Assembly (NCBI GenBank): GCA_052139675.1
Contig: JBKQWE010000085.1
Span: 1 to 64,000 of the forward strand
DNA from: Candidatus Brocadiia bacterium
Lineage (GTDB): Bacteria > Planctomycetota > Brocadiia > CAIUPP01
Length of the DNA stretch: 64,000 bases
Direction: 5' to 3'
In this document: in pieces, positions 1 to 64,000 of the stretch
Position numbering within the stretch: position 1 is the stretch's first letter
Layout of the letters: the number at the start of each line of letters is the position of its first letter
Notes under the pieces: model-generated
Told to the model about the DNA's origin: nothing
What the model saw: only the letters and a program-made list of their open reading frames with translations
Database searches by the model: none
Position numbers and translations under genes: made by a program

Positions 1-199
1 CGCGTGAGCGGCGCACGGGGTGTGAGATTCCTCGCTACGCTCGGAATGACGCTCGCCACTTCAGTGGCTCTTTCCGCGACTTTCAGTCGCGACTCAACCT
101 ACCGCCTTTAGGCGGTAGTGGTTTAGAGGACGATTCAAGGGCAAATTCCGGCTTGCGCGGGCGCATTTCTGCGTTGATGTTTCCAGAGGGAGGAGACAG

Positions 200-2179
200 A
201 TGCACGCGGAACTGGCGACTCAGTCGTCGTGGCTCTGGCTGATCATTCCCGTCGTAATCATTCTCTTCTTCTGCCTCGTCCTGCCCTCGATCAGGGTCAT
301 CGGGCCGACCGAGGTCGGGCTTGTCATCAAGAGATTCTCCAGGAAAAAGCTCTTGACGGACTGCCCGATCGCGTTCGCAGGAGAGGCCGGATACCAGGCG
401 CAGCTCCTGATGCCGGGCTGGCGGTGGAAGTTCTGGGTAGTTTACAAGGTGGCCAAATATCCCTGGGTGCAGGTGCCGGCCGGCGAGCTGGGCGTGGTGA
501 TCGCGCAGGTCGGCGAGCCGCTTCCCATCGGAGCGAAGTCCGCTGTTTACAAGAAGGAGTTCGGCAACTACACGGACCTGAAGAATTTCATCGCGAAGGG
601 CGGCCAGAAAGGCGTCCAGCGGCCGGTCCTTCCTCCGGGCACGCTGGCGCCGATCCATCCGGTGGCATTCCTGGTCATCACCAAGGCCAATGTCTACGGC
701 GAGCCGATCTCGCCGGACATCCAGCGGATGGCCGCCAGAGAGAGACTGACGCCGAAATCCTTCGGCCTGAATCCTTCGCAGCTTGAGGTGGTGCGGATCG
801 AGCCTCTGCCGGACCCCAGCGGAAAGGTGAGAGACACCATCGGGATCGTCACGATCTTCGAAGGTCCGCCGCTAGCGGCGGGCGACATCGCAAGCCGGAT
901 CGGAGGTTTCGCGGACGTTGAGAAACTGGAAAAGGCCGGCACGAACGACAATCACCTGATTGAAGTCGCCCTCGGCACCAAGAACCACTTGCACAATAAT
1001 TATCAGGACCTCCAGGCTTTTCTGGACAACGGAGGCCGGATCGGCCTGCAGTACGATCCGCTGCTCTACGGCGCCTACAACCTGAACCCGTTCCTCGTGA
1101 AGGTCGAATTGGCTTTCATGCTGGTGGTGGAGCAAGGGCAGGCGGCGGTGATCAAGTCGTACGTCGGGCTGCCGACGGAGGACACCTCCGGGCTGGAGTT
1201 CAAGTTCGGGTCGCTGGTGAAGCCGGGCCATCGCGGCATCTGGGAGGAACCGCTTCGGACGGGCAAGTACCCCATCAACCCGCGTTGCTACCAGTGGGAG
1301 ATCGTGCCGACGGCGATCCTCACGCTGAACTGGGCTGAAGCGGTGTCCGAAGCCCATCACCTGGACGCACGGCTCGAATCCATCCGGGCCAAGAGCCGCG
1401 AAGGGTTCGAATTCCAGATTGACCTGCAGGTCCAGATCCACGTCCCGGACGTGAAGACGCCGCGAGTCATCTCGATGGTCGGCACGATGCAGAACCTCGT
1501 CAACGAGGTCCTCCAGGCGGCGGTCGGCAATCACTTCAGAGACCGGCTGCAGGCGCTGCCCGCCGTCAAGTTCATCGAGACCCGGCAGGCCGTTCAGGAA
1601 GAGGCCTTCCTCCACATCAAGAACAAGCTGGACGAGTACGGCGTCGAGACGAAAGGCGTGTACATTCAGGACGTCGTTCTTCCCGAGCAGATCGTCAGCG
1701 TGCTGACGGCCCGCGAGATCGCCAACCAGGAAATCGAGACCTTCAAGAAGCAGCGCGAGGCGCAGGACCAGAGGATCGAGACCGAGAAATCCAGGGGAAC
1801 GGCGGACATGCAGACGTCTCTGGCCAAGTCCGAAGTCAACATCAACATCGAGCAGAACAACGCGAATGCGAAGAAGGCGCAGGCGGACGGCGAAGCCTCT
1901 TATATCCGGCAGACCGGAGAAGCGGAAGCCGCCAAGACCAAGGCGATCGGCATGGCCAACGCGGAAGCCTATACCGCCCAGGTCAATGCCCTCGGCCAGA
2001 TACCCACGGCGCTGGTCAACATCAGCAAGGAGCTGGCGCGGGAGAAGATCAAGATCGTCCCGGACATCCTCGTCGCCGGCGGCGACCTGGGCGCGTTCCA
2101 GGGCCTGGCCGCCGCGCTCACGAAGAATCTCCAGGCGAAGTCGGAGCCGAAAGCGGCGCTCCCCAAGGCCGGAGAATAG
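200..2179 (+). CDS. SPFH/band-7 domain protein, flotillin-like
   Basis: 659-aa ORF. N-terminal hydrophobic anchor (WLWLIIPVVIILFFCLVL), an SPFH-like core (GPTEVGLVIKRF...), and a long C-terminal Glu/Ala/Lys/Gln-rich coiled-coil tail as in bacterial flotillins. GGGAGGAG RBS lies just upstream of the ATG at 200. Confidence 0.7.
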   Translation: MHAELATQSSWLWLIIPVVIILFFCLVLPSIRVIGPTEVGLVIKRFSRKKLLTDCPIAFAGEAGYQAQLLMPGWRWKFWVVYKVAKYPWVQVPAGELGVVIAQVGEPLPIGAKSAVYKKEFGNYTDLKNFIAKGGQKGVQRPVLPPGTLAPIHPVAFLVITKANVYGEPISPDIQRMAARERLTPKSFGLNPSQLEVVRIEPLPDPSGKVRDTIGIVTIFEGPPLAAGDIASRIGGFADVEKLEKAGTNDNHLIEVALGTKNHLHNNYQDLQAFLDNGGRIGLQYDPLLYGAYNLNPFLVKVELAFMLVVEQGQAAVIKSYVGLPTEDTSGLEFKFGSLVKPGHRGIWEEPLRTGKYPINPRCYQWEIVPTAILTLNWAEAVSEAHHLDARLESIRAKSREGFEFQIDLQVQIHVPDVKTPRVISMVGTMQNLVNEVLQAAVGNHFRDRLQALPAVKFIETRQAVQEEAFLHIKNKLDEYGVETKGVYIQDVVLPEQIVSVLTAREIANQEIETFKKQREAQDQRIETEKSRGTADMQTSLAKSEVNINIEQNNANAKKAQADGEASYIRQTGEAEAAKTKAIGMANAEAYTAQVNALGQIPTALVNISKELAREKIKIVPDILVAGGDLGAFQGLAAALTKNLQAKSEPKAALPKAGE

Positions 2180-2194
2180 TCGGCGCCCTGACGA

Positions 2195-3154
2195 TCAGAC
2201 CGCGAGCTTGCCCTGTTCGAGCAGGCACTCGATGCACTCGCGATAGATCTGCTCGGTGGTGTAGCGCGGCGAATAGCCCAGGAGCCGCCGGCCTTTCTCG
2301 ATGCTGGCGCACGGTGAGTGGCTGATGTGCTCCAGCGTAATCCCGTAGTTCTTCTCGCCGACGGCCTCGCGGTATCGGTCCAGCGGCAGGAATTTCAGGT
2401 TCGGCTTCCTGCCGAACAGCGTGGCCACCGAGTTGCAGCAGCCCGCGAGCGTCATGGCATAGGGCGCCACGGCGCTGAAGCTCTGACCGAGCGCCGCCTC
2501 GCGGCGGGTCATGGCCAGCTCGAAGAGCTGCGCGACGTCGTCCCCGTGAACATGGTGGAGCCTGCCCAGCCCCATCTCGGGCAGGCAGACTTCCTGCCCG
2601 GTGGCCAGGCGCTCGTATACCTTGACGCCGTCGCGGGTTCCCTGCGGATCAATCGGCAGCCATCTGCGGCCGGAGATGTGCCCGGGATGGATGACGGTCG
2701 CCGGGAATCCTTCCTCGCGATACTTGCGCAGCAGGAACTCCTCGATCTTCGCCTTGTCCGCGCCGTACGGCGTGATCGGCTTGCGCGGAAAATGCTCTTC
2801 GTAAGGGACTTTCTCCGGCGGGCCGTAAGCCCAGACCGTGCCGCAGTGAATGAAATGCCCGATTCTGCCCTTGAAGGCGTCGTACATCTGGTGATTCTGT
2901 CCGAGCGTAAAGCAGAGCATGTCCATGACGACGTCAACGTCTATCTTCGCCATCCGCTGCGGCCACGTGCCGTCGGACTCTCCGGCGGTTCGGTCGGCCA
3001 GGACCCATTCCACCTCCGACCAGCCGAGCCGCGCGTCGGCGTACTGCGGCTGCGAGTGCCGCGCGACGGCCGCAACGGTGTGGCCTGCCTGGACAAGCCG
3101 CGGCACCAGGTAGCTTCCAATGTGCCCGGTCGCGCCGATGACGAGTACTCGCAT
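2195..3154 (-). CDS. NAD-dependent epimerase/dehydratase (SDR family)
   Basis: 319 aa. N-terminal Rossmann motif MRVLVIGATGHIGSYLVPRL, typical of extended SDR sugar epimerases. Confidence 0.85.
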   Translation of the reverse strand: MRVLVIGATGHIGSYLVPRLVQAGHTVAAVARHSQPQYADARLGWSEVEWVLADRTAGESDGTWPQRMAKIDVDVVMDMLCFTLGQNHQMYDAFKGRIGHFIHCGTVWAYGPPEKVPYEEHFPRKPITPYGADKAKIEEFLLRKYREEGFPATVIHPGHISGRRWLPIDPQGTRDGVKVYERLATGQEVCLPEMGLGRLHHVHGDDVAQLFELAMTRREAALGQSFSAVAPYAMTLAGCCNSVATLFGRKPNLKFLPLDRYREAVGEKNYGITLEHISHSPCASIEKGRRLLGYSPRYTTEQIYRECIECLLEQGKLAV

Positions 3155-3196
3155 GATCCTCCTCCTCCAAGTTGCGGTTTTCTGGATAGAACTGAT

Positions 3197-3294
3197 CCTC
3201 GTAATCGTAATCTTACTCGTAATCGTAATCGCCGTTTTGCGTCTCGACTAGAAGAAGTCCGGTTACGATTATGATTACGATTACGATTACGAAG
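3197..3294. repeat. Hexanucleotide-stem hairpin element, CGTAAT subfamily, copy A
   Basis: Left arm cctcgtaatcgtaatcttactcgtaatcgtaatcg, a loop of about 30 nt, and right arm ttacgattatgattacgattacgattacgaag. The arms are reverse complements built from CGTAAT/ATTACG hexamer units. Sits in the divergent gap between the epimerase and the spermidine-synthase-like gene. Confidence 0.8.
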
Positions 3295-3407
3295 CCGCGC
3301 TGTCAAGTTCCAGGCTCCCGATTTCGGCTTGCGGAACCGGCCGGGATATGTAGAATATCACCCGCGTGGCTCACGAGGGTATCGAACGGCCGGTCAACTG
3401 GGAAATC

Positions 3408-6212
3408 ATGGCCAACTCGGCGCCGCTCCAGAACGCTCCTCCGGGAACGAATCCTTCCTCGACGCGCCTGCTCCTCCTGCTGCCGCTGTTCATGGGCAGC
3501 GGGTGCGCGGCATTGGTGTACGAGATCGTGTGGCTTCAGTTGCTGCAACTCGTCATCGGCTCCACGGCGGTTTCGCTGGGAGTGCTGCTCGGCACGTTCA
3601 TGGGAGGCATGTGCCTGGGCAGCCTGCTCTTGCCGCGGCTGATCTCCCCGAAGCGCCATCCGCTGCGGGTCTACGCGGCTCTGGAACTGGGCATCGGCGT
3701 GATTGCGCTGGCGGTGCTGTACGGCATGCCGCACATCGAGACGCTCTATACCGGCGTCGCGGGCGGCGGGTGGATTGCGTCGCTGGCGCTGCGAGGGCTG
3801 ATGAGCGTGGTGTGCCTGCTGCCGCCGGCGATGCTGATGGGCGCGACGCTGCCGGCGCTCTCCCGCTGGGTGGAGACGACGCCGGAAGGCGTCTCGTGGC
3901 TGGGCTTCCTGTACGGAGCGAACATCGCGGGAGCGGTGGGCGGGTGTCTCCTGGCCGGGTTCTACCTGCTGCGCATCTCGGACATGGCCGCGACGACCTA
4001 TTTCGCGGTGGCCGTCAATCTGACCGTAGCGGCGATCAGCGTGGCGTTGTCGGCGGTGTGGCTTTATCGGCCGGTCGCCGTCGCCCCGGCGGCGGCGGAA
4101 TCCGGGGACGCAGCCGGCCCGTGGAGCGTGTATATCGTGATCGCCCTGTCCGGGCTGACGGCGCTGGGAGCGGAGGTGGTCTGGACGCGGTTGCTCTCGC
4201 TGCTGCTGGGAGGCACGGTTTACACGTTCTCGGCGATCCTGGCGCTGTTCCTGCTGGGCCTGGGGATCGGCAGCGTGGGCGGCTCCTTCCTGGCGCGGAG
4301 GGCGCACCCGCGGCTGGCGCTCGGATATGCCCAACTGTTCCTGGCGGGCGCGATCGCCTGGGCGGCCTGGGCCCTCACGGACTCGCTGCCGTTCTGGCCG
4401 ATCAACCCTTCGATTTCCGTCAGCCCATGGTTCACGTTTCAGTTGGACCTGCTTCGGTGCCTTTACGTGGTGCTGCCCGCGGCGATTTTCTGGGGAGCGA
4501 GTTTCCCGCTGGCCCTGGCGTCCGCCGCGCGCCCGGGGCAGGACCCGGGACGGCTGGTGGCGGGCGTCTATGCCGCGAACACCGTCGGCGCGATCGCGGG
4601 CGCGCTGGCCTTCAGCCTGCTGTTGATCCCCGTGATCGGCAGCCAATGGTCGCAGCGGATCATGCTCATGCTCGCCGGCCTGTCGGCGGTCGTGTGCCTG
4701 GCCCCGGAGGCCTGGCGGCGGCTGCGCGCGCGCGAGGGGATTCCGGCGGAGCGCGCCTCGGCGCTGCCGGCGATCATCGGCCTCGCGGCGGCCGTGGCGC
4801 TGATGCCGCTGCTGACCTGGCGCGTTTCGCCGATGCCGTGGCTGACCGCCGCCTTCGGCCGCTTCTCCGGCACCTACGTCCCGGAAGTTTATCCCGGCGT
4901 CCTCGATCTGAAGGAAATCGAGCTGCTCAATTTCGCCGAGGGCTGGCACGTGACTCTGCGAGCTTCTCCCGACGGCGCCATACGGTACGAGCCCCAGACC
5001 AGCGGCGAAGCCGGCCAGGCGCTGGTGTCGGCCTCCAAGACGGTCATGGACTCCTGGATCGCGGCCAATCGCGCGCAACTGCTCTCCGCGCTGCGCAAGG
5101 GGCAGGCTTTTGAGCGGCAGGAACCGTCTTCCGCCGCGTACGGCGGCGGCGCGGCGACCTGGCACTGCGCCCTTGTGCGCGAAGGCATGAACGTCACCGT
5201 CGCCGTCACGGAGGACAAGGAGAGTTATCGTTATTTCCACGGGGCCGGCAAGGTGCAGGCCTCCACGCACCCGCAGGACATGCGCCTGCAGCGCATGCTC
5301 GGACACCTGACGGTGCTGGCGCGCAGAGATCCCGATGCGGTGCGGTCGGTCCTCGTGGTCGCCTGCGGCGCGGGCGTGACCGCCGGTTCGTTCGTGCCCT
5401 ACGACACCGTCCAACGGATCGTCATCTGCGACATCGAGCCGATCGTGCCCAGGGACGTGGCGCCGATGTTCGCCAAGGAGAACTACAACGTGGTGACGGA
5501 CCCGCGCACCCGGGTGATCCTGGACGACGGGCGGCACTTCATCCGCACCACGAAGGAGAAGTTCGACGTCATCACGTCGGACCCGATTGACCCCTGGGTC
5601 AAGGGCTGCGCCGCGCTGAACACGCGCGAGTACTACCAGATGTGCAAGGACCACCTGAACCCGGGCGGGATCGTCGCGCTCTGGTTCCCGCTGTACGAGA
5701 GCGACCCGGCGACCGCCAAGAGCGGGATCGCGACCTTCTTCCAGGTGTTCCCGAACGGCATCATCTGGAGCAACGACTCTTCGGGCGAGGGATACGATAC
5801 GGTGCTCTTCGGGCAGGTGGACCCGGCCGAAAAGATTGACGTGGACCGCTTGCAGGACTGGCTGGAGCTGCATCCGAAGGTGCGGCAATCGCTCGAGGAC
5901 GTGAACTTCGGGCAGCGCCGCCCCGTCGGAGAAGCCCACGGCGAAAAGCCGGAGGTTTCCGTTGACCTGCTCTCGACCTACGCCGGGCAGGCCTCGGACC
6001 TGGCTGGGTGGCTCGTCGGCGCGCAGATCAACACCGACATGAACCTGCGGCTGCAATACCTGGCGGGGCTTACATTGAACCGCAACTCGAGCCAGGAACT
6101 GCTCGACGATATCCTTCTTTACTATAAGTTTCCGGACAACCTCTTCGGGGGCTCCGAAGAGCGCATGGCGGCCCTGAAGAAGACCCTGGCGGCGGCCTCG
6201 CGGAAGCCGTGA
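3408..6212 (+). CDS. Fused polytopic membrane domain + spermidine synthase-like (polyamine aminopropyltransferase fold) + C-terminal TPR-like region
   Basis: Multiple TM helices in the N-terminal 450 aa. Then a PABS/SpeE-like methyltransferase-fold block (VVACGAGVTAGSF...ICDIEP...LDDGRHF...FDVITSDPIDPW...LNPGGIVALW). Start could be ATG 3366 or 3408; both lie just after repeat A. Confidence 0.7.
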   Translation: MANSAPLQNAPPGTNPSSTRLLLLLPLFMGSGCAALVYEIVWLQLLQLVIGSTAVSLGVLLGTFMGGMCLGSLLLPRLISPKRHPLRVYAALELGIGVIALAVLYGMPHIETLYTGVAGGGWIASLALRGLMSVVCLLPPAMLMGATLPALSRWVETTPEGVSWLGFLYGANIAGAVGGCLLAGFYLLRISDMAATTYFAVAVNLTVAAISVALSAVWLYRPVAVAPAAAESGDAAGPWSVYIVIALSGLTALGAEVVWTRLLSLLLGGTVYTFSAILALFLLGLGIGSVGGSFLARRAHPRLALGYAQLFLAGAIAWAAWALTDSLPFWPINPSISVSPWFTFQLDLLRCLYVVLPAAIFWGASFPLALASAARPGQDPGRLVAGVYAANTVGAIAGALAFSLLLIPVIGSQWSQRIMLMLAGLSAVVCLAPEAWRRLRAREGIPAERASALPAIIGLAAAVALMPLLTWRVSPMPWLTAAFGRFSGTYVPEVYPGVLDLKEIELLNFAEGWHVTLRASPDGAIRYEPQTSGEAGQALVSASKTVMDSWIAANRAQLLSALRKGQAFERQEPSSAAYGGGAATWHCALVREGMNVTVAVTEDKESYRYFHGAGKVQASTHPQDMRLQRMLGHLTVLARRDPDAVRSVLVVACGAGVTAGSFVPYDTVQRIVICDIEPIVPRDVAPMFAKENYNVVTDPRTRVILDDGRHFIRTTKEKFDVITSDPIDPWVKGCAALNTREYYQMCKDHLNPGGIVALWFPLYESDPATAKSGIATFFQVFPNGIIWSNDSSGEGYDTVLFGQVDPAEKIDVDRLQDWLELHPKVRQSLEDVNFGQRRPVGEAHGEKPEVSVDLLSTYAGQASDLAGWLVGAQINTDMNLRLQYLAGLTLNRNSSQELLDDILLYYKFPDNLFGGSEERMAALKKTLAAASRKP

Positions 6213-6237
6213 GCCTGTCTCGGCGGCATCACTGGTG

Positions 6238-6373
6238 TTTCCTTGCGGAAACAGGCGTCCTATTTCCGCAAGGAAGCATGGCCGCACTAAGCCCTGTCAC
6301 GTTAGTGAGTTATGCGTTCCGTTGGACCGTGTTGAGTTGCGTAAATTTGCGCACCCAATTACGCAACTCAACA
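6238..6373. repeat. About 140-bp double-hairpin intergenic repeat (R2), copy 1
   Basis: Hairpin 1 is ttccttgcggaaaca-ggcgtcc-tatttccgcaaggaa. A conserved spacer gagttatgcgttccgttggaccgtgtt follows. Hairpin 2 is gagttgcgtaaatt-tgcgcaccc-aattacgcaactc. Lies between the stop codons of convergent genes (6212 and 6374). Near-identical copy at 14069-14205. Confidence 0.75.
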
Positions 6374-6892
6374 CTAGAGCTTCAGCGCGGGCAGGCCGGA
6401 CTGCACCCGGGTAAGCAGCGACACGAGCGCCTTGCGCTCGGAAACGGAAAGGCCGTGCATGAGCGCCGACACCCTGCCGGCGTGATCGGGCAGGAGTTTC
6501 TCGATGAGCCGCCGGCCGGCCGGGGTGAGCGCGATGGGCGTCACCCGGCGGTCGTCGCCGCTGGCCTCGCGCTTCACGTAGCCGTCGCGCTCAAGTCCGT
6601 CCACGAGGCCGGTGATGTTGCCCTTGGTCACCCCGTACAGTTCCGCCAGCTCCGAGTGGGAGAGCGCCCTGGGCAGATATTCCAGCAGCAGCCCCAGCAC
6701 GACGTATTTGCCCTGGCTGATCCCGTAGCGCGCCAGGTTGGTTCCGATGGCCGCCGAAACCTCGTCGGCGACGCCCAGCAGCACGTGGACCGCCCGGACC
6801 GCGGTGGGGTCCAGCGACGGAAAGCGCTCGGCGAAGCGCTTCAGCCGCTCGTATTTCGGGATGCGATGAACCACCCAGCGTTTCACGGCCAT
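6374..6892 (-). CDS. MarR family transcriptional regulator
   Basis: 172 aa with a winged-helix core (LSHSELAELYGVTKGNITGLVDGLERDGYVKREASGDDRRVTPIALTPAGRRL). Confidence 0.9.
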   Translation of the reverse strand: MAVKRWVVHRIPKYERLKRFAERFPSLDPTAVRAVHVLLGVADEVSAAIGTNLARYGISQGKYVVLGLLLEYLPRALSHSELAELYGVTKGNITGLVDGLERDGYVKREASGDDRRVTPIALTPAGRRLIEKLLPDHAGRVSALMHGLSVSERKALVSLLTRVQSGLPALKL

Positions 6893-6904
6893 CAGCCGCC
6901 CCTC

Positions 6905-6945
6905 GACTAAGCTGCGTATAGTATATCAGTCAATAGTATAGCTTC
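6905..6945 (-). promoter_or_regulatory. Candidate marR promoter/operator with direct repeats
   Basis: gtATAGTATAtcagtcaATAGTATAgc lies 20-50 bp upstream of the marR start. On the sense strand it reads TTGACT-N17-TTAGTC with ATACTAT repeats overlapping the -35. MarR proteins typically autoregulate through such sites. Confidence 0.35.
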
Positions 6946-7175
6946 CAAGAGCATTTCCCGGTTTTTCCTCCCGTCAGCTCACGCAGCGCGCTCGCCTCCC
7001 GAAGAACGACCCTCAGGCATTGACCTCCGGCTAGATACGATACGTACCTAGTGTGGTATCCCGGGAAGAAATTAACCACGCGCGGTCTGAACTTCTGCGT
7101 GGTACTTTTGGCCGCGATACCCGGTCACGGAAGGGGATTGGCGAGGTGGCCGGCGAGGTTCGTGCCGTCGCGCGC

Positions 7176-8201
7176 TCAGCGGAGAAGACGCTTCAGCGTG
7201 CGGAGCGTGAGGGCGATGTCGCGAGCCGAGATATCCAGATGCGTCACGGCGCGGGCGCGGTCGGGAGCGGTCAGCATGATCAGGATTCCCTTCGCCTTCA
7301 GCGCGGCCACGGTCTCCTGCGCTTTCTGCGGGCCGGCCCGGAATCGGAAATAGATGAGGTTCGTCGGGAACTTGCCCGGATCAATCTCGAGCGCCGGGAT
7401 TTCCGCCAGGCCCTCGGCGAGCCGGCGCGCGTTTGCGTGGTCCTCGACGACGCGCTCCACGTGATGTTCGAGCGCGTAGATGCCGGCCGCCGCGAGATAG
7501 CCGACCTGCCGCATGCCGCCGCCGAGCATCTTGCGGCACCGCCGCGCGCGCTCGATGAAATCCGCCGGGCCGGCGAGCATCGTCCCGACCGGGCAGCCGA
7601 GGCCCTTGGAGAGGCATTGCGAGACGGAGTCGCACAGCCGGCCGTACTCGCGCGGCGTGTGGCCCGTCACGGCGGCGGCGTTCACTAGGCGCGCGCCGTC
7701 CATGTGCAGCCGGAGCCCGCGCGCCTTCGTCAGCCGCCGAAGTTCGCTCACCCGCTGCAGCGGGTAGCAGGTGCCGCCGGCGCGGTTGTGAGTGTTCTCG
7801 ACGGTCACCAGCCGGCTCAACGGCTGATGGATGTTGAGCGGGCGGATGGCCGACTCCACCGCGGCGGCCGTCAGGATGCCGTCGGGCATGTCGAGGGTGC
7901 TGAACATCACCCCGCAGAGCGCCGCGCCCGCGCCGACCTCGTAGTTCACCGAGTGCGCGCCCCGGTCGAGAATCACCTCGTCGCCCGGCTGGGTCCAGCT
8001 CTTGATCGCGACCGTGTTGGCCATCGAGCCGCTCGGCATGAAGAGCGAGCGCTCCTGGCCGAGGAACTCCGCCGCCATTTCCTCGAGGCGGATCACGGTC
8101 GGGTCGTCGCCGAGGACATCGTCGCCGACCTTGGCGCGCATCATGGCGCGGAGCATGCCCTGCGTCGGCCGCGTTACCGTATCGCTGCGAAGATCAACCA
8201 T
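7176..8201 (-). CDS. ltaE: Low-specificity L-threonine aldolase
   Basis: N-terminal MVDLRSDTVTRPT matches the canonical threonine aldolase start. PLP fold-type I features (SGSMANTVAIK... HMDGARL). The ORF track extends to 8270 from a TTG, but the internal ATG (Met24 of the track ORF) is the likely start. Confidence 0.85.
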   Translation of the reverse strand: MVDLRSDTVTRPTQGMLRAMMRAKVGDDVLGDDPTVIRLEEMAAEFLGQERSLFMPSGSMANTVAIKSWTQPGDEVILDRGAHSVNYEVGAGAALCGVMFSTLDMPDGILTAAAVESAIRPLNIHQPLSRLVTVENTHNRAGGTCYPLQRVSELRRLTKARGLRLHMDGARLVNAAAVTGHTPREYGRLCDSVSQCLSKGLGCPVGTMLAGPADFIERARRCRKMLGGGMRQVGYLAAAGIYALEHHVERVVEDHANARRLAEGLAEIPALEIDPGKFPTNLIYFRFRAGPQKAQETVAALKAKGILIMLTAPDRARAVTHLDISARDIALTLRTLKRLLR

Positions 8202-8435
8202 TGGAATCTCCACTGCACGAGGGGAAAGCGTCGGATGTCGTATTGTGACGACTGGGGCCGCAGCCGTCAAGCGATTCCGCGGCGGGGCGGTCTTGACATT
8301 GCTCTCGATTTCGCCATAAGATGAAGGGCGAGGGTGGCCGGCAGGGAACTCCGGCCCGATGGCCGCGAACCTTCCGAGGGGACGGCGCGGCCGAGGCGAA
8401 CCAGCCTGACGACAATCCAGGGAAGGAGACTATCC

Positions 8436-9941
8436 ATGGGAGCTTGGAACAAGGCAGGCTCTGTCGGCATGGCCTTGGGCGTGGCGCTGTTCGTGGCGTT
8501 CGGCTTGATCGCGCTCGTCGCGGCGCGCCCAGGCGGAAGCGACCTGAAGGCTGGGCCGATAGATCCGGCTGTGGCGGCGCCGGCGGAGCAGTTGGGCAAG
8601 GCGTTCGCCATGGTGGCCGCGCACGTCCGGCCGGCGGTCGTCAGCGTGTTCTCCGAGAAAACGGTGAAGTTCCAGGCGCCCGACTTCGGGATGCCTTTCG
8701 GCAACGATTTCTTCCGGCAGTTCTTCGGCCGGCAGTTCCCGCAGAACCAGCCGCAGCCGATGCCGCGCGAGTACAGCGTGCCGCAGCAAGGGATGGGCTC
8801 GGGCATGATTATTGACAAGCAGGGGCACGTCCTGACGAACTACCACGTGGTGAGCGACGTGGACGAGATCAAGGTCCAACTGGCGGACAAGACCACCTTC
8901 GAGGCGGAGATCGTCAGCAGCGACCCTCAGACCGACGTGGCCGTGATTCGGATGAAAGGGAGCGTGCCGGACGATTTGCCGGCGGTGGAATTCGGCGATT
9001 CGGACGCCATGGAGGTGGGCGACCTGGTCATGGCGATCGGGGCGCCGTTCGGCTTCCAGCAGACGGTGACCACCGGCATCATCAGCGCCAAGGGGCGCTC
9101 GGGCGTCGGGATCAACACCTACGAGGACTTCCTCCAGACCGACGCGGCGATCAATCCGGGCAACTCCGGCGGGCCGCTGGTGAACATGCGGGGCCAGGTC
9201 ATCGGCATGAACAGCGCCATCGCCACCCATATCGGGCAGTTCGCCGGAGTCGGCTTCGCCATCCCGATCAACCTGATCAAGGGCGTCCTGCCGACGCTCG
9301 TGAAAGGCGGCAAGGTCACTCACGGCATGCTCGGCGTCAAGATCCAGGAGGTCACGCCCGAGCTGGCCAAACTGTTCGGCCTGACCGAAGCCAAGGGTGC
9401 GCTCGTGGCGCAGGTCGTCGCGGATTCGGCCGCCGACAAGGGCGGCATCAAGGCCGGCGACGTGATTGTGCGGTACGACGGCAAGGACGTGGAGAGTCCG
9501 GCGCACCTGCGCAACATGGTCGCCGCCACCGCGCCGGACACCGAGGTGAAGGTCGGCATCATCCGAGGAGGCAAGCAGGAGACGCTGACGCTGCGCGTCG
9601 GCACGCTGACTCCGCAGATGATGGCCGAGGCCGCGCCCTCCGAGGAAGGCGGCGTCCTGAGCAAGCTGGGGATGAGCGTCCAGACGCTGACTCCCGACCT
9701 GGCGAAGCAGTTCGGCATCCGCGCCGCTCAAGGCGCCGTCATCACCGACGTGGAGGAGGGCGGCGCCGCGTCGCTCGCGGGCCTGCAGGCGGGCGACCTG
9801 ATCGTCGAGGCCGACCGCCGGAAGGTGGCCAGCGCCGGCGACCTGCAGGAAGCGCTCGACAGCGCGAAGGACAAGGACACGGTGCTGCTGCTCGTCAAGC
9901 GGAAAAGCTCGAGCCTGTTTGTGGCGCTGAAGACGAAGTGA
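8436..9941 (+). CDS. degP: Do/DegP/HtrA periplasmic serine protease with two PDZ domains
   Basis: Signal anchor, then trypsin-like catalytic motifs (TNYHVV, DVAVIRM, GNSGGPLVN), then two PDZ-like segments. GGAAGGAG RBS 6 nt upstream of ATG 8436. Confidence 0.9.
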   Translation: MGAWNKAGSVGMALGVALFVAFGLIALVAARPGGSDLKAGPIDPAVAAPAEQLGKAFAMVAAHVRPAVVSVFSEKTVKFQAPDFGMPFGNDFFRQFFGRQFPQNQPQPMPREYSVPQQGMGSGMIIDKQGHVLTNYHVVSDVDEIKVQLADKTTFEAEIVSSDPQTDVAVIRMKGSVPDDLPAVEFGDSDAMEVGDLVMAIGAPFGFQQTVTTGIISAKGRSGVGINTYEDFLQTDAAINPGNSGGPLVNMRGQVIGMNSAIATHIGQFAGVGFAIPINLIKGVLPTLVKGGKVTHGMLGVKIQEVTPELAKLFGLTEAKGALVAQVVADSAADKGGIKAGDVIVRYDGKDVESPAHLRNMVAATAPDTEVKVGIIRGGKQETLTLRVGTLTPQMMAEAAPSEEGGVLSKLGMSVQTLTPDLAKQFGIRAAQGAVITDVEEGGAASLAGLQAGDLIVEADRRKVASAGDLQEALDSAKDKDTVLLLVKRKSSSLFVALKTK

Positions 9942-9989
9942 CCGTGCGCCGGCCGAATGACGAGCCGGCGCGAGAAAGGAGAACGGACC

Positions 9990-10253
9990 ATGGCAGGAAC
10001 GAAAATCGTGGAGTTTATGCTGGAGTTGCCGACCGCCGCCGCAGTCAGCGTGGCGGGAACGTTCAACAACTGGGATGTCCGCCGGAACCCGATGCGCAAA
10101 GGCAGAGACGGAATCTGGCGGGGCCGGGTCTCTGTGCCGCCGGGCCGTCACGAGTATCGTTTCGTCGCGGACGGGGTGTGGATCAGCGACCCGAAGGCCG
10201 CAGAGTCAGTCCCCAATCCGCACGGCAGCAGGAACTCTGTCCTGAAGGCCTGA
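9990..10253 (+). CDS. Small CBM48 / AMPK-beta-type glycogen-binding-domain protein
   Basis: FMLELPTAAAVSVAGTFNNWD...GRHEYRFVADGVWISDP is the isoamylase-N / AMPK-beta carbohydrate-binding fold signature. AAAGGAG RBS upstream. Confidence 0.6.
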   Translation: MAGTKIVEFMLELPTAAAVSVAGTFNNWDVRRNPMRKGRDGIWRGRVSVPPGRHEYRFVADGVWISDPKAAESVPNPHGSRNSVLKA

Positions 10254-10254
10254 C

Positions 10255-10770
10255 ATGGCGGGCGATTCCCTTTTTCGCAAGATGATGCGGACGGACGCGC
10301 CGGCGGCCGTCATCGTGATCCGTTTTCTGGCCGGCGGCGTGTTCCTGATCGAGGGAGCGAAGAAGTTCCTCTTCGTCGCCCAATGGGGCGCCGGGCGGTT
10401 CGCCCGGATCGGCATCCCGGGGCCGGAGTTCACCGGGCCGTTCGTGGGCACCGTCGAGATCGTCTGCGGCGCGCTGCTCCTGCTGGGCCTGCTGACGCGG
10501 CTGGGCGCGGTCGTGCTGCTCATCAACATCTCCGTGGCCATCGCCACCACGAAGATTCCCATCCTCATCAAGAGCGGATTCTTCGCGATGGAGGACCCGG
10601 CCCGGACGGATTACTCCATGCTCATGAGCCTGGTTTTCCTGGCGGCGGTGGGGGCCGGAAAATGGTCGCTCGATTCCGTGCTCTGGGGCGGGCCGCCGCG
10701 CACCACGCCGAGGACGGCATCCTCATCCCCTGTCACTTCGCCCGGCGCCGATAATGGGCGGCGACTTTAG
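10255..10770 (+). CDS. DoxX family membrane protein
   Basis: Four predicted TM helices and DoxX-like motifs (FLAGGVFLIEGAKKF..., VEIVCGALLLLGLLTRLGA). Confidence 0.65.
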   Translation: MAGDSLFRKMMRTDAPAAVIVIRFLAGGVFLIEGAKKFLFVAQWGAGRFARIGIPGPEFTGPFVGTVEIVCGALLLLGLLTRLGAVVLLINISVAIATTKIPILIKSGFFAMEDPARTDYSMLMSLVFLAAVGAGKWSLDSVLWGGPPRTTPRTASSSPVTSPGADNGRRL

Positions 10771-11980
10771 CCGCGGCGCGGACCAGGTCGCGCATGTCGC
10801 GCACGGTGAAGAAGTCGTTCATCCATAGCTGGATCGTCCGCCGCTTGACCTCCATCGCGCCGGGATAGTGGGCGACGTCGTAATCGGGCCGTCCGCCTTT
10901 GTAAAGCGGGCAGGCGTCCGCGCAGGCGTGCGGGCTGAGCAGGTGGTCCCGGAAGATCGGCCAGTCCATGACATTCGACTGGAAGGCCCCGACTCCAATC
11001 CCTTCCGCCCGCATGGCGGCAGCGAATTCCGTGTTGGTGCAGTGAAGTTTCTCCGGCGCGATGTGGAAGAGGTAGTACCAGTACGTGGCGTAGTCGCCCT
11101 TGCGCACGGGGCGCGGGGTGATGCCGTCAATCCGCGCCAGCGAGCGATCCAGGTAGCGGCCCAGCCGGTTCCGAGTGGAGCAGACGCGTCGGACTCTCTT
11201 GAGCTGCTCCAGGCAAACCGCCGCCACCAGGGTATTGAGCCGGTAGTTGTACGGCGCGAAGAAAGGCTGAACGCCACGGCCTTCGCGGTCGTAGCACTTG
11301 TCGGCGAAAAGGTCCGCGCGGCGCGCCAGGCCCTGACGGTTCGTGAGCATGATCCCGCCGTCGCCGGCGCCGATGTGCTTGCTCTCGTTCAGGCTCCAGC
11401 AGCCGATGTCGCCGAAGGTGCCGGCGTAGCGCCGCCCCTGCCTGCAGAGGTAGCTCTGCGCCATGTCCTCCACCACGGCAATTCCGCGGCGATGCGCCAG
11501 GCGGACAATGCCCCGGCTGTCCGCCGGGAGGCCCGCCAGGTGCACCAGCATGATGGCCTTGGTCCGCGGCGTAATCTTCCGCGCCACGGTCTCCGGCGTG
11601 ACCTCGACGGTCAGCGGGTCCACGTCGGCGAAGATCGGGACGGCATTCTGCGCCAGGATGGGGATCAGAGTGCCCATGTCGGTGATCGGGCTGGTGATGA
11701 CCTCGTCGCCGCGGCCGATGCCCAGCGCCCCGATCGCCGTGTGAAGCGCGGCCGTGCCGCTGGAGGCGGTGACCGCGTATTTCATTCCGAAGAGCTTCTT
11801 GAACTGCTCGCGCAAGGCCATCACCTCGGGCCCGCGGGTCATTTGAATGGCGCCGCGCTCGAAGATCGGCTTGATGGCCCGCCATTCCGCCAGGCTGTGC
11901 TTCGGGCCGGTGGAAAAAGGAGCGACCCGCACCGGCGGCCCGCCTTCGATGGCCAGCTTCGCAGGAGTCTTTCGATTCAT
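10733..11980 (-). CDS. DegT/DnrJ/EryC1/StrS family PLP-dependent sugar aminotransferase
   Basis: Family motifs TSSGTAALHTAIGALGIG, DVDPLT, SLNESKHIGAGDGGIMLTN. Start ATG with GGAGGAAGCC RBS. Its 3' end overlaps the DoxX gene 3' end convergently. Confidence 0.85.
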   Translation of the reverse strand: MNRKTPAKLAIEGGPPVRVAPFSTGPKHSLAEWRAIKPIFERGAIQMTRGPEVMALREQFKKLFGMKYAVTASSGTAALHTAIGALGIGRGDEVITSPITDMGTLIPILAQNAVPIFADVDPLTVEVTPETVARKITPRTKAIMLVHLAGLPADSRGIVRLAHRRGIAVVEDMAQSYLCRQGRRYAGTFGDIGCWSLNESKHIGAGDGGIMLTNRQGLARRADLFADKCYDREGRGVQPFFAPYNYRLNTLVAAVCLEQLKRVRRVCSTRNRLGRYLDRSLARIDGITPRPVRKGDYATYWYYLFHIAPEKLHCTNTEFAAAMRAEGIGVGAFQSNVMDWPIFRDHLLSPHACADACPLYKGGRPDYDVAHYPGAMEVKRRTIQLWMNDFFTVRDMRDLVRAAAKVAAHYRRRAK

Positions 11981-12033
11981 GGCTTCCTCCTCTTCTTGAA
12001 CCATTTCACCCATCTCCGACGCGATCGCCGCTC

Positions 12034-13509
12034 CTACTTCGCGGGCGCGTCCTCCATCGCCGCCTCGTCATCGAACCCGGGCACCTTGTAGTTCTTCAGG
12101 CCGCCCAATCGTTTCCACTCGCGGTACATCAGCAACAGGAAGACCAGCGCGGCGCAAAGAAACGGCAGCCGCCAGGCCGGGATCATGCGATAGCAGTAGT
12201 CGGTGCCCCACTTGTCGTCGGGGAACGCCCGGCGCATCACCGTCATGTAAAGGCCCGCCGCCAGGGTAGCCAGGATGCCGCAGGCCGCCTGGACGATGGC
12301 GTTGAACGAACAGAACTGCCCGTACCGGCTCTTGGGCCAGACCAGCATCTGCATCGGCTGCCGCGTGGTATCGTACAATAGTCCCAGCGGCAGTTCCACT
12401 GCGGCCAGCGCAATCAGGATGTGGAACGCGGTCCGCGGCTGGAACTTTCCGAACAGCCAGATGAAATTGAGCGGCACGATCGCCACCAGCCCGATCTTGA
12501 TCCAGACCATGACCCGCATCGGGTGAAAGCGGTCCGCCAGCATTCCCGCCGGGTAGCTCAGGACCATCTGCACGCCGCTCACCGCGGCGGCGATGAGGCC
12601 GATCTGCTCCAGGGTCAGCCCCAGCGAAAGGCTCAGGAACACCGTATAGGTCCCGCATGCCGAAGATACGGACCAGAAAATGTTATGCACGAACATGTAA
12701 ATGTACAGCCGGTGGCTGAGGCACTCTTTCGCGTAGATCCTCAGCTTCGTCCAGAAACCCTCGCCCATCGCCGGAGCGGGCGGGTATTTTCCCTCTTTGA
12801 TCCCCAGGCACATCGTCAGGAAGCCGACGAAATAGACCAGCGCGGCGCACAGGAAAATCAACTTACTGTGCGTCAGCGCGTGCTGGTAGATGAGGCCGTT
12901 CCACAGCATGGCCGCCAGGCTGCTGACGAGCCGGAAGAGGCCGAAAAAGCGCGACATGAACAGGCCGGGCACGACGTCGTTGAAAAAGTAATAATACACG
13001 GTGGTGGCGAACATATTGAGGACCGTGAACATAATCCATAACACCGCCATGGCCAGGATCGCCACCGCGCCGGCGCTCCACCCGGTCATCGGGCCGATGC
13101 GGCCGTGCAGCCACACGCCGATTTCCGTTGAGAACGCCAGCAGCACGAGCGCGCCGCAGATGAACGGGGCAGAGAACAGCATGAATGGAATCCGCCGCCC
13201 GAACCGCCCGCGATAGCGGTCGCTGGCGGTCGAGATCACCGGGTTGAGCATCGTATTGATGATGTTGGGGATCGTCGCCGTGACGACGGGCAGGAGAAAA
13301 TCGGAGATGCCGAGTTGCTTGAGCCGCAGCGGCACGATGCTCGGGGCCACCGACTCCATGAGCTGGAAAACGAAGTCGCCCCACAGCAGCATTAAGAACA
13401 CCCACGCCAGCCCCGCCTTCGTGTACTGCAGCGTGCCCACGCGGAAACGCGCGTTGGTGTCCACGATGGGCGGCATCTCGGGACTGCTCAAGGTCGCGGG
13501 CTCCGTCAT
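12034..13509 (-). CDS. MFS-type transporter (sugar:cation symporter-like)
   Basis: 491 aa with about 12 TM segments throughout. GGAGA RBS. The conserved leader motif (next feature) lies immediately upstream. Confidence 0.65.
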   Translation of the reverse strand: MTEPATLSSPEMPPIVDTNARFRVGTLQYTKAGLAWVFLMLLWGDFVFQLMESVAPSIVPLRLKQLGISDFLLPVVTATIPNIINTMLNPVISTASDRYRGRFGRRIPFMLFSAPFICGALVLLAFSTEIGVWLHGRIGPMTGWSAGAVAILAMAVLWIMFTVLNMFATTVYYYFFNDVVPGLFMSRFFGLFRLVSSLAAMLWNGLIYQHALTHSKLIFLCAALVYFVGFLTMCLGIKEGKYPPAPAMGEGFWTKLRIYAKECLSHRLYIYMFVHNIFWSVSSACGTYTVFLSLSLGLTLEQIGLIAAAVSGVQMVLSYPAGMLADRFHPMRVMVWIKIGLVAIVPLNFIWLFGKFQPRTAFHILIALAAVELPLGLLYDTTRQPMQMLVWPKSRYGQFCSFNAIVQAACGILATLAAGLYMTVMRRAFPDDKWGTDYCYRMIPAWRLPFLCAALVFLLLMYREWKRLGGLKNYKVPGFDDEAAMEDAPAK

Positions 13510-13640
13510 TCTCCGGGCTTCAGCCGGGATTTTCCATTCGACCGTCCCCTGGAGGACAGTCAGCGTTCAAAACGCATGAGACTAAACGGTCGAATTGCCG
13601 ATGTCAAGCCGTATCTCGGCAGTCTGCCGGTGATATATTT
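13510..13640 (-). promoter_or_regulatory. Conserved promoter plus leader/operator motif, copy 1
   Basis: Sense strand reads TTGACA-N17-TAGTCT-CAT, then hairpin/palindrome gaccgtcc..ggacagtc, then AAATCCCGGCTGAA, RBS and ATG. About 80% identical over roughly 100 nt to 63656-63790, which lies upstream of the heparinase-like gene. Confidence 0.5.
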
Positions 13641-13712
13641 GACTGGGACCGGCTCGGCCGTTACAATTGCGGCGTTTGATGCCGGAGCCTGGCGCGTAAC
13701 GCGGCGACTGGA

Positions 13713-14066
13713 TTGAGGAGGCTGCGCAGCATGTCCATCCGACTCATCTGCGTCTGCGGGCGGGGCATGGTTTTGCCCGGCAAATACGCCGGGGAGTACG
13801 TCCAGTGTCCGGACTGCCGGGCGATGCTATGCATCCCCACCCCTGAAGAGGACCTGACGCTCATCCGATGGATCTGCCGGTGCGGCCAGCGTCTCAAGGC
13901 CCGGCCTTGCATAGGCGGGCACAAGGTGAGTTGTCCGAAATGCGCTTCCGAGGTCTCGATCCCCTTCTCGGCTGAACATGCCACGTTCCTCGAAGAGAAC
14001 TTCGTCATGGATGACAAGAGCCGCATTGTCCGGCGGGTTCCGCAACTGTCGCGCGAGGATCCTTAG
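13713..14066 (+). CDS. Small Cys-rich double zinc-ribbon protein
   Basis: Two CxxC...CxxC clusters (CVCG...CPDC, CRCG...CPKC). AGGAGG RBS. Confidence 0.5.
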   Translation: MRRLRSMSIRLICVCGRGMVLPGKYAGEYVQCPDCRAMLCIPTPEEDLTLIRWICRCGQRLKARPCIGGHKVSCPKCASEVSIPFSAEHATFLEENFVMDDKSRIVRRVPQLSREDP

Positions 14067-14068
14067 TG

Positions 14069-14205
14069 CTTCCTTGCGGAAATAGGCGTACTATTTCCGC
14101 AAGGAAGCATGACCGCAATAAGCCGAGTCATTATGTCGAGTTATGCGTTCCGTTGGACCGTGTTTTGTTGCGTAAATTGGTACGCCAATTTACGCAACTA
14201 AACAC
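14069..14205. repeat. About 140-bp double-hairpin intergenic repeat (R2), copy 2
   Basis: Hairpin 1 has a 15-bp perfect stem ttccttgcggaaata/tatttccgcaaggaa. Hairpin 2 has a 14-bp stem gttgcgtaaattgg/ccaatttacgcaac. Lies between convergent gene stops (14066 and 14252). Confidence 0.75.
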
Positions 14206-14251
14206 CGGGCAGGTAACGTCTCACTGTCGGTTTCAGAAGGGCCCGTGGCAG

Positions 14252-14581
14252 TCACTTCCCGTCCTTTTCGTTCACGGCGTTCTCTTTCTCGCCGGCATCT
14301 CCGGCCACGGAACGACGCAAGACCCACCCGATCGCCCGTATAACGAGTATGGCGATCAGCATTCCCAGGCAGAAAGTTAGGAACAGGAACGCGACTTGGT
14401 TTCGCAGATCGGTCCGATATGCTCCGGCGATAACCGCGGCAATGATCCCCGCGACGGGAGAGACAACCAGCGACACACGGCGGAAGCGCACCTTCAGCCG
14501 CGCGTCCTTCTCGGCGCTCATGTATTCACCTCGCGTTGGGAACCTTGTCAAAGAATCCGCTGACCCCCGCACGGGCAGCAT
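14252..14581 (-). CDS. Small hypothetical membrane protein
   Basis: 109 aa with two hydrophobic helices (VSLVVSPVAGIIAAVIAGAY; FLFLTFCLGMLIAILVIRAIGWV). No recognisable domain. Confidence 0.35.
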   Translation of the reverse strand: MLPVRGSADSLTRFPTRGEYMSAEKDARLKVRFRRVSLVVSPVAGIIAAVIAGAYRTDLRNQVAFLFLTFCLGMLIAILVIRAIGWVLRRSVAGDAGEKENAVNEKDGK

Positions 14582-14766
14582 ACACCGAACGAGGACCTAA
14601 CTCAAGTTGCTGCGCGCGGGAATTACCGGGAAATCGCTTGACAAATTAATGTCCCAGCCGGCAAATGCGGACTTGACTCACAGAAAGTAAACGTTACACT
14701 GTTGTCGGCAGCAAGAGGCAGGGCGACGCAGGTGTCGGGCAACTCTTTTCACGGAAAGGGCGGTGC

Positions 14767-15192
14767 ATGGCGAAAATGAAATTGGCGAAAGTGTCTGTGG
14801 GGGACCTCAAGAAGGAAATACTCCGCAGGCACGGAATACTGGCGAAGCTCATCGCTGCGCGGGATGCGCTCGACCGCCGGATCGCCGAGTTAGACGGCCT
14901 GGGCCTTGCGAAGCCGGCGACCGCAGCCCGCAAGAAGCCGGGCAGGAAGCCGGGCAGGAAGAAGGCGGGGCGAAAAGCCATGAAACCGGCCAGAGCCGGC
15001 AGCTTGAGCAGCAGATTGGCGGAGGTCCTCAAGGCCAAAGGCAAGTGCACCGTTGCCGAAGCCGCCGAGGCGGCGCTCGCGGCCGGCTACAAGAGCAAGT
15101 CCAAAGATTTCGCGAACATCGTCAGTATGGCGCTGTCAAAAGACAAACGATTCCGGCGTGTGCGCAGAGGGGTTTACGCCCTCAGAGGCTAG
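14767..15192 (+). CDS. Lys-rich DNA-binding protein: N-terminal coiled coil, AT-hook-like KPGRKPGRKKAGRK, C-terminal HARE-HTH-like winged helix
   Basis: C-terminus (LAEVLKAKGKCTVAEAAEAALAAGYKSKSKDFANIVSMALSKDKRFRRVRRGVYAL) fits the HARE-HTH pattern ending RFxRVxRGxYxL. Basic PGRK repeats resemble AT-hooks and histone H1 tails. Confidence 0.55.
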   Translation: MAKMKLAKVSVGDLKKEILRRHGILAKLIAARDALDRRIAELDGLGLAKPATAARKKPGRKPGRKKAGRKAMKPARAGSLSSRLAEVLKAKGKCTVAEAAEAALAAGYKSKSKDFANIVSMALSKDKRFRRVRRGVYALRG

Positions 15193-15200
15193 TTTCAAAA

Positions 15201-15274
15201 CCTCGTAATCGTAATCGCCGGTTTCCGTATCAACACGACAGCGGCCGAGTACGATTACGATTACGATTACGAGG
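15201..15274. repeat. Hexanucleotide-stem hairpin element, CGTAAT subfamily, copy B
   Basis: Left arm cctcgtaatcgtaatcg, a roughly 34-nt loop, right arm cgattacgattacgattacgagg. The loop shares ggccgagtacgatta with copy C. Sits between convergent genes. Confidence 0.8.
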
Positions 15275-15303
15275 AGCAACAGGGGCGCGCGGCCGGGCGC
15301 CGC

Positions 15304-17607
15304 CTACGACTTTACCTCGCACGTAATATGCACGGTCGCCTTCCCAAGGCCTTGCCTGGGAACGGGAATGAAATCGCCCTCGATGGGCTTTCCCTCAACC
15401 CGGATCCGGGCCTGCTTGCCGCGCCGGACATGGATTTCAAAATTCGTCCCGCGGAACGGGCGGACGAAGCGGATATCGTTCCACATCGAGGGCAGCAGCG
15501 GACGGAGATGGAACCCTTCGAGCGTCCGGCGGAAACCCAGCATCCGGTCCACCACGTTCAGGAAGTTCCAGCCCACCGTGCCGGTGCGCCACGGATCATC
15601 CGAAAAATGGTGCTTCATGCGCAGGGCGCTGGGGCCGACGTAGCCGCTTGTCTGGGCGTAAGGCTCCGACCTTGCTGCGTTGGGAATGATCCGGCTGAGC
15701 GAATCGAAGGCCTTGTCGGCCCGGCCCGCCTCGAAGTCCGCCGCGACCTTGAAGCTGGCGGCGTGACAATAGACGTTGCCGTTGGTGCCGTAGCCCGGCG
15801 GCGTGCCGCTGAGCTGGCCGATTCCGGGATCGAACTTCGTATAAGGCGGCCAGTGATGGACGGGACCGACGGGCGTGTCCACGATCGGTTCGAGCCGCCT
15901 GGCGATCCGGCTGTACGTCGCCGCGTCCGCCACTCCGGAGAGCATCGCCCACGACTGCGGGTTGATGAAGAAGCGCCCCTCGCGGCTGCGGCTCGAGCCG
16001 ATGCGCTTCCCGTCGTCGCTGATGGCGTAGATGAAATGGTCCCCGTCCCAGCCGTGCTTCCAGATCGCCTTCTTCAACTGGTCGAAGCGGCGGGCGCAGG
16101 TCTGCTCGATGTCGCGCTCGCCGCGCCAGGCCGCGAGCTGGCCGGTCAGTTTCAGCACTCGAGCCAGGGCCATGCTCATCCAGATCCCCTCGCCGATCCC
16201 GCGCGAGCCGGCCTTGTCAATCAGGTCGTTCCAGTCGCCATGGTGCAGCAGGCTCAGGCCGTGCCGGCCCCGGTCGTTCCAGAGGAACTCCATCGCCTTG
16301 AGGTTGTGCTGCCAGAGCGAGCCCTTGCCCTTGTCGGAGTACTCGACGACTTCGTCCAGCAGGGAAAGGTCGCCGGTCTCGCGGATCAGCGCGTCGGTCG
16401 CATGGCTGATCCACGACGGCGAGTCCGCGTAGTGCTTGTCGGCGGAGGCGATGTCCATGCTCGGGACGCGGAACGCCCGCGGGCAGAAGCCGTCGCTGCG
16501 CTGATGGCGGAGCGCCTTCTTCAGCATTTCCCATGAGCGCTTGGGATTGATGACGCTCATCCCGGCGGCGTCCTGGCAGGTATCGCGGTACCCTTTGAAG
16601 TAGAAGCGCGCCCAGTCGGACATGAGGTAAAGCTGGTGCTTGAGCCAGACGCTGAAGAGGCGGTTGAAGTCCTGGTCGGGAGTCTCCAGCTTCAGGCCGC
16701 CGAGGCGCTGGACCTTCTCCCGTTTCATGGCCACGAACTCCCGCTCGATCTTCCGCCCGTCCGCGAAGGCGTTCTTCATCCGGCGCGCCTCCGCGACGTC
16801 CATGGCCAGGCCGAGCACGATGTTGATCGTGCGCGAGGCGCCGGGCTTCAGGCGGAAGTTGTGCTGCATCGCGCCGACCAGGCATTCCACGCTGGCGACG
16901 CTGTTGCCCAACTGGCCTTCCACCACGCGCTCCGGGCGCGCCATGCTGCGGTAGCGGCCGAGGAAGTGGTCGCGGCTCGTATCCCAGCGGCTCGGCTTGA
17001 CGTCGGCGTACATGAAGGCGCGGTATTTTTCCTCGACGACCGTGTACGTGGTGTTCTGATAGAAAAGGAATCCTTCCTTCGGCGAATAAGCCGCCCGCAG
17101 TCCGCCGAGGTAGCCGTACGGCATGTTCACGCCGTCGAGCACGATGTCGGCGACGGAGAACAGCGAGAGGTCGCGCGCGCGGCGCGATTCATTGGTGAGG
17201 CGGACCGTCCAGATCTCGCCCGAATAATCCCGCGGGACGAAGAGGCGGAACTCGACGCGGATGCCGTTCTTCAGCGTGCGCAGGATCGAGTAACCCAATC
17301 CGTGGCGGCACTCGAACTCGTCGTGCTCGGTCCAGCAGGGGAAATACCCGGAGCTCCAGAACTCGCCGGTGGTGTTGTCGCGGATATAGAGCCAGCGCGG
17401 GCCCTCGCGCACGTCCTGTTTGCCGAAGAGATTGGTGACGACGCCCTTCTCGCTCTGGTAGAGCGAAAGCCCGTTCATGCTCTGCCCGGCGCAGGCGAGG
17501 TAGGTGGGGTTCCAGAAGAAGTTGAACCAGTCGCGGTTCGGGGTGTGCGGCGTGGTCACGACATATTCCAGACCGTCGTCGCTGAAGTGGCCAAAACTTC
17601 TCATTTT
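15304..17607 (-). CDS. Glycoside phosphorylase/hydrolase of the (alpha/alpha)6-barrel GH94/GH65-like type
   Basis: 768 aa including HHGDWNDLIDKAG, reminiscent of GH94 catalytic region. The track ORF runs to 17703 only because it reads through repeat C (translated ITITSKITIT). MRSFGHFSD is the likely start. Confidence 0.55.
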   Translation of the reverse strand, partial: KMRSFGHFSDDGLEYVVTTPHTPNRDWFNFFWNPTYLACAGQSMNGLSLYQSEKGVVTNLFGKQDVREGPRWLYIRDNTTGEFWSSGYFPCWTEHDEFECRHGLGYSILRTLKNGIRVEFRLFVPRDYSGEIWTVRLTNESRRARDLSLFSVADIVLDGVNMPYGYLGGLRAAYSPKEGFLFYQNTTYTVVEEKYRAFMYADVKPSRWDTSRDHFLGRYRSMARPERVVEGQLGNSVASVECLVGAMQHNFRLKPGASRTINIVLGLAMDVAEARRMKNAFADGRKIEREFVAMKREKVQRLGGLKLETPDQDFNRLFSVWLKHQLYLMSDWARFYFKGYRDTCQDAAGMSVINPKRSWEMLKKALRHQRSDGFCPRAFRVPSMDIASADKHYADSPSWISHATDALIRETGDLSLLDEVVEYSDKGKGSLWQHNLKAMEFLWNDRGRHGLSLLHHGDWNDLIDKAGSRGIGEGIWMSMALARVLKLTGQLAAWRGERDIEQTCARRFDQLKKAIWKHGWDGDHFIYAISDDGKRIGSSRSREGRFFINPQSWAMLSGVADAATYSRIARRLEPIVDTPVGPVHHWPPYTKFDPGIGQLSGTPPGYGTNGNVYCHAASFKVAADFEAGRADKAFDSLSRIIPNAARSEPYAQTSGYVGPSALRMKHHFSDDPWRTGTVGWNFLNVVDRMLGFRRTLEGFHLRPLLPSMWNDIRFVRPFRGTNFEIHVRRGKQARIRVEGKPIEGDFIPVPRQGLGKATVHITCEVKS

Positions 17608-17649
17608 CGCAGAGCCTCCTGGATCCGAATAGTGGAACAGGTTGCGAAA

Positions 17650-17746
17650 CCTCGTAATCGTAATCTTACTCGTAATCGTAATCGCCGTTTTCGATCTCAA
17701 CAAGGCGAAGGCCGAGTACGATTAGGATTACGATTACGATTACGAA
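17650..17746. repeat. Hexanucleotide-stem hairpin element, CGTAAT subfamily, copy C
   Basis: The left arm is identical to copy A (cctcgtaatcgtaatcttactcgtaatcgtaatcgccgtttt). Right arm acgattaggattacgattacgattacgaa. Lies inside a co-directional operon, between the isomerase stop and the GH94-like start. Confidence 0.8.
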
Positions 17747-17761
17747 TGGCGGAAAGTCCGT

Positions 17762-18637
17762 TCACCCGAGCATCTGCACGAACCGCCGCAGGTTGGCCAG
17801 GCTTATGCCGATGCCTTTGAGCGGCTCCTCGATGCCCTCGAACTCGATGGAAAGCACACCGTCGTAGCCGGCTTTTTTCATGATGCCCAGGCACTGGACG
17901 ATGGGCACCTCGCCGTGGCCGATGACGGCGCCGCGCAGGTAGTTGCCGCCGCGCGACTGGAACCAGCCGGCGCCGGGCGCGGGATTGCGGCCGCTCTTGA
18001 CGTGGAAGTCTTTCGCGTGCACGTGGAAGGCATAGGGCATCGCGCGGCCCAGTGCCTGCGCCGGGTCCTCATCCACGCAGAGGAAATTCCCCATGTCCAC
18101 CAGCCAGCCGAAATTGGGGTGATTCACGGCGTTCATCAGCCGCTCGACGCGCGAGCTGTCCTGGGCGAAGAAGCCGTGGTTCTCGATCATCGTGCGGATG
18201 CCGAGATCGGCGGCGAACTCGGTCACGGCGCGGCAGCCTTTCGCGAGGACCGGCAGGGCGTCGTCGAATCCGCGGGGACCCTTGTGCGCGGGCGCGTAGC
18301 CGTACGTCGCATCGTGGCGCATGCCCGGCGCGCCGAGGATCTTCGCCACGCGGACCTCGTCCTTCAGCCGCTCGGCCTCCGCTTTCCAGTCGCCCTTCGA
18401 GCCGTTGAGAAAGTCTGCGCCGATGGTGTAGTTCGCCGCGGCGATCCCGGCGCGGTCGCACAGCTCGCGCAGTTTCGGCGCGAACGACAGCGGCGTCTCG
18501 CCCGCCGGCAGCTTCAGCACGCTGAACTCCACCACGTCGAAGCCCATCTCCTTCGCCTTCGCGGGGATGTCGTTGAACTGCAGCGTGCCGGCGGCCACCG
18601 CCTGGCTGAAACTGTACGAGCTGACTCCGAGTTTCAT
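17762..18637 (-). CDS. Sugar phosphate isomerase/epimerase (xylose isomerase-like TIM barrel)
   Basis: 291 aa with an AP-endonuclease-2/xylose-isomerase-like TIM-barrel pattern (IENHGFF, HVHAKD, LSIEFEG). Confidence 0.8.
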   Translation of the reverse strand: MKLGVSSYSFSQAVAAGTLQFNDIPAKAKEMGFDVVEFSVLKLPAGETPLSFAPKLRELCDRAGIAAANYTIGADFLNGSKGDWKAEAERLKDEVRVAKILGAPGMRHDATYGYAPAHKGPRGFDDALPVLAKGCRAVTEFAADLGIRTMIENHGFFAQDSSRVERLMNAVNHPNFGWLVDMGNFLCVDEDPAQALGRAMPYAFHVHAKDFHVKSGRNPAPGAGWFQSRGGNYLRGAVIGHGEVPIVQCLGIMKKAGYDGVLSIEFEGIEEPLKGIGISLANLRRFVQMLG

Positions 18638-18656
18638 AATCGCTCCTTTGCGCGGT

Positions 18657-19886
18657 TTAACGGGACAGGATTTCCCGGCCCTTGCCCTGCTGGATCAGCG
18701 GCACATAGGCTGCGAGTTCCGGGGAATCCAGGAATTTTCCACGCTGCAGATCAATGGTCTGCCGGCGCTCGTGGCTCATGTAGGCGGCCATCACCAGCTT
18801 GACCACGCGCGCTCCGTAGGCGAAATCGAGCTTGGCGCTCTTGCCCTTTTCCAGGCAGGCAATGGCGTCGCGCCATTCGCCGACGTATCCGTACAGGTCC
18901 GGTTCGTTGGGCTGGACGACGAGCTGTCCGCGGCTAGCCTGGGATTTCTCCAGGGCGAGCTCCGCGTTGCCGACGCTGGCCGCCGCGTCGTCGCTGATGA
19001 AGATACCCGACGACGAGTTGAGCGTGTTGACGTTAAGCGCGTAGCCCGGGCCTATCATTTCCATGTTCAGCCGCAGGCCGGGCGCCTCGTACATCCACGA
19101 ATCGGTGGCCTGGACCACCACGAGCTTTCCGCCCTCGCTCTCGAAGGTGAAAGAGACGCACGCGTAGTCCTCGGCCGGCGTTTTGGCATAGTCCACGCCG
19201 CGCTTCATCAGGCGGCTCTTCCAGGGCTCATTGCCCCATTTGAGCAGGCCCATGTTCGCCGTCAGCGAAAGCGGGATCAGCCGCTTGCCGGAGGCCGGCG
19301 TGGCCAGTTCCTCGCCCACAGCCACGCTGTGGCAACCCATGTCGCACCAGACGCCGCCGCCCTGGCGAGTGGGATCCCAGAACCACGCCTCGTGCGGGCC
19401 GCCGTGCTCTTCCGCGGTGCGCACCAGATTCGGCGGGCCCATCTTCTTCTCGATCGCCAGCAGTTGCTGCCGCGCATTGATGACGGCGGGCATGTGGATC
19501 TGGTTCTCGAAATAAGCGGTCGGCCAGCCCCTGGACTCGATCAGGCTGACGACTTCGTTGGCCTCGGCCACGTTCCGCGCCAGCGGCTTTTCCGCGATGA
19601 TGCCCTGGATCTTGCTGCCCTTGGCCGTGGCTTTCACGATGGCCTTGACCGCCTCGAGCCGCGCGAAGTTGGGCAGGAAGAGACAGACGACGTCGGCCTT
19701 CTGGCACAGGTCCTTGATGCTGTCGCAGACCACGGGCTTGCCGACGCCCGAGGCGATGGCGCGGTCGCGAAGCTCCTCCGCGCCCTTCAACGCGTACACC
19801 GCGCTGACTTCAGCCCCGCGAACCGAGTGCAGGGCCCGCACGTGGAAATTGGCTACGAAGCCCGCTCCGATGATGCCCACTTTCAT
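18657..19886 (-). CDS. Gfo/Idh/MocA family NAD(P)-dependent oxidoreductase
   Basis: N-terminal MKVGIIGAGFVANFHVRAL Rossmann motif and the family's conserved EKPLA motif. Confidence 0.9.
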   Translation of the reverse strand: MKVGIIGAGFVANFHVRALHSVRGAEVSAVYALKGAEELRDRAIASGVGKPVVCDSIKDLCQKADVVCLFLPNFARLEAVKAIVKATAKGSKIQGIIAEKPLARNVAEANEVVSLIESRGWPTAYFENQIHMPAVINARQQLLAIEKKMGPPNLVRTAEEHGGPHEAWFWDPTRQGGGVWCDMGCHSVAVGEELATPASGKRLIPLSLTANMGLLKWGNEPWKSRLMKRGVDYAKTPAEDYACVSFTFESEGGKLVVVQATDSWMYEAPGLRLNMEMIGPGYALNVNTLNSSSGIFISDDAAASVGNAELALEKSQASRGQLVVQPNEPDLYGYVGEWRDAIACLEKGKSAKLDFAYGARVVKLVMAAYMSHERRQTIDLQRGKFLDSPELAAYVPLIQQGKGREILSR

Positions 19887-20072
19887 GACGCTCGCCTCCT
19901 CTCAGGGTTTCGTTCTCGCAGCTCCCGCCGAAAGGCAGGCATGACCGCTGCAAGAATTACGCATTGGAAATCGCCCGCCGTCGCTATCCTGTGAATCAGC
20001 CTTAACAATCCGTCGTACCAAAGAAATCCTGTCAATCCTGTAATCCCGTCAAAACAACCGGGCGATTCCCGC

Positions 20073-21065
20073 TCACGACAGCTTCAACTCGCCGACCTTC
20101 CGCTGCGCGGCGATCAGGCGGTCCTCCCAGTCTTCCTTGTCGGAATCGGGGATGCGCTTCTCGCGCTGCATGGCCTCGTAGACGCGGCTGAGGGACTGCT
20201 CGAGCGAAAGGCGCGGGCGGAACTCGGGCACGTCGCGCATCAGCCGCGCCGGACTGTAGATCACGTTGTAAGAGAAGATCTCCTGGCAGATTCCGCTGTT
20301 CGGCACCTTCGCCGCCACGATCGTTTCGAGCGGCACGCCGACCATCTCCACCTCGCGGCCGATCACCTTCATCGCCGTGCGGTGATACTCGGCCCAGGTG
20401 CCGAACTCGCTCTTCATCATATTGTAAATCTGGCCGACGCATCGGTCGCGGCCGATGGGGAAGACGAACGCCGGCGCCGCGTCGTCCACGTACAGCCACT
20501 GATGCAGCGCGCGGCCGTCGCCGCAGAGGGCGATGGGCTTGCCCTTGCGCACGCGGTCCACCCACGCCGCCTCCCACGCGATCTGCCGCAGCAGGGACCA
20601 GGTCGGCCCGAAGGTGCTGCTGGGCCGGATAATCGTGACCGGAAAACCCTGCCCGTTGTACGCCTCCATGTAAATCCGGTCGGCGGCCGCCTTGTTGCGC
20701 CCGTAGTCGGTGATCGGCCGCAGCGGATGGTCCTCCGTCACCGGGAGCCAGTCGTATTGCACGCCGTACGCGCAGACCGTGGAGCAGTAGACAAGGTGCT
20801 TGACGTCGCGGAACGCGCGCAGCGCGCTGCGGGCGTCGTCGGCGCCGTAGCAGATCATGTGGATCGCCGCGTCGAACCGCTGCGCCTGCATGGCCGCCTC
20901 GAACGCCGCGCGCTCCTTGAGGTCGCCGTGGATCACCTTCACGCCCGCCGGCACCGTGCCGCGCTTGCCGCGGTTGAAGAGCGTCACCTCGTGCCCCACC
21001 TCCAGCAGGAGGCGGACGATGCTCGTGCTGATGTTGCCCGTTCCACCGACGACGCATACGCGCAT
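20073..21065 (-). CDS. NAD-dependent epimerase/dehydratase (SDR family)
   Basis: MRVCVVGGTGNISTSIVRLLLEVGHEV Rossmann motif. 330 aa. Confidence 0.85.
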   Translation of the reverse strand: MRVCVVGGTGNISTSIVRLLLEVGHEVTLFNRGKRGTVPAGVKVIHGDLKERAAFEAAMQAQRFDAAIHMICYGADDARSALRAFRDVKHLVYCSTVCAYGVQYDWLPVTEDHPLRPITDYGRNKAAADRIYMEAYNGQGFPVTIIRPSSTFGPTWSLLRQIAWEAAWVDRVRKGKPIALCGDGRALHQWLYVDDAAPAFVFPIGRDRCVGQIYNMMKSEFGTWAEYHRTAMKVIGREVEMVGVPLETIVAAKVPNSGICQEIFSYNVIYSPARLMRDVPEFRPRLSLEQSLSRVYEAMQREKRIPDSDKEDWEDRLIAAQRKVGELKLS

Positions 21066-21209
21066 GAGATCAATCTCCTGTCACAATAATCAGGTCCGGG
21101 GTTTCGCGGATGAAAACAGTCGCGACCGGCGCGAGTCTTAACGGCGATATTCTACACTCTTTGGCAGGTTCCGCAAGCCCAATTCGCCCCCAACCGCGCG
21201 GCTTGCGCC

Positions 21210-22148
21210 TTAACGCTTTCCTCTTCCGTCGTCGCCGGCGCCATGATGCGCCTCCTCGCGGCTTTCATGTCCGCGATGGCTGTACCGATTGACGATGCCC
21301 CCAATGTCAAAGCCGCCGCCGAAGAGGTACAGGTCCTGCGAATCGTCGTACGAGTACGAACCCTCCGGCGGAGAAATCGGTTGGATATCGAGCACGTCCG
21401 CGGGCGGTATCGGCGGCGGTTGCTGCTCCTCCGGCGGGGCGGGCGGCTGCGGTGGCGGCTTGGGCGTGAGCAGGCGCCTCAGTTCGGCGAGCAGGTCGTG
21501 CCGGGCCTGGACCTGCTGCTCAGCCGCCTGGGCCTCCGCCAGCGTTCTGCGTTCGCCGGCTAACGCAGGCGCGTCAACGGTGGTGTTGGCCGCGGCCTTG
21601 ACGAGGGCGGCGGTCGCGGCTTCGACGCGCTCCGCGGCTTCCGTCAGCTCGTCCTCATTGTCGTTGAGCTTTGCCGAGAGAACTGCGCGCGCGTCGTCGC
21701 CGAGGGAGAACAGTTCGTCGAGGAGCGGCTGGCGCTGCGCCGTCTCGATCCTGCGGATGATGATCGGCGCCATCGTCGCGGCATACTGGTCGGGCGTCAG
21801 TCCCGCGCCGGTCGAGCTCTCCGCGGGCGCGACGGCGGCCAGCCGGCGAAGTTCTCCCAGCGCCGCCGGGCCGATCGCGACGAACCGCTCGATGGCGCTC
21901 TGCCCCTTCATCGCCTGCTCCGACTTGAGCAGCCGCAGCGCCGTCTCAATCGCCTGCTTCTGTTCCGCCGTCGGCGCCGGTGCGGCGATCGGCTGCACGT
22001 ACGTCTCGATCAGCGCGTCCGCCCGTAGCAGCGCCGCCGGGGTGAGGCCCGACTGCGGCTGCGCTGCCGGAGCTTCCGCGCCGGCGAGCCGCGCCGCGAT
22101 CAGCGCCATGCCGAGAGCCCACGCCGCGATTGTGCCGCTCATTTTCAT
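21210..22148 (-). CDS. Secreted hypothetical protein with Pro-rich C-terminus
   Basis: Signal peptide MKMSGTIAAWALGMALIAARLAGA, a helical Ala/Glu-rich body and a PPQPPAPPEEQQPPPIPP tail. The longer track ORF 21210..23138 overlaps the next real gene and is rejected upstream of this ATG. Confidence 0.45.
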   Translation of the reverse strand: MKMSGTIAAWALGMALIAARLAGAEAPAAQPQSGLTPAALLRADALIETYVQPIAAPAPTAEQKQAIETALRLLKSEQAMKGQSAIERFVAIGPAALGELRRLAAVAPAESSTGAGLTPDQYAATMAPIIIRRIETAQRQPLLDELFSLGDDARAVLSAKLNDNEDELTEAAERVEAATAALVKAAANTTVDAPALAGERRTLAEAQAAEQQVQARHDLLAELRRLLTPKPPPQPPAPPEEQQPPPIPPADVLDIQPISPPEGSYSYDDSQDLYLFGGGFDIGGIVNRYSHRGHESREEAHHGAGDDGRGKR

Positions 22149-22267
22149 GAATGCACCTGCCCCTGAAAGCCTCCTCGACGGCCTGCCGGAAATGTACCAC
22201 TCCCGGCTGACAGCCGCAAGGAAAATGCAGCGGCGGCGGCGAACCCGGCTCGACTCGACGCGGGGCG

Positions 22268-24511
22268 CTATTTTCCGAATTGCCGCTGGAACAGCTCGCG
22301 CAACGCCGGCTGCTCCATGGTGACGCTGCCGTCCTGCGCGGCGCGGACGACGGCGCAGCATTCGTAGAGCTGGTAGCCGTCGTAACCGCCTTCGCGCGCG
22401 AGGCGGATCCAGTCGGCCACGACCCGCTCTCCGCCGGGCTTGCGCCAGATATTGTTGGCATAGGGGCAGAAGATCGTCCGAATGTTCCGGGGCCGCGTGA
22501 GCGACAGGACTTCTTCCGCCAGAGGCGTCCTCGGCCAGAGCTCCTTCATCGTCACGCTGTCGCAAAGCCCCTCGCGCAGCCATCGGCGCCAGTCCCAATG
22601 GATTTCCATCGCCGCTCCCTGTTCCGGCTCCATGATGCCGCTGGTGGGGCTGATGTGAAGGCCCATCGGCTTGCCGCGGCGGCGGGTGAGCTCGCGGACC
22701 CGGCGGTAGAACTGCGTGTACGGCTCGCCGCGCAGTCGCCGCCACAGGGCCAGGTTGAAGTCGTCCGTCTCCCAGAGGTCCACGCCGTATCGCTCCAGGA
22801 ACTCGTCGCGCACCGGCTTCTCGAAACCGAACTCCCGCCACGCGAGCGTGCTGTGGTGGTTGCGGACGCGCAATTCGATTCCGTCGGCCCCCGCGTCCAG
22901 GCAGTCCTGCACCCACGTGAGCCACCAGTCCTGCGCCTCGGCGAACGACGGCGAGAGCAGGGCGATGGGCCCTTGCTCCTTGCCGCGCGCGACGGCCAGC
23001 AGTCCGGCGGCGCCGTCCAGCGCGCACCGGGCGCGGATGCCGTCGTAGTCCGGGAAGACGTTGGTCGGCGTGCCGGGCCAGCAGTCGAACTCGACTCCGA
23101 GCGTGCGGAAATCCTGGACCCCGCCGCGCAGGTCGCAATGGTCCGGCTCGCCGGCGGCGGTGCGGGACATCAGGCCGTAGGTCAGCCGCCGCTCTTCTCC
23201 GTTTTCGCCGAATACATGAATGAGGTTGATCAGCGTGTTGGCGAACGATTCTCCGCGGCCCTCGACGGCCAGCGCCAGGTACGGGCTGCGGACCTCCAGG
23301 TCCTTCACCCGCAGGACGCGCGCGCGGCGGCTCTGCCCGGAAGGCCGGCCGCCGGACGAGGTGTGCTCCCAGACGGGATAGTCCTCGACCACTTCCTCGC
23401 GCGTCATCGGACCTTCGTACGGGCGATAGGAGGCGTTGTCATCGCTGACGAAAAGGCGGACGCCCTCCACGGAGAAATCGGCGGGCCGGTCGTCCTCTTT
23501 CACCAGGTCAATCCGCGTGAACGTCCCGCTCTGCGCCGGCCCGAAGACGCCCGGCTTGCGCGACGTGATCAGATCGCGCCGTTGCGCGGCGAAGTTCGCG
23601 ATCCAGCCGATCGGCCCGCCGATCCGAGCGAGCTTGCCGTGGGCCTTCGCTGCCGGCGTCCCTTCGCCGAAACTTTCGAAGAAGCCCATGTCGAACGGCT
23701 TGATCAGCCCGAAAAGTTCCAGGTCATGCGCGTGCGCCGACTCGACGGCGACCGGGAGAATCTCGCCCATGTTCTCCACCGTCCTGGCCCAGTTCCTGTA
23801 GGCCAGGCCGGCGATGCAGCAATCCCACAGCCCGCTCTTGGCGCCGCCGTAGTAGATCCAATGGACGCGCTTCACGCCCCAGCGGTTGAACTCGGCGAAC
23901 AGCCGGTCGAACATGTCGCGGGTGAACGGCGCGTGCATCAGGTCGTCCGGGAGATCCACATTGACCTCGAGGGAGAATTCCCGGCTCGCGCTCGGCGGGT
24001 AAGAAAGAAACGGCCTGGCGATGACTCGGTCGCCCAGGACCCTGACCCGGCGGATGAGGCAATCATCCCGGAACTGGACCCCGATCAGCCCGGCGGTCGG
24101 CCGCGGCTGCGGGACGGCGGCGGAGACGACTTCGTCGCCGTCCACGCAAGCGCGCAGGCGGCCGTCGTTGAACTCGAAGGCCACCAGGTAGAAACCCGCC
24201 TTGGCCGGAATCTCCTTGCGAGTCGCCGCCAGTTGCGACGGTCCGTAGTTCATTATGGAGTGCATGCCGCGCTTGAGGTCCACGACGATGGTGTGCGAGC
24301 CGTCGCCGCAGGCTAGGACCGCGCCGCCGATCGGCTCGACTTCCACCTCGACGTGGAATTCCCGCCAGCCGTTCCCGGGGACGATGAACTCCGCGGAGAC
24401 GGCGCGCCCGCTCCGCAGCGCCCCGCGCTCGAAGCTGCACTCCCGTTCGCGCTCCATCCACTCCGGCGGGAGCTTTCCATTTTCAAACGTGAAGTTCATC
24501 AGATCGCGCAT
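22268..24511 (-). CDS. Hypothetical 747-aa protein, possible glycoside-hydrolase-like (lectin-like N-terminal plus TIM-barrel-like body)
   Basis: Balanced composition and W/Y/F-rich motifs. No signal peptide seen. Start taken at MRDLMNFTFENG. Confidence 0.45.
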   Translation of the reverse strand: MRDLMNFTFENGKLPPEWMERERECSFERGALRSGRAVSAEFIVPGNGWREFHVEVEVEPIGGAVLACGDGSHTIVVDLKRGMHSIMNYGPSQLAATRKEIPAKAGFYLVAFEFNDGRLRACVDGDEVVSAAVPQPRPTAGLIGVQFRDDCLIRRVRVLGDRVIARPFLSYPPSASREFSLEVNVDLPDDLMHAPFTRDMFDRLFAEFNRWGVKRVHWIYYGGAKSGLWDCCIAGLAYRNWARTVENMGEILPVAVESAHAHDLELFGLIKPFDMGFFESFGEGTPAAKAHGKLARIGGPIGWIANFAAQRRDLITSRKPGVFGPAQSGTFTRIDLVKEDDRPADFSVEGVRLFVSDDNASYRPYEGPMTREEVVEDYPVWEHTSSGGRPSGQSRRARVLRVKDLEVRSPYLALAVEGRGESFANTLINLIHVFGENGEERRLTYGLMSRTAAGEPDHCDLRGGVQDFRTLGVEFDCWPGTPTNVFPDYDGIRARCALDGAAGLLAVARGKEQGPIALLSPSFAEAQDWWLTWVQDCLDAGADGIELRVRNHHSTLAWREFGFEKPVRDEFLERYGVDLWETDDFNLALWRRLRGEPYTQFYRRVRELTRRRGKPMGLHISPTSGIMEPEQGAAMEIHWDWRRWLREGLCDSVTMKELWPRTPLAEEVLSLTRPRNIRTIFCPYANNIWRKPGGERVVADWIRLAREGGYDGYQLYECCAVVRAAQDGSVTMEQPALRELFQRQFGK

Positions 24512-25260
24512 GGGCCGCCTTTCATAAAAGCCGGAGCGGTGCTGGTGAAGGACCGGAACTCCGGCTGTCATTGTAGCGGCAAGACGAGCGCGCGGCAAAT
24601 GCAAGAATGGAGCGTATGGCTTAGGGTGTTATATTATAACATGCGTTACTGTAACTAGTTACGACATATATGATGCAAGTTGCGTTGCCAGAGTCAGTTA
24701 TGACGCGCTGGGTTCGTTTTTTCAACTCGTCCCGTAAGCGGTATCATCCGTTCCCCCAGCATCTTGGGACTTTTCACGCATCAACGCCAGAACGAAAGGT
24801 CTCTCGCCAAGACGCGAAGAGCGCCAAGAATAAAAATCAGGTTCTCTTTCGTTCTTCGCGCTCTTGGCGGCTTGGCGAGAGAATTCTTCTTCCTGCGAGC
24901 ATCATATTATAACACCGGATCTTCGGCCGAGAGCGGGCGACCGAAGTCAGTGCGCTTGCCAGTGGTTTCAGTGCGCTTGGGAGCGGGTTGAGTGCGCTTC
25001 AGTGCGCTTCGCAGTGGTTTGGGTGCGCTTTTTTCGGCGAGTTGGATTTGACGCACGTAGGCCTCCGCTCAAGAACGCATCGTTGCAAAACGGCCGCATT
25101 ACACGTATCATAGATAATCTGCGCGCAGGTCATCGCCCATCGCTGACGCAGGCCCCTTGCGTCCGCAGCCCGCCACACGGAGGGCGGGCAAGCCCGCCAT
25201 GCGAACGGCGGGCAAGCCCGCCCATGGCGCGTTGTTTTTTCAGGCCGGTGATCCGGAACT

Positions 25261-27069
25261 ATGATATCGAACGCCTCGCACATCAGGAATATCTGCATCA
25301 TCGCCCACGTGGACCATGGGAAATCCACGCTGGCCGACCGGCTCATTCAGCAGTGCAACCTGGTGACCGATCGCGAGTTCCGCGATCAGATCCTCGACAC
25401 CATGGACATCGAGCGGGAGCGCGGGATCACGATCAAGAGCAACAGCGTCACGCTGCCTTACAAGGCGCTCGACGGCAAGGACTACCTGATCAACCTGATT
25501 GATACGCCCGGCCATGCGGATTTCTCGTACGAGGTGTCGCGCGTGCTGGCCTCGTGCGAGGGCGCGCTGCTGCTGGTGGACGCCGGGCAGGGCGTGCAGG
25601 CGCAGACCGTGGCGCACCTCTTCAAGGCCGTGGAGCACAACCTGGAGATCATCCCGGTCATCAACAAGATTGACCTGGCGACGGCCGATATCGAGGGGAC
25701 GAAGGAGCAGATCGAGGAAGAACTCGCGCTTCCCACGGACGATGCCATCCTGTGCTCGGCCAAGACCGGCAAGGGCGTCGAGCAGATCCTCGAGGCGGTC
25801 ATCCAGCGCATTCCGCCGCCCGCCGGCGATCCGGAGGCGCCGCTCAAGGCGCTGGTCTTCGACGCGATTTACACTCCCTTCCGCGGCGTCGTCGTCGGCT
25901 TCCGCATCATGGAAGGCACCATCCGCCCGGGCGACGTCATTCGCTTCATGTCGAACAACGTCGTCTATACGGTGATGGAAGTGGGGTGGTCCCAGATCAA
26001 GCAGGTCCCGCGCGAGTCCATGAGCGTCGGCGAGGTCGGCTACGTGGTGGCCGGCATCCGGACGCTGGCGGACGTGCGGATCGGCGATACGATGACGCAC
26101 GACCAGAACCCGACCGCGCAAAGCCTGCCCGGTTTCGAGCCGGTCAAGCCGATGGTCTTCTCCTCGATCTACCCGATGTCCGCGAGCGACTACGACGCGC
26201 TGGCGGTGGCGATCGAGCGCTACGGGCTCAACGACGCGTCGCTGGTCTATCAGAAGGACTCGTCGGTCGGCCTCGGCCTGGGCTTCCGCTGCGGGTTCCT
26301 CGGCGCGCTGCACCTCGACGTGGTGCAGCAGCGCATCGAGGAGGAGCACGGCATCTCGCTCGTCCTGACCGCGCCGAGCGTGGTGTATCGTGTCCTGCTG
26401 TCGAACGGCGACGTGGTCGAGGTGGACAACCCTTCGTACTATCCCGACCCGGCCAGGATCGAGAGCGTGGAAGAGCCGTTCGTCCGGGCGTCCATCATCA
26501 CGCCGGAGCAGTCCATCGGGCCGGTGATGACGCTGTGCATGAGCGCCCGCGCGACGAACCCGCGCACGCACTACATCGGCCGCCATCGGCTCCAGGTCGA
26601 AGTGGACTTGCCGCTGGCGGAGGTGATCTACCACTTCTACGAGAACCTCAAGCAGATCACGCAGGGATACGGATCGCTCGATTACACCATGCTGGACTAC
26701 CGGCCCTCGGAGATCGTCAAGCTGGACATCCTCGTCAACGGCGAACGGCTCGACGCGCTCTCGCAGCTCACCCACGAATCCAAGGCGCGGTCCACCGCGA
26801 TGTACGCCTGCGAGCGGCTCGAGGAGACCATCCCGCGGCAGAATTTCAAGATCGCTCTCCAGGGCGCGATCGGCGGCACGATCATCGCGCGCCGGACGAT
26901 CAACGCCCTGCGCAAGGACGTGACCGCCAAGTGCTACGGCGGCGACGTCTCGCGCAAGCGCAAGCTCCTGGAAAAACAGAAGGCCGGCAAGAAACGCATG
27001 AAGATGGTCGGCCAGGTCTCCGTGCCGCAGGAGGCGTTCGTCGCCGTGCTCAAGGCGCCGGGGGACTGA
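25261..27069 (+). CDS. lepA: Elongation factor 4 (LepA)
   Basis: IRNICIIAHVDHGKSTLADRL G-domain motifs with full-length LepA architecture, 602 aa. Confidence 0.95.
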   Translation: MISNASHIRNICIIAHVDHGKSTLADRLIQQCNLVTDREFRDQILDTMDIERERGITIKSNSVTLPYKALDGKDYLINLIDTPGHADFSYEVSRVLASCEGALLLVDAGQGVQAQTVAHLFKAVEHNLEIIPVINKIDLATADIEGTKEQIEEELALPTDDAILCSAKTGKGVEQILEAVIQRIPPPAGDPEAPLKALVFDAIYTPFRGVVVGFRIMEGTIRPGDVIRFMSNNVVYTVMEVGWSQIKQVPRESMSVGEVGYVVAGIRTLADVRIGDTMTHDQNPTAQSLPGFEPVKPMVFSSIYPMSASDYDALAVAIERYGLNDASLVYQKDSSVGLGLGFRCGFLGALHLDVVQQRIEEEHGISLVLTAPSVVYRVLLSNGDVVEVDNPSYYPDPARIESVEEPFVRASIITPEQSIGPVMTLCMSARATNPRTHYIGRHRLQVEVDLPLAEVIYHFYENLKQITQGYGSLDYTMLDYRPSEIVKLDILVNGERLDALSQLTHESKARSTAMYACERLEETIPRQNFKIALQGAIGGTIIARRTINALRKDVTAKCYGGDVSRKRKLLEKQKAGKKRMKMVGQVSVPQEAFVAVLKAPGD

Positions 27070-27090
27070 GGGCGTGCGAATAAGGAACCA

Positions 27091-27175
27091 ATCGTCCTCG
27101 TCCTCGACGTTCTCGTCCTCGTCCTCGAATGGGCGTTCCATACGGCCGAGGACGAGGACGACGACGAGGACGATT
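27091..27175. repeat. Hexanucleotide-stem hairpin element, CGTCCT subfamily, copy D
   Basis: Left arm atcgtcctcgtcctcgacgttctcgtcctcgtcctcga, a loop of about 18 nt, right arm cgaggacgaggacgacgacgaggacgatt. Sits in the 137-bp gap between lepA and hemW. Confidence 0.8.
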
Positions 27176-27206
27176 CACGCAGTACGGTCTTCGCAATCGT
27201 AAAGTT

Positions 27207-28391
27207 ATGAATCAGAATCCAGTCATCCCATCCGACGACACCGCGCAGGGCCTCTACGTCCACATTCCCTTCTGCCGAAGCAAATGCCGATACTGCGATT
27301 TCTGCTCGCGGCCGCCCGCCGACGGCGAGATGGATCGCTTCGTGCGTGCGCTGGAGATGGAAATCCGGCTGCGCGCCTGCGACCGGCCCGCGCGCACGCT
27401 CTACGTCGGCGGCGGCACGCCGTCCTTTCTCGGAATCGCCCGGCTGCGCGCCATCCTGGAGGGACTCCGGCGCGCTTGCCGGCTTCAGACCGATTGCGAA
27501 ATCACCGTGGAGGCCAATCCCTGCGACCTCGCCGGCGACTGGCTGGCGGCCTGCCGCGCGGCGGGCGTCAACCGCCTCAGCGTCGGCGTTCAGGGAATGC
27601 GCGACGAGGACCTGCGGTTCCTCGGACGCGCCCACTCCGTCGCCGACGCCGTCGGGGCGGTGCGGCGCGCGCGAGCCGCCGGGTTCGACAACCTGGGGAT
27701 TGACCTCATCGTCGGACTGCCCGGACATACCGCAGGCCTCACGCGGGAGATCCTGACCGAGGCGGTCGCGGCCTTCGCGCCGGAGCATCTTTCCTGCTAC
27801 CAACTGACCTGCGCGCCCGGCACGCCGCTGCACGATGCCGTCGTCCGCGGAGAGGTCCGCATGCCGGACGCCGACACGGAAGCGGCCATCTTCATGACCA
27901 TGCATGAAACGTGCGAAGGGCTCGGTTACGAGGGCTACGAGGTCAGCAACTTCGCGCGGGCGAAAGCCTTTCGCTCGCGGCACAATAGCGCCTACTGGAC
28001 GCACCGCGACTATCTCGGCTTCGGCCCGTCGGCCCACAGCTTCCGGAACCCGGTGCGCTCCTGGAACATGGCCTCGCTGGCCGAATACTGCGGATCGCTG
28101 GAGCGCGGCGACTTGCCCGAGGCGGGGCGCGAGCAACTGACCGACGCGCAGCGCGCGGCCGAGATCATCCTGCTCGGCCTGCGCACGCGCGACGGCTTCT
28201 CCCTGGACGAACTGCGCAAGACCACCGGCGTGGACCTGCCGGCCGAAAAGGGACAGGTCCTGTCCCGCGCCGAATCGGACGGCCTCCTTCACCGCAACGC
28301 GAGCCGTATCCAGCCGACCCGCAAAGGCCTGGCCGTAGCCGACCAGCTAGCCGTCTCCCTCGCGCCGGAGGCGCTGCCGGACTGCTCGTAG
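27207..28391 (+). CDS. hemW: Radical SAM heme chaperone HemW (HemN-like, oxygen-independent coproporphyrinogen oxidase family)
   Basis: GLYVHIPFCRSKCRYCDF radical-SAM CxxxCxxC motif. The lepA-hemW synteny is widely conserved. Confidence 0.85.
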   Translation: MNQNPVIPSDDTAQGLYVHIPFCRSKCRYCDFCSRPPADGEMDRFVRALEMEIRLRACDRPARTLYVGGGTPSFLGIARLRAILEGLRRACRLQTDCEITVEANPCDLAGDWLAACRAAGVNRLSVGVQGMRDEDLRFLGRAHSVADAVGAVRRARAAGFDNLGIDLIVGLPGHTAGLTREILTEAVAAFAPEHLSCYQLTCAPGTPLHDAVVRGEVRMPDADTEAAIFMTMHETCEGLGYEGYEVSNFARAKAFRSRHNSAYWTHRDYLGFGPSAHSFRNPVRSWNMASLAEYCGSLERGDLPEAGREQLTDAQRAAEIILLGLRTRDGFSLDELRKTTGVDLPAEKGQVLSRAESDGLLHRNASRIQPTRKGLAVADQLAVSLAPEALPDCS

Positions 28392-28456
28392 TGTGCCCGT
28401 CAGGGCACACGAAGTAGCGCCTGACGGCGCCACTACAAGCGACCAGGCGACGCGCG

Positions 28457-30091
28457 CTACTTCTCTACGCGGTAGATATGCACCGCGAGTCTGCCGAAGT
28501 CGTCGCTCAACTTGCCTTGCTCGGCGACGAGGGTCCGATCCTCGTCCACGACCTCGATCTTTGTGCCGGGCTTCAGGGTGTCCAGCAGAATCGTCCCTTT
28601 GCCTGACTTGCCGTGGGCGTCTATGTTCTGCGCGAAGATCACTAATCCGCTCTCGGCCTGCTTCGCCAGGCACTGGGCGGGCAGGCCGCCTTCGATCTCG
28701 ATCTTGGGCTGGACCTCCGCGTCCGGCGCGCAGAGGACGGGCGTCAGGCGCGTGATCTGCTCGTTGATCTCCTTCATCGCCTTCTGGTTCTCCTCGGACG
28801 GGCCGAACTCTGCGAAGGTCGGCTTGAACCGGTGCGTGAAGTAGCCGATGGCCGTCGCGCCCTTGATGATCGCCTGCCAGACCTCGTTGCGGATCTCCAC
28901 GCCGGTGACGGGCGCGGCGTTCTCATGGCTGCCCGTCAGGCATTCGATCCACTGATAGACCGGCTTGTCCTTGCCGGCGTACGCGCGCAGGTCGTCCATG
29001 CCCTGCGAGACGCGCCCGATCTTCACCGGCTGGTTCCAGCCGTAGATGGGGTAATCGTCGAAGCCGACCACGTCCGCCGCCTTGAGCATCTCCGGGTAGA
29101 GCTTGTCCTGCTGCGCGCGGTTCCACCAGTGGTCGAGGGCCGTGTCGTGGATGAAGAAGTCGCTGACGGTCATGACCATCGGCCGCGACGGGTCGAAGAG
29201 CTTCAGGGCCTTGTACTTGGTCATCAGGGCCTCGGCGCTCTCGCGCGACTCTTTGCGCGGCTCGGAGAGCAGGAGGTTCCGGCCTTCCTTATCGAAGGCC
29301 TGGACCTCGGCGATGGCGCCCCACACGTTCGCTTCCGGATAGGCCGAGAGCACTTTGACGGTGATCTCCTGGAAGGTGACGGGTTCCGGCAGGTCGAACT
29401 TCTGGAGCTGCGGCTTCTTCTCGAGCGTGACCTTGAGGATTTCCCTGCCGCCGGCCTCGAAGGCGACCTCCTTCGCGACGGCCTCCTTGGGGTTCGTGGT
29501 GCTTTGCACGGCGACGGCCACCGCGGTGACGGGGGCCTTGAGCTTGATGGTGAAGCTGGCGCCGGCCATGGGATCGAGTACGGCCGAGGTATCGGGCTTG
29601 CCGTCCACCATCAGGTAGAGCGGCCGCGACTTGTTCACAACGACGCCCTTGCCGGGAATGACTTGAGCATTGCTGCGGGTGGCCGGCATGTCCGGCTCGT
29701 CGTTCTGCATCCACGCGAGGAGAGCCGGCGAAGATTTGAGTTTCTTCATCTCGTCGGGGTACGCGGGGTCGAAGGCAGGAAGGAAATAGAGGCCCGCCTG
29801 GAACGCCTGCTCGGCGTACTGGTCAGCGGTCTTGCCCTTCGCCTCGGCGGGGTCCGCCGGCCGCCAGTAACCGGCGATGCAGTTGATCCCGACGGCCTTC
29901 AGCTTGGGCAGATTCGGGGCATCCTGAAGCCAGCCCATGATCGGGAAGAAGGGCTTGCCGTTCACGAGAAACTCGCGGTTCGCGCCGACGGCGACCGTTC
30001 GGATGGGCGCGATCGCCTCCTGCGCCAAAGCGGCCGCGCAGGTCCCCAGGATCAGCGCCGCCGCCAGCGACAAAGTCACCAGGTGCCTCAT
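28457..30091 (-). CDS. Secreted putative glycoside hydrolase (clan GH-A-like)
   Basis: Signal peptide MRHLVTLSLAAALILGTCAAALA. A WMQNDEPD NEP-type motif is typical of GH-A acid/base regions. Confidence 0.45.
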   Translation of the reverse strand: MRHLVTLSLAAALILGTCAAALAQEAIAPIRTVAVGANREFLVNGKPFFPIMGWLQDAPNLPKLKAVGINCIAGYWRPADPAEAKGKTADQYAEQAFQAGLYFLPAFDPAYPDEMKKLKSSPALLAWMQNDEPDMPATRSNAQVIPGKGVVVNKSRPLYLMVDGKPDTSAVLDPMAGASFTIKLKAPVTAVAVAVQSTTNPKEAVAKEVAFEAGGREILKVTLEKKPQLQKFDLPEPVTFQEITVKVLSAYPEANVWGAIAEVQAFDKEGRNLLLSEPRKESRESAEALMTKYKALKLFDPSRPMVMTVSDFFIHDTALDHWWNRAQQDKLYPEMLKAADVVGFDDYPIYGWNQPVKIGRVSQGMDDLRAYAGKDKPVYQWIECLTGSHENAAPVTGVEIRNEVWQAIIKGATAIGYFTHRFKPTFAEFGPSEENQKAMKEINEQITRLTPVLCAPDAEVQPKIEIEGGLPAQCLAKQAESGLVIFAQNIDAHGKSGKGTILLDTLKPGTKIEVVDEDRTLVAEQGKLSDDFGRLAVHIYRVEK

Positions 30092-30135
30092 GGATCGTTC
30101 TCCTTTTCTATAGATCGAGGTGATTCCGCCTTCCG

Positions 30136-31473
30136 TCAGCTTGCCCAATACGGCCCCAGAACTCCCTGCTCCTCTTCTTCCTTCCACATCGCGTCAAAGA
30201 GCGCGCCGGCGGTCGCGAGCGAACGCGTGAAAGGGTGGACGCACAGCGCCTCGAAGAGCATCCGGCGGTCCTTCTGGAGGACGCCCGCCACGACCATCTT
30301 CTGCACCTCGGCCAGGTGGCTTTGCTGGACGAAGACCGGCGGCGTGAACGCCGGGACGGGCAGCGGCTCGAAGCCCTTTTTGGTGACCTTGCAGTAGATC
30401 TCCAGCACCGTATCCGGGCTGAAGCCCGGCACCGCGCCGCCGTGCGGGATGTTCACGGGAAACAGCTCGCCGCTGCCGGTGGCCAGCGCCTCCGCGACGC
30501 CGATGGCCAGGTCGGCATGTCCGCCGAAGTGCGTCCGCGCGATCTGGCCGGCCTCCTGCTCGTTCCAGCGGGTCAGGATGGCTTTCAACTGGGCCCACTT
30601 CTTGACGTCGCCTTCCTTTCGCCGTGCAGGGCCTTCTTCCGGGTGCTGCCGCTGCTCCTCGACCGCCTCGTTGTAATAGAAGTACGGCTCGGTATGGCCG
30701 GCCGGCGCGGGATACTGGCCCATCGTCCGGAAGATCTGCAGCCATCGCTTGACGCGCGCCTGGCCTTCGGGCTTGAGCGAGGCGAGGTTGGCCTCGACCG
30801 CCTTGGAATCCAGCCGGCGCAGCTCCTCCAGCAGATCGCGCCCGTCGGATTTCGCCTCGTAAACCCACGAGCAGTGATTGATGCCGGCGTGCCGCGTGGC
30901 GATCCGCTCGAAGTCCACGCCGACCGTGACGCCGATGTCGCGCGGCGGGCAGATGAACCCGTCGCACAGGGCAACCCATCGCCTGTGGCCGTCGCGTTGA
31001 AGGGCATCGCCGATGAAGTTGGTGGGATTGGCATAGTTGAGCAGCCAGGCCTGCGGGCAGAGGCGCTTCATTCTGCGCGCCACGTCGAGCACCACCGGTA
31101 TGGTTCGCATGGCCATGAACATTCCCCCGGGGCCGACGGTCTCGTTGCCGAAGTAGCCGAAGCGCGGCGGGATGATCTCGTCGAGCGTCAGGCTCTTGAT
31201 GCCGCCGACGCGGAATGTCGCGATGACGAAATCGGCGCCCTCGAGCGCGCGGTCGAGGTCGGGCGCGGCGATGAAGGTCATGGCCGCGTCGCGCGAGCGG
31301 ACGAAGCGCTCGCAGAACGCCTTCACCGTCGCCACCCGGTCGGCGTCGAGGTCGTGCAGCCGGACCTCCGCGCCGGCGAAGACCTTGCCCTTCTTGCACA
31401 TGGTCCCGACGAAGCTCGGCGTGAAGTAGCTGCCGCCGCCCAGCACGGTCAGTATTAACGGTTTCTTTGCCAT
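30136..31473 (-). CDS. Glycoside hydrolase family 4 (NAD/Mn-dependent glycosidase)
   Basis: N-terminal Rossmann LILTVLGGGSYFTP and GH4-type NYANPTN and CDGF motifs. Confidence 0.75.
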   Translation of the reverse strand: MAKKPLILTVLGGGSYFTPSFVGTMCKKGKVFAGAEVRLHDLDADRVATVKAFCERFVRSRDAAMTFIAAPDLDRALEGADFVIATFRVGGIKSLTLDEIIPPRFGYFGNETVGPGGMFMAMRTIPVVLDVARRMKRLCPQAWLLNYANPTNFIGDALQRDGHRRWVALCDGFICPPRDIGVTVGVDFERIATRHAGINHCSWVYEAKSDGRDLLEELRRLDSKAVEANLASLKPEGQARVKRWLQIFRTMGQYPAPAGHTEPYFYYNEAVEEQRQHPEEGPARRKEGDVKKWAQLKAILTRWNEQEAGQIARTHFGGHADLAIGVAEALATGSGELFPVNIPHGGAVPGFSPDTVLEIYCKVTKKGFEPLPVPAFTPPVFVQQSHLAEVQKMVVAGVLQKDRRMLFEALCVHPFTRSLATAGALFDAMWKEEEEQGVLGPYWAS

Positions 31474-31588
31474 GGACTTATTCTCTCCCAAAGAGTCAAG
31501 ACGGTGAGTCGCCCGCCGTCACATTGTGACGGCGGAGGTCGGCCGCGTCAAGCGGGTCGACACTGTCCTGTCGGTCGCGCGCATCAAT

Positions 31589-31674
31589 ATCGTCCTCGTC
31601 CTCGTCCGCGTCCTCGAACAGCAGTTCTGAGCGGACGACCGAGGACGAGGACGACGACGAGGACGAGGACGATT
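31589..31674. repeat. Hexanucleotide-stem hairpin element, CGTCCT subfamily, copy E
   Basis: Left arm atcgtcctcgtcctcgtccgcgtcctcgaa, loop cagcagttctgagcggacgac, right arm cgaggacgaggacgacgacgaggacgaggacgatt. Sits in the divergent promoter region between GH4 and the Gly-rich protein gene. Confidence 0.8.
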
Positions 31675-31808
31675 CAGGATGCCAGGCGAGGCGATCGAGT
31701 GTGCGCAGCGGGGCCGAAGAATTCATTGACACGGGGAGAAAATGGGCTATAATTATTACGGGGAGTGTCGAAAATGAAGCAAAAGCGGTGACATGGGAGG
31801 GTCAAGCC

Positions 31809-32765
31809 ATGATTTATAAACTGATAGGGCCGCTGGTGATAGCGCTGTCCCTCCTCCCGATGACAGTGGCTGGAAGCACAGCCCCACCGGCGGGTCAACC
31901 GATCGCGCAAGGTTTCAAGATTCTGCTGACGGATGGAAGCATTCTGCGGGGCGCGGTTTCTTTCACCATGGATATTGACAGCCAGTACGGCCGACTGACC
32001 ATTCCATCCGCGAACTTCCTCGCGGCCCATTTTAATCTCGCTGACGAATGGGCGGACATCTATACGAAGAGCATCGAGCTGCGGGTGAAATATAAAGCCT
32101 CGACCAGCGACCTGAAAGCCACGACAGACGCAGGGCCGATCAGCGTGGACCTTTCGAAGGTGGTCAGCATCGAGACGCTCTACGCCGAGGCTCCGAACGC
32201 GGCTCCTCCGGTGGTAGCAGCGAACCCGGGCTACCAGGAAGCGCCGCCTGCGGCGCCTGCCGACGTCTATGCTGATCAGACGCCGTATGACTACGCTGAC
32301 GTGGCCCCGTACATTAATGTCAATCCGGCCTACGTGTCGCCGGGACCCTATGGCGGCTATGGATACGATTACGGTGGTTTGTACGGCTATCCACTGGGCT
32401 ATTCTTACGCCTGGTGTCCGGGGTACGGGTTTATAGCCTGCGGGAACTTCAACGGAGGCTTTTTCGGGCGCGGATTCGGCAACCAGTTCGGCAACCGATT
32501 CGGTGGCGGATTCGGCCGCGGGTTCCATAATGGCGCAGGCGGATTCGGCGGCGGATTTCACAATGCGGCGGCGGGACGAGGTTTCTCATCGTTCTCCTTC
32601 CGCGGCGGGGCAAGTCCGGCAATCCGCAGCGGCGGCGGAGTGTTCCGCAGCGCGGCCTCTTCGGGCTTCCGAAGTGGAGGAACGAGCGGGTTTCACGGCG
32701 TATCGCATGCGTCTTTCGGCGGCGGCGGAGCGCGAGGCGGGGCTGCCGGAGGACGCGGCCGCTGA
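31809..32765 (+). CDS. Secreted protein with Gly/Tyr/Phe/Arg-rich low-complexity C-terminus (RGG/FG-like repeats)
   Basis: Signal peptide MIYKLIGPLVIALSLLPMTVAG, a roughly 120-aa ordered domain, a Pro/Ala linker, then PYGGYGYDYGGLYGYPLGYSY... GGFGRGFHNGAGGFGGGFHN... RGG/FG repeats. Followed by a clean intrinsic terminator. Confidence 0.55.
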   Translation: MIYKLIGPLVIALSLLPMTVAGSTAPPAGQPIAQGFKILLTDGSILRGAVSFTMDIDSQYGRLTIPSANFLAAHFNLADEWADIYTKSIELRVKYKASTSDLKATTDAGPISVDLSKVVSIETLYAEAPNAAPPVVAANPGYQEAPPAAPADVYADQTPYDYADVAPYINVNPAYVSPGPYGGYGYDYGGLYGYPLGYSYAWCPGYGFIACGNFNGGFFGRGFGNQFGNRFGGGFGRGFHNGAGGFGGGFHNAAAGRGFSSFSFRGGASPAIRSGGGVFRSAASSGFRSGGTSGFHGVSHASFGGGGARGGAAGGRGR

Positions 32766-32791
32766 GCCGACCGAAAGCAGATTCTTCGCAT

Positions 32792-32822
32792 AAAGGCAGG
32801 GATAAGTGATCCCTGCCTTTTT
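32792..32822 (+). terminator. Rho-independent terminator
   Basis: aaaggcagggat-aagtg-atccctgcct followed by ttttttt, immediately 3' of the Gly-rich protein gene. Confidence 0.75.
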
Positions 32823-33198
32823 TTATCGTTTCTCTTTCTTGTTGATGTGCCTGGACATGCACCAGCCGATGACAAAGCCGGCGGCGGCGGCGCACAAACA
32901 TATGAATGCGCTGAACAGCACCTTCTCTGTGCTGAACATCTCGCTCTCCTCTCTGCATGAGCCGGCCGCAAGGATACCATTTCCAGCGGCGCGGCGGAAG
33001 CGGGAGCCTTCCAAAATTGGAACAGTCGGAACACGGAGAGCCGAGAAACTGCTTGACAGCGGCAATTCGACGGTATAACCTGATGGCTGCATGGGCAAAA
33101 AGGGGAATGCCGGTTGAAAAGTGCCAAGCCGCGAAACATCGCGTGAGAGGAGCGCGCGGGGAAAAGGGCTCCTTTGCTTTTCATTAGGAGGCGCCGGT

Positions 33199-33684
33199 AT
33201 GTGGTACTTGCGGGCGTTAGCCGTCGTGGCAGTTGCGGTGCCGCTGGCCGTCGGCACGGGATGCAACACAGTGCCGAAGGAGAAGTACGACCAGGACGTC
33301 ATGGCCGCGCAGAAGAAGACCGATGCGGCGCAGAAGAAGACCGACGCGGCGCTGAAGCAACTCGACCAGGTCCGCAAGGACCTCAAGGCGGCGCAGGACC
33401 AACTGGCGGCGAGCCGTCGTTCCCTCAGTGACTTGAAGGCGGCGCAGAGCCAGGCCGCCGACCAGAAGACCCGCGCGGACCAGTTGCAGAGCCAGCTTGC
33501 GGAGGCCCAGACGGCGCTGGATCAAGCCCGCAAGGACTTAGGCGCCGAGACGCAGAAGACGGGCAAGCTCCAGCAGGAAGTGGATTCGCAGAAGACCATG
33601 GAAGCCGAGCTGGCGGCCGCGAAGAAGGCCCTGGCGGATATCGCGAAGAAGCTCGGATCGGCGGCGCCGGCGGTGAACCAGTAG
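33199..33684 (+). CDS. Coiled-coil lipoprotein
   Basis: Lipobox LAVGTGC, then heptad-rich Ala/Gln/Lys coiled coil with repeated QKKTDAA. AGGAGG RBS. Confidence 0.55.
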   Translation: MWYLRALAVVAVAVPLAVGTGCNTVPKEKYDQDVMAAQKKTDAAQKKTDAALKQLDQVRKDLKAAQDQLAASRRSLSDLKAAQSQAADQKTRADQLQSQLAEAQTALDQARKDLGAETQKTGKLQQEVDSQKTMEAELAAAKKALADIAKKLGSAAPAVNQ

Positions 33685-33731
33685 GCCCGAATCGGGCAAA
33701 ACATGTGGGCTTCTTCTTGGGAGGTCAAACT

Positions 33732-34070
33732 ATGAGGTGCTTGCAGGTCGTGGTCGCTGCGGTCTTTGCGGCGGCCTTGATGATGACGGCGGGCTGCGGG
33801 CCGGAGCCGACCGCCGGGACAACCGGCGGCGATGGGGCCAAGGTCGCCGAGATGCAGAAGCAACTGGACCAGGCGAAAATGGATCTCAAGGCGGCCCAGG
33901 ACGATCTGGCGACGAAGAACAACGAATTGGCGGCGAAGACCACCGAGAATCAAAACTTGCAAAAACAACTGGACGCCGCGAACGCCAAGATTGCGGAGAT
34001 CACCAAGACGGTCCAGGAGGCGATGAAGCTTGCCGCGCCGCCGGCGGCTCCGGCGCCTGCGCCCCAGTGA
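33732..34070 (+). CDS. Coiled-coil lipoprotein (paralogue of the previous gene)
   Basis: Lipobox MMTAGC and a similar coiled-coil body (QKQLDQAKMDLKAAQDDLA...). Confidence 0.55.
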   Translation: MRCLQVVVAAVFAAALMMTAGCGPEPTAGTTGGDGAKVAEMQKQLDQAKMDLKAAQDDLATKNNELAAKTTENQNLQKQLDAANAKIAEITKTVQEAMKLAAPPAAPAPAPQ

Positions 34071-34214
34071 GCGATGATTCATTCGAGCAGGTAAGTACAG
34101 CCAATCACCCGGGATAATGGACCGGCCACGCAGGCGCATCGCCGGCGCGGCCGGTTTTTTTCACCGGAGCGGGCATGGCGCAGTCGAGGGCGTTTTTCTG
34201 TTGAGGCAACTGCA

Positions 34215-35528
34215 ATGCAAAAGCAATGGCGAATGATCGCGTGCCTGGCCGCGATGGCGAGCCTTTACTGGCTCGGCGGGCGCGACGCGGCGCAGGCGCA
34301 GGCCGAGCCGTGGAAGTCTGATATCAATGCGGACATTCCCTACGTCGGGCGCGACGCGGCGCAGGCGCAGGTCGAGGCGCCGCAGTACCCGCAGTACGTC
34401 CAATATCCGCAAGGCGCTCCGCCGGTCACGCCGGGCGTGCCCGCGGCGGCCGTCACGCTCAGCGCCGACCAGCTCGCGCAATTGCTCGGGCCCATCGCGC
34501 TCTATCCCGACCCGCTCCTGTCCCTGATTCTCCCGGCCGCCACCTATCCGCAGGACGTGGCTGCGGCGGAACAATGGCTCCAGTCCACGCCCAATCCCAC
34601 CGAGGCGGACATCGCCGCGCAGAGTTGGGATGCCTCCATCAAGGGCCTGGTCCATTACCCCAGCGTCCTCGCGATGATGAGCGGCCAGATGAACTGGACC
34701 GGGGCTCTGGGCGCGGCGTTCTTGAACCAGCAGCAGGACGTGCTCGCCTGCATCCAGCAGTTGCGCGCCCAGGCGCAGGCCGCGCAGAATCTCCAGACCA
34801 ATCCGCAGGAGCAGGTGGTCGCCGACAACGGCGCCATCCGCATCGAGCCGGTTGATCCGGAGGTGATCTACGTGCCGCAGTACGACCCGGACGCGGTCTA
34901 TGCCGGCGCGTGCCCGGTCACCTACGGCGAGGGCTACCCCATCGGCCTCTGGTGCGACGACGATTTCGACTGGGGCGGCCGGTGCATCGTGACCGGCGCC
35001 GGGTGGTATACCGGATGGCATCACCCGGAGGAATGGGACCGGCATCCGCCGGCCTGGAACCGCCGCCCGGCGGGATGGGCTCCCGCGCCCAGGCCCTGGG
35101 CGCGCCAGCCGCTGAGGCCCGCGCCGCGGCTCACGTCCGGGGTCGCCGCCAGGGCCGGCCTCAATCGTGCGCGCGGGGCCACCGCGAGGCCCGCCGCCGG
35201 TGCGGCTCGCGCACCACAGATCGGAAACCAGCGTTCGCCCGCAGCCACGAAAAACGTCTTTGCGGCCACACATACCCGCAGTACGGTCCAGCGTGCCGTG
35301 CAGCGCGCCGGCTCGACGACCAAGCGGGCCGCGACAACGCCCGCGCCTCGTCGCAGCGCGCCGGCTCCTCGACCCGCCGCCCGCGCGCCGGCCCCACGAG
35401 CGGCGCCGGCACGGGCCGCCCCGCGACCCGCTCCTCAGCCGGCTCGCAGCAGCGCCTTCAGCGGCGGCTCGGGCGGCGCGGCTCGCGCCCAGAGCGCCCG
35501 CGGCAATGCCTCAGCCTCGCACCGATGA
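34215..35528 (+). CDS. DUF3300 family secreted protein
   Basis: Signal peptide, a LGPIALYPDPLLSLILPAATYPQDV DUF3300-type motif, and a Pro/Ala/Arg-rich C-terminal tail. Confidence 0.65.
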   Translation: MQKQWRMIACLAAMASLYWLGGRDAAQAQAEPWKSDINADIPYVGRDAAQAQVEAPQYPQYVQYPQGAPPVTPGVPAAAVTLSADQLAQLLGPIALYPDPLLSLILPAATYPQDVAAAEQWLQSTPNPTEADIAAQSWDASIKGLVHYPSVLAMMSGQMNWTGALGAAFLNQQQDVLACIQQLRAQAQAAQNLQTNPQEQVVADNGAIRIEPVDPEVIYVPQYDPDAVYAGACPVTYGEGYPIGLWCDDDFDWGGRCIVTGAGWYTGWHHPEEWDRHPPAWNRRPAGWAPAPRPWARQPLRPAPRLTSGVAARAGLNRARGATARPAAGAARAPQIGNQRSPAATKNVFAATHTRSTVQRAVQRAGSTTKRAATTPAPRRSAPAPRPAARAPAPRAAPARAAPRPAPQPARSSAFSGGSGGAARAQSARGNASASHR

Positions 35529-35599
35529 AGACGGCGCAGCGTTGGAGATCTGAAACGTCCGCCCGGATATCGCCGGCGGCTCAATTAAGGAGAGTCAGG

Positions 35600-36613
35600 A
35601 TGCATCCTCGAACCTGTGGAGTCGTAATGGCCGCGCTCGCGTGCGCGGGCGCGTTGACGCTCGCCGTCATCACCGGTTGCGCGACTACGACGGTCGAGGC
35701 CGAGGCCGTCCGCCCCGCCGGCGAGCCGGGCGCGGGCCAGCAGCAATTCGACACGGACGAGCAGGCCGCCGCCGCGCTCGTCGCCGCCGCCAAGGCGCGC
35801 GACCGCGCCGCTCTCGACCGCCTGTTCGGCCCCGCCGCTCCGGAGTTCGTCACCGGCGACAAGGTCGAGGACGAGAAGGCCTTCGACCGCTTCGTCAAGA
35901 ACGCCGGCGAGCATCTCGAGTTGGAGAAGAAGGACGCGGACACCTCCGTCGTTGACATCGGCAAGGACAACTGGCCCTTCCCGATTCCGCTGAAGCGCCT
36001 GCCGGACGGCAAGTGGTTCTTCGACACCGAGGCGGGCAAAAAGGAAATCCTCGCCCGCCGCATCGGCGCGAACGAGTTGGATACCATCGCCGCCTGCCGG
36101 GCCTATCTGGAAGCGCAGCGGGAATACGCCAGCGAGGACCGCGACGACAGCGGCGTGCTCAAGTACGCCCAGCGCTTCATCAGCAGGAACGGCAAGGACG
36201 GGCTTTACTGGGAAGCGGCTCCGGGCGAAGAGGAAAGCCCGTTCGGCGAGTTCATCGCCCAGGCCGATGCGGAAGGTTACACGCTCGGGCAGAAGGACCA
36301 GTCCGGCCCGCAGCCCTACCACGGCTACTTCTACCGCATCCTCAAGTGCCAGGGCCCCGACGCGCCCGGCGGCCAATACGACTACGTCATCAACGGCAAC
36401 ATGATCGCCGGCTTCGCCCTGGTCGCCTGGCCGAGCGAGTACGGCTCCTCCGGCGTGATGACGTTCATCATCAGCCACCAGGGCAAGCTCTATCAGAAGG
36501 ACCTCGGGCCCAAGACCTCGGACATCGCGCGGAATATGAAGGAATACAATCCCGACAGCAGTTGGACGCTGGTGGAGGATGAGGGAGTATCGAACGCGGC
36601 GCCCGAGAAATGA
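35600..36613 (+). CDS. DUF2950 family lipoprotein
   Basis: Lipobox VITGC. Placed immediately downstream of a DUF3300 gene; as far as I recall these two families commonly co-occur. AAGGAGAG RBS. The track ORF from 34910 is rejected upstream of this ATG. Confidence 0.6.
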   Translation: MHPRTCGVVMAALACAGALTLAVITGCATTTVEAEAVRPAGEPGAGQQQFDTDEQAAAALVAAAKARDRAALDRLFGPAAPEFVTGDKVEDEKAFDRFVKNAGEHLELEKKDADTSVVDIGKDNWPFPIPLKRLPDGKWFFDTEAGKKEILARRIGANELDTIAACRAYLEAQREYASEDRDDSGVLKYAQRFISRNGKDGLYWEAAPGEEESPFGEFIAQADAEGYTLGQKDQSGPQPYHGYFYRILKCQGPDAPGGQYDYVINGNMIAGFALVAWPSEYGSSGVMTFIISHQGKLYQKDLGPKTSDIARNMKEYNPDSSWTLVEDEGVSNAAPEK

Positions 36614-38034
36614 CGCCGGCGACTGCCCTCGACGCGGCGCCCGGGGCGCGGCGCCGCGTTTCGGTGGTCATGATCATCGCGATCGCGGCGCTGCTGGCGG
36701 CCGAGTTGTATTACGGTTGGATCGCCTGGTCGCAGCAGGCTTCGCACCACACTTTCCCGCACGACGTGGGGCTGATTGATTACAGCCTGCACTGGACGCT
36801 CCACGGGCGGTTCATGTACTCGCCGCTGATCGGCCGGAGCCACTTCGGCGTGCACTTCACGCCGACGCTGCTCCTGGCGCTGCCGTTCTACGCGCTGCGC
36901 GACGGCCCGCTGACGCTGCTGCTGTTCCAGAGCGCCCTTCTCGCGGGCGCCGCCGCGCCGCTTTTCCTGCTGGCCCGCCACGCCACGAACAGCCGCGCGC
37001 TGGCGGCGCTGACGGCGGGGCTGTACCTGGTGAATTACTACGTCGGCTGCATTCACCAGGCGTCGCACTACGAGGCGCTGCTGCCCTTCTGCGCGTTCAG
37101 CGCGATGTACTGCGCGCTGGCCGGGCATCGCAGGGCATACTGGATTTTCCTGGTCCTGGCGCTCGGGGTGAAGACGGACGTGGCGCTGTACATGGTCCCG
37201 TTCGGCCTGTACCTGCTGCTGGCGCAGCGCGACCGGCGGCTGGGCTGGGGGACCATGGGCCTGTCGCTGGCATGGTTCCTGCTGGCTGCGGCGGTCACTC
37301 GCGCGTTCGCGCCGGCGGGCGCGACGCCGGCGTACCTGAAGTTCTACGGAGTCTACGGCGACAGTCTGCCGGCGATCGCGCTGGACATCCTGGCGCATCC
37401 AGGGCGCATTCCGCTGTCGCTGGTTTCACGGCCGCTGCTGACGCTGCTGGCGACGTGCGGGTTCCTGTTCCTGGCGGACTGGCGCAGCGCGCTGCTGATT
37501 CTGCCTCCGGCGGCGGTGGTGCTGCTTTCACCGGACCCGGACTTCCGGATGCTGGCGTATTACCGCAGCGCGCCGATCATCCCCTTCCTGTTCTTCGCGA
37601 CCGCGCTCGGAGCGGCGCAGTTGGCCCGCGGGCCGCGGCCGGCGAAGGGCCTCCTGATCGCGTTCATGGCGGCGCTGCTCGCGGTGAACGGAGTGATCTG
37701 GCTGACGCAGCCGACGCTCTCGAACGGGTTCCCCATGCGGCCGTTCGAGGTCACGGCGCGGGAGCGCGCGGCGGCGGATATCGCGCGCCGGCTCCTGCCG
37801 CTGGACGGGCGGCTGGCCGTCCAATGGGATTTGTATTGCCAGGTTCCGCACCGCGCGGAGATCGCGTTGCTGGACGATTACGCCGATGCGGACTACCTGT
37901 TCGTGGACTTGAAGGGCAACCTCGGTCCGACGCCGCCGGCGGTGGCCTGGCACGCGCTCGGGGCGGCGCGGGCGGACATGGATATCCTGGCGGACGAGGA
38001 CGGCCTCATCCTGGCGCGCCGCCGGCCTCACTGA
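36610..38034 (+). CDS. Polytopic membrane protein (DUF2079-like)
   Basis: 474 aa with more than 10 TM helices. ATGA overlap with the upstream gene's stop indicates translational coupling. Confidence 0.5.
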   Translation: MTPATALDAAPGARRRVSVVMIIAIAALLAAELYYGWIAWSQQASHHTFPHDVGLIDYSLHWTLHGRFMYSPLIGRSHFGVHFTPTLLLALPFYALRDGPLTLLLFQSALLAGAAAPLFLLARHATNSRALAALTAGLYLVNYYVGCIHQASHYEALLPFCAFSAMYCALAGHRRAYWIFLVLALGVKTDVALYMVPFGLYLLLAQRDRRLGWGTMGLSLAWFLLAAAVTRAFAPAGATPAYLKFYGVYGDSLPAIALDILAHPGRIPLSLVSRPLLTLLATCGFLFLADWRSALLILPPAAVVLLSPDPDFRMLAYYRSAPIIPFLFFATALGAAQLARGPRPAKGLLIAFMAALLAVNGVIWLTQPTLSNGFPMRPFEVTARERAAADIARRLLPLDGRLAVQWDLYCQVPHRAEIALLDDYADADYLFVDLKGNLGPTPPAVAWHALGAARADMDILADEDGLILARRRPH

Positions 38035-38534
38035 GTTTCGGAGTCCGCCTCATCGTCGGGCGCCGCCTCGGCGTCGCCTTCAGGGCCGTCTTCCACTTCC
38101 TCCAAGGGCCTTGGTTTCAGAGCCTCCTGGATGATTTCTTTTGCCCGTTCCACGTCCTGCTCCCGCACGAGAATCCGTCCCCAGCCATACTGAGCCGCCA
38201 AGGCTCCATCGTAGGGGCTTCTCTGAAAGTCATCGGCGAGATACCGGATGCCTGCCTCGTCGAGTGCGGCTTTGGCGACCGCTGCCTCCACCGCTTCGTG
38301 AAAGACCCACTCGACGGTGAAATGGCTCGTTGAATCTTGCTCTGCTGTCTTAGCGTCTTGGAGAGGTTCGAATTCCGCTTCGCCGGGCACCGTGATCGCT
38401 TTCCCGCACGCCGGGCAGTAGTCTCTGGAACCGGCATCATTCAGGAGCGACTCAATCGGGTGCCCGCATTCTGGACAGCGATAGGCCACGCAGCGCCCTT
38501 CCTCCTCCTTCTGAATCTCGTAGTCCTTGCCCAT
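38028..38534 (-). CDS. Zinc-ribbon plus DUF2007-like small protein
   Basis: CPECGHP...CPACGK zinc ribbon, then a C-terminal domain (WVFHEAVEAAVAKAALDEAGIRY...GWGRILVREQDVERAKEI) resembling DUF2007. Acidic tail. Confidence 0.45.
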   Translation of the reverse strand: MGKDYEIQKEEEGRCVAYRCPECGHPIESLLNDAGSRDYCPACGKAITVPGEAEFEPLQDAKTAEQDSTSHFTVEWVFHEAVEAAVAKAALDEAGIRYLADDFQRSPYDGALAAQYGWGRILVREQDVERAKEIIQEALKPRPLEEVEDGPEGDAEAAPDDEADSETQ

Positions 38535-38785
38535 TTGTATGCTCCCTCTCTGCCTGCAATCTCTGAGCGAAAGGACGGCGTTTTTGCTCCTGGCCGAGAT
38601 TCCCTGATGAACCGATGGCTTCCCGACCTGGAGCCGCCGTGAATCATAACCGTCTTGAACTCGTTCTACAAGGGGTTTGCCGACCGCGAGAGAGCTTCCA
38701 GATATTGCTCTGCCGGGGGAGTAGCCACGTTCAGGTGCGGCTGTGTAGAATGGAAGGCGGCACAGGGCAACGGAGCAAGACCAGC

Positions 38786-39709
38786 ATGCAAAAACTGGAC
38801 CTCGACATTCCGTCCCGGTATCGCCCGCTCCTTCGGGTCGGCACCTGCTCGTGGAAGTACGAGGGCTGGAAGGGGCTGATTTACCGGAAGGGGGTCCGGT
38901 ACGCTGCGAACGACTATCTTGCCGACTACGCAAAATTCTTCAATACCGTCGAGGTTGACCAGTGGTTCTGGAGCCTGTTCCCATCGGGCGTGAAGCTGCC
39001 CGAGCCGGCGACGGTGAAGGAGTACGCTCAGAGCGTTCCCGACGACTTCGTCTTCACGGTCAAGGCGGCCAACGCCCTCACGCTGACGCACCACTACGCC
39101 AGGCAGGCGAAGGGGCATTCCGACTTCGCCAACAAACCCAATCCCGATTTCCTGAGCGCCGACCTGCTGAAGCGTTTTCTGGACTCCCTCGCTCCGATGG
39201 ACGGGAAGCTCGGCCCCATCATGTTCCAGTTCGAGTACCTGAACAAGTCCAAGATGCCAGGCCTGAAGGCGTTTCTTGACCGGCTGCACGAATTCTTCGT
39301 CAAGGCCCCGAAGGAGTTCGGCTACGCGATCGAGACGCGGAATCCCAACTACTTGTCAAAGGCGTTCTTCGATTTCCTTCGGGAGCACAAGCTGGGATAC
39401 GTTTTCCTGGAAGGCTACTACATGCCGCACATCGCCGAGGTCTTCAGCCAGCACGACACGACCACGCCTGCCGGCACGATTGTCCGGTTGCATGGCCCCG
39501 ACCGGCAGGCGATGGAGGAAGCGACGGATTCCGCGTGGGACAGCATCGTTGAACCGAGGCCGGAGAGCATTCGGGCGGCGGTGAAAATCCTCCGCGCGAA
39601 CCTGCGGCTCGGGCACAAAGTTTTTGTCAACATCAATAACCATTTCGAGGGATGCGCACCTCTGACGGCGGCGAGCCTTGTGAAGTTGCTCCGTGGCCCG
39701 GCAGGTTGA
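38786..39709 (+). CDS. DUF72 family protein
   Basis: LRVGTCSWKYEGWKGLIY...FNTVEVDQWFW... matches the DUF72 N-terminal pattern. 307 aa. Confidence 0.75.
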   Translation: MQKLDLDIPSRYRPLLRVGTCSWKYEGWKGLIYRKGVRYAANDYLADYAKFFNTVEVDQWFWSLFPSGVKLPEPATVKEYAQSVPDDFVFTVKAANALTLTHHYARQAKGHSDFANKPNPDFLSADLLKRFLDSLAPMDGKLGPIMFQFEYLNKSKMPGLKAFLDRLHEFFVKAPKEFGYAIETRNPNYLSKAFFDFLREHKLGYVFLEGYYMPHIAEVFSQHDTTTPAGTIVRLHGPDRQAMEEATDSAWDSIVEPRPESIRAAVKILRANLRLGHKVFVNINNHFEGCAPLTAASLVKLLRGPAG

Positions 39710-39799
39710 CCGGCAAGGCCCATCGAGAGAACGGGCGGAGTTCCGTGCCGGGCGTTTGACGGTCCTGCGATGCTTGGGATAGCATGTCCAGCGGCGCGA

Positions 39800-40366
39800 A
39801 TGAAAAGGAATCCGGCTGTGCGAATCGTGACCGGCAAACAGCGGACGGAAATTACGCAGTTCTTCGGGCAGATGCGGGACACCGCGCGTCTGCACTTCGA
39901 GCGGGACGCCTTCTGCGAACCGGTGGCGCTCTTCCTCCAGGACCAGGCCGTCTCCGTGCTGCCGCTGCGGGAGTTCATCAACGACAAGGACGCCGCCTCC
40001 GCCATCCTCAACAAGGCCATCGAGGCTGTTCAGCCGCTGGCCTTCGTCCTCATCACGGAGGCATGGATGGCGAAGGCCGACGAGCAGCCCGCAGACGCCG
40101 GCGGAAAGCCGGTTGACTTGCGGGAGAAGTACCAGGGGCATCTGACGGAGACGACGCCCGGCGGCGATGCGACGCCGAAGCAGGGCGTCAAGGAAGTGGT
40201 GATGCTGCAATGCTCATCCGTGGCGGGCGACAACTTCATGCTGACCGCGGACATCGTCCGGGCTGAAGGGGCCGCGCCTGCCCTGATGCCGTGGGTGCAG
40301 ACCGAGAACGTCCGCGCCGAGGGCCGGTTCATCTTCGACGTGACGCCGTTGGTGGAGCGGCAGTAG
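39800..40366 (+). CDS. Hypothetical protein
   Basis: 188 aa, balanced composition, no recognised domain. Confidence 0.35.
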   Translation: MKRNPAVRIVTGKQRTEITQFFGQMRDTARLHFERDAFCEPVALFLQDQAVSVLPLREFINDKDAASAILNKAIEAVQPLAFVLITEAWMAKADEQPADAGGKPVDLREKYQGHLTETTPGGDATPKQGVKEVVMLQCSSVAGDNFMLTADIVRAEGAAPALMPWVQTENVRAEGRFIFDVTPLVERQ

Positions 40367-40452
40367 CGCCGCCGCGGCAGGTTGACTGGCCCGCGTCCTT
40401 GTGGTAATCACGGGCGACGACGGCGGGATTCGAGACATCTGAAAGGGCCGAC

Positions 40453-41730
40453 ATGTCACATAGATTATACGGCGGCGCGGTATGCGGGCTGCTCCTCGCG
40501 TGGATTCTGCCCGGTGGCTTTTCCATCGCCCAGGGCCAGCCGAAGGGCGAGGCGCCAGGAGCGGCCGCGCAGGCGAGCGCCCGCATGGATCCGACGGTCG
40601 CCAAAGAGTGGATGCAGCGTTGGAAGCAGAGCATCATCAGCGACGGCCGCGACCGCCCCTGCGATAAGGAAATGGGCGAGGAGATCGGCTGGCTCGTCAG
40701 CCCGTTCCTGAACGGGTACTACTACGGCTGCCTGGCCACGGGCGACCGCGAGTGGGTGGACCGGCTGATAGATTGGACGGACTCCGTCATCAAGCGCGGC
40801 GTGAAGGAGCCGGACGGATATATCGGCTGGCCCAAGGAAGAGGAGGAGGGCGTCCTCGACTATCTTCCCGCCGGCGTCGCGGAGCGCTACACGGATGTGG
40901 AGGTGGGCGATGCGCTGTTCCTTCGCCCGGTGGCGCTGATGGCCGGCGAGATTCTCAAGACGCCGGCCCTGAAGGAAAAGTACGGCGCCAAGGCCGAGGA
41001 ATACCTTCAACTCGCCGAGCGAACCTTCGAGAAATGGAACTCGCGCGGCGCCTGGCGCGATACGAAGGAAGGCGGCATCTGGGTCGTTCCGCAATTCGCG
41101 CTTGACCCCAAGACCGGCCAGTGGACCGACGGATATGAACTCAGGAAGACCGAGGGCAACTCCCTGCCGGACAACAAGGAAAACATCATCGCCGAGTGGA
41201 TGCTCGCCATGTACGACGCGACACACAAGCCCATCTACAAGGAGCGCGCGGAGAAGTGGTTCCAGGTGATGAAGTCCCGCATGAAGCTCCGCGACGACGG
41301 CAAGTATTTCGTCTGGGATTACTGGGACCCGGGCGTGCCGTGGGACACCAATGCGGATGGCTCTCTCAAGCACTGGGTGGGCGTGCACCCGAACGGCGGG
41401 TATTACCTGACGGATGTCACGGCGATCGTGGCGGCGTACGAACACGGCCTGGTTTTCACCAGGGAGGACATCGCGCGCCTCATCGCCACCAACCGGGATT
41501 TCATGTGGAACCAGCAGATCAAGGGTGCAAAGTTCCAGCGGATAGACGGCGAAAAGGCCGACCCGCGATGGGCAAATTCGCCGGGGCTGCTCTGGACTCC
41601 CTTGGCGCCCTATGACCCGACGCTGCGGAAGATTTTTGAAGCGAACCATAATCCGGGCGGCTGGGGCGGATTGACCGCCACGCCGCAATGGGTCGCCCGC
41701 TTCGGCCGAACGTCCGAAGCCGCTCAGTAA
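40453..41730 (+). CDS. Secreted hypothetical protein (possible alpha/alpha-toroid polysaccharide-active enzyme)
   Basis: Signal peptide LLLAWILPGGFSIAQG. W/Y-rich body, 425 aa. Confidence 0.45.
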   Translation: MSHRLYGGAVCGLLLAWILPGGFSIAQGQPKGEAPGAAAQASARMDPTVAKEWMQRWKQSIISDGRDRPCDKEMGEEIGWLVSPFLNGYYYGCLATGDREWVDRLIDWTDSVIKRGVKEPDGYIGWPKEEEEGVLDYLPAGVAERYTDVEVGDALFLRPVALMAGEILKTPALKEKYGAKAEEYLQLAERTFEKWNSRGAWRDTKEGGIWVVPQFALDPKTGQWTDGYELRKTEGNSLPDNKENIIAEWMLAMYDATHKPIYKERAEKWFQVMKSRMKLRDDGKYFVWDYWDPGVPWDTNADGSLKHWVGVHPNGGYYLTDVTAIVAAYEHGLVFTREDIARLIATNRDFMWNQQIKGAKFQRIDGEKADPRWANSPGLLWTPLAPYDPTLRKIFEANHNPGGWGGLTATPQWVARFGRTSEAAQ

Positions 41731-41763
41731 GCGGCCTCGTCGAATTCCACTCCGGAAGGCGTC

Positions 41764-44577
41764 ATGCGCGCAGCGGCAGCCATTTGCTTCCTGGCCGTTC
41801 TCGGCGTCACCGCCGGATGCTCAAGAGCGAATTATGCGCCCGCGGCGTCCCGGAAACTCGCGGAGGGTCCAGGCATGCACGATCTTGCCGGCCATGATCC
41901 CGCGCCGCTGGATCTGCGCCGCCTCTACCCGGCGCAGAACGGAGAAGTCGCGCCGCCCTCGGGTTTCGCGGGCGACGTTAGCGCCGACATCAGCGCCGAT
42001 CATGCAACGCTGACCTACAGCGGCCCCGACGGGAAGCTGGAATATCAATGGTCCGCGCCGGCCGCAGCCGGCGATCCGCCGCTCGGCGCCTGGCGATTGC
42101 GGGCGACGCCGCACGGCGCGAAAGAACCCGCTATCGTTCCGCTGGCGGCCGACGCGCGCCTGGAATGGGCGCAGACCGCCGCCTTCAAGGGCTGCCGTCT
42201 GGAGGCGTCGCCCGGCGGGGCCGCCTGCGTTTCAACGTATGAGGTGAACGGGCAAACCGCGACGCTCCGCTGCACGGCGCAGTTGATCGGGAAAAGCCTG
42301 GTGCTGGAGGTGAGCTGCGACGCGCCGCAAATCGCCGCCTTCGACGCCGGGCGCTGGGGGCCGGCGCCGCGTCAACGGGACGTGACCGTGCCTTACTACT
42401 CCGGCAAGGTGTTCTATCTCGAGCAGGAGAACCTGTTCGTCAGCACGTTTCTCGATTGGACGAAATCGTCGGCCTCCGATCTCCAAAACACACGCGCCGT
42501 CTATGGCGCCCTGACGGACGGCAGCCGCGTGCCGCTGCACGAGCGCGCCGTGTTCTGTGCCGCCTGGCAGGCGGCGGAAACCCTGCCCAACATCCCGAAT
42601 CCGCCCTCGCCGTTCCGCGGTCACCTGGCGGGCAGGATCGTGCTCGACATCTGGGGCGGCCGTTTCGACGACATCGCGCGCAACCTGGAAACGCTGCACG
42701 GTTACGGGCTGAATAACTGCGTCGCCGTCATTCATAACTGGCAGCGCAGCGGCTATGACAACGCGCTCCCCGCGCATGTCCCGGCCAATCCCGACCTGGG
42801 CGGCGGCGCCGCGATGAAGCGCCTGGTCGCCACCGCAAAAAGCCTGGGCTACGACATCGCCCTGCATGAGAACTACGTGGATTACTACCCAAATTATGAA
42901 GGGTTCGATGACGCCGACGTGGCGCTCGACTCGCAGGGGCATCGCGTGCTGGCGTGGTATCAGCCGCAGACGAAGATGCAGTCGTTCGCGATTCAGCCGC
43001 ACTCGATCCTGCCTCTGGCGACGGAACAGAGTTCGCAGATCCTGGCCCTCTACGAACCGAACGCTGATTTTCTGGACGTGCATTCCTCCGTGCCGCCCTG
43101 GTTCCACGTGGACTTCCGCGCCGGAGCGGAAGGCGCGGGAACGTTTCATATCGTTTGGGAGACGCATCGCCGATTGTGGGCATTCGAGCGCGGGCTCTAC
43201 GGCGGGCCGGTACTCGGTGAGGGCGCCAATCACTGGTTCTGGAGCGGGCTGCTCGACGGCGTCGAAGCGCAATTCCGGCTCGGCGTGCCCGAGAACGCCG
43301 GCCGGACCGCTCCGCTGATGGTGGACTTCGACCTCCTGAAAATTCATCCGCTGCAGTTCAATCACGGCATGGGCTACTACGAGCGCTGGTGGAGCGACCG
43401 AAACTGGGGCGCGCTGCCGCCGATGGAACTCCTCGACCAGTACCGGATGCAGGAAGTCATTTACGGCCACGCCGGCTTTCTGGGCACCGCCGCGTACTCG
43501 GTCGTGCCGCTGGCGTGGCTCGAACATCACTTGATGTCGCCGGTCACCGCGCGTTATGCGACCGCGCTTCCGGTCAGCATTCAATACCAGGTGAACGGCT
43601 GCTGGGTGGACGGCACGCAGGCGGCCCGCGCCGGGAACTGGAAACGCGTCCGCGTCGCTTATGACAACGGGCTCACCGTGACCGCCAACGACGATGCGGA
43701 ACCGTTGCGCGATGGCGATTTCACCCTGCCGCAATACGGCTGGGCGGCGAGCGGCGCAGGCGTCACGGCCTGGACGGCGCTGCTGCAGGGCGTCATCGCC
43801 GACTACGCGCGCACGGACGACAGCACCTTCGCCAACGCCCGCGCCGCGTCGGATTGGGACCAGGGCGGAGTTCATCGCATCCGCCCGACGGTTGCGGAAT
43901 TCCGGCAGACCGGCGAACGATCCTTCGCGCTCAGCTACGAATGGCGCGTCGAGGAAACCCTGCCGCGCGATTATAACTGCTTCGTCCACTTCGTCACCCG
44001 CGGCGGCAGCGGCGATAACATCTCGTTCCAGAACGATCACGTCCTGCCGCGCGCCAGCTCAACATGGAAGGCCGGCGAAACGCTGCGCGACGGCCCGCAT
44101 GACATTCGGCTGCCGGACGATCTGCCCGACGGCGACTACGGCGTGCGCATCGGATTATTTTTGCCGGACGAGGAGCGCCTGACGTTGCAGGGGCGCAACG
44201 ACGGACGCGGCCGCATCCGAGCGGGAGCGCTGCACGTGCGCGATCACGGACGGGACATCTCCTTTGAGCCCGAACCGCCCGCGCCCGAGGGCAGCGCCGA
44301 CATTTATCAGCACCGGCTGAACGCCGGCGGCAAGGTGCTCGACTTCGGCGACGTGCGCACCGACGGCAGCGTGCTCGTGCGGCGCGAAGACGGCGAATGG
44401 GTGCTGCGCGCCCTGCCGCGCGCAAGGGACTTCTTCATTGAATTAAGCGCCGCGCGTTTCGGCCGCCCGGCGAGCGTGCGTTGCGAGGATGGCCCGGCGC
44501 CCACGGCGGAAATGCAGGCGCGCGGCGACTGGTGGCAGTTGAAGTTGAACGGCGCGCGCGAATACCGCTGGAAATGA
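41764..44577 (+). CDS. Large hypothetical lipoprotein (putative carbohydrate-active)
   Basis: Lipobox LGVTAGCS. 937 aa, aromatic-rich, with no repeats. Confidence 0.5.
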   Translation: MRAAAAICFLAVLGVTAGCSRANYAPAASRKLAEGPGMHDLAGHDPAPLDLRRLYPAQNGEVAPPSGFAGDVSADISADHATLTYSGPDGKLEYQWSAPAAAGDPPLGAWRLRATPHGAKEPAIVPLAADARLEWAQTAAFKGCRLEASPGGAACVSTYEVNGQTATLRCTAQLIGKSLVLEVSCDAPQIAAFDAGRWGPAPRQRDVTVPYYSGKVFYLEQENLFVSTFLDWTKSSASDLQNTRAVYGALTDGSRVPLHERAVFCAAWQAAETLPNIPNPPSPFRGHLAGRIVLDIWGGRFDDIARNLETLHGYGLNNCVAVIHNWQRSGYDNALPAHVPANPDLGGGAAMKRLVATAKSLGYDIALHENYVDYYPNYEGFDDADVALDSQGHRVLAWYQPQTKMQSFAIQPHSILPLATEQSSQILALYEPNADFLDVHSSVPPWFHVDFRAGAEGAGTFHIVWETHRRLWAFERGLYGGPVLGEGANHWFWSGLLDGVEAQFRLGVPENAGRTAPLMVDFDLLKIHPLQFNHGMGYYERWWSDRNWGALPPMELLDQYRMQEVIYGHAGFLGTAAYSVVPLAWLEHHLMSPVTARYATALPVSIQYQVNGCWVDGTQAARAGNWKRVRVAYDNGLTVTANDDAEPLRDGDFTLPQYGWAASGAGVTAWTALLQGVIADYARTDDSTFANARAASDWDQGGVHRIRPTVAEFRQTGERSFALSYEWRVEETLPRDYNCFVHFVTRGGSGDNISFQNDHVLPRASSTWKAGETLRDGPHDIRLPDDLPDGDYGVRIGLFLPDEERLTLQGRNDGRGRIRAGALHVRDHGRDISFEPEPPAPEGSADIYQHRLNAGGKVLDFGDVRTDGSVLVRREDGEWVLRALPRARDFFIELSAARFGRPASVRCEDGPAPTAEMQARGDWWQLKLNGAREYRWK

Positions 44578-44589
44578 CCGCGCGGGCCT

Positions 44590-44900
44590 GTCGCTCAGAA
44601 TAAACGGGGCAGAGCCTATCACGACAGCACGAGCGCCGCTTCGAGGTTCCGCTAGGTACGATACGTACCTAGTGGACAGCTCCCCGGAGCAGCGCCAACG
44701 GCCCGCGTCCGAGCCTGCCGTGGTCTTCGCATCGCTCAGAATAAACGAGCTCGAGCATCTCGTGTGAGCGCGGGCACCATTTTCGCTGCTCCACTAGTTA
44801 CGATACGTAACTACCGGGATCCCCTGAAACGGCGGCAACGTCCCGCGTCATAGTCCCTGCGGGCTTTTCGATTCGCTCTGAATGAACGAACATTGTGAAA
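44590..44900. repeat. Tandem roughly 140-bp repeat array (about 2.3 units) in a convergent intergenic gap
   Basis: Units start with tcgctcagaataaacg (44590, 44732) and tcgctctgaatgaacg (44871). Each full unit carries a palindrome (ctaggtacgatacgtacctag at 44652; ctagttacgatacgtaactac at 44795) and ggcaacgNcccgcgtc. Confidence 0.6.
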
Positions 44901-44901
44901 G

Positions 44902-47900
44902 TTATTTCCGCGAGGCCGCGCTCGCTTTGCGCTGCACAGCTTCGACACCGCCTCGGCGAAGGGCCTGCAGCATCGTCTGGGCGCCGAGAGTGTTGATGTC
45001 GCACTGGAGCGCCGTCCGGAACTCCGCCACCGCGCGCGCGCGTTTGCCCATGCCGAGCAAGCCGAGGCCGATCAGGTAGTGCGCCTGCGCCTTGCGCGTC
45101 GCTGCGCTTCGGCGGTCGCCGAACTTGTCGAAGAAATCGGCTTCCCCGCCTTTCGCGATCTGCCGTTCACCGACGCGCACGAGGTCGTCGAACATCTCGC
45201 GCGCCTCTTTCTCGCGGCCGAGCATTCGGTACGCCTGTCCCTGCCAATACGCAAGGGCGGTCCCGCGGCGTTCCTTCGCCACGGCAGCGGCAAAGCGGCG
45301 GGAAGCCTCGTCGGCGTTCCCGAGCGCCTCCTGCGCCGCGCCGAGGAACCAGTTGATCTCCGGCTCGCGGCCGCCGTCGTGGGGACGCGCGAACTCGAAC
45401 CGCGCCGGGTATTCCATCGCCGCCTCGAAGTCCTTCAGCGCGCGCGCGGCGTCGCCGGCGGCGAGGGACTTTCGGCCGCGCAGGAGATGCGCGTCCACGT
45501 AGACGTCGTGGACCGCATTCTCGCCGCCCTCGGCGACGCGGAAATGCCTGTTCGCCATGAGTTCCACCGCGCGGTCGCAGTCGCCGACGAAGAGGTGGAG
45601 GATGATCTCGCGCAGCAGCGCGTCGTTGCGTTTGAGCACAGTGGCGTGGCGGCGCTCCAGGAACCGCAGCCGCTCGCGGTGAGGCCGCTGGGCCGCGGCC
45701 ATGGCGAGGTCCATCTCGAAGAGGAACCGCGCGTCGTCCGGGTCGAGCGCGATGGCCTTCCTCAGGCTTCGGATCGCCTCCGGGTAGTCCTGCGCGAATT
45801 GCGAATAAGCGAAGGCGAGATTGCGGTGCACAGTGGCGAACCGGCCGTCCAGGCGGCGCGAGCGCTCCCACATGCGGATCGCGTTCTGCGGCTGCAGATC
45901 GCAGAGCAGGTTCCCCAGGTAGTACGGCGCGCGGGCATCGGCCGGATTATGCTTCATCACGCTTTCGAGGACGCGAACGGATTCGAGGCGGTGCGGGAAG
46001 CAGTAATCGGGCGGCATCTTTCCCCCGAGGCGATAATGTTCCGCCGCCTTGCCAGCGTCGCCCTTTCGCTCCCAGTAATAGCCCAGCGTGTAGTGGATCA
46101 TCGGGTCAATGGTCTTCGGCGACGTGATTGGGAACCGCTGGAGGACGTCAATCGCGTCATCCCAGAGCTCCAGGTTCTGGTAATCGGACGCGAGCTCCAG
46201 GTAGTTCTGCGGCTCGCCGCGCAGCAGGGCATCCAGCTCTTTTCGCGACTGGGCGACCGCCTTTTTCTGGCTGAGGGCGAGGACCTGCTCATTCCGCGCG
46301 CGCCAATCCAGCGGGTCCAGGCGCAGAGCCTCCGCCGCGGCTTCGCAGGACTCCTTGAGCGATCCCATGCGGCGAAGCAGCGCCGCCTTGAGATTCAGCC
46401 CCTTCGGATGGAGCCGGTTGAATGCCAGCGAGCTCTCGATGGACGTCAACGCGGCGCACAGCTTCCCCTGACAAACCTCAATCTCGGCGATTTCATAGTA
46501 GCTCGCGGCGCGCCACGCGAAACACCAGGCGGCGCGGTTCAGCGCATCCAGGGCGTCGGCGCGCTTCCCTTGCGCCTTCAGCGCCACGCCGAGGTAGTAG
46601 AGCGCCTCGCTGTCCTTCGGGCGGGTATAGTTCTTCGTCGCGCGCGCGACCGCGCGGCGCAGCCGCGTCTCAGCCTCGGCATACAGCCCGCGTTTCAGGT
46701 CGAGGAGCGCCAGCGCAATGTTCGCGCGATAGTCGTCCGGGTCGCGCCGAAGCGCTTCCTGGTAGTAGGGGTGCGGCTCCACGGCCGGATTGTGGAATTG
46801 CTCAAGGCGGAGGCCCGTCAGATAGAGCTCCTCGTTCGTCTTCATTTCAGCGGGCGGGCCGGGCGGGACCATCGGCTTGGGCATCGCGGCGCCTTTCGGC
46901 CTTATCGGCCGGTACCCGACGAGTTCCTTCCCGCCTGCGAGTAGCGCCGCCTGAAGCTCGGTCTCCTGGACGCCTTTCGGCAGGGCGACTTCCGTGGCAA
47001 AAGGCCGCGCGGGGCTGATGTCAATCCGGCGCTCGACCAGCACCCGGCCGCCGGCCTTGAGGAGAACGGTCGCGCCCTTGAGGTTCGCCGTCGCGTTGAA
47101 GGCCAGCCGGGCGACATTCTCTTTGCTGACTTCGAGGTTCACGGCCGCGTCGCGCGTCGCGTTCTTCACCCCGCCGAGGTTCCGGATCGGGTACCAGTAC
47201 TCCACGGCGGACCGCGTCTCGGTCGGCTCGATCCAACTGTAATCGGGCTGGTTGTCCGAGTACGCGCCGCTCATGAGTTCCACGTAGGGCGTGTCGCCGT
47301 CGCTGAGGACGTTCCTGTGCCACATCTCGCCGGGGGCGCCCGCGCCGAAGGTCCAGAACTTCATGCCCGGCGAGACGTGGTGATCCGCCACGCGCGCCAC
47401 GCCCGCGTCCTTCGAGTAGTCGTACCCGGCCAGGAAATCGTCATGCTCGTTCCACGCGAAGATGGAGATCATGCTCGGATGGTTCTTCCACCAGCTCACG
47501 TCCACCCCGGCTCTGTAATCCACGCCGGCGTAGATCTCATGTGCGATCGGCCAGTGGACGAACTCGTGCTTTCCATGCTGGACGCCGTACTCGATCGCCG
47601 GCGGGAAGATCACGCGGTAGTCCGGATTGACGTGCACGGCCGCGTTGGTGAAGCAGAGCATCGAGTGCGCCAAAGGCGTGCGGTTGAACATCTTCAGCGT
47701 CACTTCGAGGAACGACCGGCCCGGATAAACGGTCATGCCCACAGTCCACTTCATGCGATGCCTGCGCTCGACCTCGCCGACCCACGCCGTCCGGCCGCCG
47801 TCGGCGCGCTCCTCCAGGCGATAGTCCACCGGCATGAACGTCGTCGCCCGGTGATGGTGCGGCAAGTCCCACTCGACTCCGCCGGAAATCCACGCCCCGA

Positions 47901-48225
47901 GCATCCCGATCAGCGCCGGCTTGATGACCCGCTGGCGATAGAAAAAGTCGTAGTGGTCCGTCTTATCCAGCCCCGCGAAAATCCTCCCGCCGAGCTCCGG
48001 CAGCACTGTGACCTGGAGGTACTCGTTCTCCAGGCAGACCGCCTTGTATCTCTTGTCAACCCTGGTATCGCTCAGCTTGTCGAGGAACGGATACGGATAG
48101 ACCGTCCGTTTCGCTCCCTGGTAGCCCTGACCCGAATAGAAGAGCGGATTGATCTCGGGCGCTCCGAGCGCGTAAGTAGGGATCACGAGCGGACATTCGC
48201 GGACGCTTGCGGCGCTCCTCGGCAT
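44902..48225 (-). CDS. DUF5107-like N-terminal domain protein with extensive TPR repeats
   Basis: 1107 aa. The N-terminal 400 aa form a globular W/Y/H-rich domain (WDLPHHHRATTF..., HWPIAHEIYAGVDY), followed by many TPR-like helical repeats. AGGAGA RBS. Confidence 0.6.
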   Translation of the reverse strand: MPRSAASVRECPLVIPTYALGAPEINPLFYSGQGYQGAKRTVYPYPFLDKLSDTRVDKRYKAVCLENEYLQVTVLPELGGRIFAGLDKTDHYDFFYRQRVIKPALIGMLGAWISGGVEWDLPHHHRATTFMPVDYRLEERADGGRTAWVGEVERRHRMKWTVGMTVYPGRSFLEVTLKMFNRTPLAHSMLCFTNAAVHVNPDYRVIFPPAIEYGVQHGKHEFVHWPIAHEIYAGVDYRAGVDVSWWKNHPSMISIFAWNEHDDFLAGYDYSKDAGVARVADHHVSPGMKFWTFGAGAPGEMWHRNVLSDGDTPYVELMSGAYSDNQPDYSWIEPTETRSAVEYWYPIRNLGGVKNATRDAAVNLEVSKENVARLAFNATANLKGATVLLKAGGRVLVERRIDISPARPFATEVALPKGVQETELQAALLAGGKELVGYRPIRPKGAAMPKPMVPPGPPAEMKTNEELYLTGLRLEQFHNPAVEPHPYYQEALRRDPDDYRANIALALLDLKRGLYAEAETRLRRAVARATKNYTRPKDSEALYYLGVALKAQGKRADALDALNRAAWCFAWRAASYYEIAEIEVCQGKLCAALTSIESSLAFNRLHPKGLNLKAALLRRMGSLKESCEAAAEALRLDPLDWRARNEQVLALSQKKAVAQSRKELDALLRGEPQNYLELASDYQNLELWDDAIDVLQRFPITSPKTIDPMIHYTLGYYWERKGDAGKAAEHYRLGGKMPPDYCFPHRLESVRVLESVMKHNPADARAPYYLGNLLCDLQPQNAIRMWERSRRLDGRFATVHRNLAFAYSQFAQDYPEAIRSLRKAIALDPDDARFLFEMDLAMAAAQRPHRERLRFLERRHATVLKRNDALLREIILHLFVGDCDRAVELMANRHFRVAEGGENAVHDVYVDAHLLRGRKSLAAGDAARALKDFEAAMEYPARFEFARPHDGGREPEINWFLGAAQEALGNADEASRRFAAAVAKERRGTALAYWQGQAYRMLGREKEAREMFDDLVRVGERQIAKGGEADFFDKFGDRRSAATRKAQAHYLIGLGLLGMGKRARAVAEFRTALQCDINTLGAQTMLQALRRGGVEAVQRKASAASRK

Positions 48226-48253
48226 CGTCGTCTTCTCCTCTACGTTGAATGTC

Positions 48254-49342
48254 CTACTCCAGGCAGCCGCTGCCTTCGATGGGCCACACGTCCTCGACCA
48301 CGTCGCCGCGCGCCACGATCATCCGGCGATGGAGGTTGCTGGTGGTGCAGCCGTGCGACGGGATGAGCCGCAGGCGGTCGCCGATTCCGGCGGCCGCGTT
48401 CTTCACCGACGTGTGCTCTTCGGAAAGCTTGAGGACCTCCGCTGCCGGGTTTCCCATGACGGCGGGAAGGCCGAAATCGGAGCCGATCCCTTTGAGGCCG
48501 ACGTCGCAGATCGCGCGGTCCGGCTGGACGGAGATCACGGTCGCCAGGACGAACATGGCGTTGCGGAATTCCGGGCGCCGCGTCTTGTAATGCTTGTCCA
48601 TCAGCGCGTAACTCCCGGCCTGGACCTCGTTCATTCCCTCGATATTGCCGGTGACGTCATAGGTTCCGGTGCCGCCGCCCGAGATGATCGCGCACGGCAG
48701 CCCATGCCGCTCGAGTTCGGACCGCAGGGCGACGAGGCGGCCGATGCATTCCGTCGTGCGGCGCGCGCGTTCCCCGGCGTCCGGCAGCAGAACGAGGTGC
48801 CCTTCGTAGCCTTGCAGGCCGTCGAAGCGGAGGCCCGGCGAGTCGTGGACCTGCCGAGCCAGATCGAACGTCGGCTCGCCCGGCTGCACGCCGCAGCGGT
48901 TCATGCCGATATCCACCTCGACCAGGACGCCGATGGTCACGCCCGCCTCCTGCGCAGCGGCGTCGAGTTCGCGGACGTTCTGCGGCGAGTCCACGGCCAC
49001 TCGTACGACGGCGCGGCGGTTGAGTTCGGCCAGGCGGCGGCACTTGCCGGGCCCGACCACCTGGTTGGCGATGAGCACGTCGGCGATGCCGCCGGCGACG
49101 AGCGCTTCGCCTTCGGAAAGCTTGGCGGCGGTGATCCCCACCGCGCCGCCGGCCTGGAGTTGCCGGTGCGCGAGCGTCACGCACTTGTGCGACTTGAAGT
49201 GCGGGCGCAGCTTGCAGGGGCGCTGCGCAAAGTAGCGGGCCATCGTGTCGAGGTTGAACTGTAGCGCGTCGGCGTCCGCGACCAGCGCCGGCGTTTCCAC
49301 TCGGTCCAGGGTCTTACCGATGAGTTCGTGACGGTCCGCCAT
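48254..49342 (-). CDS. DSD1/D-threonine-aldolase family PLP enzyme (alanine-racemase-like fold)
   Basis: PHFKSHKC PLP-lysine motif of the D-serine dehydratase-like family. C-terminal domain CTTSNLH. Confidence 0.75.
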   Translation of the reverse strand: MADRHELIGKTLDRVETPALVADADALQFNLDTMARYFAQRPCKLRPHFKSHKCVTLAHRQLQAGGAVGITAAKLSEGEALVAGGIADVLIANQVVGPGKCRRLAELNRRAVVRVAVDSPQNVRELDAAAQEAGVTIGVLVEVDIGMNRCGVQPGEPTFDLARQVHDSPGLRFDGLQGYEGHLVLLPDAGERARRTTECIGRLVALRSELERHGLPCAIISGGGTGTYDVTGNIEGMNEVQAGSYALMDKHYKTRRPEFRNAMFVLATVISVQPDRAICDVGLKGIGSDFGLPAVMGNPAAEVLKLSEEHTSVKNAAAGIGDRLRLIPSHGCTTSNLHRRMIVARGDVVEDVWPIEGSGCLE

Positions 49343-49371
49343 GTCCTTCTCCTCTCTGGGCCGCGCTCTCT

Positions 49372-50922
49372 TCAAGCGCGCGCGCCCACTGCGCGGCCGG
49401 GCAGCTCTTCGGTCATCCGGCCGCCGTCGAGCACCAGGCGGCCGTTGACGGTCACATACTCGACGCCCTCGGCGTACTGCCGGCCGTCTTCATACGTGGA
49501 TCGGTCGGCGATGGTGTCCGGGTCGAAAACGACCGCGTCGGCCGCCATGCCGGGACGGAGCAGCCCGCGATCCCGCAGCCGATACCGCGCGGCGGGCGCG
49601 CCGGTCATCTTGCGGACGGCCTCCTCCAGCGACAGCCAGCGGCGCTCGCGGACCGCCTCGCGCAGGATCTTCGGGAATGCGCCGTAGGCCCGCGGATGCG
49701 GTCGGCCGCCCTGAAAGACGCCGTCCGAACTGACCATGTGCAACGGGTGAGTCAGGGCGCCGCGGAGGCGCTCCTCGTTGTGCCAGTGCGAGATCAGCAG
49801 CGGCATGAGCCGCTCCTGCACCAGCAGGTCGGCGGCGAAATCCACAGGCGCCTTGCCGCTCTCGCGGATCGCCTGCGCGAGCGTCTTTCCCAGCAGGCGC
49901 TGGTTCTCAGCCGTCGAGAGGGACGCGAAGACCAGGTCATCGAGCGAGTTGGGACCGCGGGCCAGGTGTGCCGTCGCTTCGGCCCGGAAGTGATCTCGCT
50001 CATGCGGATCGGCGAGCCGGGCGAGAATCTGCGCCGGGCTACCGGTCTGGAGGCGCGGCGGAAGATAGAACAACAGGCTCGTGCATCCGGCCATGTACGG
50101 ATAGGCGTCGAAGGTGACATCCACGCCGTCCCGGCGCAGCGCGTCAATCCGTTCACCGTCGAAGAAATGGCTGAAATGGATCGGCGCGCCCGATCCGCGC
50201 GCGATGGAGACCAACTCCTCAACGGCCTCCTTCGGGCGGCGGCCATAGTTCCTGAGATGGCAGGAGACGAGGCCGCCGTATTGCGCGACGACTTTGGCGA
50301 CGGCGGTGGTTTCCTCGACGGACGCGTGGGCGGCCGGATAATAGTCCAGCCCCAACTGAAGGCCGGTCGCGCCGGACTCCATCATCTCGCGGGCCATCGT
50401 TTTCATCTTCTCCAGTTCGTCGCGCGTCGCCGGACGGGCCTCCCAGCCCATCGCTTCGACGCGAAGAGAATTGAACGGGACCTGCGGGAGCACGTTCAAG
50501 GCGACTCGCCGGTCGAAGCGCTCGAGGTACTCGGCATAGGTGCGCCAGTTCCAGGACGGAAGGCGCGGGCCGTAAAAGGGGGCGAGGTAGTCACACATCT
50601 CGCTCATCCGGTCCGGGGAAAGCGCGGCCAGGGAGAAGCCGTCGGACGACATGATATCCGTCGTGACGCCCTGGCGAATGCGCGCCTCGGACGCTGCGCC
50701 GGAGAGAAGGTCAAGCTCCGAATGGACGTGAACGTCAATGAAGCCGGGGCAGAGCGCCTTGCCCGAAACGTCAATCCGCCGGGCGGCCTGCGCGCCGGAG
50801 AGCTGGCCCATCGCCGTGATGCGGTCGCCGACGATGCCGACATCCGCGCGAAACGGCGGACTGCCGGCGCCGTCAATCACGCGGGCATTCTGGAACAGAA
50901 GATCGAAAGGTCCGGGATTCAC
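49372..50922 (-). CDS. N-acyl-D-amino-acid deacylase (D-aminoacylase) family amidohydrolase
   Basis: LLFQNARVIDGAG..., PGFIDVHVHSELDLL metal-binding HxH, 517 codons. GTG start overlaps the upstream GNAT stop (GTGA). Confidence 0.75.
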   Translation of the reverse strand: MNPGPFDLLFQNARVIDGAGSPPFRADVGIVGDRITAMGQLSGAQAARRIDVSGKALCPGFIDVHVHSELDLLSGAASEARIRQGVTTDIMSSDGFSLAALSPDRMSEMCDYLAPFYGPRLPSWNWRTYAEYLERFDRRVALNVLPQVPFNSLRVEAMGWEARPATRDELEKMKTMAREMMESGATGLQLGLDYYPAAHASVEETTAVAKVVAQYGGLVSCHLRNYGRRPKEAVEELVSIARGSGAPIHFSHFFDGERIDALRRDGVDVTFDAYPYMAGCTSLLFYLPPRLQTGSPAQILARLADPHERDHFRAEATAHLARGPNSLDDLVFASLSTAENQRLLGKTLAQAIRESGKAPVDFAADLLVQERLMPLLISHWHNEERLRGALTHPLHMVSSDGVFQGGRPHPRAYGAFPKILREAVRERRWLSLEEAVRKMTGAPAARYRLRDRGLLRPGMAADAVVFDPDTIADRSTYEDGRQYAEGVEYVTVNGRLVLDGGRMTEELPGRAVGARA

Positions 50923-51455
50923 TTGGACTCCTGCCGAGTTCCTCGGCGCCTGTCCGGGATTATCAGCTTGACCATCTTGTAATCGTCCATCACAAAGCCG
51001 CGGCCGATCTTCCGGATGAGGCGCTTTGCCTTGGCAAAGCCCATGCGCTCGTAGAAGGCGATGGAACCTGCGTTGTGCCGGTTGACCGTCAGCCACAGCC
51101 TGCGGATGCCCCTCTCGGCGCAGCAGGCCTCGGCGAAGGCGATGATCGCTTTGCCCAGGCCGCGCCCGCGCCGCGCGTGGCGCACGTAAATCTTGCTGAG
51201 CTGCGCGGCGCGCTTCGTCCGGGCGGGCACGAGGGCGAAATAGCCCGCGTGCCGGCCGCGGTCGCTCACGAGATAGTACTCGTAGCCGGCGGCGATCTGT
51301 CCGCGGATCGCCGGCGCGCTCTGGAACCGTTCGAGCATGTAATCCACCTGCGCCTGTCCGATGATCGGAACGAAGTGCTCGTTCCAGATCTCGCGGGCCA
51401 GGTCGGCCACCGCCTTGATCTGCGACGCCTTGCGGACTTTCATCATCTCGACCAT
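50919..51455 (-). CDS. GNAT family N-acetyltransferase
   Basis: RGRGLGKAIIAFAE...NAGSIAFYERMGF acetyl-CoA-binding motifs. Confidence 0.75.
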   Translation of the reverse strand: MVEMMKVRKASQIKAVADLAREIWNEHFVPIIGQAQVDYMLERFQSAPAIRGQIAAGYEYYLVSDRGRHAGYFALVPARTKRAAQLSKIYVRHARRGRGLGKAIIAFAEACCAERGIRRLWLTVNRHNAGSIAFYERMGFAKAKRLIRKIGRGFVMDDYKMVKLIIPDRRRGTRQESK

Positions 51456-51557
51456 GACGCAACGTCTCCGCAGCCGATGATTTTCGTCAGTATGCCACGC
51501 CTCATCACCGAAGGCAATACAGGGCAGCTTGACGGAAACGACCTCGGTCGTCACAAT

Positions 51558-52982
51558 ATGAACTCCAAACGGATGTCGCCGACGGAGCACGTTTCAGGAG
51601 CGGGAATGCTTTTTCACACCTGGGTCTTCGCCGCATTTTTTCTGGTGTTCTACCCGGTCTACCTGGCGGTCAAGGGCACCCGTCTGCGGGACTACTGGCT
51701 GCTGCTGTCGTCATACGTGTTCTACGGCTGGTGGAACCCGCTGTACCTGCTGCTCATCAGCTACTCGACCGTGGTGGACTACTTCGTCGTCCTGCGGATG
51801 GTGAAGAGCCCGCACCGGAAACGGTGGCTGGCGCTGGCGGTGACCAACAACCTGTGCCTGCTGGCCACGTTCAAGTACGCCGGGTTCCTGACGGAGAACC
51901 TGAACGCGCTGCTGGCCGCGCTCGGAGGACAGTACGTCATCCCGGTGCCGAACTGGCTGCTGCCGGTGGGGATATCGTTCTACACCTTCCAGTCCATGAG
52001 TTACACCATAGACTGCTATCGCGGCCGCATCCAGCCGGAGCCGCGGTTCGTGCGGTTCGCCACGTTCGTGTCGCTGTTCCCGCAACTGGTGGCCGGGCCG
52101 ATCCAGCGCGCGTCGAACCTGCTGCCGCAGTTGCAGCAGGAGCAGAAGGTCACGCGGGCGGACGTGACGGACGGGCTGTCGCTCTTCCTGGTGGGCTTGT
52201 TCAAGAAGGTGGCGCTGGCGGACTACCTGGCGCTTTACGTGGACAAGGTCTACGGCGCTCCGGCACAGTACCAGGGTCCGGCGCTGCTGCTGGCGACGGC
52301 GGCGTTCGGGTGGCAGATCTACTTCGACTTCAGCGGCTATACGGACATGGCCCGCGGCATCGCGCGGATGATGGGCTACAAGCTGATGCTGAACTTCAAC
52401 CATCCGTACCTGGCGACGGGGCTTGGGGATTTCTGGTCGCGGTGGCACATCAGCCTGTCGAGCTGGTTCAAGGACTACGTGTACATCCCGATGGGCGGGA
52501 ACCGTGAAGGAACGCTGAAGACCTACAGGAACATGTGCCTGACCATGCTCATCTCGGGAGTGTGGCACGGAGCGACGTGGATGTTCGTCATCTGGGGCGC
52601 GCTGCACGCGCTGGGGCGGGTGCTCACGCGCGAGCTGGAAGGGACGGCGTTCTGGATGGAGCGCGTGCCGAAGTTCGTTAAGCAGATGCTGGTGTACGGC
52701 TTCGTCACCTTCGCATGGATCTTCTTCCGGGCGCGCTCGATGGGGGACGCGAAGGTGATCATCTCGAGGATCTTCAACCCGCAGTGGGTGGACCCGTCGT
52801 TCCCGCTGCTCGCGGCGATGCTGGTGCTGATGGTGTGGCTGTACCAATACCTGTATGAGTCGCGGGCGCGCTGGGCGCTGCAGCTTGCGCCGGTGCAGAC
52901 CGGGATGGCGGCGTGCATGGTCCTGTACCTGGCGACGATGGTGGGATCGAGCGACCGTCCGTTCATCTATTTCCAGTTCTGA
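51558..52982 (+). CDS. MBOAT family membrane-bound O-acyltransferase (AlgI/DltB/PatA-like)
   Basis: Polytopic protein with the conserved His region WHISLSSWFKDYVYIPMGG and SGVWHGATW. The start may be a downstream Met; a TTGACG-N17-CACAAT promoter-like sequence abuts the first ATG. Confidence 0.85.
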   Translation: MNSKRMSPTEHVSGAGMLFHTWVFAAFFLVFYPVYLAVKGTRLRDYWLLLSSYVFYGWWNPLYLLLISYSTVVDYFVVLRMVKSPHRKRWLALAVTNNLCLLATFKYAGFLTENLNALLAALGGQYVIPVPNWLLPVGISFYTFQSMSYTIDCYRGRIQPEPRFVRFATFVSLFPQLVAGPIQRASNLLPQLQQEQKVTRADVTDGLSLFLVGLFKKVALADYLALYVDKVYGAPAQYQGPALLLATAAFGWQIYFDFSGYTDMARGIARMMGYKLMLNFNHPYLATGLGDFWSRWHISLSSWFKDYVYIPMGGNREGTLKTYRNMCLTMLISGVWHGATWMFVIWGALHALGRVLTRELEGTAFWMERVPKFVKQMLVYGFVTFAWIFFRARSMGDAKVIISRIFNPQWVDPSFPLLAAMLVLMVWLYQYLYESRARWALQLAPVQTGMAACMVLYLATMVGSSDRPFIYFQF

Positions 52983-52995
52983 GAGGCTGTGCGGT

Positions 52996-54156
52996 ATGAC
53001 CTCCAGTGTTCAAGCCGAGCCAAAGGCGCTCGAACTCAGGCGCGAGGAGGCGCTGTACGGCTCGGTGGAGATGCCGTTGTCGCTGCGGCAATGGATGTGG
53101 GTCGCGGCGGTCGTGCTGGCGGTGCTGGCGGGACTGCCGGTCATCGGGCGGCGGCTGGAGGCTTTCCAGCCGGGCCCGGACTACCGCATTCCCTACGAGA
53201 TGAGCAGCGACTACTGGCTGTTCGAGCGATACAGCCGTCTGGCGGCGTCGGAATCGAAGACGCTGGTGGTCGGAGATTCGGTGGTCTGGGGCGAATACGT
53301 CGCCGCCGATGAGACGTTGTCTCACTACCTCGCGGCGCCGGACGGCGAGAACGGGTTCGCGAACCTGGGCGTGGACGGGATGTATCCGGTGGCGCAGCGC
53401 GGCCTCCTGGACTGGTACGGCGGAGGCATATCGAACTCGCGGGTCATCCTGCACTTCAATCCGCTCTGGATGGCGTCGCCGGAGCACGACCTTCGCGCGG
53501 GAAAGGAGTTCCGTTTCAACCATCCGGAACTTCTCCCGCAGTTCTCGCGGGAGATCCCGGCGTACAAGGCGTCCTTTGCCGACAGGCTGGCGATCGTGGC
53601 GGAACGCCTGCTGCCGTTCCGGCCCTGGGTGCGGCACTGGCGCTGGGAGTGCCTGGGCGGCGCGGACCTGGCCCGCTGGACGCTGAAGCATCCGTACGGC
53701 AGCCCCTTCACAGTGTCCGTGAGACGCGGCGAGGAGGACGAGCCGGCGCGACGCGTGAACCTGTCGTGGAAAGAGCGCGGGGCAACGGTGCAGGACTTCC
53801 CATGGGTCTCGCTGGCGGAGTCGCCCCAATGGCGCGCGTTCCGGGATTCGGTGGAGATGCTCCGCCGGCGCGGCGACACGGTGCTCGTGGCGGTGGGCCC
53901 GCTCAACGAATACATGCTCACGCCGCGGAGCCGTGACGGCTATCGCCGCGTGGTGAGCGAGGTGGGGCAGTGGCTGCGCGAGAACGGCGTGCTGTATTTC
54001 GCGCCTCCGGCGCTGCCCAGCGAGTATTATGCGGACGCGAGCCATCCGCTGCGCGCGGGATATGCGATGCTCGGACGCGAGCTGCTGGCGAGCGAGCCGT
54101 TCGCACGGCTCCTCCAGCCGGCGACCGAAAAGTTAGCGCAAGGAAGGGAAAGATGA
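52996..54156 (+). CDS. AlgX/AlgJ/PatB-like periplasmic SGNH-type acyltransferase/esterase partner of MBOAT
   Basis: Signal anchor WMWVAAVVLAVLAGLPVIG, then a GDS block (LVVGDSVVWGEY). Placed immediately downstream of the MBOAT gene. Confidence 0.5.
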   Translation: MTSSVQAEPKALELRREEALYGSVEMPLSLRQWMWVAAVVLAVLAGLPVIGRRLEAFQPGPDYRIPYEMSSDYWLFERYSRLAASESKTLVVGDSVVWGEYVAADETLSHYLAAPDGENGFANLGVDGMYPVAQRGLLDWYGGGISNSRVILHFNPLWMASPEHDLRAGKEFRFNHPELLPQFSREIPAYKASFADRLAIVAERLLPFRPWVRHWRWECLGGADLARWTLKHPYGSPFTVSVRRGEEDEPARRVNLSWKERGATVQDFPWVSLAESPQWRAFRDSVEMLRRRGDTVLVAVGPLNEYMLTPRSRDGYRRVVSEVGQWLRENGVLYFAPPALPSEYYADASHPLRAGYAMLGRELLASEPFARLLQPATEKLAQGRER

Positions 54157-55061
54157 GAACCGCAGCAGTACGCGTCATGATGGGACTGGCCCTTGCCGCC
54201 GCGCTGACCTGGGGATGCACGCGCCGCGACGCGGCTCCGAAGGGGACCTCGAAAGAACCATCTCCGCCGGCGGCGATAACCCCGGCGCCGCCCGACCGGC
54301 GCCCATTGATCGTGTTCTCCAGCGACCGATCAGGGCAGTGGAGGCTCTGGACGATTCAGCCGGACGGGACGGGGATGAAGCAATTGACCCAGGGCGGGCC
54401 GGAGGACGCGGACGTGGACCCGGCGTTCAGTCCGGACGGCGCGAGCATTTTGTTCACGTCAACGCGCGGCGGGAGTTCCGGCATCTGGCGGATGACGATT
54501 GCGACGGGGAAGATGGAGCGGGTCTGCGACGGCGACCAGGCCGGATGGTCGCCGGACGGCAATAGCATCGTCTTCCGCAGGAGCGAGAGGATATTCAGGC
54601 GCGACCTGGCCGGCGGCGCGGAGAAGGCGCTCTCGCCGGAGAGCTGGCCGCACTGCTCGGGGCCGGCGTGGAGTCCCAAAGGCGGCGAGATCGCGTTCGC
54701 GTGCCGATGGGATGCGGGGAACGGCGTGTACGTGATGCCGGCGGAGGGCGGCGAGCCGAGGAAGGTCTTCGGCGAACAGGGCGCGTGCCAGCCGCACTGG
54801 TCGCCGGACGGCGCGAAGATCGTCTATGAGACCGAGACCAACCTGTGCAGCATCAACCCCGACGGGACGCACAACCGCACCGTGACCTATTACGGCGGAG
54901 TGCAACGCCTTGCCCGATGGAGCCCGGACGGCAGCCGGCTGGTGTTCTGTCAGGCGGCCTCACCGAGCGGTCCGTGGGAGTTGTACACGGTGCCCGCGCA
55001 GGGCGGCGACCCGACGCGGCTGACCGAAGGCGGATCGGACATGTACCCGGACTGGAAGTAG
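54153..55061 (+). CDS. TolB-like PD40 beta-propeller lipoprotein
   Basis: Lipobox LTWGC. Five PD40 repeats (FSPDGASILF, WSPDGNSIVF, WSPKGGEIAF, WSPDGAKIVY, WSPDGSRLVF). ATGA overlap with the upstream gene. Confidence 0.8.
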   Translation: MRTAAVRVMMGLALAAALTWGCTRRDAAPKGTSKEPSPPAAITPAPPDRRPLIVFSSDRSGQWRLWTIQPDGTGMKQLTQGGPEDADVDPAFSPDGASILFTSTRGGSSGIWRMTIATGKMERVCDGDQAGWSPDGNSIVFRRSERIFRRDLAGGAEKALSPESWPHCSGPAWSPKGGEIAFACRWDAGNGVYVMPAEGGEPRKVFGEQGACQPHWSPDGAKIVYETETNLCSINPDGTHNRTVTYYGGVQRLARWSPDGSRLVFCQAASPSGPWELYTVPAQGGDPTRLTEGGSDMYPDWK

Positions 55062-55073
55062 AGGAGTTTCCCA

Positions 55074-56843
55074 GTGGCAGGCGGCGGTTGGAAAAAGATT
55101 ATTCTACTGCTGGCCGTAACGACCGCGGCGGCCATTTCGGCGGGCTGCCATCGTCAGCCGGCGCCGGCGTCTGCGCCCAAGGCTGCTGAGATCGCGGGGC
55201 CTTTCACGCGACTGTTCGACACCGGGGCCGCACTTTCGCGGACTCTGACTGCCGCTGATCTTTCCGCAAATGAAGGCTGGACAGCGGTGGCGGAGGATGT
55301 CACGGCGCACGAGTTCGCCGGGGATGCGGTGGTCGTCAACGACAAACTGGCGTTGGTCCTGTCCGCGAACGGCGCAGGCGCGAGCCTCTATTCAAGGGCA
55401 GGGCAGGCCCTGCGACTGCGCGCCGTGTTGGCGCCTGTCGGCGATGTCGGGGAAATGCCGCTCGCGGGTCTCAGGATTTCCGAGAACAGCTTTGCGGCGG
55501 TCGCCCTGGAGTGCACGTTCACGTCCAGGGCGGGGAAGGCGGCCGCGGTCGCGTACCGCCTGACCACGGGCGCGAACCTGGTGGAGGTGCGCCCGGGCAA
55601 AGGGGCGGAGCGGCTGCGCATCGAGCAGGAGATCAAGCACGTCGTGGTCCCGGACTACTTTGCGGATGACGTGGTGGTCAGCGCCGGGAGTTCCGGCCGG
55701 TCGCGGGTGGGCTTGCCCGCGGAGAACTGCCTGGTCAACCTCACGGGCGAGGGCGATGCGATCACCGCGTGCGTCTGGAAGTACGGGCAGGCCGACGTGG
55801 ACGCGATCATGGAAGGAACGGGAGAGAAGGCCTCATTCCAGGGCATCGAGATCGGGTGCGTGGCGGGGAAGAGCCTTTGGGTTGCCCTTCTGGAAGGACC
55901 GGGCATCTGGCACAGCCGGAGGCTTGCGGCGGGCGAGACCGGCGAGGTGGAACTGGCGTGGAGACGGCCTTTCGCGGCGCAGTGGCGATGCGACGTGATC
56001 GGCGCCGGTGGTCTTGCGCATTCGAGCAGTTTTGCGGATGCCCCCGGCGCAGGCGCGGATGCGGCGCGGTGCTGGTTCGACCATGAGCGGGCGTTCGTGC
56101 GGCTCCTCGAACCGCCGCCGGGAGAGGCGAACGCGACGGCTACAGAGGGCGGGATGACGCTGGTGGTCTATCCCATTGACCGCAGCCCGGCGACGCCGCT
56201 GACGGCGTTCTGCATTAACGATGTCATGCGCAGCGCATTGGGCACGGGCCCGTGCCAATATGTTTTAGAGGCGGAAGGGATGGGGACGGAATACCCGGCG
56301 ACGCCCGACCTGGTCAGCCGGTGGCTGGAGGAGCAGTTCCGGAAAGGGAAGCTGAGGAAGGAATCGGCGGCGCTGCGGGAGCGGCTCGACCAGATGACGC
56401 ATCACATCGAGGAGGTCCAGGGCCGGATCAGGGATTACGGAAAGCTGGCGGATAGTATACAATCAGCCTGCGCCGACCTGGGACCGAACGGGCCGCTGGC
56501 ACAGAAGGTGCTGAAGCTCCTGGAGGAAATGCGGCGCGCGGTCGCAGACGATGAGGACATCCGCCGGTCGGCGGAGCAAGTGACGCAGGAGGTCCTCGCG
56601 CTGGCTGAGAAGGAGGTCGGCGCGGACGAATGGCAGGCGGAGATGGGAAAGGTGCGCGCGCTGGGCGCGACCCAGGACAGTTCCCTGGCGCGGTGCCGAA
56701 TGATTTTGCGGCAGGTCATACAGTTGTGCAGAGGAGCGGAAGGGACGGCGGCGGACTTTGCGGACAGGATTAAGAAGCTGGCGCAGTCCGGGCTTCGCAA
56801 GGAAGCCCCCATTCATGAGGAGAGAGGCAATGGCTCGGAATAG
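55074..56843 (+). CDS. Hypothetical lipoprotein, paralogue A of a tandem pair
   Basis: Lipobox AISAGC. Shares blocks with the next gene (RLFDTGAA, HEFAGDAV, VPDYFADD/MPDFFADD, LPAEN/LPSEN, GPCQYVLEAEG/GPCEYVLDVEG). Confidence 0.5.
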   Translation: MAGGGWKKIILLLAVTTAAAISAGCHRQPAPASAPKAAEIAGPFTRLFDTGAALSRTLTAADLSANEGWTAVAEDVTAHEFAGDAVVVNDKLALVLSANGAGASLYSRAGQALRLRAVLAPVGDVGEMPLAGLRISENSFAAVALECTFTSRAGKAAAVAYRLTTGANLVEVRPGKGAERLRIEQEIKHVVVPDYFADDVVVSAGSSGRSRVGLPAENCLVNLTGEGDAITACVWKYGQADVDAIMEGTGEKASFQGIEIGCVAGKSLWVALLEGPGIWHSRRLAAGETGEVELAWRRPFAAQWRCDVIGAGGLAHSSSFADAPGAGADAARCWFDHERAFVRLLEPPPGEANATATEGGMTLVVYPIDRSPATPLTAFCINDVMRSALGTGPCQYVLEAEGMGTEYPATPDLVSRWLEEQFRKGKLRKESAALRERLDQMTHHIEEVQGRIRDYGKLADSIQSACADLGPNGPLAQKVLKLLEEMRRAVADDEDIRRSAEQVTQEVLALAEKEVGADEWQAEMGKVRALGATQDSSLARCRMILRQVIQLCRGAEGTAADFADRIKKLAQSGLRKEAPIHEERGNGSE

Positions 56844-59175
56844 CTGGAGCGGCCGGATGGTCCTGGCGGCTTTTGTCGTGCTGGCCGGGACGGCGGGGCT
56901 GGCCTCGGCGGCGGATGCGCAAAGGCCGAAGAACCTCCTGGCGAATCCGAGCTTCGAGATGGGAGCGGATCCGTGGGAGATGGATTCGGCGGACGGCTGC
57001 GAGGCGCGGTTCACGGTGGATAAGCAGGACGCGCGGGACGGCGAGTTCAGCGCGCTGGTTACGGTGGATAAGGTGGCTGAATACGGAGTGCAACTGGGGC
57101 AGAAAATTCCCGCCGGGCGGGTGGGCGGCACCTACACGTTTGCGGTCCTGGCCAAGGCCGTGGAAGGGCCGGCGACAATCGCCCTGCGAGTGGAGCGCGG
57201 CGCCGAGCCGTGGGATGCGCCCGGGCAGAGCGAGCCGGTCGCGCTGCGGAAGGACCAGTGGACGGAACTGCACATCACGTTCAAGGTGGACAAGCCATAC
57301 CCCGAAGGATGGTTCGCCTTCGTGTCTTGCGGCCAGGCGAAGAGCCGGTTCCGGCTGGACGGCGCGCGGCTGTACGAGGGAGAGTACGTCGCTTACCAGA
57401 AGGAAGCGCAGGCGGTGACGGCGGATGCAGGAGTGCGGCTGTTCGACACCGGCGCGGCTTCCGCCGATCCGCTTTCCGCGGCGGCGCTGTCGCAAAGGAG
57501 CGGCTGGACGCAATTGCCCGAGGACCAGGTGAAGCACGAATTCGCCGGCGACGCGGTCTTCCTGAACAACCGCCTGGCGGTGGCGCTGAGGCGAGGCGGG
57601 CACGGCGCGGAATTGTATTCGGCGGGAGCCGAGGGCTGGAAGGAACGAGCGGCGCTGGTCCCGGTCGGCCAGGGGCCGACGGATCCGGGCAAGATTCAAC
57701 TCTCGTCGGTCAAGGTCGTGGAAAATAACCCGGGAGACGTGAAGGTCGAGGCGGCGTTCCAGGCGGACGGAAAGCCGCTGAGCGTGGGATACGAACTCAA
57801 GATCGGCCAGCTTTACGTCAAGACGGAGCCGAAGGAAGGCGTCCGCGCCCTGCGGGTCGAGGCCGCGTGCCGCTTCGCGGTGATGCCGGACTTCTTCGCG
57901 GACGACATTATGCTGGACGCGACGGAGTTGCCGGTCGCGCGGGCGGAGCTGCCGAGCGAGAACTTCCTGCTGGAGATGCTCGAGGGGAACGACGCGTTGC
58001 TGATGAGCGTCTGGACGGAGCAGGACGAGGACGTGGCCGTCACGCTGAACGGGCAGGACGCGGCCAAGAGGATTGACGGCGCGGAGATCCAGTATGGCGC
58101 CAAGGGAAACGTGTGGGTCGCGGTGATGACGGCGCCGCAGATCTGGCACGTGCGGGACATCGGCCCGCAGGACATGAAGAAGGTGATTCCGCTGGAGTGG
58201 AAACAGCCTTATCCGGCGGTCTGGCGGGTGGACTGGCACAGGACCGACAAGCTGGCGGACAGTTGGGAGATGATCATGGAGCGCCCGGACGGGGCGTTCG
58301 CCAAGTACGGCTGGTTCCGCGGCATGGACGAGGTTCCGGCTGACCGCACGCGGTGGGCGACGGTGCTCGGCGATTTTCTCTATCCGTGCTGGATAGACAA
58401 GGACGGCCGCGGGAACCTGCAACCGCAGCCCTTCAGGCAGCGCGCGCGGTTCCAGGGACCGACGTTGATCTATCCCATCATGAGGCTGGGCGGCACGCCG
58501 CTGGACGCTTACACGGTGGTGGACGTGGTCCGCGCGACGCTGGGCGTGGGGCCCTGCGAGTACGTGCTGGACGTGGAAGGACAGCGCGCGCACTCCATGG
58601 GGATTGCGACGTGCGCGTGCCGGGACACCCTCACGCCGATTTACGAGCAGCATCAGCAGGGGCAGCGCAAGGCGGAGATCGAGCGCGCTCTCACCGATGT
58701 TATGCTCTTCGTGCGATTCATCCGCGGCCGGGTCGAGACGTACGTGACCTTCGGCCACGATATGTCGGGATACCTGGCCGAGTACGGAAAGGCGCATCCC
58801 GAGCTAGCCCCGCAGGTCGCGGAACTGGAGCGGCTGACCCGGGTCATTGACGAAAGGTACAACCGGCTGAGGGAGAACATCAAGACGCCCGACCAGACGC
58901 AGGAACTCGTGGACGCCTTCCGGAAGGCGCATCTGACCGACGAAACTCCGCAGGCGCTGGACGCGTGCAAGGAATTCACGAAGGCGCTGGTGGTGATCGG
59001 CGGCAGCCAGGACGAACTCGCCGGCGAGTGCCGGCAGGCGGTGAAGGTGCTGCGGCAGCAGGCGGGGCTCGCGATTGCGACGGACATCCGGATGGTGGAA
59101 CTGGCCAAGGAGGTCCGCAAACGAAGCCAGGAAGTGCTGCGCAGGCCGTCCTTCCATGAATGGCCGAGGTATTGA
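56830..59175 (+). CDS. Hypothetical secreted protein, paralogue B, with extra N-terminal CBM-like beta-sandwich
   Basis: Signal peptide, then a roughly 200-aa CBM4/9/22-like domain (NLLANPSFEMGADPWEMDS...GEFSALVTV...), then a body homologous to paralogue A. The start overlaps the end of gene A by 14 nt, with GAGGAGAGAGG RBS. Confidence 0.5.
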   Translation: MARNSWSGRMVLAAFVVLAGTAGLASAADAQRPKNLLANPSFEMGADPWEMDSADGCEARFTVDKQDARDGEFSALVTVDKVAEYGVQLGQKIPAGRVGGTYTFAVLAKAVEGPATIALRVERGAEPWDAPGQSEPVALRKDQWTELHITFKVDKPYPEGWFAFVSCGQAKSRFRLDGARLYEGEYVAYQKEAQAVTADAGVRLFDTGAASADPLSAAALSQRSGWTQLPEDQVKHEFAGDAVFLNNRLAVALRRGGHGAELYSAGAEGWKERAALVPVGQGPTDPGKIQLSSVKVVENNPGDVKVEAAFQADGKPLSVGYELKIGQLYVKTEPKEGVRALRVEAACRFAVMPDFFADDIMLDATELPVARAELPSENFLLEMLEGNDALLMSVWTEQDEDVAVTLNGQDAAKRIDGAEIQYGAKGNVWVAVMTAPQIWHVRDIGPQDMKKVIPLEWKQPYPAVWRVDWHRTDKLADSWEMIMERPDGAFAKYGWFRGMDEVPADRTRWATVLGDFLYPCWIDKDGRGNLQPQPFRQRARFQGPTLIYPIMRLGGTPLDAYTVVDVVRATLGVGPCEYVLDVEGQRAHSMGIATCACRDTLTPIYEQHQQGQRKAEIERALTDVMLFVRFIRGRVETYVTFGHDMSGYLAEYGKAHPELAPQVAELERLTRVIDERYNRLRENIKTPDQTQELVDAFRKAHLTDETPQALDACKEFTKALVVIGGSQDELAGECRQAVKVLRQQAGLAIATDIRMVELAKEVRKRSQEVLRRPSFHEWPRY

Positions 59176-59179
59176 GGCC

Positions 59180-60076
59180 ATGAAGCCCGTCGAGATGCGA
59201 CGCTGCGTCTTGGTCATGCTGGCGGGAGCGGTGTTGCTCCTGGGCTGCCTGGTCAACTGCGGCTGCCGGAAGAAGGATAACTCGCCGGCGACGCCCGTCC
59301 AGTCCATCCGGACCGCGGGCGGGATCGAGATGGTCCTCGTTCCCGCCGGCGATTTTCTCATGGGGAACGATCGCGGCGAAGAGGACGAGAAGCCGGCGCA
59401 CCGGGTCCACGTGAGCAGTTTCTATATGGACAAATTCGAGGTGACGCAGAAGTCCTTCGAGGGACTGATGGGGACGAACCCGTCCAAGTTCAAAGGCCCG
59501 GACAAACCGGTGGAGCGGGTCAGTTGGCTCGCGGCGGTCAAGTACTGCAACATGCGATCGCTGAAGGAGGGACTCAAGCCCTGCTACGACCTGGAGACCA
59601 TGGCGTGCAACTTCGATGCGGACGGGTATCGGCTGCCGACCGAGGCGGAATGGGAGTGCGCCTGCCGCGCCGGGAGCACGACGGATTATTCCTTCGGAAA
59701 CGATCCGGCGCTGCTGCGCGACTACGGCTGGTTCAAGGACAACTCCGGCGAGACGACGAATCCCGTGGGCGAGAAGCGGCCGAACGCGTGGGGCCTGCAC
59801 GACATGCACGGGAACGTCTCGGAGTGGTGCAACGACTTCTACGCGGAAGATGCCTATCGCCAGTCCGGCGGCGACGAGCCGCATGGGCCGGCGACCGGAG
59901 AGAAGCGCGTGCTTCGCGGCGGGAACTGGCGGAGCGATGCCGGCCAGTGCCGGTCGAGCGCGCGATCGGCGGAGTCGCCCGGATTTGCCGACGTGTGCTT
60001 CGGCTACGAGACCTACGGCTTCCGGTGCGCGCGGAAGGCGGCGCCGGGAGCCGGCAAGCAGGGCGGCGGGACTTGA
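59180..60076 (+). CDS. FGE-sulfatase (SUMF1-like) domain lipoprotein
   Basis: Lipobox LLLGC, then RVSWLAAVKYCN, GYRLPTEAEWECACRAGSTTDY, HDMHGNVSEWCND, LRGGNW FGE-domain motifs. Confidence 0.85.
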   Translation: MKPVEMRRCVLVMLAGAVLLLGCLVNCGCRKKDNSPATPVQSIRTAGGIEMVLVPAGDFLMGNDRGEEDEKPAHRVHVSSFYMDKFEVTQKSFEGLMGTNPSKFKGPDKPVERVSWLAAVKYCNMRSLKEGLKPCYDLETMACNFDADGYRLPTEAEWECACRAGSTTDYSFGNDPALLRDYGWFKDNSGETTNPVGEKRPNAWGLHDMHGNVSEWCNDFYAEDAYRQSGGDEPHGPATGEKRVLRGGNWRSDAGQCRSSARSAESPGFADVCFGYETYGFRCARKAAPGAGKQGGGT

Positions 60077-60129
60077 ACCCGCGTCCTCCGGCCCCAGTCC
60101 GGGCAGCAACCGGTCAGGGGTGACGGGCA

Positions 60130-61425
60130 TTGGAGTCTGCCGTGATCACGCAAACCGACCTGTACCGCCGACTGAAGCTCGCGGTGGACGGCATGCCGGC
60201 GATTGACACGCACGTTCATCTCGATGCCGCCGATCCGCTCAGCCCGGACGTGCTGGCGGTGGTCCAGTACCACAACTACTTCAGCGAAGTGACCGGCGCA
60301 GCGGCCGAACTGCCGTTCGATGACCGCATGCCGCCGCGCGAACGCCTGCGGGCGATGGCGCCTCTTCTGAAGATCTCGAACCGTTCCGCCCACGCCTGGA
60401 TGCTGCGGGAGACGCTGCGGCAGGTTTACGGCTTCGACGAGGAATTGACGCCGAAAAACTGCGATCGGCTTTACGATGAATCCGTCGCGCGCCGGCAGCG
60501 GCCCGGCCGCTTCGCCGAAGTCTGCCGCATCGCCGGAGTGTCCGGCATCCTCGTCCATCTTCCGCCCCGGCCCGTGGCGCAGTGCGGCGCGGATGACGCG
60601 ATCTTCGTCGGCCTGAGCGACCTGCGCGTTCCCGCCCTGCCGGACCGGAAAGCGCTCGCGTCCTTCGAAAAACAATCCGGCCACGCGGTTCACGGCCCGC
60701 GCGATTTACTGGAGGCCGCCGTCTCCTGCTGCAAGCGCTCCGCCGACGCCGGGCAGGCGGGCCTGCGCGTCAATATCCCGCCGGGCTGCGTCATTCGCGA
60801 TGGGACGCCGGCTGAGCGGGAAAACGCTTTCGCCAAGGCTGCGACCGACAAAACGCTTTCGCCGGAGGAGACGCAACTCCTTCAAACGCTGGCGCTGGAC
60901 GCCGCCGCGACGGGCGCGGCGGCGTCCGGGCTGGCCGTGCAAATATTCCTCGCGACCGGACTGGTGAACGGCGTTTCGTTCCCCGCCGCCGATCCGCATC
61001 TCCTGAGTTCGCTGATAACGTATCTCACGCGCTATCCGAAGGTCCGCTTTGAAGTCTACACGGTCGTCGAGAGCTTCACCCAGCCGCTCGGCCTCCTGGC
61101 CAAGTACCGGCGGAACTGCCACCTCGGCGGCTGCTGGTGGTTCTGCCAGTTTCCCGAGATCATGGCGCAGACCTACTCGCTGCGCCTGGACATGCTGCCG
61201 GCCTCGAAGTGGAGCGCTTTCTTCAGCGACTCCTACGTGGCCGAATGGATCGTGGGCAAGATGGCCCTCACGCGGAAAGAGCTGACGAAAGCGCTGGCCC
61301 TCAAGGTGGCGGACGGGTACATGACCGAGGAGGACGCGCTGGCGACAGCGCGCGAGGCGCTGTTCGAAACGCCCAGCCGGATCTACGGCCTGCCCCGGAA
61401 ACAGCGCACGTTGCAGGGGCATTGA
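60130..61425 (+). CDS. Metal-dependent TIM-barrel hydrolase/isomerase (amidohydrolase-superfamily, glucuronate-isomerase-like)
   Basis: N-terminal IDTHVHLDAADP HxH motif. 431 aa. TTG/GTG start uncertain. Confidence 0.4.
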   Translation: MESAVITQTDLYRRLKLAVDGMPAIDTHVHLDAADPLSPDVLAVVQYHNYFSEVTGAAAELPFDDRMPPRERLRAMAPLLKISNRSAHAWMLRETLRQVYGFDEELTPKNCDRLYDESVARRQRPGRFAEVCRIAGVSGILVHLPPRPVAQCGADDAIFVGLSDLRVPALPDRKALASFEKQSGHAVHGPRDLLEAAVSCCKRSADAGQAGLRVNIPPGCVIRDGTPAERENAFAKAATDKTLSPEETQLLQTLALDAAATGAAASGLAVQIFLATGLVNGVSFPAADPHLLSSLITYLTRYPKVRFEVYTVVESFTQPLGLLAKYRRNCHLGGCWWFCQFPEIMAQTYSLRLDMLPASKWSAFFSDSYVAEWIVGKMALTRKELTKALALKVADGYMTEEDALATAREALFETPSRIYGLPRKQRTLQGH

Positions 61426-61438
61426 AGCGGTATCACCG

Positions 61439-63655
61439 TTACGGCGCCGGCGGCGCGGCCGTCTGGGCATCCACCGTTACGTCGAAGCCGCCCTGGCGCG
61501 AGCCGTGCCAGGTGGCCGCCTCAAACCTGCCCTTGGCCGCCTCCCATTTCCACGTGTCGGCGATGCCCTGCCCGCTGACCGTGATCGTCGCCTTGTCCGG
61601 ACCGTCGGGCGTCAGGGTGACTTTCACTTCCTTGTGCCACGGGTCAATGACGCAGGCGTAGCGCGCGGCGTTTCCCTTGGCGCTGGCCTGGAGCTGTTGC
61701 CAGTTCATCAGTTTGCTGCGATCGTTGGCGGTCGAGACGCCGATCTTCGACTTGAGCGGCACGTCCGCCACAAGCTGGAACTCGCACTCGGCAGCGCCCT
61801 TGGCCAGCCGGTAGCGCCCCTCGGCCGCGTTCACCGGCTGGAGCCTGGCGCCCTGGATGAGCCAGGTGATCTCGACCGGCTTCGGCGAGCGGATGTCGTC
61901 GAACGTCAGAATGTAGCCGTCCTTGACCCAGATGAAAGTCCGGCGGAAACGGTCAATGGCCGGGCGGCTCTTCTTGGCCGCGGCATCCTCGTAAGCCAGG
62001 TACGACCCGGCCGCCTCGCCTTCGGCCACCACGACATCGCCGGCGTCCTTATAGGCGGTGATCTTGGCCATCTCCGTCATGTCGTGATCGCCGGGCTGTT
62101 GCCACTCCTGCCCTTCGGGTTGCCCGTCCGCGGCCTGGCCGATGCCGTTGATCAGGATCGTGTTGACGCTCGAGGAGAGCTTGCCCGGCCTCTCCGCATA
62201 GCGGTCCGTCTCGGCCAGGTACTCGCCATCGCCCAGGACGACGAAGGAATTCGCGTCGGGATGATCATGGGCCACGTTTTCGTAGGGCAGCTTGCCGTCG
62301 GCGTCCTTGCGGCTCAATCGCCAGGCGCCGGCCTTGTAGCCGCCCATCGGGCCGCACTTGAACATCGCGGCCACGGCCTTGTCCTGCCAGGAATCGCGCG
62401 TGACGGAAATCCCCAAGTCCGGCAGGAACGCCGTCGTCGGCAGGTTGGCGTAATGGCCGCCCTGCACGGTCTGATCATTGAAGATCAGCGGCTGCCATGC
62501 GGACCCCTTCGCGCTCCATCCTTTGTCGTTGACTTGCAGGCCATGCCGGATGCCGTCCATGACGTCGGCCTGCTTATATATAGCGGCTGTTTTCAGGAAG
62601 AACGGATTGAAACTGGCCCCCTTGGTGAAGCAGTCGCCGAAGTACAGGGCCTCGGTCAGGCCCGGCGCCGAGATGTCCAGCGCGTAGGTGGCCACATTCC
62701 GATAGAACGGCAAGTCGAGATAATGCGTCCCGCTCAAATCGTCCGAGACTTTGAGCGCCATGCCCAGGGCGCCGGAACTGCCGCCGTAATAGGGTCCCTC
62801 GTGCTGGCTGCCGTCCGCCGGCAACCAGTCCGCCATGAACTTGAGTTCCTTCTCCACCTCGCTGAGCAGCCACTGTTCCTCCGGTTTGCCCTCGCCCGTG
62901 CCGAGGGCGGCCAGCGTCATGCCCCAGTCCCGGAACCAGCGGTGATTGTACGCCGGCACGCCGTGCCAGTAGTCGCCGCCGGGATTGGCGCCCTTGTGGC
63001 CGCCGTAGTACATCGCGCGGGCATGCTGCCAGAGCACCTGGCGGAACTCCTCGCGGAACGCCGGGTCCAGATCGTTGTACAGCCAGTCCCACGTCAGCGA
63101 CGCGCCGACCATCGTGAACGACGCCGTCGTATCGCTGTTCCGCTCATCGCGCGGTCCGAGCTGCTTCAACTTCTGCATGACCTTGGCATAGGCCTCCGGC
63201 GTGTCGGCCACGGCCGGCTCGCCGCCCTCGGTCCAATCGGCCGTCCCGGCCAGCCATTTCAGGTAAGCTACCGACTTCTCGAACGAGGCGTGGTCCTTCG
63301 TCAGCACATAGTGCAGGGCCACCGTCGGAATCTTGAGCAGCCCGTATTCCTGGCCCCAGGCCGGGCTCGTCTTGCGATCTTTCGGCACCGTGCACTCGGC
63401 GACATAACTTTCGATGTACGCCCGGTAGATGCTGCCCTGCGGGCTGTTGAACAAGGCCTTGAGCTGCGGAATCCGCTCGGCGGTGATCAGCAGCCTCGGA
63501 TGCTTGTTCGCAGCGGCATCAAGGTACTTGACGGCCGGCCCTTCCGCCGCGGCCGGATCCTTTTCCGGCATGATCGGCCCCGCGGCCCGTACCGACGCAG
63601 CAAAGACCAACGCAGCCGAAACCAGCGCCGCCGACGGCAGGAGGATCTTCATCAT
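61439..63655 (-). CDS. Heparinase II/III-like polysaccharide lyase family protein
   Basis: Signal peptide MMKILLPSAALVSAALVFAASVRA. Alpha/alpha-toroid N-terminal region and HDHPDANSFVV heparinase II/III-type motif. 738 aa. Confidence 0.65.
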   Translation of the reverse strand: MMKILLPSAALVSAALVFAASVRAAGPIMPEKDPAAAEGPAVKYLDAAANKHPRLLITAERIPQLKALFNSPQGSIYRAYIESYVAECTVPKDRKTSPAWGQEYGLLKIPTVALHYVLTKDHASFEKSVAYLKWLAGTADWTEGGEPAVADTPEAYAKVMQKLKQLGPRDERNSDTTASFTMVGASLTWDWLYNDLDPAFREEFRQVLWQHARAMYYGGHKGANPGGDYWHGVPAYNHRWFRDWGMTLAALGTGEGKPEEQWLLSEVEKELKFMADWLPADGSQHEGPYYGGSSGALGMALKVSDDLSGTHYLDLPFYRNVATYALDISAPGLTEALYFGDCFTKGASFNPFFLKTAAIYKQADVMDGIRHGLQVNDKGWSAKGSAWQPLIFNDQTVQGGHYANLPTTAFLPDLGISVTRDSWQDKAVAAMFKCGPMGGYKAGAWRLSRKDADGKLPYENVAHDHPDANSFVVLGDGEYLAETDRYAERPGKLSSSVNTILINGIGQAADGQPEGQEWQQPGDHDMTEMAKITAYKDAGDVVVAEGEAAGSYLAYEDAAAKKSRPAIDRFRRTFIWVKDGYILTFDDIRSPKPVEITWLIQGARLQPVNAAEGRYRLAKGAAECEFQLVADVPLKSKIGVSTANDRSKLMNWQQLQASAKGNAARYACVIDPWHKEVKVTLTPDGPDKATITVSGQGIADTWKWEAAKGRFEAATWHGSRQGGFDVTVDAQTAAPPAP

Positions 63656-63790
63656 TTGTCCTTCCGAACTGGTCTACCGATTCAGCCGGGATTTCCCGTT
63701 TGACCGTCCTCCGAAGGACGGTCGGCTTTGACGTATGAGACTAGAGAGTTCGGTTGCCGCTGTCAAATCAACCCCGTCGCGGCAGACCTG
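63656..63790 (-). promoter_or_regulatory. Conserved promoter plus leader/operator motif, copy 2
   Basis: Sense reads TTGACA-N17-TAGTCT-CAT, then gaccgtcc-tccgaa-ggacggtc (8-9-bp perfect palindrome), then AAATCCCGGCTGAA, GGAAGGA RBS and ATG of the heparinase-like gene. Matches 13510-13640. Confidence 0.5.
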
Positions 63791-63795
63791 CGGCG

Positions 63796-64000
63796 CTACC
63801 GCACCTGCTCCCGGATCCCTCCGAAAAGCTCCCGCAGGCGATGCATCCGTTCCGAGTCGAAATAAGGCCGTTCGAGCGCGCGCAGGTTCGCTTGCAGGCG
63901 ATCAGGGCTCGCCATGCCCACGCAACAGGTGCTGACATCGTGCGCGAGCACGTAGCGCAGCGCCGCTTCCGGCACGGGATACGGCTGGAGAAAGTCGAAC
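63796..64000 (-). CDS. Aldo/keto reductase, C-terminal fragment (gene continues past window end)
   Basis: Reverse-strand translation ...FDFLQPYPVPEAALRYVLAHDVSTCCVGMASPDRLQANLRALERPYFDSERMHRLRELFGGIREQVR* resembles AKR C-termini. Partial. Confidence 0.55.
   Translation of the reverse strand, partial: FDFLQPYPVPEAALRYVLAHDVSTCCVGMASPDRLQANLRALERPYFDSERMHRLRELFGGIREQVR

Follow-up and report, generated by a model that had tools for sequence, protein, structure and literature searches.

Repeat-armed hairpins as probable members of a large superfamily of REP/RPE-like dispersed palindromic DNA repeats

Introduction

Palindromic repeats of bacterial genomes have been described in several forms. Correia elements have defined terminal inverted repeats, duplicate a TA target and contain an IHF site, and Rickettsia palindromic elements (RPEs) were reportedly described by Ogata et al. 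in 2000. At the level of mutation, quasipalindrome template switching, a DNA-level process associated with Ripley and the Lovett laboratory, makes imperfect inverted repeats more perfect. Hairpins also serve as intrinsic terminators, in which a short GC-rich stem with a 3-8 nt loop and a U-tract marks the end of a transcription unit. RAYTs are usually single-copy. In tagged REP sequences, a 5-13 bp stem is flanked on one side by an unpaired tetranucleotide, GTAG or CGTC, and those tagged with CGTC have stems of 8-9 bp and loops of 4-5 nt (PMC3733652). Here, we describe hairpins with tandem hexamer arms in a 64-kb stretch of DNA, hereafter the window, together with their relatives in other genomes.

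Results

An earlier note on this DNA had reported five hairpins, and all of them can be read in the sequence where it placed them, with copy D beginning at 27090. They are hairpins of ~75-100 nt with the form 5'-(TCGTNN)n-loop-(NNACGA)n-3'. An inverted-repeat search of the five copies delimits arms of 17-38 nt, which are 77-100% complementary and lie about 18-40 nt apart. Folding, proposed earlier as a check, yields RNA energies of -32 to -59 kcal/mol (z -4.6 to -7.8, both strands), and DNA parameters give z-scores of -4.5 to -7.2. Within the 64-kb window, CGTAATCGTAAT at no more than one mismatch has 14 matches where 0.05 are expected, CGTCCTCGTCCTCG has 13 (0.12 expected) and the combined hairpin pattern has four (0 expected). 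A NNACGANNACGA array follows every TCGTNNTCGT array within 70 nt, and the opposite order is never seen in the 64 kb. Both the hexamer arrays and the hairpins are non-random, far above chance.

Copy A (3197-3294, CGTAAT type) consists of a left arm at 3199-3231 (TCGTAATCGTAATCTTACTCGTAATCGTAATCG), a loop at 3232-3259 and a right arm at 3260-3292, and occupies the divergent gap between a minus-strand epimerase gene, which extends to 3154, and a plus-strand gene from 3366 that encodes a 948-aa spermine-synthase-domain protein. Copy B (15201-15274), a short member of the CGTAAT type, has a perfect 17-bp outer stem (15201-15217 with 15258-15274) and a 40-nt interior homologous to the loops of copies A and C; it lies in a convergent gap, between a plus-strand 141-aa ORF reaching 15192 and a minus-strand GH94 gene ending at 15304. 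Copy C (17650-17746, CGTAAT type; arms 17652-17689 and 17708-17745) separates a co-directional minus-strand pair, a sugar isomerase-like gene (stop 17762) and a GH94 gene (start 17607). Its left side is the same 42-nt sequence as that of copy A (17650-17691 and 3197-3238), including an irregular CTTACT unit, and it has the loop stretch ggccgagtacgatta in common with copy B, both as the note had observed. Copy D (27090-27175, CGTCCT type; arms 27090-27127 and 27144-27175) contains an irregular CGACGTTC segment in its left arm and lies between lepA (stop 27069) and hemW (start 27207), both on the plus strand. Copy E (31589-31674, CGTCCT type; arms 31589-31616 and 31646-31673) shares its right-arm sequence exactly with the orthologue of copy D in the relative L119. 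Because it lies between divergent promoter-like sites (31551-31523 on the minus strand, 31726-31753 on the plus strand), it is probably transcribed from neither predicted promoter. Pfam and GC3, the GC content at third codon positions, agree with the gene contexts given in the note: divergent for A and E, convergent for B, co-directional for C and D. A further hairpin at 24785-24897 has units of about 8 nt (GGTCTCTCGCCAAGACGCGAAGAGCGCCAAGA and its complement), and represents a sister family rather than a TCGTNN element. The hairpins also mislead ORF callers, as had been suspected. They lengthen or create false ORFs, recognisable by RNRN, DEDE and SSSS..TRTR peptides, and copy C adds 32 codons to the GH94 ORF (799 instead of 767 aa; homologues have 764-769 aa).

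How far does this architecture extend? Pattern searches beyond the window, also suggested earlier, recover it at no fewer than 118 loci of species-representative genomes; among the matches listed for these at least 118 loci, 80 carry a PVC label and 31 come from other phyla. A 17-mer spanning the irregular CTTACT unit has matches in at least 120 metagenome contigs. Given these numbers, the label 'lineage-specific' does not hold, and judging by the matches the family appears to occur mainly across Planctomycetes, Verrucomicrobia and relatives. Only 15 matches are found among 2.9 million viral contigs, so that the element is not phage-borne. Because units of the types CGTAAT, CGTCCT, CGTACT, CGTGCT and CGTCGT mix inside single hairpins in other genomes, the CGTAAT and CGTCCT subfamilies are, as the note had supposed, variants of one element type. 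A unit census counts TCGTCC 205 times, TCGTAC 173 times and TCGTAA 89 times, with left-arm units mirrored by the right arms, and is biased because the scan pattern allowed nothing but A or C where two neighbouring units vary. The 4-nt core TCGT/ACGA never varies across phyla, and two positions are variable. An inner boundary TCGA...TCGA is recurrent, and copies of one clade have irregular arm units in common; in the CGTAAT subfamily, conservation moves to TAATC, and CTTAAT and CCTAAT are among the units. The density is ~1 per 13 kb, with five hairpins in the 64-kb window and six in 75.7 kb of relatives that were chosen by protein, not by hairpin. If it holds, a PVC genome would contain several hundred hairpins, as extrapolated from ~140 kb. 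Rfam has no match in the whole window at gathering thresholds and, at a permissive E<=5 over positions 1-33000, none on any hairpin, and a literature search by repeat sequences and descriptive terms retrieved no description of hexamer-armed hairpins.

Eight paralogs are 87% identical in the right arm, 48% in the loop core and 27-30% in the flanks, which therefore identifies a dispersed repeat with discrete ends and homologous loops. Many copies repeat one asymmetric pairing of the arms, in which CTTACT faces TAGGAT (one G.T, one C.T), so that whole elements must be copied. Entire elements, arm irregularities and fixed mismatches included, recur at many unrelated genome sites, and their arms change mainly by the gain or loss of whole units. 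Neither a target-site duplication nor a target motif was found in 86 copies, in which degenerate outer units blurred the boundary-calling script, and the filled/empty pair L121/L122 displays no duplication, target motif or clean insertion junction; the case for mobility is thus built on the dispersed-copy pattern. No transposase, RAYT or other mobilising gene was found within 4-10 kb around each copy, and the 695 ORFs in the neighbourhoods show no enrichment of any protein family; the genes between two hairpins are housekeeping genes, namely grpE, mrp, an oxidoreductase and URO-D methyltransferases. Structure within the loops is weak (median z -0.23), with 17 of 80 falling below -1.64, mostly via conserved CCGTT..AACGG closing pairs.

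At the lepA-hemW site, copy D is kept in the relatives L119-L122. These orthologues are 88-92% identical, compared with 78-86% at four-fold sites of lepA and 29-74% in the flanking spacer, and differ by 6- or 12-nt indels. They retain locus-specific irregular units that are different between paralogs, and four independent assemblies reproduce D with the same irregularities. A copy can outlast the randomisation of neighbouring spacer at one site. The sites orthologous to B and C in L126, an 88% relative, hold an octamer-armed hairpin of the sister family instead, and some hairpin is found at the B, C and D sites of relatives even where the family differs. The presence/absence comparison advocated in the note revealed other sites at which one relative has a hairpin and another has none; at such an 'empty' site, L122 has a minimal TTCGTC-GG-GACGAT palindrome and L126 a full hairpin. 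Among relatives, a site may be filled, empty, or held by a different repeat-armed hairpin. L124 carries a GTAG REP doublet at the lepA-hemW site, so that GTAG REPs and hexamer-armed hairpins coexist in this clade. The strong conservation of D, together with the occurrence of a hairpin at all three orthologous sites compared (B, C and D), agrees with a selected host function no less well than with a selfish element.

Among 193 copies, two seem to lie within genes. Even a housekeeping gene can carry a copy in frame: the rlmN genes of L004 and L080 contain an in-frame hairpin that reads as SSSSS..TRTRTTTRT, alignment to the solved RlmN 6fz6_A places an insertion of ~20 residues at its position, and the in-frame copy is present in RlmN proteins from dozens of samples. 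At one rlmN site, the arms of the hairpins are built from various 6- and 7-nt units, and some forms look intermediate between the peptide types. The 6-nt unit had been said to keep the elements in frame and so to deceive ORF callers. The deception is real; the idea of a period that exists to preserve the frame loses force, because units of 7 and 8 nt are used by sister hairpins at the same sites, and on this ground we dismiss codon frame as the reason for the hexamer. A reading as small peptides (GTN-NTC, Val-hydrophobic ... GAN-NAC, acidic) was also rejected, because copies A, C and E have in-frame stops, start codons are missing and both strands look alike.

Hairpin-bearing gaps are co-directional in 34 cases, divergent in 21 and convergent in nine, compared with 152, 76 and 66 among all gaps; on these counts, which rest on heuristic gene calls from ORF length and GC3, gene context equals background. 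Of the 34 co-directional cases, 17 fold more stably on the sense strand and 16 on the antisense strand. Copies C and D and each of the five rlmN hairpins are more stable on the antisense strand. In the co-directional gaps, the median distance is 33 nt to the upstream stop and 48.5 nt to the next start, with 21 of 34 hairpins nearer the stop; B, C and D begin 9-22 nt past the stop codon of the upstream gene. Tests of strand asymmetry and gene context hence lend no support to the role in RNA processing or stability that had been considered. That the elements are not canonical terminators is confirmed: the five hairpins are absent from the terminator-scan results, their loops measure 18-40 nt, and A and E are divergent. 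The added statement that none precedes a U-tract stands for all of them except B, downstream of which the minus strand reads GGUUUUGAAAC, with a weak run of four U. Context statistics and U-tract scans leave the intrinsic terminator reading unsupported. A canonical terminator does occur in the window, at 32792-32820; such U-tract terminators are scarce, with one convincing site in 20 kb. CRISPR arrays, likewise set aside in the note, are not matched, as the 6-mers are contiguous, form two facing arrays and lack spacers.

Discussion

What are these elements? On balance, we think it probable that the five are members of a large superfamily of REP/RPE-like dispersed palindromic DNA repeats, a description of which was found neither in Rfam nor in the searchable literature. 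Each member would be an imperfect palindrome of 75-100 bp, composed of a TCGTNN 5' arm, an NNACGA 3' arm and a variable centre of 15-40 nt. Among the roles entertained at the outset, a miniature dispersed or mobile palindromic element provides the best fit. We envision that the family is maintained at the level of DNA, whereby hairpin- or cruciform-prone DNA might be copied by a putative structure-specific mechanism. Arm symmetry might arise through selection for pairing, template-switch correction between the arms, or both, and length variation might be supplied by unit slippage. Any effect on the host would conceivably be generic and not tied to particular genes, in that each copy would place a strong stem-loop in transcripts crossing it either way, and cruciform-prone DNA between transcription units.

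Several observations might instead be explained at the level of RNA. Within mRNAs, stems of 25-45 bp could act as factor-dependent or bidirectional terminators, as 3' exonuclease barriers or, between cistrons, as RNase III sites, and selection would then keep a long hairpin at particular intergenic sites whatever its family. As RNA, the stems have very high stability, an upstream stop codon closely precedes B, C and D, co-directional hairpins in general lie slightly nearer that stop, D is constrained between lepA and hemW, the orthologous B, C and D sites hold a hairpin even when the family differs, and the scarcity of U-tract terminators in the window makes another 3'-end signal plausible. 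However, divergent gaps account for 33% of contexts (26% in the background) and convergent gaps for 14% (22%), and copy E is upstream of both divergent promoters. The sense strand has no advantage of the G.U type, the antisense strand is more stable in C, D and rlmN, neither a U-tract nor an Rfam family accompanies the hairpins, and paralogs conserve arm sequence, not pairing alone. We regard selection for such RNA hairpins as a rather unlikely account of the whole.

It is less likely still that the hairpins are purely local mutational by-products, grown in place by unit slippage and quasipalindrome template switching with neither copying between sites nor function. Whole-unit indels between orthologous copies, the mixed 6- and 7-nt arms at one rlmN site, the minimal palindrome at the 'empty' site of L122 and the variation of the period across families (6, 7 and 8 nt) would follow naturally from local growth, but it cannot yield identical 42-nt sides with the same irregular unit at the unrelated loci A and C, or one and the same asymmetric pairing of arms in numerous copies from different genomes. 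The homology of paralog loops and the conservation of D above four-fold degenerate sites also speak against it. Alternatively, TCGT/ACGA recurring every 6 nt might be read by a protein, on duplex DNA or on single-stranded RNA, as a global regulatory or nucleoid-organising signal, with a TRAP/HutP-like ring binder as a model for RNA. The invariant core with its two variable positions, the fixed polarity of TCGTNN array ahead of NNACGA array and the recurrent TCGA...TCGA boundary are compatible with such a binder; yet neither the spacing of the arms nor the number of units is constrained, conservation moves to TAATC in the CGTAAT subfamily, other unit families take over at the same sites, the neighbourhoods have no gene set in common and no candidate protein was found, which makes protein-binding arrays very unlikely. 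An artefact or chimera of metagenome assembly at low-complexity repeats might be suspected, because the window and most related loci derive from MAGs or metagenome contigs and several matches are at contig ends. The architecture also occurs in the isolate genome L007 (strain JC640), in L009, which is a complete chromosome (CP050848.1), and in L082 and L107, two MAG chromosomes from long reads, which renders an artefact unlikely, and with D recovered in independent assemblies and the rlmN copy in dozens of samples we consider this reading effectively refuted.

The superfamily of dispersed DNA palindromes has practical consequences beyond false ORFs, as its members can break assemblies at contig ends and can place peptide loops in real proteins such as RlmN. 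It also offers a tractable case for the birth, copying and symmetry of palindromic repeats without an evident RAYT-type transposase. A second question is why some intergenic sites always keep a long hairpin while the sequence family changes, and this matters for how transcription units are delimited in phyla that seem to have few canonical terminators. A more daring and admittedly doubtful idea is that PVC-type bacteria carry self-maintaining 'repeat-armed' palindromes that stay at fixed positions over long evolutionary times, even in a loop of the essential rlmN gene, while the 6-, 7- or 8-nt unit at the same site is replaced. If true, this would imply either dedicated structure-specific copying and repair machinery or a generic DNA-level function unlike the known REP roles, such as the buffering of supercoiling, or the insulation of neighbouring transcription units, by cruciforms.

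How does the superfamily relate to known systems? The hairpins resemble the REP, BIME and REPIN sequences of E. coli and Pseudomonas in being mostly intergenic, high-copy, non-coding imperfect palindromes beside unrelated genes (PMC3733652, PMC3116915). They are likewise dispersed and extragenic, and form long, sometimes nested or clustered, long-lived hairpins without target-site duplications. Unlike REPs and REPINs, however, they lack the unpaired GTAG or CGTC tag, their ends (..(C)TCGT.. and ..ACGA(G)..) being paired, and the short stems and loops of CGTC-tagged REPs, 8-9 bp and 4-5 nt, led us to reject that identity (PMC3733652). Their arms are tandem 6-nt units of 17-38 nt around a centre of 15-40 nt and not themselves small palindromes. 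REPs usually favour gene 3' ends and avoid divergent promoters, whereas the hairpins do neither; no RAYT was found within the 4-10 kb around copies, and one sequence rule is common to several phyla. The rlmN copy recalls RPEs, palindromes of ~100 bp that can lie in frame inside conserved genes as a tolerated peptide loop. RPEs differ in sequence and taxa, their arms are not tandem short-unit arrays, and the hairpins are mostly intergenic. The rlmN copy represents RPE-like behaviour, not homology. With Correia/NEMIS elements of Neisseria and MITE-like repeats, they have in common a small non-coding format, inverted ends, a variable interior and long RNA hairpins in transcripts or promoters; their arms can be read as inverted ends, but come without duplication or target motif. 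Quasipalindrome template switching offers a selection-free route to complementary arms, yet it is a mutational mechanism rather than an element family, and may act on these hairpins. Finally, the cyanobacterial STRR heptamers and mycobacterial MIRU are also intergenic short-unit arrays that change copy number by slippage. Those are direct tandem arrays, whereas each hairpin consists of two facing, complementary arrays with a loop between them, which makes the hairpin the unit of inheritance.

Hexamer-armed hairpins in the window

The five intergenic hairpins A (3197..3294), B (15201..15274), C (17650..17746), D (27090..27175) and E (31589..31674) were recovered upon re-reading of the sequence, at coordinates that agree with those of the earlier note. 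An inverted-repeat search delineated arms of 17-38 nt that are 77-100% complementary and separated by 18-40 nt, and the predicted stems proved stable, with folding energies of -32 to -59 kcal/mol as RNA on either strand (z -4.6 to -7.8) and z -4.5 to -7.2 under DNA parameters. The hexamer arrays that make up the arms (CGTAAT type in A, B and C; CGTCCT type in D and E) lie far beyond chance: the window holds 14 matches to CGTAATCGTAAT against 0.05 expected and 13 to CGTCCTCGTCCTCG against 0.12. Within the window, every TCGTNNTCGT array is followed by a NNACGANNACGA array within 70 nt, and the reverse order never occurs.

Pfam matches and third-codon-position GC (GC3) bore out the gene contexts proposed earlier. 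A occupies the gap between divergent genes for an epimerase and a spermine-synthase-domain protein, B the convergent gap between a 141-aa ORF and the GH94 gene, and D the gap between lepA and hemW; on the minus strand, C separates a gene for a sugar isomerase-like protein from GH94, and E is located 5' of a GH4 gene (minus) as well as of a gene for a secreted Gly-rich protein (plus). The GH94 ORF call is indeed 32 codons too long, because the ORF runs through C. A and C are identical on one side over 42 nt, including an irregular CTTACT unit, and the loops of A, B and C are equal in length and recognisably homologous.

One architecture with a wide distribution

A scan for self-complementary TCGTMMTCGTMMTCG-N18-48-CGAKKACGAKKACGA, with one genome per species, matched at least 118 loci in the Planctomycetota/Verrucomicrobiota (PVC) group and other phyla, so that the suggestion of a lineage-specific element has to be abandoned. 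By record title, the 118 matches listed comprise 80 from PVC (Planctomycetota, Verrucomicrobiota, Lentisphaerota and Kiritimatiellia), 31 from other phyla (including Desulfobacterota, Myxococcota, Hydrogenedentes, Sumerlaeia and Armatimonadota) and 7 without a label, and part of the phylum labels are probably binning errors. The carriers include CP050848.1, OZ244652.1 and strain JC640, which are complete PVC genomes. The window's close relatives are peat-bog Planctomycetota MAGs that carry the NCBI label 'Candidatus Brocadiia bacterium'. In 2.9 million viral contigs, a pattern without restriction to A or C gave only 15 matches. Searches of PMC and bioRxiv by sequence string and keyword, a scope that excludes subscription-only literature, found no earlier description of the hairpins.

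The CGTAAT and CGTCCT subfamilies, already suspected to be variants of one type, follow a common rule, (TCGTNN)n - loop - (NNACGA)n, because CGTCCT, CGTACT, CGTAAT, CGTCGT, CGTGCT and CGTTCT units are mixed within single hairpins and the unit census of the right arm mirrors that of the left. The unit frequencies are biased, since two neighbouring units in the scan pattern could hold only A or C where the unit varies. The commonest inner ends are TCGA...TCGA. Many hairpins of the TCGTAC and TCGTCC types (e.g., L007, L048, L050, L070 and L104, loci in other genomes) carry an extra arm module, CTCAGCGAAGCGGTAC on the left and GTACCGCTKCGCTGAG on the right, which has co-varying variants such as AATGAAATGG and in some hairpins is found in one arm only. 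About ten copies of the CGTAAT hairpin (metagenome loci L140, L154, L200, L203, L217, L236 and L244) lie inside a larger conserved structure, in which the hexamer hairpin and a small GC hairpin (CTCCGCG..CGCGGG) are both bounded by the outer stem GGTTTCATAAC / GTTATGAAACC; nested palindromes or a composite element could explain the arrangement.

Dispersed copies with discrete ends

The hairpins form a high-copy family of dispersed palindromes with discrete ends, in which arm sequence is conserved far above loop and flanks. A 17-mer spanning the irregular CTTACT unit matches at least 120 contigs from metagenomes, the majority of them of peat or bog origin, and among eight distinct copies of one sub-subfamily identity is 27-30% (random) in the flanks, 48% in the loop core and 87% in the right arm over its initial 28 nt. 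Among right arms, two variants are found many times over: the perfect complement GAGTAAGATT, and GATTAGGATT, in which a G.T and a C.T pair face CTTACT. The presence of this fixed asymmetric pair at unrelated loci indicates that whole elements have been copied rather than regrown at each site. Density is ~1 per 13 kb in the window and equal in 75.7 kb of relatives, which were retrieved via proteins and not via hairpins; any genome-wide copy number based on this density extrapolates from ~140 kb of sequence.

Orthologous sites in relatives

Relatives were found via HemW (90, 85, 83, 70 and 63% identity) and GH94 (88 and 77%). D is present in 4/4 loci at 83-90% HemW identity, representing three relatives, and the hairpin itself is 88-92% identical, compared with 78-86% at four-fold degenerate sites of lepA and 29-74% in the flanking spacer. 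Arms change by indels of whole units, the arm differences among D orthologues being 6- or 12-nt indels. The irregular segment CGACGTTC, which is specific to the D locus, is retained in the orthologues, and the paralogs E, L121:263 and L126:13036 have other irregularities, a pattern of constraint at the locus and not of homogenisation among copies. At 70% HemW identity, the lepA-hemW spacer (L124 9690-9790) contains a REP-like doublet, two GTAG-tagged palindromes in inverted orientation (GTAGGGGCGAGCGGCGCTCGCCC and GTAGGGGCGTGCGGCGCACGCCC); at 63%, the spacer is 25 nt long and the hairpin absent.

In L126, the 88% relative by GH94, the coding ends at the B and C sites align with those of the window and the hairpins do not, both sites being occupied by another family with arm units of ~8 nt (GGTCTCTCGCCAAGACGCAAAGAGCGCCAAGA...). 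The earlier note had proposed a search for empty orthologous sites, and three filled and empty pairs did emerge: L126:489-582 (empty in L122), L126:13036-13113 (empty in the window) and L121:263-341 (empty in L122). None of the three shows a target duplication, and one empty site retains a minimal palindrome, TTCGTC-GG-GACGAT. Overall, hairpins persist for long at some sites and vary by presence or absence at others, three orthologous sites retaining some hairpin and three being polymorphic.

The ~8-nt-unit family (GGTCTCTCGCCAAGACGCGAAGAGCGCCAAGA / complement) is also represented at 24785-24897 in the window (DNA fold z -5.8). Its L126 members lie at 9807-9888 (B site) and 12348-12443 (C site), the latter nested in an outer (CACCAAGA)n / (TCTTGGTG)n hairpin. 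Just 3' of the window's octamer hairpin and 5' of lepA, four near-tandem copies of AGTGCGCTT(G/C) span 24948-25015. A further repeat, a double hairpin without periodicity (TGCTTCCTTGCGGAAATAG..CTATTTCCGCAAGGAAGCA followed by GTGTTTTGTTGCGTAAATTGG..CCAATTTACGCAACTAAACAC), has two copies (6236-6375 and 14067-14205) that are 89% identical over ~150 nt; it is another dispersed intergenic element.

In-frame copies in rlmN

Occasional copies are intragenic and in frame. Two Verrucomicrobiota loci (L004 808-871 and L080 3189-3264) carry a TCGTCC-type hairpin within rlmN, translated as ...SSSSS-NPTEEPI-TRTRTTTRT..., and alignment to the solved RlmN 6fz6_A (E = 2e-81) places a ~20-residue insertion exactly at the hairpin. 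All of the best 120 homologues (Limisphaerales) have an insertion of 16-29 residues at that surface loop, encoded by long hairpins of palindromic families that differ between lineages. In three other rlmN types (L263-L265), the hairpin arms in DNA consist of the 7-nt repeats GTCGAGA, CACAGTC and GTGACGA (z -5.5 to -6.1). One rlmN coding site has therefore retained a repeat-armed hairpin through a change of unit. Codon frame was considered as the cause of the periodicity and is rejected, because repeat periods of 6, 7 and 8 nt all occur.

Possible function at the RNA or the DNA level

How might such hairpins be maintained? The main rival to a palindromic DNA repeat is that the hairpins serve some generic function as RNA, at the boundaries of transcripts. 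Such a function would account for the constraint on D and for the retention of some hairpin at the B, C and D sites, and it would fit a genome in which canonical terminators are scarce: 20 kb of the window yielded one convincing U-tract terminator (32792-32820), and the terminator-like count equalled the shuffled expectation. Gene context, however, is at background. Hairpins lie in 34 co-directional, 21 divergent and 9 convergent gaps, against 152/76/66 when every gap of 60 nt or more in those loci is counted (chi-square ~3.2, 2 degrees of freedom, not significant in a rough calculation by hand), so that no terminator-like bias is apparent in this comparison, which covered loci with a GC content of 56% or higher and relied on heuristic gene calls from GC3. 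RNA stability is balanced between sense and antisense (17 vs 16). C, D and all five rlmN hairpins fold more stably as antisense, the opposite of what RNA-level selection on the transcribed strand predicts.

The family has no specificity for gene or strand. The 695 ORFs around the copies show no enrichment of any protein family, and the genes found between two hairpins encode GrpE, an Mrp/NUBPL ATPase, an oxidoreductase and URO-D-type enzymes. No Rfam family matches the hairpins; a weak, sub-threshold match to P37 sRNA lies elsewhere, at 25181-25247 minus (E 0.028, 31 bits vs a gathering score of 50). E is upstream of both divergent promoter sites that flank it, a sigma-70 promoter with 12/12 consensus positions (31726-31753 plus) and a 9/12 site (31551-31523 minus), and is probably not transcribed. 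The former promoter, a perfect TTGACA-16-TATAAT, opens a region (31726-32826) in which an atypically low-GC3 gene is followed by the U-tract terminator; its product is secreted and rich in Gly and Phe in the C-terminal half (GGFGNQFGNRFGGGFGRGFHNG...).

We envision instead that the hairpins are maintained at the level of DNA, via hairpin or cruciform-prone structures. Arm symmetry might then arise from template-switch correction, from selection for pairing, or from a mix of both, and effects on the host would be generic only.

Relation to known repeat families

Of the families with a name, MITEs differ by their target duplications, which the hairpins lack. REP elements differ in several respects: their defining GTAG or CGTC tag, short stem and 3'-end bias are all absent from the hairpin family. 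No REP-associated Y1 HUH transposase (RAYT) was found in the 4-10 kb examined around each copy. In behaviour, the hairpins are nevertheless akin to REP/REPIN and RPE elements, as dispersed high-copy palindromes that persist at some sites and are polymorphic at others, and on these combined grounds we file them as palindromic repeats that stand outside all named families.

Follow-up and report, generated by a model that had tools for sequence, protein, structure and literature searches.

Copies of the Conserved Block in the Window

The analysed window, a stretch of 64,000 nt, contained several copies of a block of about 125 bp, which from its sequence is a putative sigma-70-type promoter together with the first ~65 bases of the predicted transcript, these comprising a hairpin and a 17-base box. 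From TTGACA to the box, copy 1 spanned 13519-13607 and copy 2 63681-63766, both on the minus strand. TTGACA, a 17-nt spacer, TAGTCT, CAT, a hairpin and GGRAAATCCCGGCTGAA were common to the two. With copy 1 as the query, BLASTN recovered copy 2 from the window (89 aligned nt, 75% identical, E = 4e-12), and the block identity in a MAFFT alignment was 0.73. The initial annotation had thus paired two homologous upstream regions at the correct positions, and its figure of about 80% identity was somewhat too high.

The predicted promoter of copy 1 (13579..13607, minus strand) consisted of TTGACA at 13602-13607, the 17-nt spacer TCGGCAATTCGACCGTT and TAGTCT at 13579-13584. On the sense strand, TAGTCT was followed by CAT, the leader hairpin GACTGTCC(T)-CCAG-(G)GGACGGTC (13540..13561), and the linker GAAT with the box GGAAAATCCCGGCTGAA (13519..13539; box 13519-13535). 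The one mismatch that had been noted in this palindrome is real, and it is a T opposite a G, which gives a U-G wobble on the sense strand. A flank on the 5' side of the -35 element, including the small palindrome GGCAG-A-CTGCC (13608..13630, minus strand), was also conserved in an alignment of 13 copies. In copy 2, the predicted promoter (63738..63766, minus strand; TTGACA 63761-63766, 17-nt spacer, TAGTCT 63738-63743) preceded the perfect hairpin GACCGTCC-TTCGGA-GGACGGTC (63702..63723), which folded into 9 bp with a UCGG loop, and the linker AAAC with the box GGGAAATCCCGGCTGAA (63681..63701; box 63681-63697). The promoter predicted earlier in copies 1 and 2 is a plausible sigma-70 promoter.

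A third copy, overlooked in the initial annotation, was found on the plus strand at 33053-33118, or 33040..33118 in its wider delimitation. It was composed of CTTGACAGCGGCAATTCGACGGTA-TAACCT, 24 nt without a hairpin, and the box GGGGAATGCCGGTTGAA (33102-33118), so that promoter and box were kept and the hairpin was absent. Its nhmmer E-values were 1e-12 to 5e-14, and copies 1 and 3 shared 83% identity over 46 nt. Furthermore, the composite pattern TTGACA-N17-TANNCT-N20-50-AATSCCGGYTGAA had 3 matches in the window, compared with 0.00 in 100 shuffles. A segment at 96..155 (plus strand), upstream of an SPFH/Band-7 gene (ATG 200), carried the perfect hairpin CTACCGCC-TTTA-GGCGGTAG (99-118) followed by AGGACGATTCAAGGGCAAATTCCGGCTTG. 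Its nhmmer E-values were 0.007-0.017; it had no recognisable promoter part and no match to the covariance model. It is possibly a decayed fourth copy or a relic.

Genes Downstream of the Copies

Downstream of copy 1 lay an MFS transporter gene (12034..13509, minus strand; Pfam MFS_1) and, on its 3' side, a DegT-family aminotransferase gene (10733-12013, minus strand; Pfam DegT_DnrJ_EryC1). The transporter had been started at ATG 13509. TTG 13491, with the Shine-Dalgarno (SD) sequence GGAG at 13501-13504, is the likelier start, because that ATG is replaced by ACG in the orthologue, in which the TTG and the residues encoded behind it are conserved. The MFS match was to the generic MFS_1 family, and the link to polysaccharide utilisation suggested earlier is putative.

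Copy 2 preceded the gene of a secreted heparinase II/III- or alginate-lyase-like protein (61439..63655, minus strand), which probably starts at the second ATG, 63652. The direct matches of this protein were weak (oligo-alginate lyase PDB 3a0o, E = 1e-10; Pfam DUF4962, E = 0.007). Its homologues, which carry PF07940 and are named heparinase II/III or DUF4962, supported the 'heparinase II/III-like' label of the initial annotation. The units downstream of both copies were short, with a single gene or two genes. Copy 3 preceded a 161-aa coiled-coil lipoprotein-like gene (33199..33684, plus strand, start ATG 33199), followed by a second coiled-coil ORF and by DUF3300, DUF2950 and DUF2079 genes.

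Distribution of the Block in Related Planctomycetota

Related Planctomycetota, represented by one MAG and by contigs from peat metagenomes, carried the same block as both orthologous and paralogous copies (here numbered L001 onwards; c1 to c3 are those of the window). The nhmmer E-values of the family were 1e-12 to 1e-30, and at least seven distinct gene contexts were represented. The genes behind the block were not homologous to each other: MFS transporter, heparinase II/III-like lyase, beta-helix proteins, GDSL esterase, GH42-like protein and coiled-coil lipoprotein operon. The two regions first described thus belong to a wider family, which links the transporter with several carbohydrate-active-enzyme-like genes and in this resembles a regulon, as first proposed. 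It is not confined to polysaccharide genes, since copy 3 precedes a lipoprotein/DUF3300/DUF2950 operon. Identities of at least 0.80 were obtained between c1/L035 and L025, which lie before non-homologous genes in different genomes, and between L045a and L045b, upstream of paralogous genes.

From these matches, the block appears to be lineage-specific and hosted by a few uncultured peat-bog Planctomycetota. A synteny walk (44 kb scanned) showed that it was absent from relatives at ~82-84% LepA identity, and the covariance model R1 added nothing to the nhmmer copies over 359 kb. More distant orthologues had the promoter only or the box only. In beta-helix orthologues with 80-83% amino-acid identity, the promoter alone persisted and the rest of the leader was gone. 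Neither the box nor the hairpin is therefore indispensable, as each was missing from some orthologues. Moreover, the sequence between box and ribosome-binding site (RBS) was unrelated between copies and ranged from ~15 to 80 nt, and the block kept a fixed distance from the predicted transcription start, not from the RBS.

The motif GAATCCCGGYTGAA was also considered as a cross-phylum leader motif and rejected. It had 19 matches in the genome collection and 17 in the metagenome, and outside the true family these were close to chance, with ~9 and 5 expected by information content. L010/L031 (Phycisphaerales) and L017 shared a few extra bases beyond GAATCCCGGYTGAA.

Uneven Conservation along the Block

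Mean pairwise identity among the paralogue representatives changed sharply along the block. It was 1.00 in the -35 element, where all were identical, and 0.81 in the -10 element, the 3' arm of the hairpin and the 17-nt box, with 0.75 in the 5' arm. It fell to 0.54 in the hairpin loop and 0.55 in the segment between start and hairpin, to 0.46 on the 5' side of the -35 element (the segment corresponding to 13608..13630), and to 0.32 just 3' of the box. Therefore, uniform decay of one duplicated block is not the source of the pattern. The initial annotation had emphasised the palindrome; the most conserved transcribed part was in fact the box.

This pattern bears on the possibility that the promoter alone is functional and that the hairpin and box are passengers, alike through recent duplication or gene conversion. 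Such an account agrees with homology that runs through the spacer and flanks, at positions without obvious function, with the loss of the box from some orthologues and of the hairpin from others, and with propagated promoters as described in the literature (PMC3488235). The overall divergence was also similar to that of four-fold codon sites (orthologue block identity 0.72-0.87, four-fold sites 0.74-0.84), a comparison that is uninformative on selection because GC3 is ~0.94 and the four-fold identity of these biased sites stays at 0.72-0.85. In addition, the spacer of copy 2 differed from that of its orthologue in a cluster (7/11 differences). This clustered replacement hints at conversion between copies, which could keep them alike without selection. 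However, the arms and box matched the -10 element in conservation when the loop and the start-proximal segment of the same copies were near background. Furthermore, the box of L049 outlived the loss of promoter and hairpin, being kept within a 72-nt intercistronic gap, and hairpin potential was re-formed in shifted registers. We consider it improbable that the promoter alone is functional.

The Hairpin as RNA Structure or DNA Site

Local folds of the hairpin were stable in copy 1 (-18.8 kcal/mol, z = -2.5) and copy 2 (-16.4 kcal/mol, z = -2.9), and folds of the whole leader were not consistently more stable than shuffles. The single mismatch was a U opposite G in copy 1, L035, L001 and L045b. 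L045b had C-G in place of the U-A of other copies, and L001 and L045a showed the intermediate state C.A. The hairpin of L030 had 7-bp arms and an 8-nt loop; L050 and L052b retained a strong hairpin with its register shifted by 3 nt; L032b and short-leader orthologues had hairpins of different sequence at the same place. The U-G mismatch, the C-G pair of L045b, the shifted registers and the replaced hairpins, together with the box kept alone in L049, tilt the balance towards RNA. Across the helix, 86% of the cells were paired, compared with 27-49% when the partners were slid. The covariation check suggested in the initial annotation gave one double change in 9 pairs, which was not significant, as 222 of 500 shuffles did as well. 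A pseudoknot in which UUYRG of the hairpin loop would pair with CUGAA of the box was set aside: it fitted c2, L025 and L030, was mismatched in c1 and L001, and involved transitions only.

The initial annotation had offered two readings, an operator for a dimeric repressor and an RNA hairpin that binds a protein. Two conserved half-sites did form an inverted repeat near the promoter, but their spacing was not constant among members (L030, L050, L052b and c3). As a DNA operator, GACCGTCC-N6-GGACGGTC, possibly with the GACCGT of the spacer and the palindrome near -55, would be bound by a dimeric factor that acts on the whole regulon as a roadblock at ~+14 to +35 or as an activator. The similar conservation of both arms and the lack of significant RNA covariation are consistent with this, as is a third occurrence of GACCGT in the promoter spacer of most copies, GAC(C/G)GTC being itself palindromic. 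The upstream palindrome GGCAG-N-CTGCC / GGCGG-A-CCGCC, near -55, likewise sits outside the predicted transcript. However, the spacing and register of the arms vary, copy 3 retains promoter and box without a palindrome, L049 has the box only, and no regulator gene adjoins any copy, the sole one seen being a MarR-family gene at 6374-6892, ~7 kb from copy 1. These points lead us to lean against a simple operator. The substitution of hairpins of other sequence in L032b and the short-leader orthologues is also against it, and the non-palindromic box, at least as conserved as the palindrome, is left without explanation. A DNA operator is thus unlikely, and less likely than a role in the mRNA, but it is still a live rival.

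The Box and the Remaining Alternatives

The box was 15-17 nt long with the consensus GGRAAU-NNN-GGYUGAA, and in folding predictions it was neither consistently paired nor consistently unpaired. Pairing between box and RBS was rejected as a common structure, as the partners were specific to each gene family. By eye, there was no convincing match of the box to the tRNA T-arm/acceptor or the 16S 3' end.

The box may also be read as a five-codon leader mini-ORF, AUG GGA AAU CCC GGC UGA (MGNPG-stop), with GGAGGA 7 nt upstream in the hairpin, whose translation or stalling would control the leader. In c1, L035, L025, L045a, L049 and L050, the AUG is followed in frame by four codons and UGA, several copies have the SD-like GGAGGA at SD distance, and the variants GGC/GGU and CCC/CCG are synonymous. 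It is nonetheless most improbable: the start is ACG in c2, L001 and L032b, AGA in L045b and AAG in c3 (5/13 catalogued copies), and flips between close orthologues, a 1-nt deletion in L030 gives a 65-codon out-of-frame ORF, the stop is lost in L052b, and the copies with AUG are not those with a good SD.

An element that acts early in the transcript by bringing an elongation factor to RNA polymerase, like ops/RfaH, LoaP hairpins or boxA-boxB, would account for the promoter-proximal location at a set distance from the start rather than the RBS, for the hairpin followed by a single-stranded box, for the frequency of polysaccharide-related genes downstream, and for the exact 8-mer GGCGGTAG in the candidate fourth copy. 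It is very doubtful, because the canonical copies have GGACGGTC where ops would be expected, an 8-mer should turn up about twice by chance in 128 kb, the units behind c1 and c2 have one or two genes, and there are no evident terminators to override.

Little credence can be given to a riboswitch or attenuator, in which a ligand- or protein-controlled alternative fold would terminate transcription or hide the RBS of transport and catabolic genes behind the conserved leader: the box AAUCC of L030 can pair with the SD GGAUU, and YUGAAU of lyase orthologues with GUUCRG beside the SD, but such pairings differ by copy, as does the RBS distance, and the element is very small and structure-poor, with neither a consistent fold nor an Rfam match. 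The attenuator of the initial annotation was not borne out, since no U-tract follows the hairpin in copies 1 and 2 and there is no alternative terminator; a scan found no terminator on the sense strand at the hairpin, which is followed by (G/A)AA(U/C)GG(G/A)AAAUCCC.

Proposed Function and Significance

The explanation that we favour is a lineage-specific promoter and leader cassette of ~125 bp, spread by promoter duplication, that would define a co-regulated gene set and whose hairpin and box would probably act in the mRNA; on the sequences compared, the arguments for and against it are about evenly balanced. Its promoter would be formed by TTGACA, the partly conserved 17-bp spacer, TA(G/A)(T/C)CT and ~25 bp of conserved upstream flank. 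Its leader would begin with a GC-rich stem-loop of 8-9 bp from ~14 nt past the predicted start, continued by an A-rich linker and the box. Duplication or recombination of promoter regions ('promoter propagation') may have put the cassette before unrelated genes. As the block stands before several such genes, these are probably under common control, which would extend over mostly secreted carbohydrate-active-enzyme-like genes, the transporter operon and the envelope operon. Selection would retain the hairpin and box, with the mRNA leader as the most probable site of action. The 5' stem-loop might stabilise the transcript or present the element, and a trans-acting factor might recognise the box. 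The fuller proposal, in which a promoter and an RNA-level element (the hairpin and the 17-nt box read by some protein or RNA) were copied as a self-contained cassette before unrelated genes, so that a regulon for polysaccharide degradation and the envelope arose in a peat Planctomycetota clade, is tentative, and we would not yet expect it to hold in full.

To our knowledge, almost nothing is known of gene regulation in Planctomycetota. The shared cassette would offer a handle for listing co-regulated polymer-degradation genes straight from metagenomes, and it would provide a concrete example of regulon growth via the re-use of promoter regions. In addition, it would be a candidate new leader motif that is not in Rfam. 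If it acts at the RNA level, it would be a new class of leader RNA, with regulon growth by promoter-leader propagation made visible. The cassette is unsurprising in kind, since both promoter propagation and leader motifs outside any class are often met with.

Comparison with Known Systems

No Rfam 15 family matched the window at gathering score, and there was nothing relevant up to E = 10 for copies 1 and 2. Operators of roadblock repressors (LacI/GntR-family) resemble the cassette in having an imperfect inverted repeat just past the -10 element and start, common to catabolic and transport genes. In contrast to them, the homology spans the whole 125 bp and not a site of 16-22 bp, the arms vary in spacing and register, one member has no repeat, and no regulator gene is nearby. 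Stem-loops at the 5' terminus, such as that of the ompA leader, stabilise mRNA, and protective hairpins are usually no more than a few nt from the end. The cassette likewise has a stable GC-rich hairpin near the 5' end, with no terminator role and a sequence free to change provided that a hairpin is kept, but in most copies ~14 nt would separate this hairpin from the predicted 5' end, and it would be terminal only in L030.

The ops elements are 12-nt leader signals (PMC7819879). A short conserved promoter-proximal element at polysaccharide-related genes is shared with ops/JUMPstart and LoaP, whose element is a hairpin (PMC7819879; PMC12691694), whereas the cassette has another sequence and short units behind it, and its phylum is not known for systems of this kind. 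The ops core GGCGGTAG was not in copies 1 and 2 and was exact only at 111-118, in the candidate fourth copy.

As to a mobile-element origin, the cassette had no match in viral contigs or plasmids, and no terminal inverted repeats were seen by eye around the copies. In L032b, a direct repeat, TTGGAG..TTGGAG, flanks the box segment. Mobile promoters are homologous non-coding stretches of 50-100 nt before non-homologous genes, within a genome and its close relatives, with a cut-off of at least 80% identity over at least 50 nt (PMC3488235). The paper describing them mentions no case in Planctomycetota (PMC3488235). They were read as re-used promoters that rewire regulation, and most of the genes downstream were poorly characterised (Matus-Garcia, Nijveen and van Passel 2012, PMC3488235). 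Copies 1 and 2 have 73-75% identity over ~90 nt, under the 80%/50 nt cut-off; copies 1 and 3 have 83% but over 46 nt, and the pairs c1/L035 with L025 and L045a with L045b reach 0.80. Unlike the mobile promoters, the cassette runs ~65 nt into the predicted transcript, with uneven conservation there. Like them, it is homologous non-coding sequence within ~150 nt upstream of start codons, and the coding sequences downstream are non-homologous (PMC3488235).

Architecture of the cassette in the window

The feature is best viewed as a sigma-70 promoter and 5' leader cassette specific to one lineage. It has been placed before genes unrelated to one another, most of which code for secreted proteins resembling carbohydrate-active enzymes, with one transporter among them. 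The promoter, palindrome and box that the initial annotation had described upstream of the MFS transporter gene (copy 1) and the 738-aa heparinase II/III-like gene (copy 2) were present at both sites on the minus strand. The −35 TTGACA lay at 13602-13607 in copy 1 and 63761-63766 in copy 2, and the −10 TAGTCT at 13579-13584 and 63738-63743, with a 17-nt spacer in both and CAT directly after the −10. The hairpin followed at 13540-13561 (GACTGTCC-TCCAGG-GGACGGTC) and 63702-63723 (GACCGTCC-TTCGGA-GGACGGTC), and the box at 13519-13535 (GGAAAATCCCGGCTGAA) and 63681-63697 (GGGAAATCCCGGCTGAA). The single mismatch noted in the copy 1 palindrome is T opposite G, which gives a G-U wobble in the sense-strand RNA. 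The two blocks were indeed similar: BLASTN with copy 1 as query against the whole window aligned them over 89 nt with 75% identity (E = 4e-12), slightly less than the claimed 80% or so.

The count of two copies proved incomplete. A third was found at 33053-33118 (+), with CTTGACAGCGGCAATTCGACGGTA-TAACCT, 24 nt without a hairpin, and then GGGGAATGCCGGTTGAA. The composite pattern of promoter and box gave 3 matches in the window and 0 in 100 shuffles. A weak fourth match at 96-155 (+) (nhmmer E about 0.01) had a different perfect hairpin and then a degenerate box; the promoter part was absent and the covariance model gave no match there, so it is a doubtful cassette copy. This hairpin, CTACCGCC-TTTA-GGCGGTAG at 99-118 (+), is in the leader of an SPFH/Band-7 gene, and its 3' arm is the exact enterobacterial ops core GGCGGTAG; chance alone would give some two occurrences of an 8-mer like this over the window. 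Furthermore, 13 nt inside the DUF2950 coding region at 35952-35964 (+) (TTGACATCGGCAA) were identical to sequence of the copy 1 −35 and spacer, a match not expected by chance (that query gave BLASTN E = 0.31). A near-consensus sigma-70 promoter, TTGACA-17-ATAATT, was located at 31726-31754 (+). The organism thus uses canonical promoters, so the TAGTCT found as the cassette −10 represents a conserved deviation from the consensus.

Downstream genes and host

Copy 1 precedes an MFS_1 transporter gene, followed by a DegT-family aminotransferase gene. The transporter probably starts at TTG 13491, since the orthologue has ACG in place of ATG 13509 but conserves the TTG and the residues after it. The copy 2 product possessed a signal peptide and matched an oligo-alginate lyase (PDB 3a0o, E = 1e-10) and DUF4962 weakly; its homologues carry PF07940 and bear the name heparinase II/III family. 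Copy 3 is separated by 80 nt from the 161-aa lipoprotein-like gene downstream of it, which leads an operon that also includes another coiled-coil ORF and DUF3300, DUF2950 and DUF2079 genes. The host belongs to the Planctomycetota and is uncultured. Its closest named LepA relatives were MAG Planctomycetota (about 69% identity), and a lyase homologue at 76% identity came from a Thermoguttaceae MAG. Elsewhere, the window sequence was found in one 5-kb Logan contig only.

Of the genes in the window, only one was recognised as coding for a transcription factor, a MarR-family regulator (6374-6892, minus); it lies about 7 kb from copy 1 and adjoins no cassette copy. In addition, the leader (3155-3306, minus) of an epimerase-like gene (2195-3154, minus) contained CGTAAT repeated five times, followed at a distance of about 35 nt by GATTAC, likewise repeated five times. 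The two arrays fold together as a hairpin about 100 nt long (−46.3 kcal/mol, z = −3.2), preceded by the −35-like sequence cTTGACAGCG.

Copies in relatives

Species-representative genomes and JGI metagenomes were each scanned with the composite pattern, and nhmmer was then run on the fetched loci. The search for further regulon members suggested at annotation did find the pattern before other genes, with 13 distinct copies in several gene contexts. L035 (also L022 and L033) was orthologous to copy 1, and L025, L050/L051 and L052b to copy 2, with lyases 88%, 81% and 77% identical, respectively. Other copies were upstream of a beta-helix (pectate-lyase-like) gene (L001, also L026/28/29/32, and L045a), its tandem paralogue (L032b and L045b), a GDSL/SGNH esterase-like gene (L030) and a gene for a 697-aa product that faintly matched GH42 (L052a). 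Downstream genes of different contexts showed no homology, and the cassette common to them probably defines a co-regulated set. Most contigs with copies came from peat or wetland metagenomes. Toxin-antitoxin pairs (VapBC, MazEF) directly adjoined cassette-carrying beta-helix genes (L045 9146-9783, L043 11433-12013, L048 7568-8145).

Hits outside the cassette family were near chance expectation in both scans, and no wider distribution of the box is claimed. The 44 kb surveyed around LepA in relatives whose LepA is 82-84% identical contained no copy, and the covariance model found no additional copies over 359 kb.

Conservation, gain and loss of parts

Paralogous copies were similar from about 25 nt 5' of the −35 up to GGCTGAA(G), after which similarity stopped abruptly. 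Mean pairwise identity, with one representative per gene context, was 0.46 for the upstream flank, 1.00 for the −35, 0.67 for the spacer, 0.81 for the −10, 0.55 from the start to the hairpin, 0.75 for the 5' arm, 0.54 for the loop, 0.81 for the 3' arm, 0.63 for the linker, 0.81 for the box and 0.32 for the six bases 3' of it. Within the box, AAU and GGYUGAA were near-constant, and the three intervening bases varied (CCC, GCC, CGC, CCG, UCC). The promoter-box distance was constant except for two deletions, while the distance from box to start codon ranged from about 15 to 80 nt, with unrelated intervening sequence; it is thus the promoter, and not the ribosome-binding site, that anchors the block.

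Block identity between orthologues was 0.72-0.92, against 0.74-0.84 at four-fold codon sites. Because GC3 is near 0.94, such sites are a poor neutral standard, so that constraint is neither demonstrated nor excluded by this comparison. A better argument that arms and box are retained for a reason is the uneven profile of identity along the block.

The palindrome was conserved upstream of orthologues in several copies, lost in L049 and replaced by hairpins of other sequence in the beta-helix orthologues L041, L043/44 and L048 (80-83% identity). The latter retained the promoter with much of the spacer (e.g., cTTGACAGCGGCAATCCGACCGTATAACCTCACG), lacked GGACGGTC and the box, and passed directly from hairpin to RBS. 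The upstream region of L042 was wholly different. In L049, the lyase gene lies 72 nt after another gene; promoter and hairpin were lost, and the box (GGGAAATGCCGGTTGAA) and the sequence from box to start codon were retained. The 3' half of the L052b box had decayed to GGTCAAA, and the L052a box was truncated after GGAAAT and merged into the SD. The parts can therefore be separated, and each proves dispensable over longer evolutionary distances. At the beta-helix paralogue copy in L032 (2680-2700, plus), TTGGAG direct repeats flank a segment with GACGGTT and the box. Box-less orthologues look like a deletion product between such repeats; alternatively, the box arrived by insertion.

Role of the hairpin and the box

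On evidence that is not decisive, the hairpin and box are judged about twice as likely to act in the mRNA as to form a DNA operator. For pairing, the recurrent arm variant was U opposite G, and L045b had C-G where other copies had U-A, with C.A intermediates in L001 and L045a. Moreover, L050 and L052b formed strong hairpins shifted by three bases with three additional basal pairs, L030 had 7-bp arms and an 8-nt loop, and L032b and short-leader orthologues had other hairpins in the same position. Across 11 copies, 86% of cells in the named helix were paired versus 27-49% in slid controls, a high fraction being expected because the helix was read off the same sequences. Only one pair had changed on both sides, a value attained by 222 of 500 shuffles. 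Local folding energy beat shuffles in most, not all, copies (z −0.2 to −2.9), and whole-leader folds were unremarkable except in copy 2.

Protein may instead bind the DNA, since GAC(C/G)GTC is itself palindromic, an additional GACCGT lies within the promoter spacer, and a small palindrome around −55 falls outside the predicted transcript. The latter reads GGCAG-N-CTGCC or GGCGG-A-CCGCC and is located about 10 nt before the −35, at 13612-13622 (minus) and in the same place in L045a, L052a, L035 and L050; its halves change together between copies, and it is a possible activator site. The earlier idea of an attenuator was rejected: no U-tract follows the hairpin, which is therefore not an intrinsic terminator.

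For the box, no common pairing partner was found across copies, and Rfam gave no match. YUGAAU can pair with GUUCRG beside the SD in lyase orthologues, CCGGCU with AGCCGG in MFS leaders, and AAUCC with the SD in L030; predicted accessibility was inconsistent between copies. It was concluded that the box is a primary-sequence element read by protein or RNA. The box can also be read as a five-codon ORF (AUG GGA AAU CCC GGC UGA) that an SD-like GGAGGA precedes by 7 nt, but this was rejected, as the start is ACG, AGA or AAG in five copies (copy 2 included) and switches even from one close orthologue to another, the frame is broken in L030 and the stop is lost in L052b.

Origin of the copies

Homology through the spacer and flanks shows that the copies share descent from one sequence, and convergence is ruled out. 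In the promoter spacer, copy 2 (63744-63754, minus) and L025 differed at 7 of 11 clustered positions (ACCGAACTCTC versus ATGGGACCGTT); the remaining cassette was nearly identical, and the L025 version agreed with the other copies. This clustering suggests that copies may exchange sequence, possibly through a conversion or replacement tract. Propagated promoters and unclassified leader motifs are both known kinds of element, and the cassette, which combines the two, shows the same pattern as published promoter propagation (PMC3488235).

Follow-up and report, generated by a model that had tools for sequence, protein, structure and literature searches.

Paired membrane-bound O-acyltransferases (MBOAT) and SGNH-fold transferases modify extracytoplasmic polymers in several described bacterial systems: PatA/PatB O-acetylates peptidoglycan in Neisseria and Campylobacter, Dlt D-alanylates teichoic acid, and AlgI/AlgJ/AlgF/AlgX and WssH/WssI/WssF/WssG serve alginate and cellulose, respectively. 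The substrates of all characterised bacterial pairs are glycans or teichoic acids, and an FxYxxF acyl-shuttle motif is the hallmark of the acyl-CoA-type systems; the shuttle mechanism has been established for PatA/PatB and is proposed to extend to every MBOAT–SGNH pair (PMC12148441). Here we analysed a gene cluster from a Candidatus Brocadiia bacterium, located in a window of 64,000 nucleotides (the whole stretch of DNA under study). With somewhat more confidence than doubt, we predict that it encodes an extracytoplasmic MBOAT–SGNH O-acylation system, most likely for O-acetylation, together with new periplasmic accessory proteins. Our literature search found no paper describing this gene combination, in agreement with the initial annotation, which had not recognised it as a described system.

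Organisation of the gene cluster

A co-directional string of plus-strand genes occupies about 51.56–61.43 kb of the window. It had been described as an eight-gene operon; we counted seven genes, g1 to g7, of which six belong together. The successive intergenic distances are 13, −4 (an ATGA overlap of the g3 start with the g2 stop), 12, −14, 4 and 53 nt. The tight packing reported earlier, with 4–14-nt gaps or ATGA overlaps, thus holds for g1–g6, all of which lie no more than 14 nt apart, and fails for g7 with its 53-nt gap. Each of g2–g6 carries one N-terminal hydrophobic segment, and the N-terminus of g7 carries none. In the divergent intergenic region 5′ of g1, a promoter-like site (TTGACG-17-CACAAT, positions 51529–51557, plus strand) is the sole sigma-70-like match in 50.8–62 kb, with 1.1 matches expected in shuffled sequence; such a match alone is weak promoter evidence, and its location agrees with g1 starting at 51606. 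Genes for a glycosyltransferase, synthase or exporter were found neither in the cluster, nor among the window genes scanned at 34.9–51.5 kb, nor among conserved neighbours in other loci, which bears out the earlier statement that glycosyltransferases and synthases are missing.

The last gene, g7 (60130–61425, plus strand), encodes an amidohydrolase-superfamily protein resembling uronate isomerase, with the "Amidohydrolase 2" entry 4i6v as its best PDB match (9e-13). It is a distant relative of uronate (glucuronate) isomerase UxaC rather than UxaC itself, scoring 35.7 against a cut-off of 387 for NF002794. None of the 79 related genome loci contains it, not even the one with an 88%-identical g4 orthologue. 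Given this absence and the 53-nt gap, g7 is a neighbour and not a cluster member; the amidohydrolase-like assignment was correct, and the inclusion of the gene in the system was not. A PL15-like lyase gene also adjoins the cluster in the window, and neither it nor g7 is conserved with the cluster.

The MBOAT–SGNH core

The first gene, g1 (51606–52982, plus strand, 458 aa), encodes an MBOAT-family membrane O-acyltransferase of the PatA/AlgI class (Pfam MBOAT, 4e-23). An alternative upstream ATG lies at 51558; the start is probably 51606, since 458 aa is the commonest orthologue length and an AGGAG precedes this ATG. The nearest NCBIfam model is DltB (TIGR04091, 1e-42; 146.5 bits, below the cut-off of 375), and the protein aligns to the DltB structures 8jem and 6bug (1.5e-27) through the WHG histidine. 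Its motifs comprise RWH at residue 279, WHG at 320 (His 321) and a C-terminal FIYFQF at 453–458, alongside an RWHISLS…DY…GGNR block that we take to be AlgI-like. The C-terminal pattern F[IV]Y[FAL][QR]F was present in all 34 full-length g1 orthologues, and W[HN]G in 31 of the 34.

Its partner, g2 (52996–54156, plus strand, 386 aa), encodes a DltD-like SGNH-fold acyltransferase with an invariant Ser-Asp-His triad (Ser95-Asp347-His350) set in invariant GDS, N and DxxH blocks. DltD is its longest, best full-length structural match. The likeness is structural only: g2 has no match to Pfam DltD (PF04914), and 2 of 43 family members match it weakly (best 1.7e-4). The single N-terminal hydrophobic anchor supports a predicted outward-facing domain. 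The pair thus combines the MBOAT histidine, a fused FxYxxF motif and an adjacent SGNH triad partner, as in acyl-CoA-type systems, and the MBOAT plus SGNH-type core recognised in the initial annotation is well founded.

A paralogue family with a supersandwich fold

The two large proteins, paralogue A encoded by g4 (55074–56843, plus strand, 589 aa, with a signal or lipoprotein peptide) and paralogue B encoded by g5 (56830–59175, plus strand, 781 aa), had been called paralogous lipoproteins. Their paralogy was confirmed by BLASTP (E 6e-76, 32% identity over about 590 residues). The lipoprotein assignment does not apply to g5, whose signal is of the SPase-I type (…LASA|ADAQ) and lacks a lipobox; g4 orthologues likewise mostly carry SPase-I signals. 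The shared body had been left without a nameable domain, and indeed no Pfam or NCBIfam model covers this family, no known catalytic domain was detected in A or B, and searches for a match to a characterised family, a check that the initial annotation had proposed, detected no homology to any.

The structural model of g4 comprises a galactose-mutarotase-like supersandwich (about residues 45–370) followed by a C-terminal helical bundle (about 410–573), and the supersandwich of the g4/g5 body was confirmed by superposition on known members of the fold. In g5 the same two parts lie behind an N-terminal CBM_4_9 domain (PF02018, residues 34–165, nt about 56929–57324; 8e-9, 36.5 bits against a cut-off of 25.9), the CBM4/9-like module previously suspected there. 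B-type relatives contain one to four copies of CBM_4_9, which is the only Pfam domain fused to the family elsewhere apart from a weak, below-threshold TPR match in one protein. A and B share a highly conserved YPIDRS…LGxGPCQY…EG block with invariant Asp, Arg, Glu and Trp residues. The supersandwich fold is common to domains of glycoside hydrolases, polysaccharide lyases and mutarotases, and also occurs in non-carbohydrate contexts such as the P1 domain of YidC.

The PD40 and FGE-fold proteins

The product of g3 (54153–55061, plus strand, 302 aa) is a secreted or lipidated PD40 beta-propeller (Pfam PD40, 9e-23) of the subfamily that precedes paralogue A. The label "TolB-like" is accurate for the repeats and not beyond them: the TolB model TIGR02800 scored 124 bits against a cut-off of 343, only its propeller part (model positions 249–363) was matched, and there are no tol or pal genes near g3. 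The FGE-fold (C-type-lectin-like) protein encoded by g6 (59180–60076, plus strand, 298 aa) matched Pfam FGE-sulfatase at 1e-51 and carries an LLLGC lipobox, so its description as an FGE-domain lipoprotein stands; a lipobox was present in nearly all orthologues inspected, and across loci the FGE protein alone is consistently a lipoprotein. Among PDB entries, the top match is Treponema denticola variable protein 1 (TvpA, 2y3c; 6e-43). Aligned to true FGEs, g6 reads GGNWRSDAGQC against GGSYLCHDSYC; with the first of the two active-site cysteines replaced by serine, it is predicted to be non-catalytic and was rejected as a catalytic FGE/SUMF1. Nor is it a PorK/GldK ring lipoprotein of type IX secretion: its TIGR03525 score of 109 falls short of the 350 cut-off, and neither the window region nor the related loci yielded genes for this secretion system.

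Conservation across genomes

We compared 79 MAG loci from Planctomycetota, Verrucomicrobiota, Hydrogenedentota, Omnitrophota and other phyla, denoting the PD40 gene P, the paralogues A and B, the FGE gene F, the MBOAT gene M and the SGNH gene S. Most loci, in at least five phyla, had the order P-A-B-F on one strand, and incomplete cases were mostly interrupted by contig ends. Recurrence of this order across phyla places the arrangement far beyond chance; the gene-neighbourhood search suggested in the initial annotation thus revealed strongly conserved P-A-B-F synteny. PD40 orthologues preceding A averaged about 65% identity across phyla, and shared only about 25% with a second PD40 subfamily found upstream of FGE–MBOAT. 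Sulfatases and GFO/IDH/MocA oxidoreductases were occasional neighbours of the related loci.

M and S occurred together in 33 loci, and M was never seen without S. Among 27 fully flanked loci, M-S lay within 10 kb of P-A-B-F in 17 (63%) and not in the other 10; adjacent M-S genes were always co-oriented with the P/F set, across several phyla. In 25 of 32 loci the gene immediately before M was an FGE gene, and in relatives this FGE is frequently fused to an HDAC6-like deacetylase. Four loci found through g2 homologues (L084–L087) have M-S without A/B, yet place an FGE gene beside MBOAT–SGNH, and three of the four contain two PD40 genes. The 10 loci with P-A-B-F lacking M-S, together with these four, indicate that the two halves are separable modules. 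FGE is fused to PD40 in one locus (L077), to a Hist_deacetyl domain (an HDAC6-like deacetylase) in at least nine related loci; a single locus has FGE joined to a C-terminal region that gives weak alpha/beta-hydrolase-type matches. The FGE-fused deacetylase most resembles HDAC6, a lysine deacetylase (E about 1e-70 per domain), and has a signal-like N-terminus; the window contains no HDAC-like gene.

Proposed function and alternative readings

In the proposed O-acylation system, the conserved histidine of g1 would take an acyl group from cytoplasmic acyl-CoA and load it onto the tyrosine of its own C-terminal FIYFQF at the outer face of the inner membrane. The g2 protein, anchored by its one N-terminal helix, would accept the group on Ser95 and pass it to a hydroxyl of an envelope polymer that would be made elsewhere than by the cluster. 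These steps are grounded in family knowledge and the tested motifs. For g3–g6 we infer roles: g3 and g6 would be dedicated partners of this MBOAT–SGNH subfamily that probably recognise or tether the substrate, and g4 and g5 would bind or process a glycan acceptor through their supersandwich domains and the g5 CBM4_9, possibly pairing via the helical bundles. An A–B heterodimer, like any P–F complex, is purely conjectural.

A glycan, or peptidoglycan, is a putative acceptor; with no synthase, glycosyltransferase or exporter linked to the cluster, "glycan" rests on the folds and the CBM. The deacetylase fused to FGE in relatives suggests that acyl groups are added to and removed from the same substrate, although an HDAC6-like enzyme is of the amidase and not the esterase type and does not neatly fit O-acetyl removal. 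FGE and PD40 domains can also bind peptides instead of sugars, which counts against the glycan reading.

A possible though rather unlikely alternative is that the cluster joins two independent modules: P-A-B-F would be a periplasmic glycan-processing unit complete in itself, in which A and B are new carbohydrate-active enzymes for polysaccharide harvesting or remodelling, targeted by CBM4_9, and MBOAT–SGNH a frequent neighbour with another substrate. The 10 of 27 loci lacking nearby M-S and the existence of M-S with PD40 and FGE but no A/B fit this idea, as does the conserved A/B block, whose invariant residues would suit an active site. In the CAZy scheme, CBMs usually accompany catalytic modules, although no known one was detected in A and B. 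The uronate-isomerase-like gene and the PL15-like lyase in the window point the same way, as do the occasional sulfatases and oxidoreductases elsewhere; the first two, however, are not conserved with the cluster. The g2/g3 overlap and dense packing of all six genes argue for one unit, as does the co-oriented adjacency of M-S in 63% of fully flanked loci from several phyla.

Lineage-specific peptidoglycan O-acetylation, a PatA/PatB function with the accessory proteins tethering the enzyme pair to the sacculus, appears unlikely. The PatA-type fused shuttle motif of g1 agrees with it, and the missing link to a polymer synthase would suit a housekeeping polymer whose synthesis is encoded elsewhere. 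TolB, which belongs to the peptidoglycan-associated Tol-Pal system, likewise has PD40 repeats, and a deacetylase accompanies relatives of the cluster, as in peptidoglycan-modifying gene sets.

We regard a protein or peptide acceptor as improbable. Here MBOAT–SGNH would write and the FGE-fused HDAC6-like enzyme would erase a reversible extracytoplasmic acylation, with PD40 and FGE binding peptides. Peptides are the substrates that true FGEs bind, some peptidases contain PD40 propellers (Pfam side-hits here agree), eukaryotic MBOATs acylate secreted proteins, and the deacetylase of relatives is nearest a lysine deacetylase and has a signal-like N-terminus. Against this, the window lacks an HDAC-like gene, the cluster encodes CBM4_9 and a glycan-enzyme-type supersandwich, and no characterised bacterial pair departs from glycans or teichoic acids (PMC12148441).

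A purely structural role for P-A-B-F as an envelope scaffold resembling PorK/PorN rings or Tol-Pal, neither enzymatic nor glycan-related, is highly improbable: the similarity of g6 to non-catalytic FGE-fold PorK/GldK (9mzu, 3e-17; NCBIfam GldK, 3e-31) and TvpA, the TolB-type repeats of g3, the long A/B helical bundles that could oligomerise and the roughly 65% identity of the P subfamily across phyla, typical of tightly packed complexes, are outweighed by PorK/GldK and TolB scores far under their cut-offs, by the lack of adjacent type IX secretion or Tol genes, and by the CBM and the deacetylase- and hydrolase-like fusions, which point to substrate chemistry.

Comparison with known systems

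Returning to the favoured O-acylation system, its accessory proteins have only partial counterparts. The DUF5107-TPR proteins (PDB 5cd6, BDI_1685) show no detectable sequence relationship to g4/g5 (hhalign probability 0.1 against the window's own DUF5107 protein), and the helical part of g4/g5 is a bundle, not TPR repeats. Like TvpA (6e-43) and PorK (3e-17) of the TvpA and PorK/GldK families, g6 is an FGE-fold lipoprotein without the full catalytic cysteine pair, but neither a diversity-generating retroelement nor type IX secretion genes adjoin it. The alginate and cellulose systems share the layout of MBOAT, SGNH and polymer-handling periplasmic accessories, among which AlgX carries both an enzyme fold and a CBM; in contrast, alginate or cellulose synthase genes were not found near the cluster, and its accessory folds are PD40, FGE and the supersandwich, with no homology of g4/g5 to a characterised family detected.

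For g1, DltB gives both the highest-scoring MBOAT model and the top match among solved structures, and DltD is the best full-length structural match for g2. A Dlt D-alanylation system was nevertheless rejected: g1 scored 146.5 against 375 for the DltB equivalog, and DltA, DltC and DltX were not found among the cluster genes, which, g1 aside, have no carrier-protein or adenylation domain match and no small ORF in the 13-nt gap between g1 and g2. The shuttle motif is fused to the g1 MBOAT, whereas Dlt has it on a micro-protein, and the host bacteria are of the diderm PVC type and lack teichoic acids. With PatA/PatB, g1 shares the MBOAT with its universal histidine and fused C-terminal FxYxxF shuttle, and g2 the adjacent, N-terminally anchored SGNH-fold transferase with its Ser-Asp-His triad. 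A PatA/PatB-like cluster needs no carrier protein, which implies an acyl-CoA donor. The enzyme pair is of a known kind, and what is new is its company: four secreted accessory proteins of sugar-binding type (g3–g6), none of them previously characterised.

Organization of the gene cluster

A mechanical ORF listing combined with start-codon inspection gave seven genes on the plus strand of the window: g1 (51606-52982, 458 aa, with a further in-frame ATG at 51558), encoding an MBOAT protein; g2 (52996-54156, 386 aa), its SGNH-fold partner; g3 (54153-55061, 302 aa), a PD40 propeller; g4 (55074-56843, 589 aa) and g5 (56830-59175, 781 aa), two paralogues; g6 (59180-60076, 298 aa), an FGE-fold lipoprotein; and g7 (60130-61425, 431 aa). 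The spacings from g1 through g7 are, in order, 13, −4, 12, −14, 4 and 53 nt. The initial annotation had described a packed operon of eight genes; the packing was confirmed for g1 to g6, and the gene count was corrected to seven. For g1, the start at 51606 was preferred over that at 51558, because the resulting 458 aa match the length of most orthologues, because AGGAG lies just upstream, and because the sole promoter-like match of the region ends at 51557.

The cluster is flanked by a divergent GNAT gene upstream and a convergent gene of 738 aa downstream. Database proteins with 100% identity are annotated as belonging to a 'Candidatus Brocadiia bacterium' MAG of the Planctomycetota, and the GC content of the window is about 65%. 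GC skew is strongly positive over 52001-60000, the span of g1 to g6 (+0.12 to +0.195 in 2-kb windows), and ranges from −0.06 to +0.10 in the rest of the window, other plus-strand genes included; the positive skew could derive from amino-acid composition, high expression or foreign origin. An Rfam search of 51.3-61.6 kb returned no match at E ≤ 1, which speaks against a riboswitch or leader RNA, and anti-phage defence was rejected on the PADLOC result, with no match for any of the seven proteins.

Neighboring genes in the window

The seventh gene is not an operon member. None of the 79 related loci that we fetched contains it, and in L004, one of these, the FGE gene is followed by a convergent gene; in the window, 53 nt separate it from g6, and its product lacks a signal peptide. 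Its product had no match in the Pfam scan; the matches obtained were to 4i6v (9e-13) and to uronate isomerases (~1e-7), with a UxaC model score of 35.7 vs a cut-off of 387, so that g7 is a distant relative of the amidohydrolases or uronate isomerases. The convergent, signal-bearing gene at 61439-63655 (minus strand) encodes a protein resembling PL15 or oligo-alginate lyases (3a0o, 1e-10; weak DUF4962 match). Together, g7 and this lyase-like gene look like a separate pair for uronate-polysaccharide catabolism. In other loci, synteny of either one with the cluster is lacking, the one exception being a heparinase-like gene at a distance of about 7 kb in locus L003.

Upstream, four co-directional genes occupy 44902-51455 on the minus strand, divergent from the cluster. 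They encode the GNAT acetyltransferase (50919-51455), an Amidohydro_3, D-aminoacylase-like protein (49372-50982), an Ala_racemase_N or D-Ser-dehydratase-like protein (48254-49375) and a DUF5107+TPR protein of 1107 aa (44902-48225). The middle genes of this string suggest N-acyl-D-amino-acid metabolism; with the Amidohydro_3 gene as the sole probe, no counterpart was found beside the cluster in other loci. Approximately 13 kb upstream of the cluster, at 34910-38034 (plus strand), a DUF2950 gene (1e-105) adjoins one for a predicted membrane protein of the DUF2079 family (2e-39). The window genes scanned, at 34.9-51.5 kb, included no glycosyltransferase or synthase; their products were DUF2950, DUF2079, DUF72, DUF5696, DUF5107-TPR, D-Ser-dehydratase-like, D-aminoacylase-like and GNAT proteins.

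The MBOAT–SGNH pair

MBOAT–SGNH pairs are a general bacterial route by which acyl groups cross the membrane to envelope polymers. The product of g1 matched the MBOAT family in Pfam, with DltB as the nearest curated model (1e-42, under the cut-off), and aligned to DltB structures through the WHG histidine. Its C-terminus reads FIYFQF, an instance of the FxYxxF 'acyl-shuttle' motif, and the same terminal motif was found in 34/34 full-length g1 orthologues from related loci. In PatA, the Tyr of this motif is auto-acetylated from acetyl-CoA and then hands the acetyl group on to the SGNH protein; MBOAT proteins that use acyl-CoA have the motif fused to their own chain, and in the Dlt pathway it resides on a micro-protein, DltX (PMC12148441).

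The Pfam scan of g2 returned no match, and members of its family scanned individually produced just weak GDSL or DltD matches. The invariant SGNH blocks are present as GDS95, N155 and D347xxH350, and they recur in 34-35 of the 35 locus orthologues. Given the fused FxYxxF motif and these invariant blocks, g1 and g2 show all the sequence and structural hallmarks of an MBOAT–SGNH transferase pair of the acyl-CoA type. A 39-codon ORF lies between the MBOAT and SGNH genes of one relative (L085:9885-10004); the corresponding gap in the window is only 13 nt, so no equivalent is possible there.

Accessory proteins g3 and g6

Each of the proteins g2 to g6 carries a single N-terminal hydrophobic segment, and g7 has none at its N-terminus. 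The lipobox of g6 is canonical (LLLGC), in g3 and g4 the hydrophobic region is followed by a Cys, and the signal site of g5 is of the Ala-x-Ala type. In the orthologues whose N-termini were inspected directly, the FGE-fold protein is nearly always a lipoprotein, the PD40 protein is mixed, and the g4-type paralogue mostly has SPase-I signals.

The Pfam match of g3 was PD40, and the protein consists of the propeller only. A true TolB, or a Tol-Pal assignment, was rejected: the TolB model score of 124 falls far under the cut-off of 343, the N-terminal domain is lacking, and there is no tol-pal context. For g6, which matched FGE-sulfatase in Pfam, the best match was TvpA, a non-enzymatic FGE-fold lipoprotein (6e-43), followed by PorK (3e-17). 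Alignment to true FGEs placed Ser at the first active-site Cys. A catalytic, sulfatase-maturing FGE was rejected on the absence of this Cys and on sulfatases being only occasional neighbors (7 loci), and a PorK/GldK of the T9SS on a score under the cut-off and the absence of partner genes.

The PD40 proteins fall into two subfamilies. Those encoded before the g4-type gene are about 65% identical to one another across phyla, and only about 25% identical to those encoded before a second FGE gene that lies upstream of the MBOAT gene in relatives; g3 belongs to the former group, and g6 to the FGE group that follows the g5-type gene. The identity of about 65% between phyla (loci L004-L082) is well above that of the g4-type proteins (mostly 30-40% to g4), and would point either to a strong constraint or to horizontal transfer in the recent past.

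The paralogues g4 and g5 define a family without a Pfam model

The proteins g4 and g5 are paralogous over nearly the whole length of g4 (E 6e-76, 32% identity). Pfam found nothing in g4, and in g5 it assigned residues 34-165 to CBM_4_9. The structure model of g4 (pLDDT 85.8, pTM 0.85; 41 homologues used) comprises a beta-rich domain at approximately 45-370 and a helical bundle at approximately 410-573. Clustered at 50% identity, the wider family amounts to 1,276 clusters with E ≤ 1e-3, of which 538 reach E ≤ 1e-30. None of the 41 g4-type members scanned individually had a Pfam domain, and a sequence search of the family profile against the PDB returned coiled-coil noise only. Homology to DUF5107 by sequence was rejected (hhalign probability 0.1).

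The only Pfam domains fused to the family were CBM_4_9, present one to four times, and a weak, below-threshold TPR in one protein. The number of CBM4_9 modules per g5-type paralogue varies over this same range (entries L008:4212-7874 and P0269), with no other recurrent Pfam fusion partner, and the g5-type gene itself is duplicated in tandem between the g4-type and FGE genes in L010, L043 and L055.

Conservation of the cluster across uncultured lineages

Relatives of g4 were collected by pattern-scanning a single genome from each species; 130 were found, and 79 loci, all from MAGs, were fetched. Their labels comprise Planctomycetota (several classes), Verrucomicrobiota, Hydrogenedentota, Omnitrophota, Sumerlaeota, Lentisphaeria and 'Anaerolineales'; one further locus, from Poribacteria, was obtained through a separate look-up. 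BLAST annotation of the ORFs revealed the order PD40, g4-type, g5-type, FGE (P-A-B-F) on one strand in most loci, with contig ends as the main limit. The MBOAT (M) and SGNH (S) genes occurred together in 33 loci and M never alone, and the pair lay within 10 kb in 17/27 loci with full flanks.

With P' and F' denoting the second PD40 subfamily and the FGE gene upstream of M, the layouts were P'-F'-M-S-P-A-B-F (6 loci plus variants), M-S-P-A-B-F as in the window (4 loci), P-A-B-F-M-S (3 loci plus variants) and the divergent S-M-F'-P' / P-A-B-F (4 loci). An FGE gene lies immediately upstream of M in 25/32 loci. Other conserved neighbors were few (GFO/IDH/MocA in 9 loci, sulfatase in 7, DegT in 4), and no recurrent synthase or exporter was found among the neighbors of related loci. 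The cluster is real and its synteny strong. The initial proposal, MBOAT–SGNH glycan O-acylation with uncharacterised accessory proteins, is supported in part and is now more sharply defined.

Four loci reached through g2 homologues (L084-L087) contain an FGE::Hist_deacetyl fusion gene followed by MBOAT–SGNH, lack A and B, and in three of the four have two flanking PD40 genes. Thus, PD40 and FGE proteins go with this MBOAT–SGNH subfamily wherever it was sampled, with A-B often inserted between a P gene and an F gene.

FGE fusions and a deacetylase in relatives

FGE is fused to a Hist_deacetyl domain in at least 9 loci, including L035:4314-6404, L044:2751-4727, L056:2887-4740 (minus strand), L068:2367-4697, L074:13554-15902, L078:3483-6443 and L084-L087. 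The fused part is a class-II HDAC-type deacetylase (Hist_deacetyl E ~1e-100), closest to HDAC6 at ~1e-70 per domain, and the gene lies directly upstream of the MBOAT–SGNH pair. A stand-alone HDAC-type form (L021:61-1251) has a signal-like N-terminus, and it too is closest to HDAC6. A predicted secreted HDAC-type enzyme beside an O-acyltransferase is unusual; the window has no copy of the gene. A single ORF in L077 (11773-13578) joins FGE to a PD40 propeller and is a Rosetta-stone link between both accessory families. In L014:14020-16281, FGE precedes a C-terminal region with weak, below-threshold matches of alpha/beta-hydrolase type (glucuronoyl-esterase and S9-peptidase models).

Proposed mechanism and alternative explanations

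The motifs, the structure and the published mechanism are consistent with a pathway in which an acyl group would pass from acyl-CoA via the His and Tyr455 of g1 to Ser95 of g2, and from there to a hydroxyl of an extracytoplasmic acceptor. The PD40 and FGE-fold proteins may recognise or tether the substrate, and the two paralogues may bind or process glycan through their supersandwich domains and CBM4_9. The deacetylase in relatives would point to acyl turnover.

The strongest rival explanation treats the genes as independent modules, the paralogues being novel glycan-active enzymes; the loci with the pair and no A/B suit it, and the recurrent joint layouts speak for a common system. A peptidoglycan-specific system is a less likely alternative. 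A protein or peptide acceptor would fit the HDAC6-like domain, and fits less readily with the carbohydrate-binding modules. A purely structural scaffold, also unlikely, agrees poorly with the CBM and deacetylase fusions.

A fuller reading joins the MBOAT–SGNH pair and the PD40 and FGE-fold proteins dedicated to it, together with the predicted secreted HDAC6-like deacetylase of relatives, into an unrecognised reversible envelope acylation system, widespread in the PVC group and neighboring candidate phyla. Its acceptor would lie outside alginate, cellulose, peptidoglycan MurNAc and teichoic acid, and might be a new glycan of the envelope, or even an amine or hydroxyl group on a protein or peptide. 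The paralogues would then form a new family, of carbohydrate-active enzymes or of carbohydrate-binding proteins, with about 1,300 sequence clusters. We consider this reading, taken as a whole, a long shot.

Significance and comparison with known systems

The catalytic chemistry of g1 and g2 is of a known kind, and this half of the system predicts auto-acetylation of Tyr455 and an acyl-enzyme intermediate at Ser95. To our knowledge, the acceptors of MBOAT–SGNH pairs are only a handful: peptidoglycan, alginate, cellulose, secondary wall polymers and teichoic acids. The hosts here are uncultured members of the Planctomycetota, Verrucomicrobiota, Omnitrophota, Hydrogenedentota and other lineages, whose envelopes are poorly understood; the acceptor, once identified, would reveal an undescribed envelope modification, possibly an undescribed polymer, and would also assign a function to a family of ~1,300 clusters.

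Literature searches for the combination (the accessory set, the g4/g5 family and the FGE::HDAC association) returned nothing specific, and the systems named in the general MBOAT–SGNH literature were only Pat, Alg, Wss/Ccs, PatA1B1 and Dlt. The cluster represents a further, phylogenetically broad MBOAT–SGNH subfamily, which differs in its accessory proteins: one PD40 propeller, one lipoprotein with an FGE fold, and a pair of paralogues with supersandwich domains. It resembles the Dlt system in that DltB and DltD are the best matches; however, the equivalog cut-off is missed, the window cluster lacks DltA, DltC and DltX, and the MBOAT protein itself carries the fused shuttle motif, which together rule out a Dlt system.
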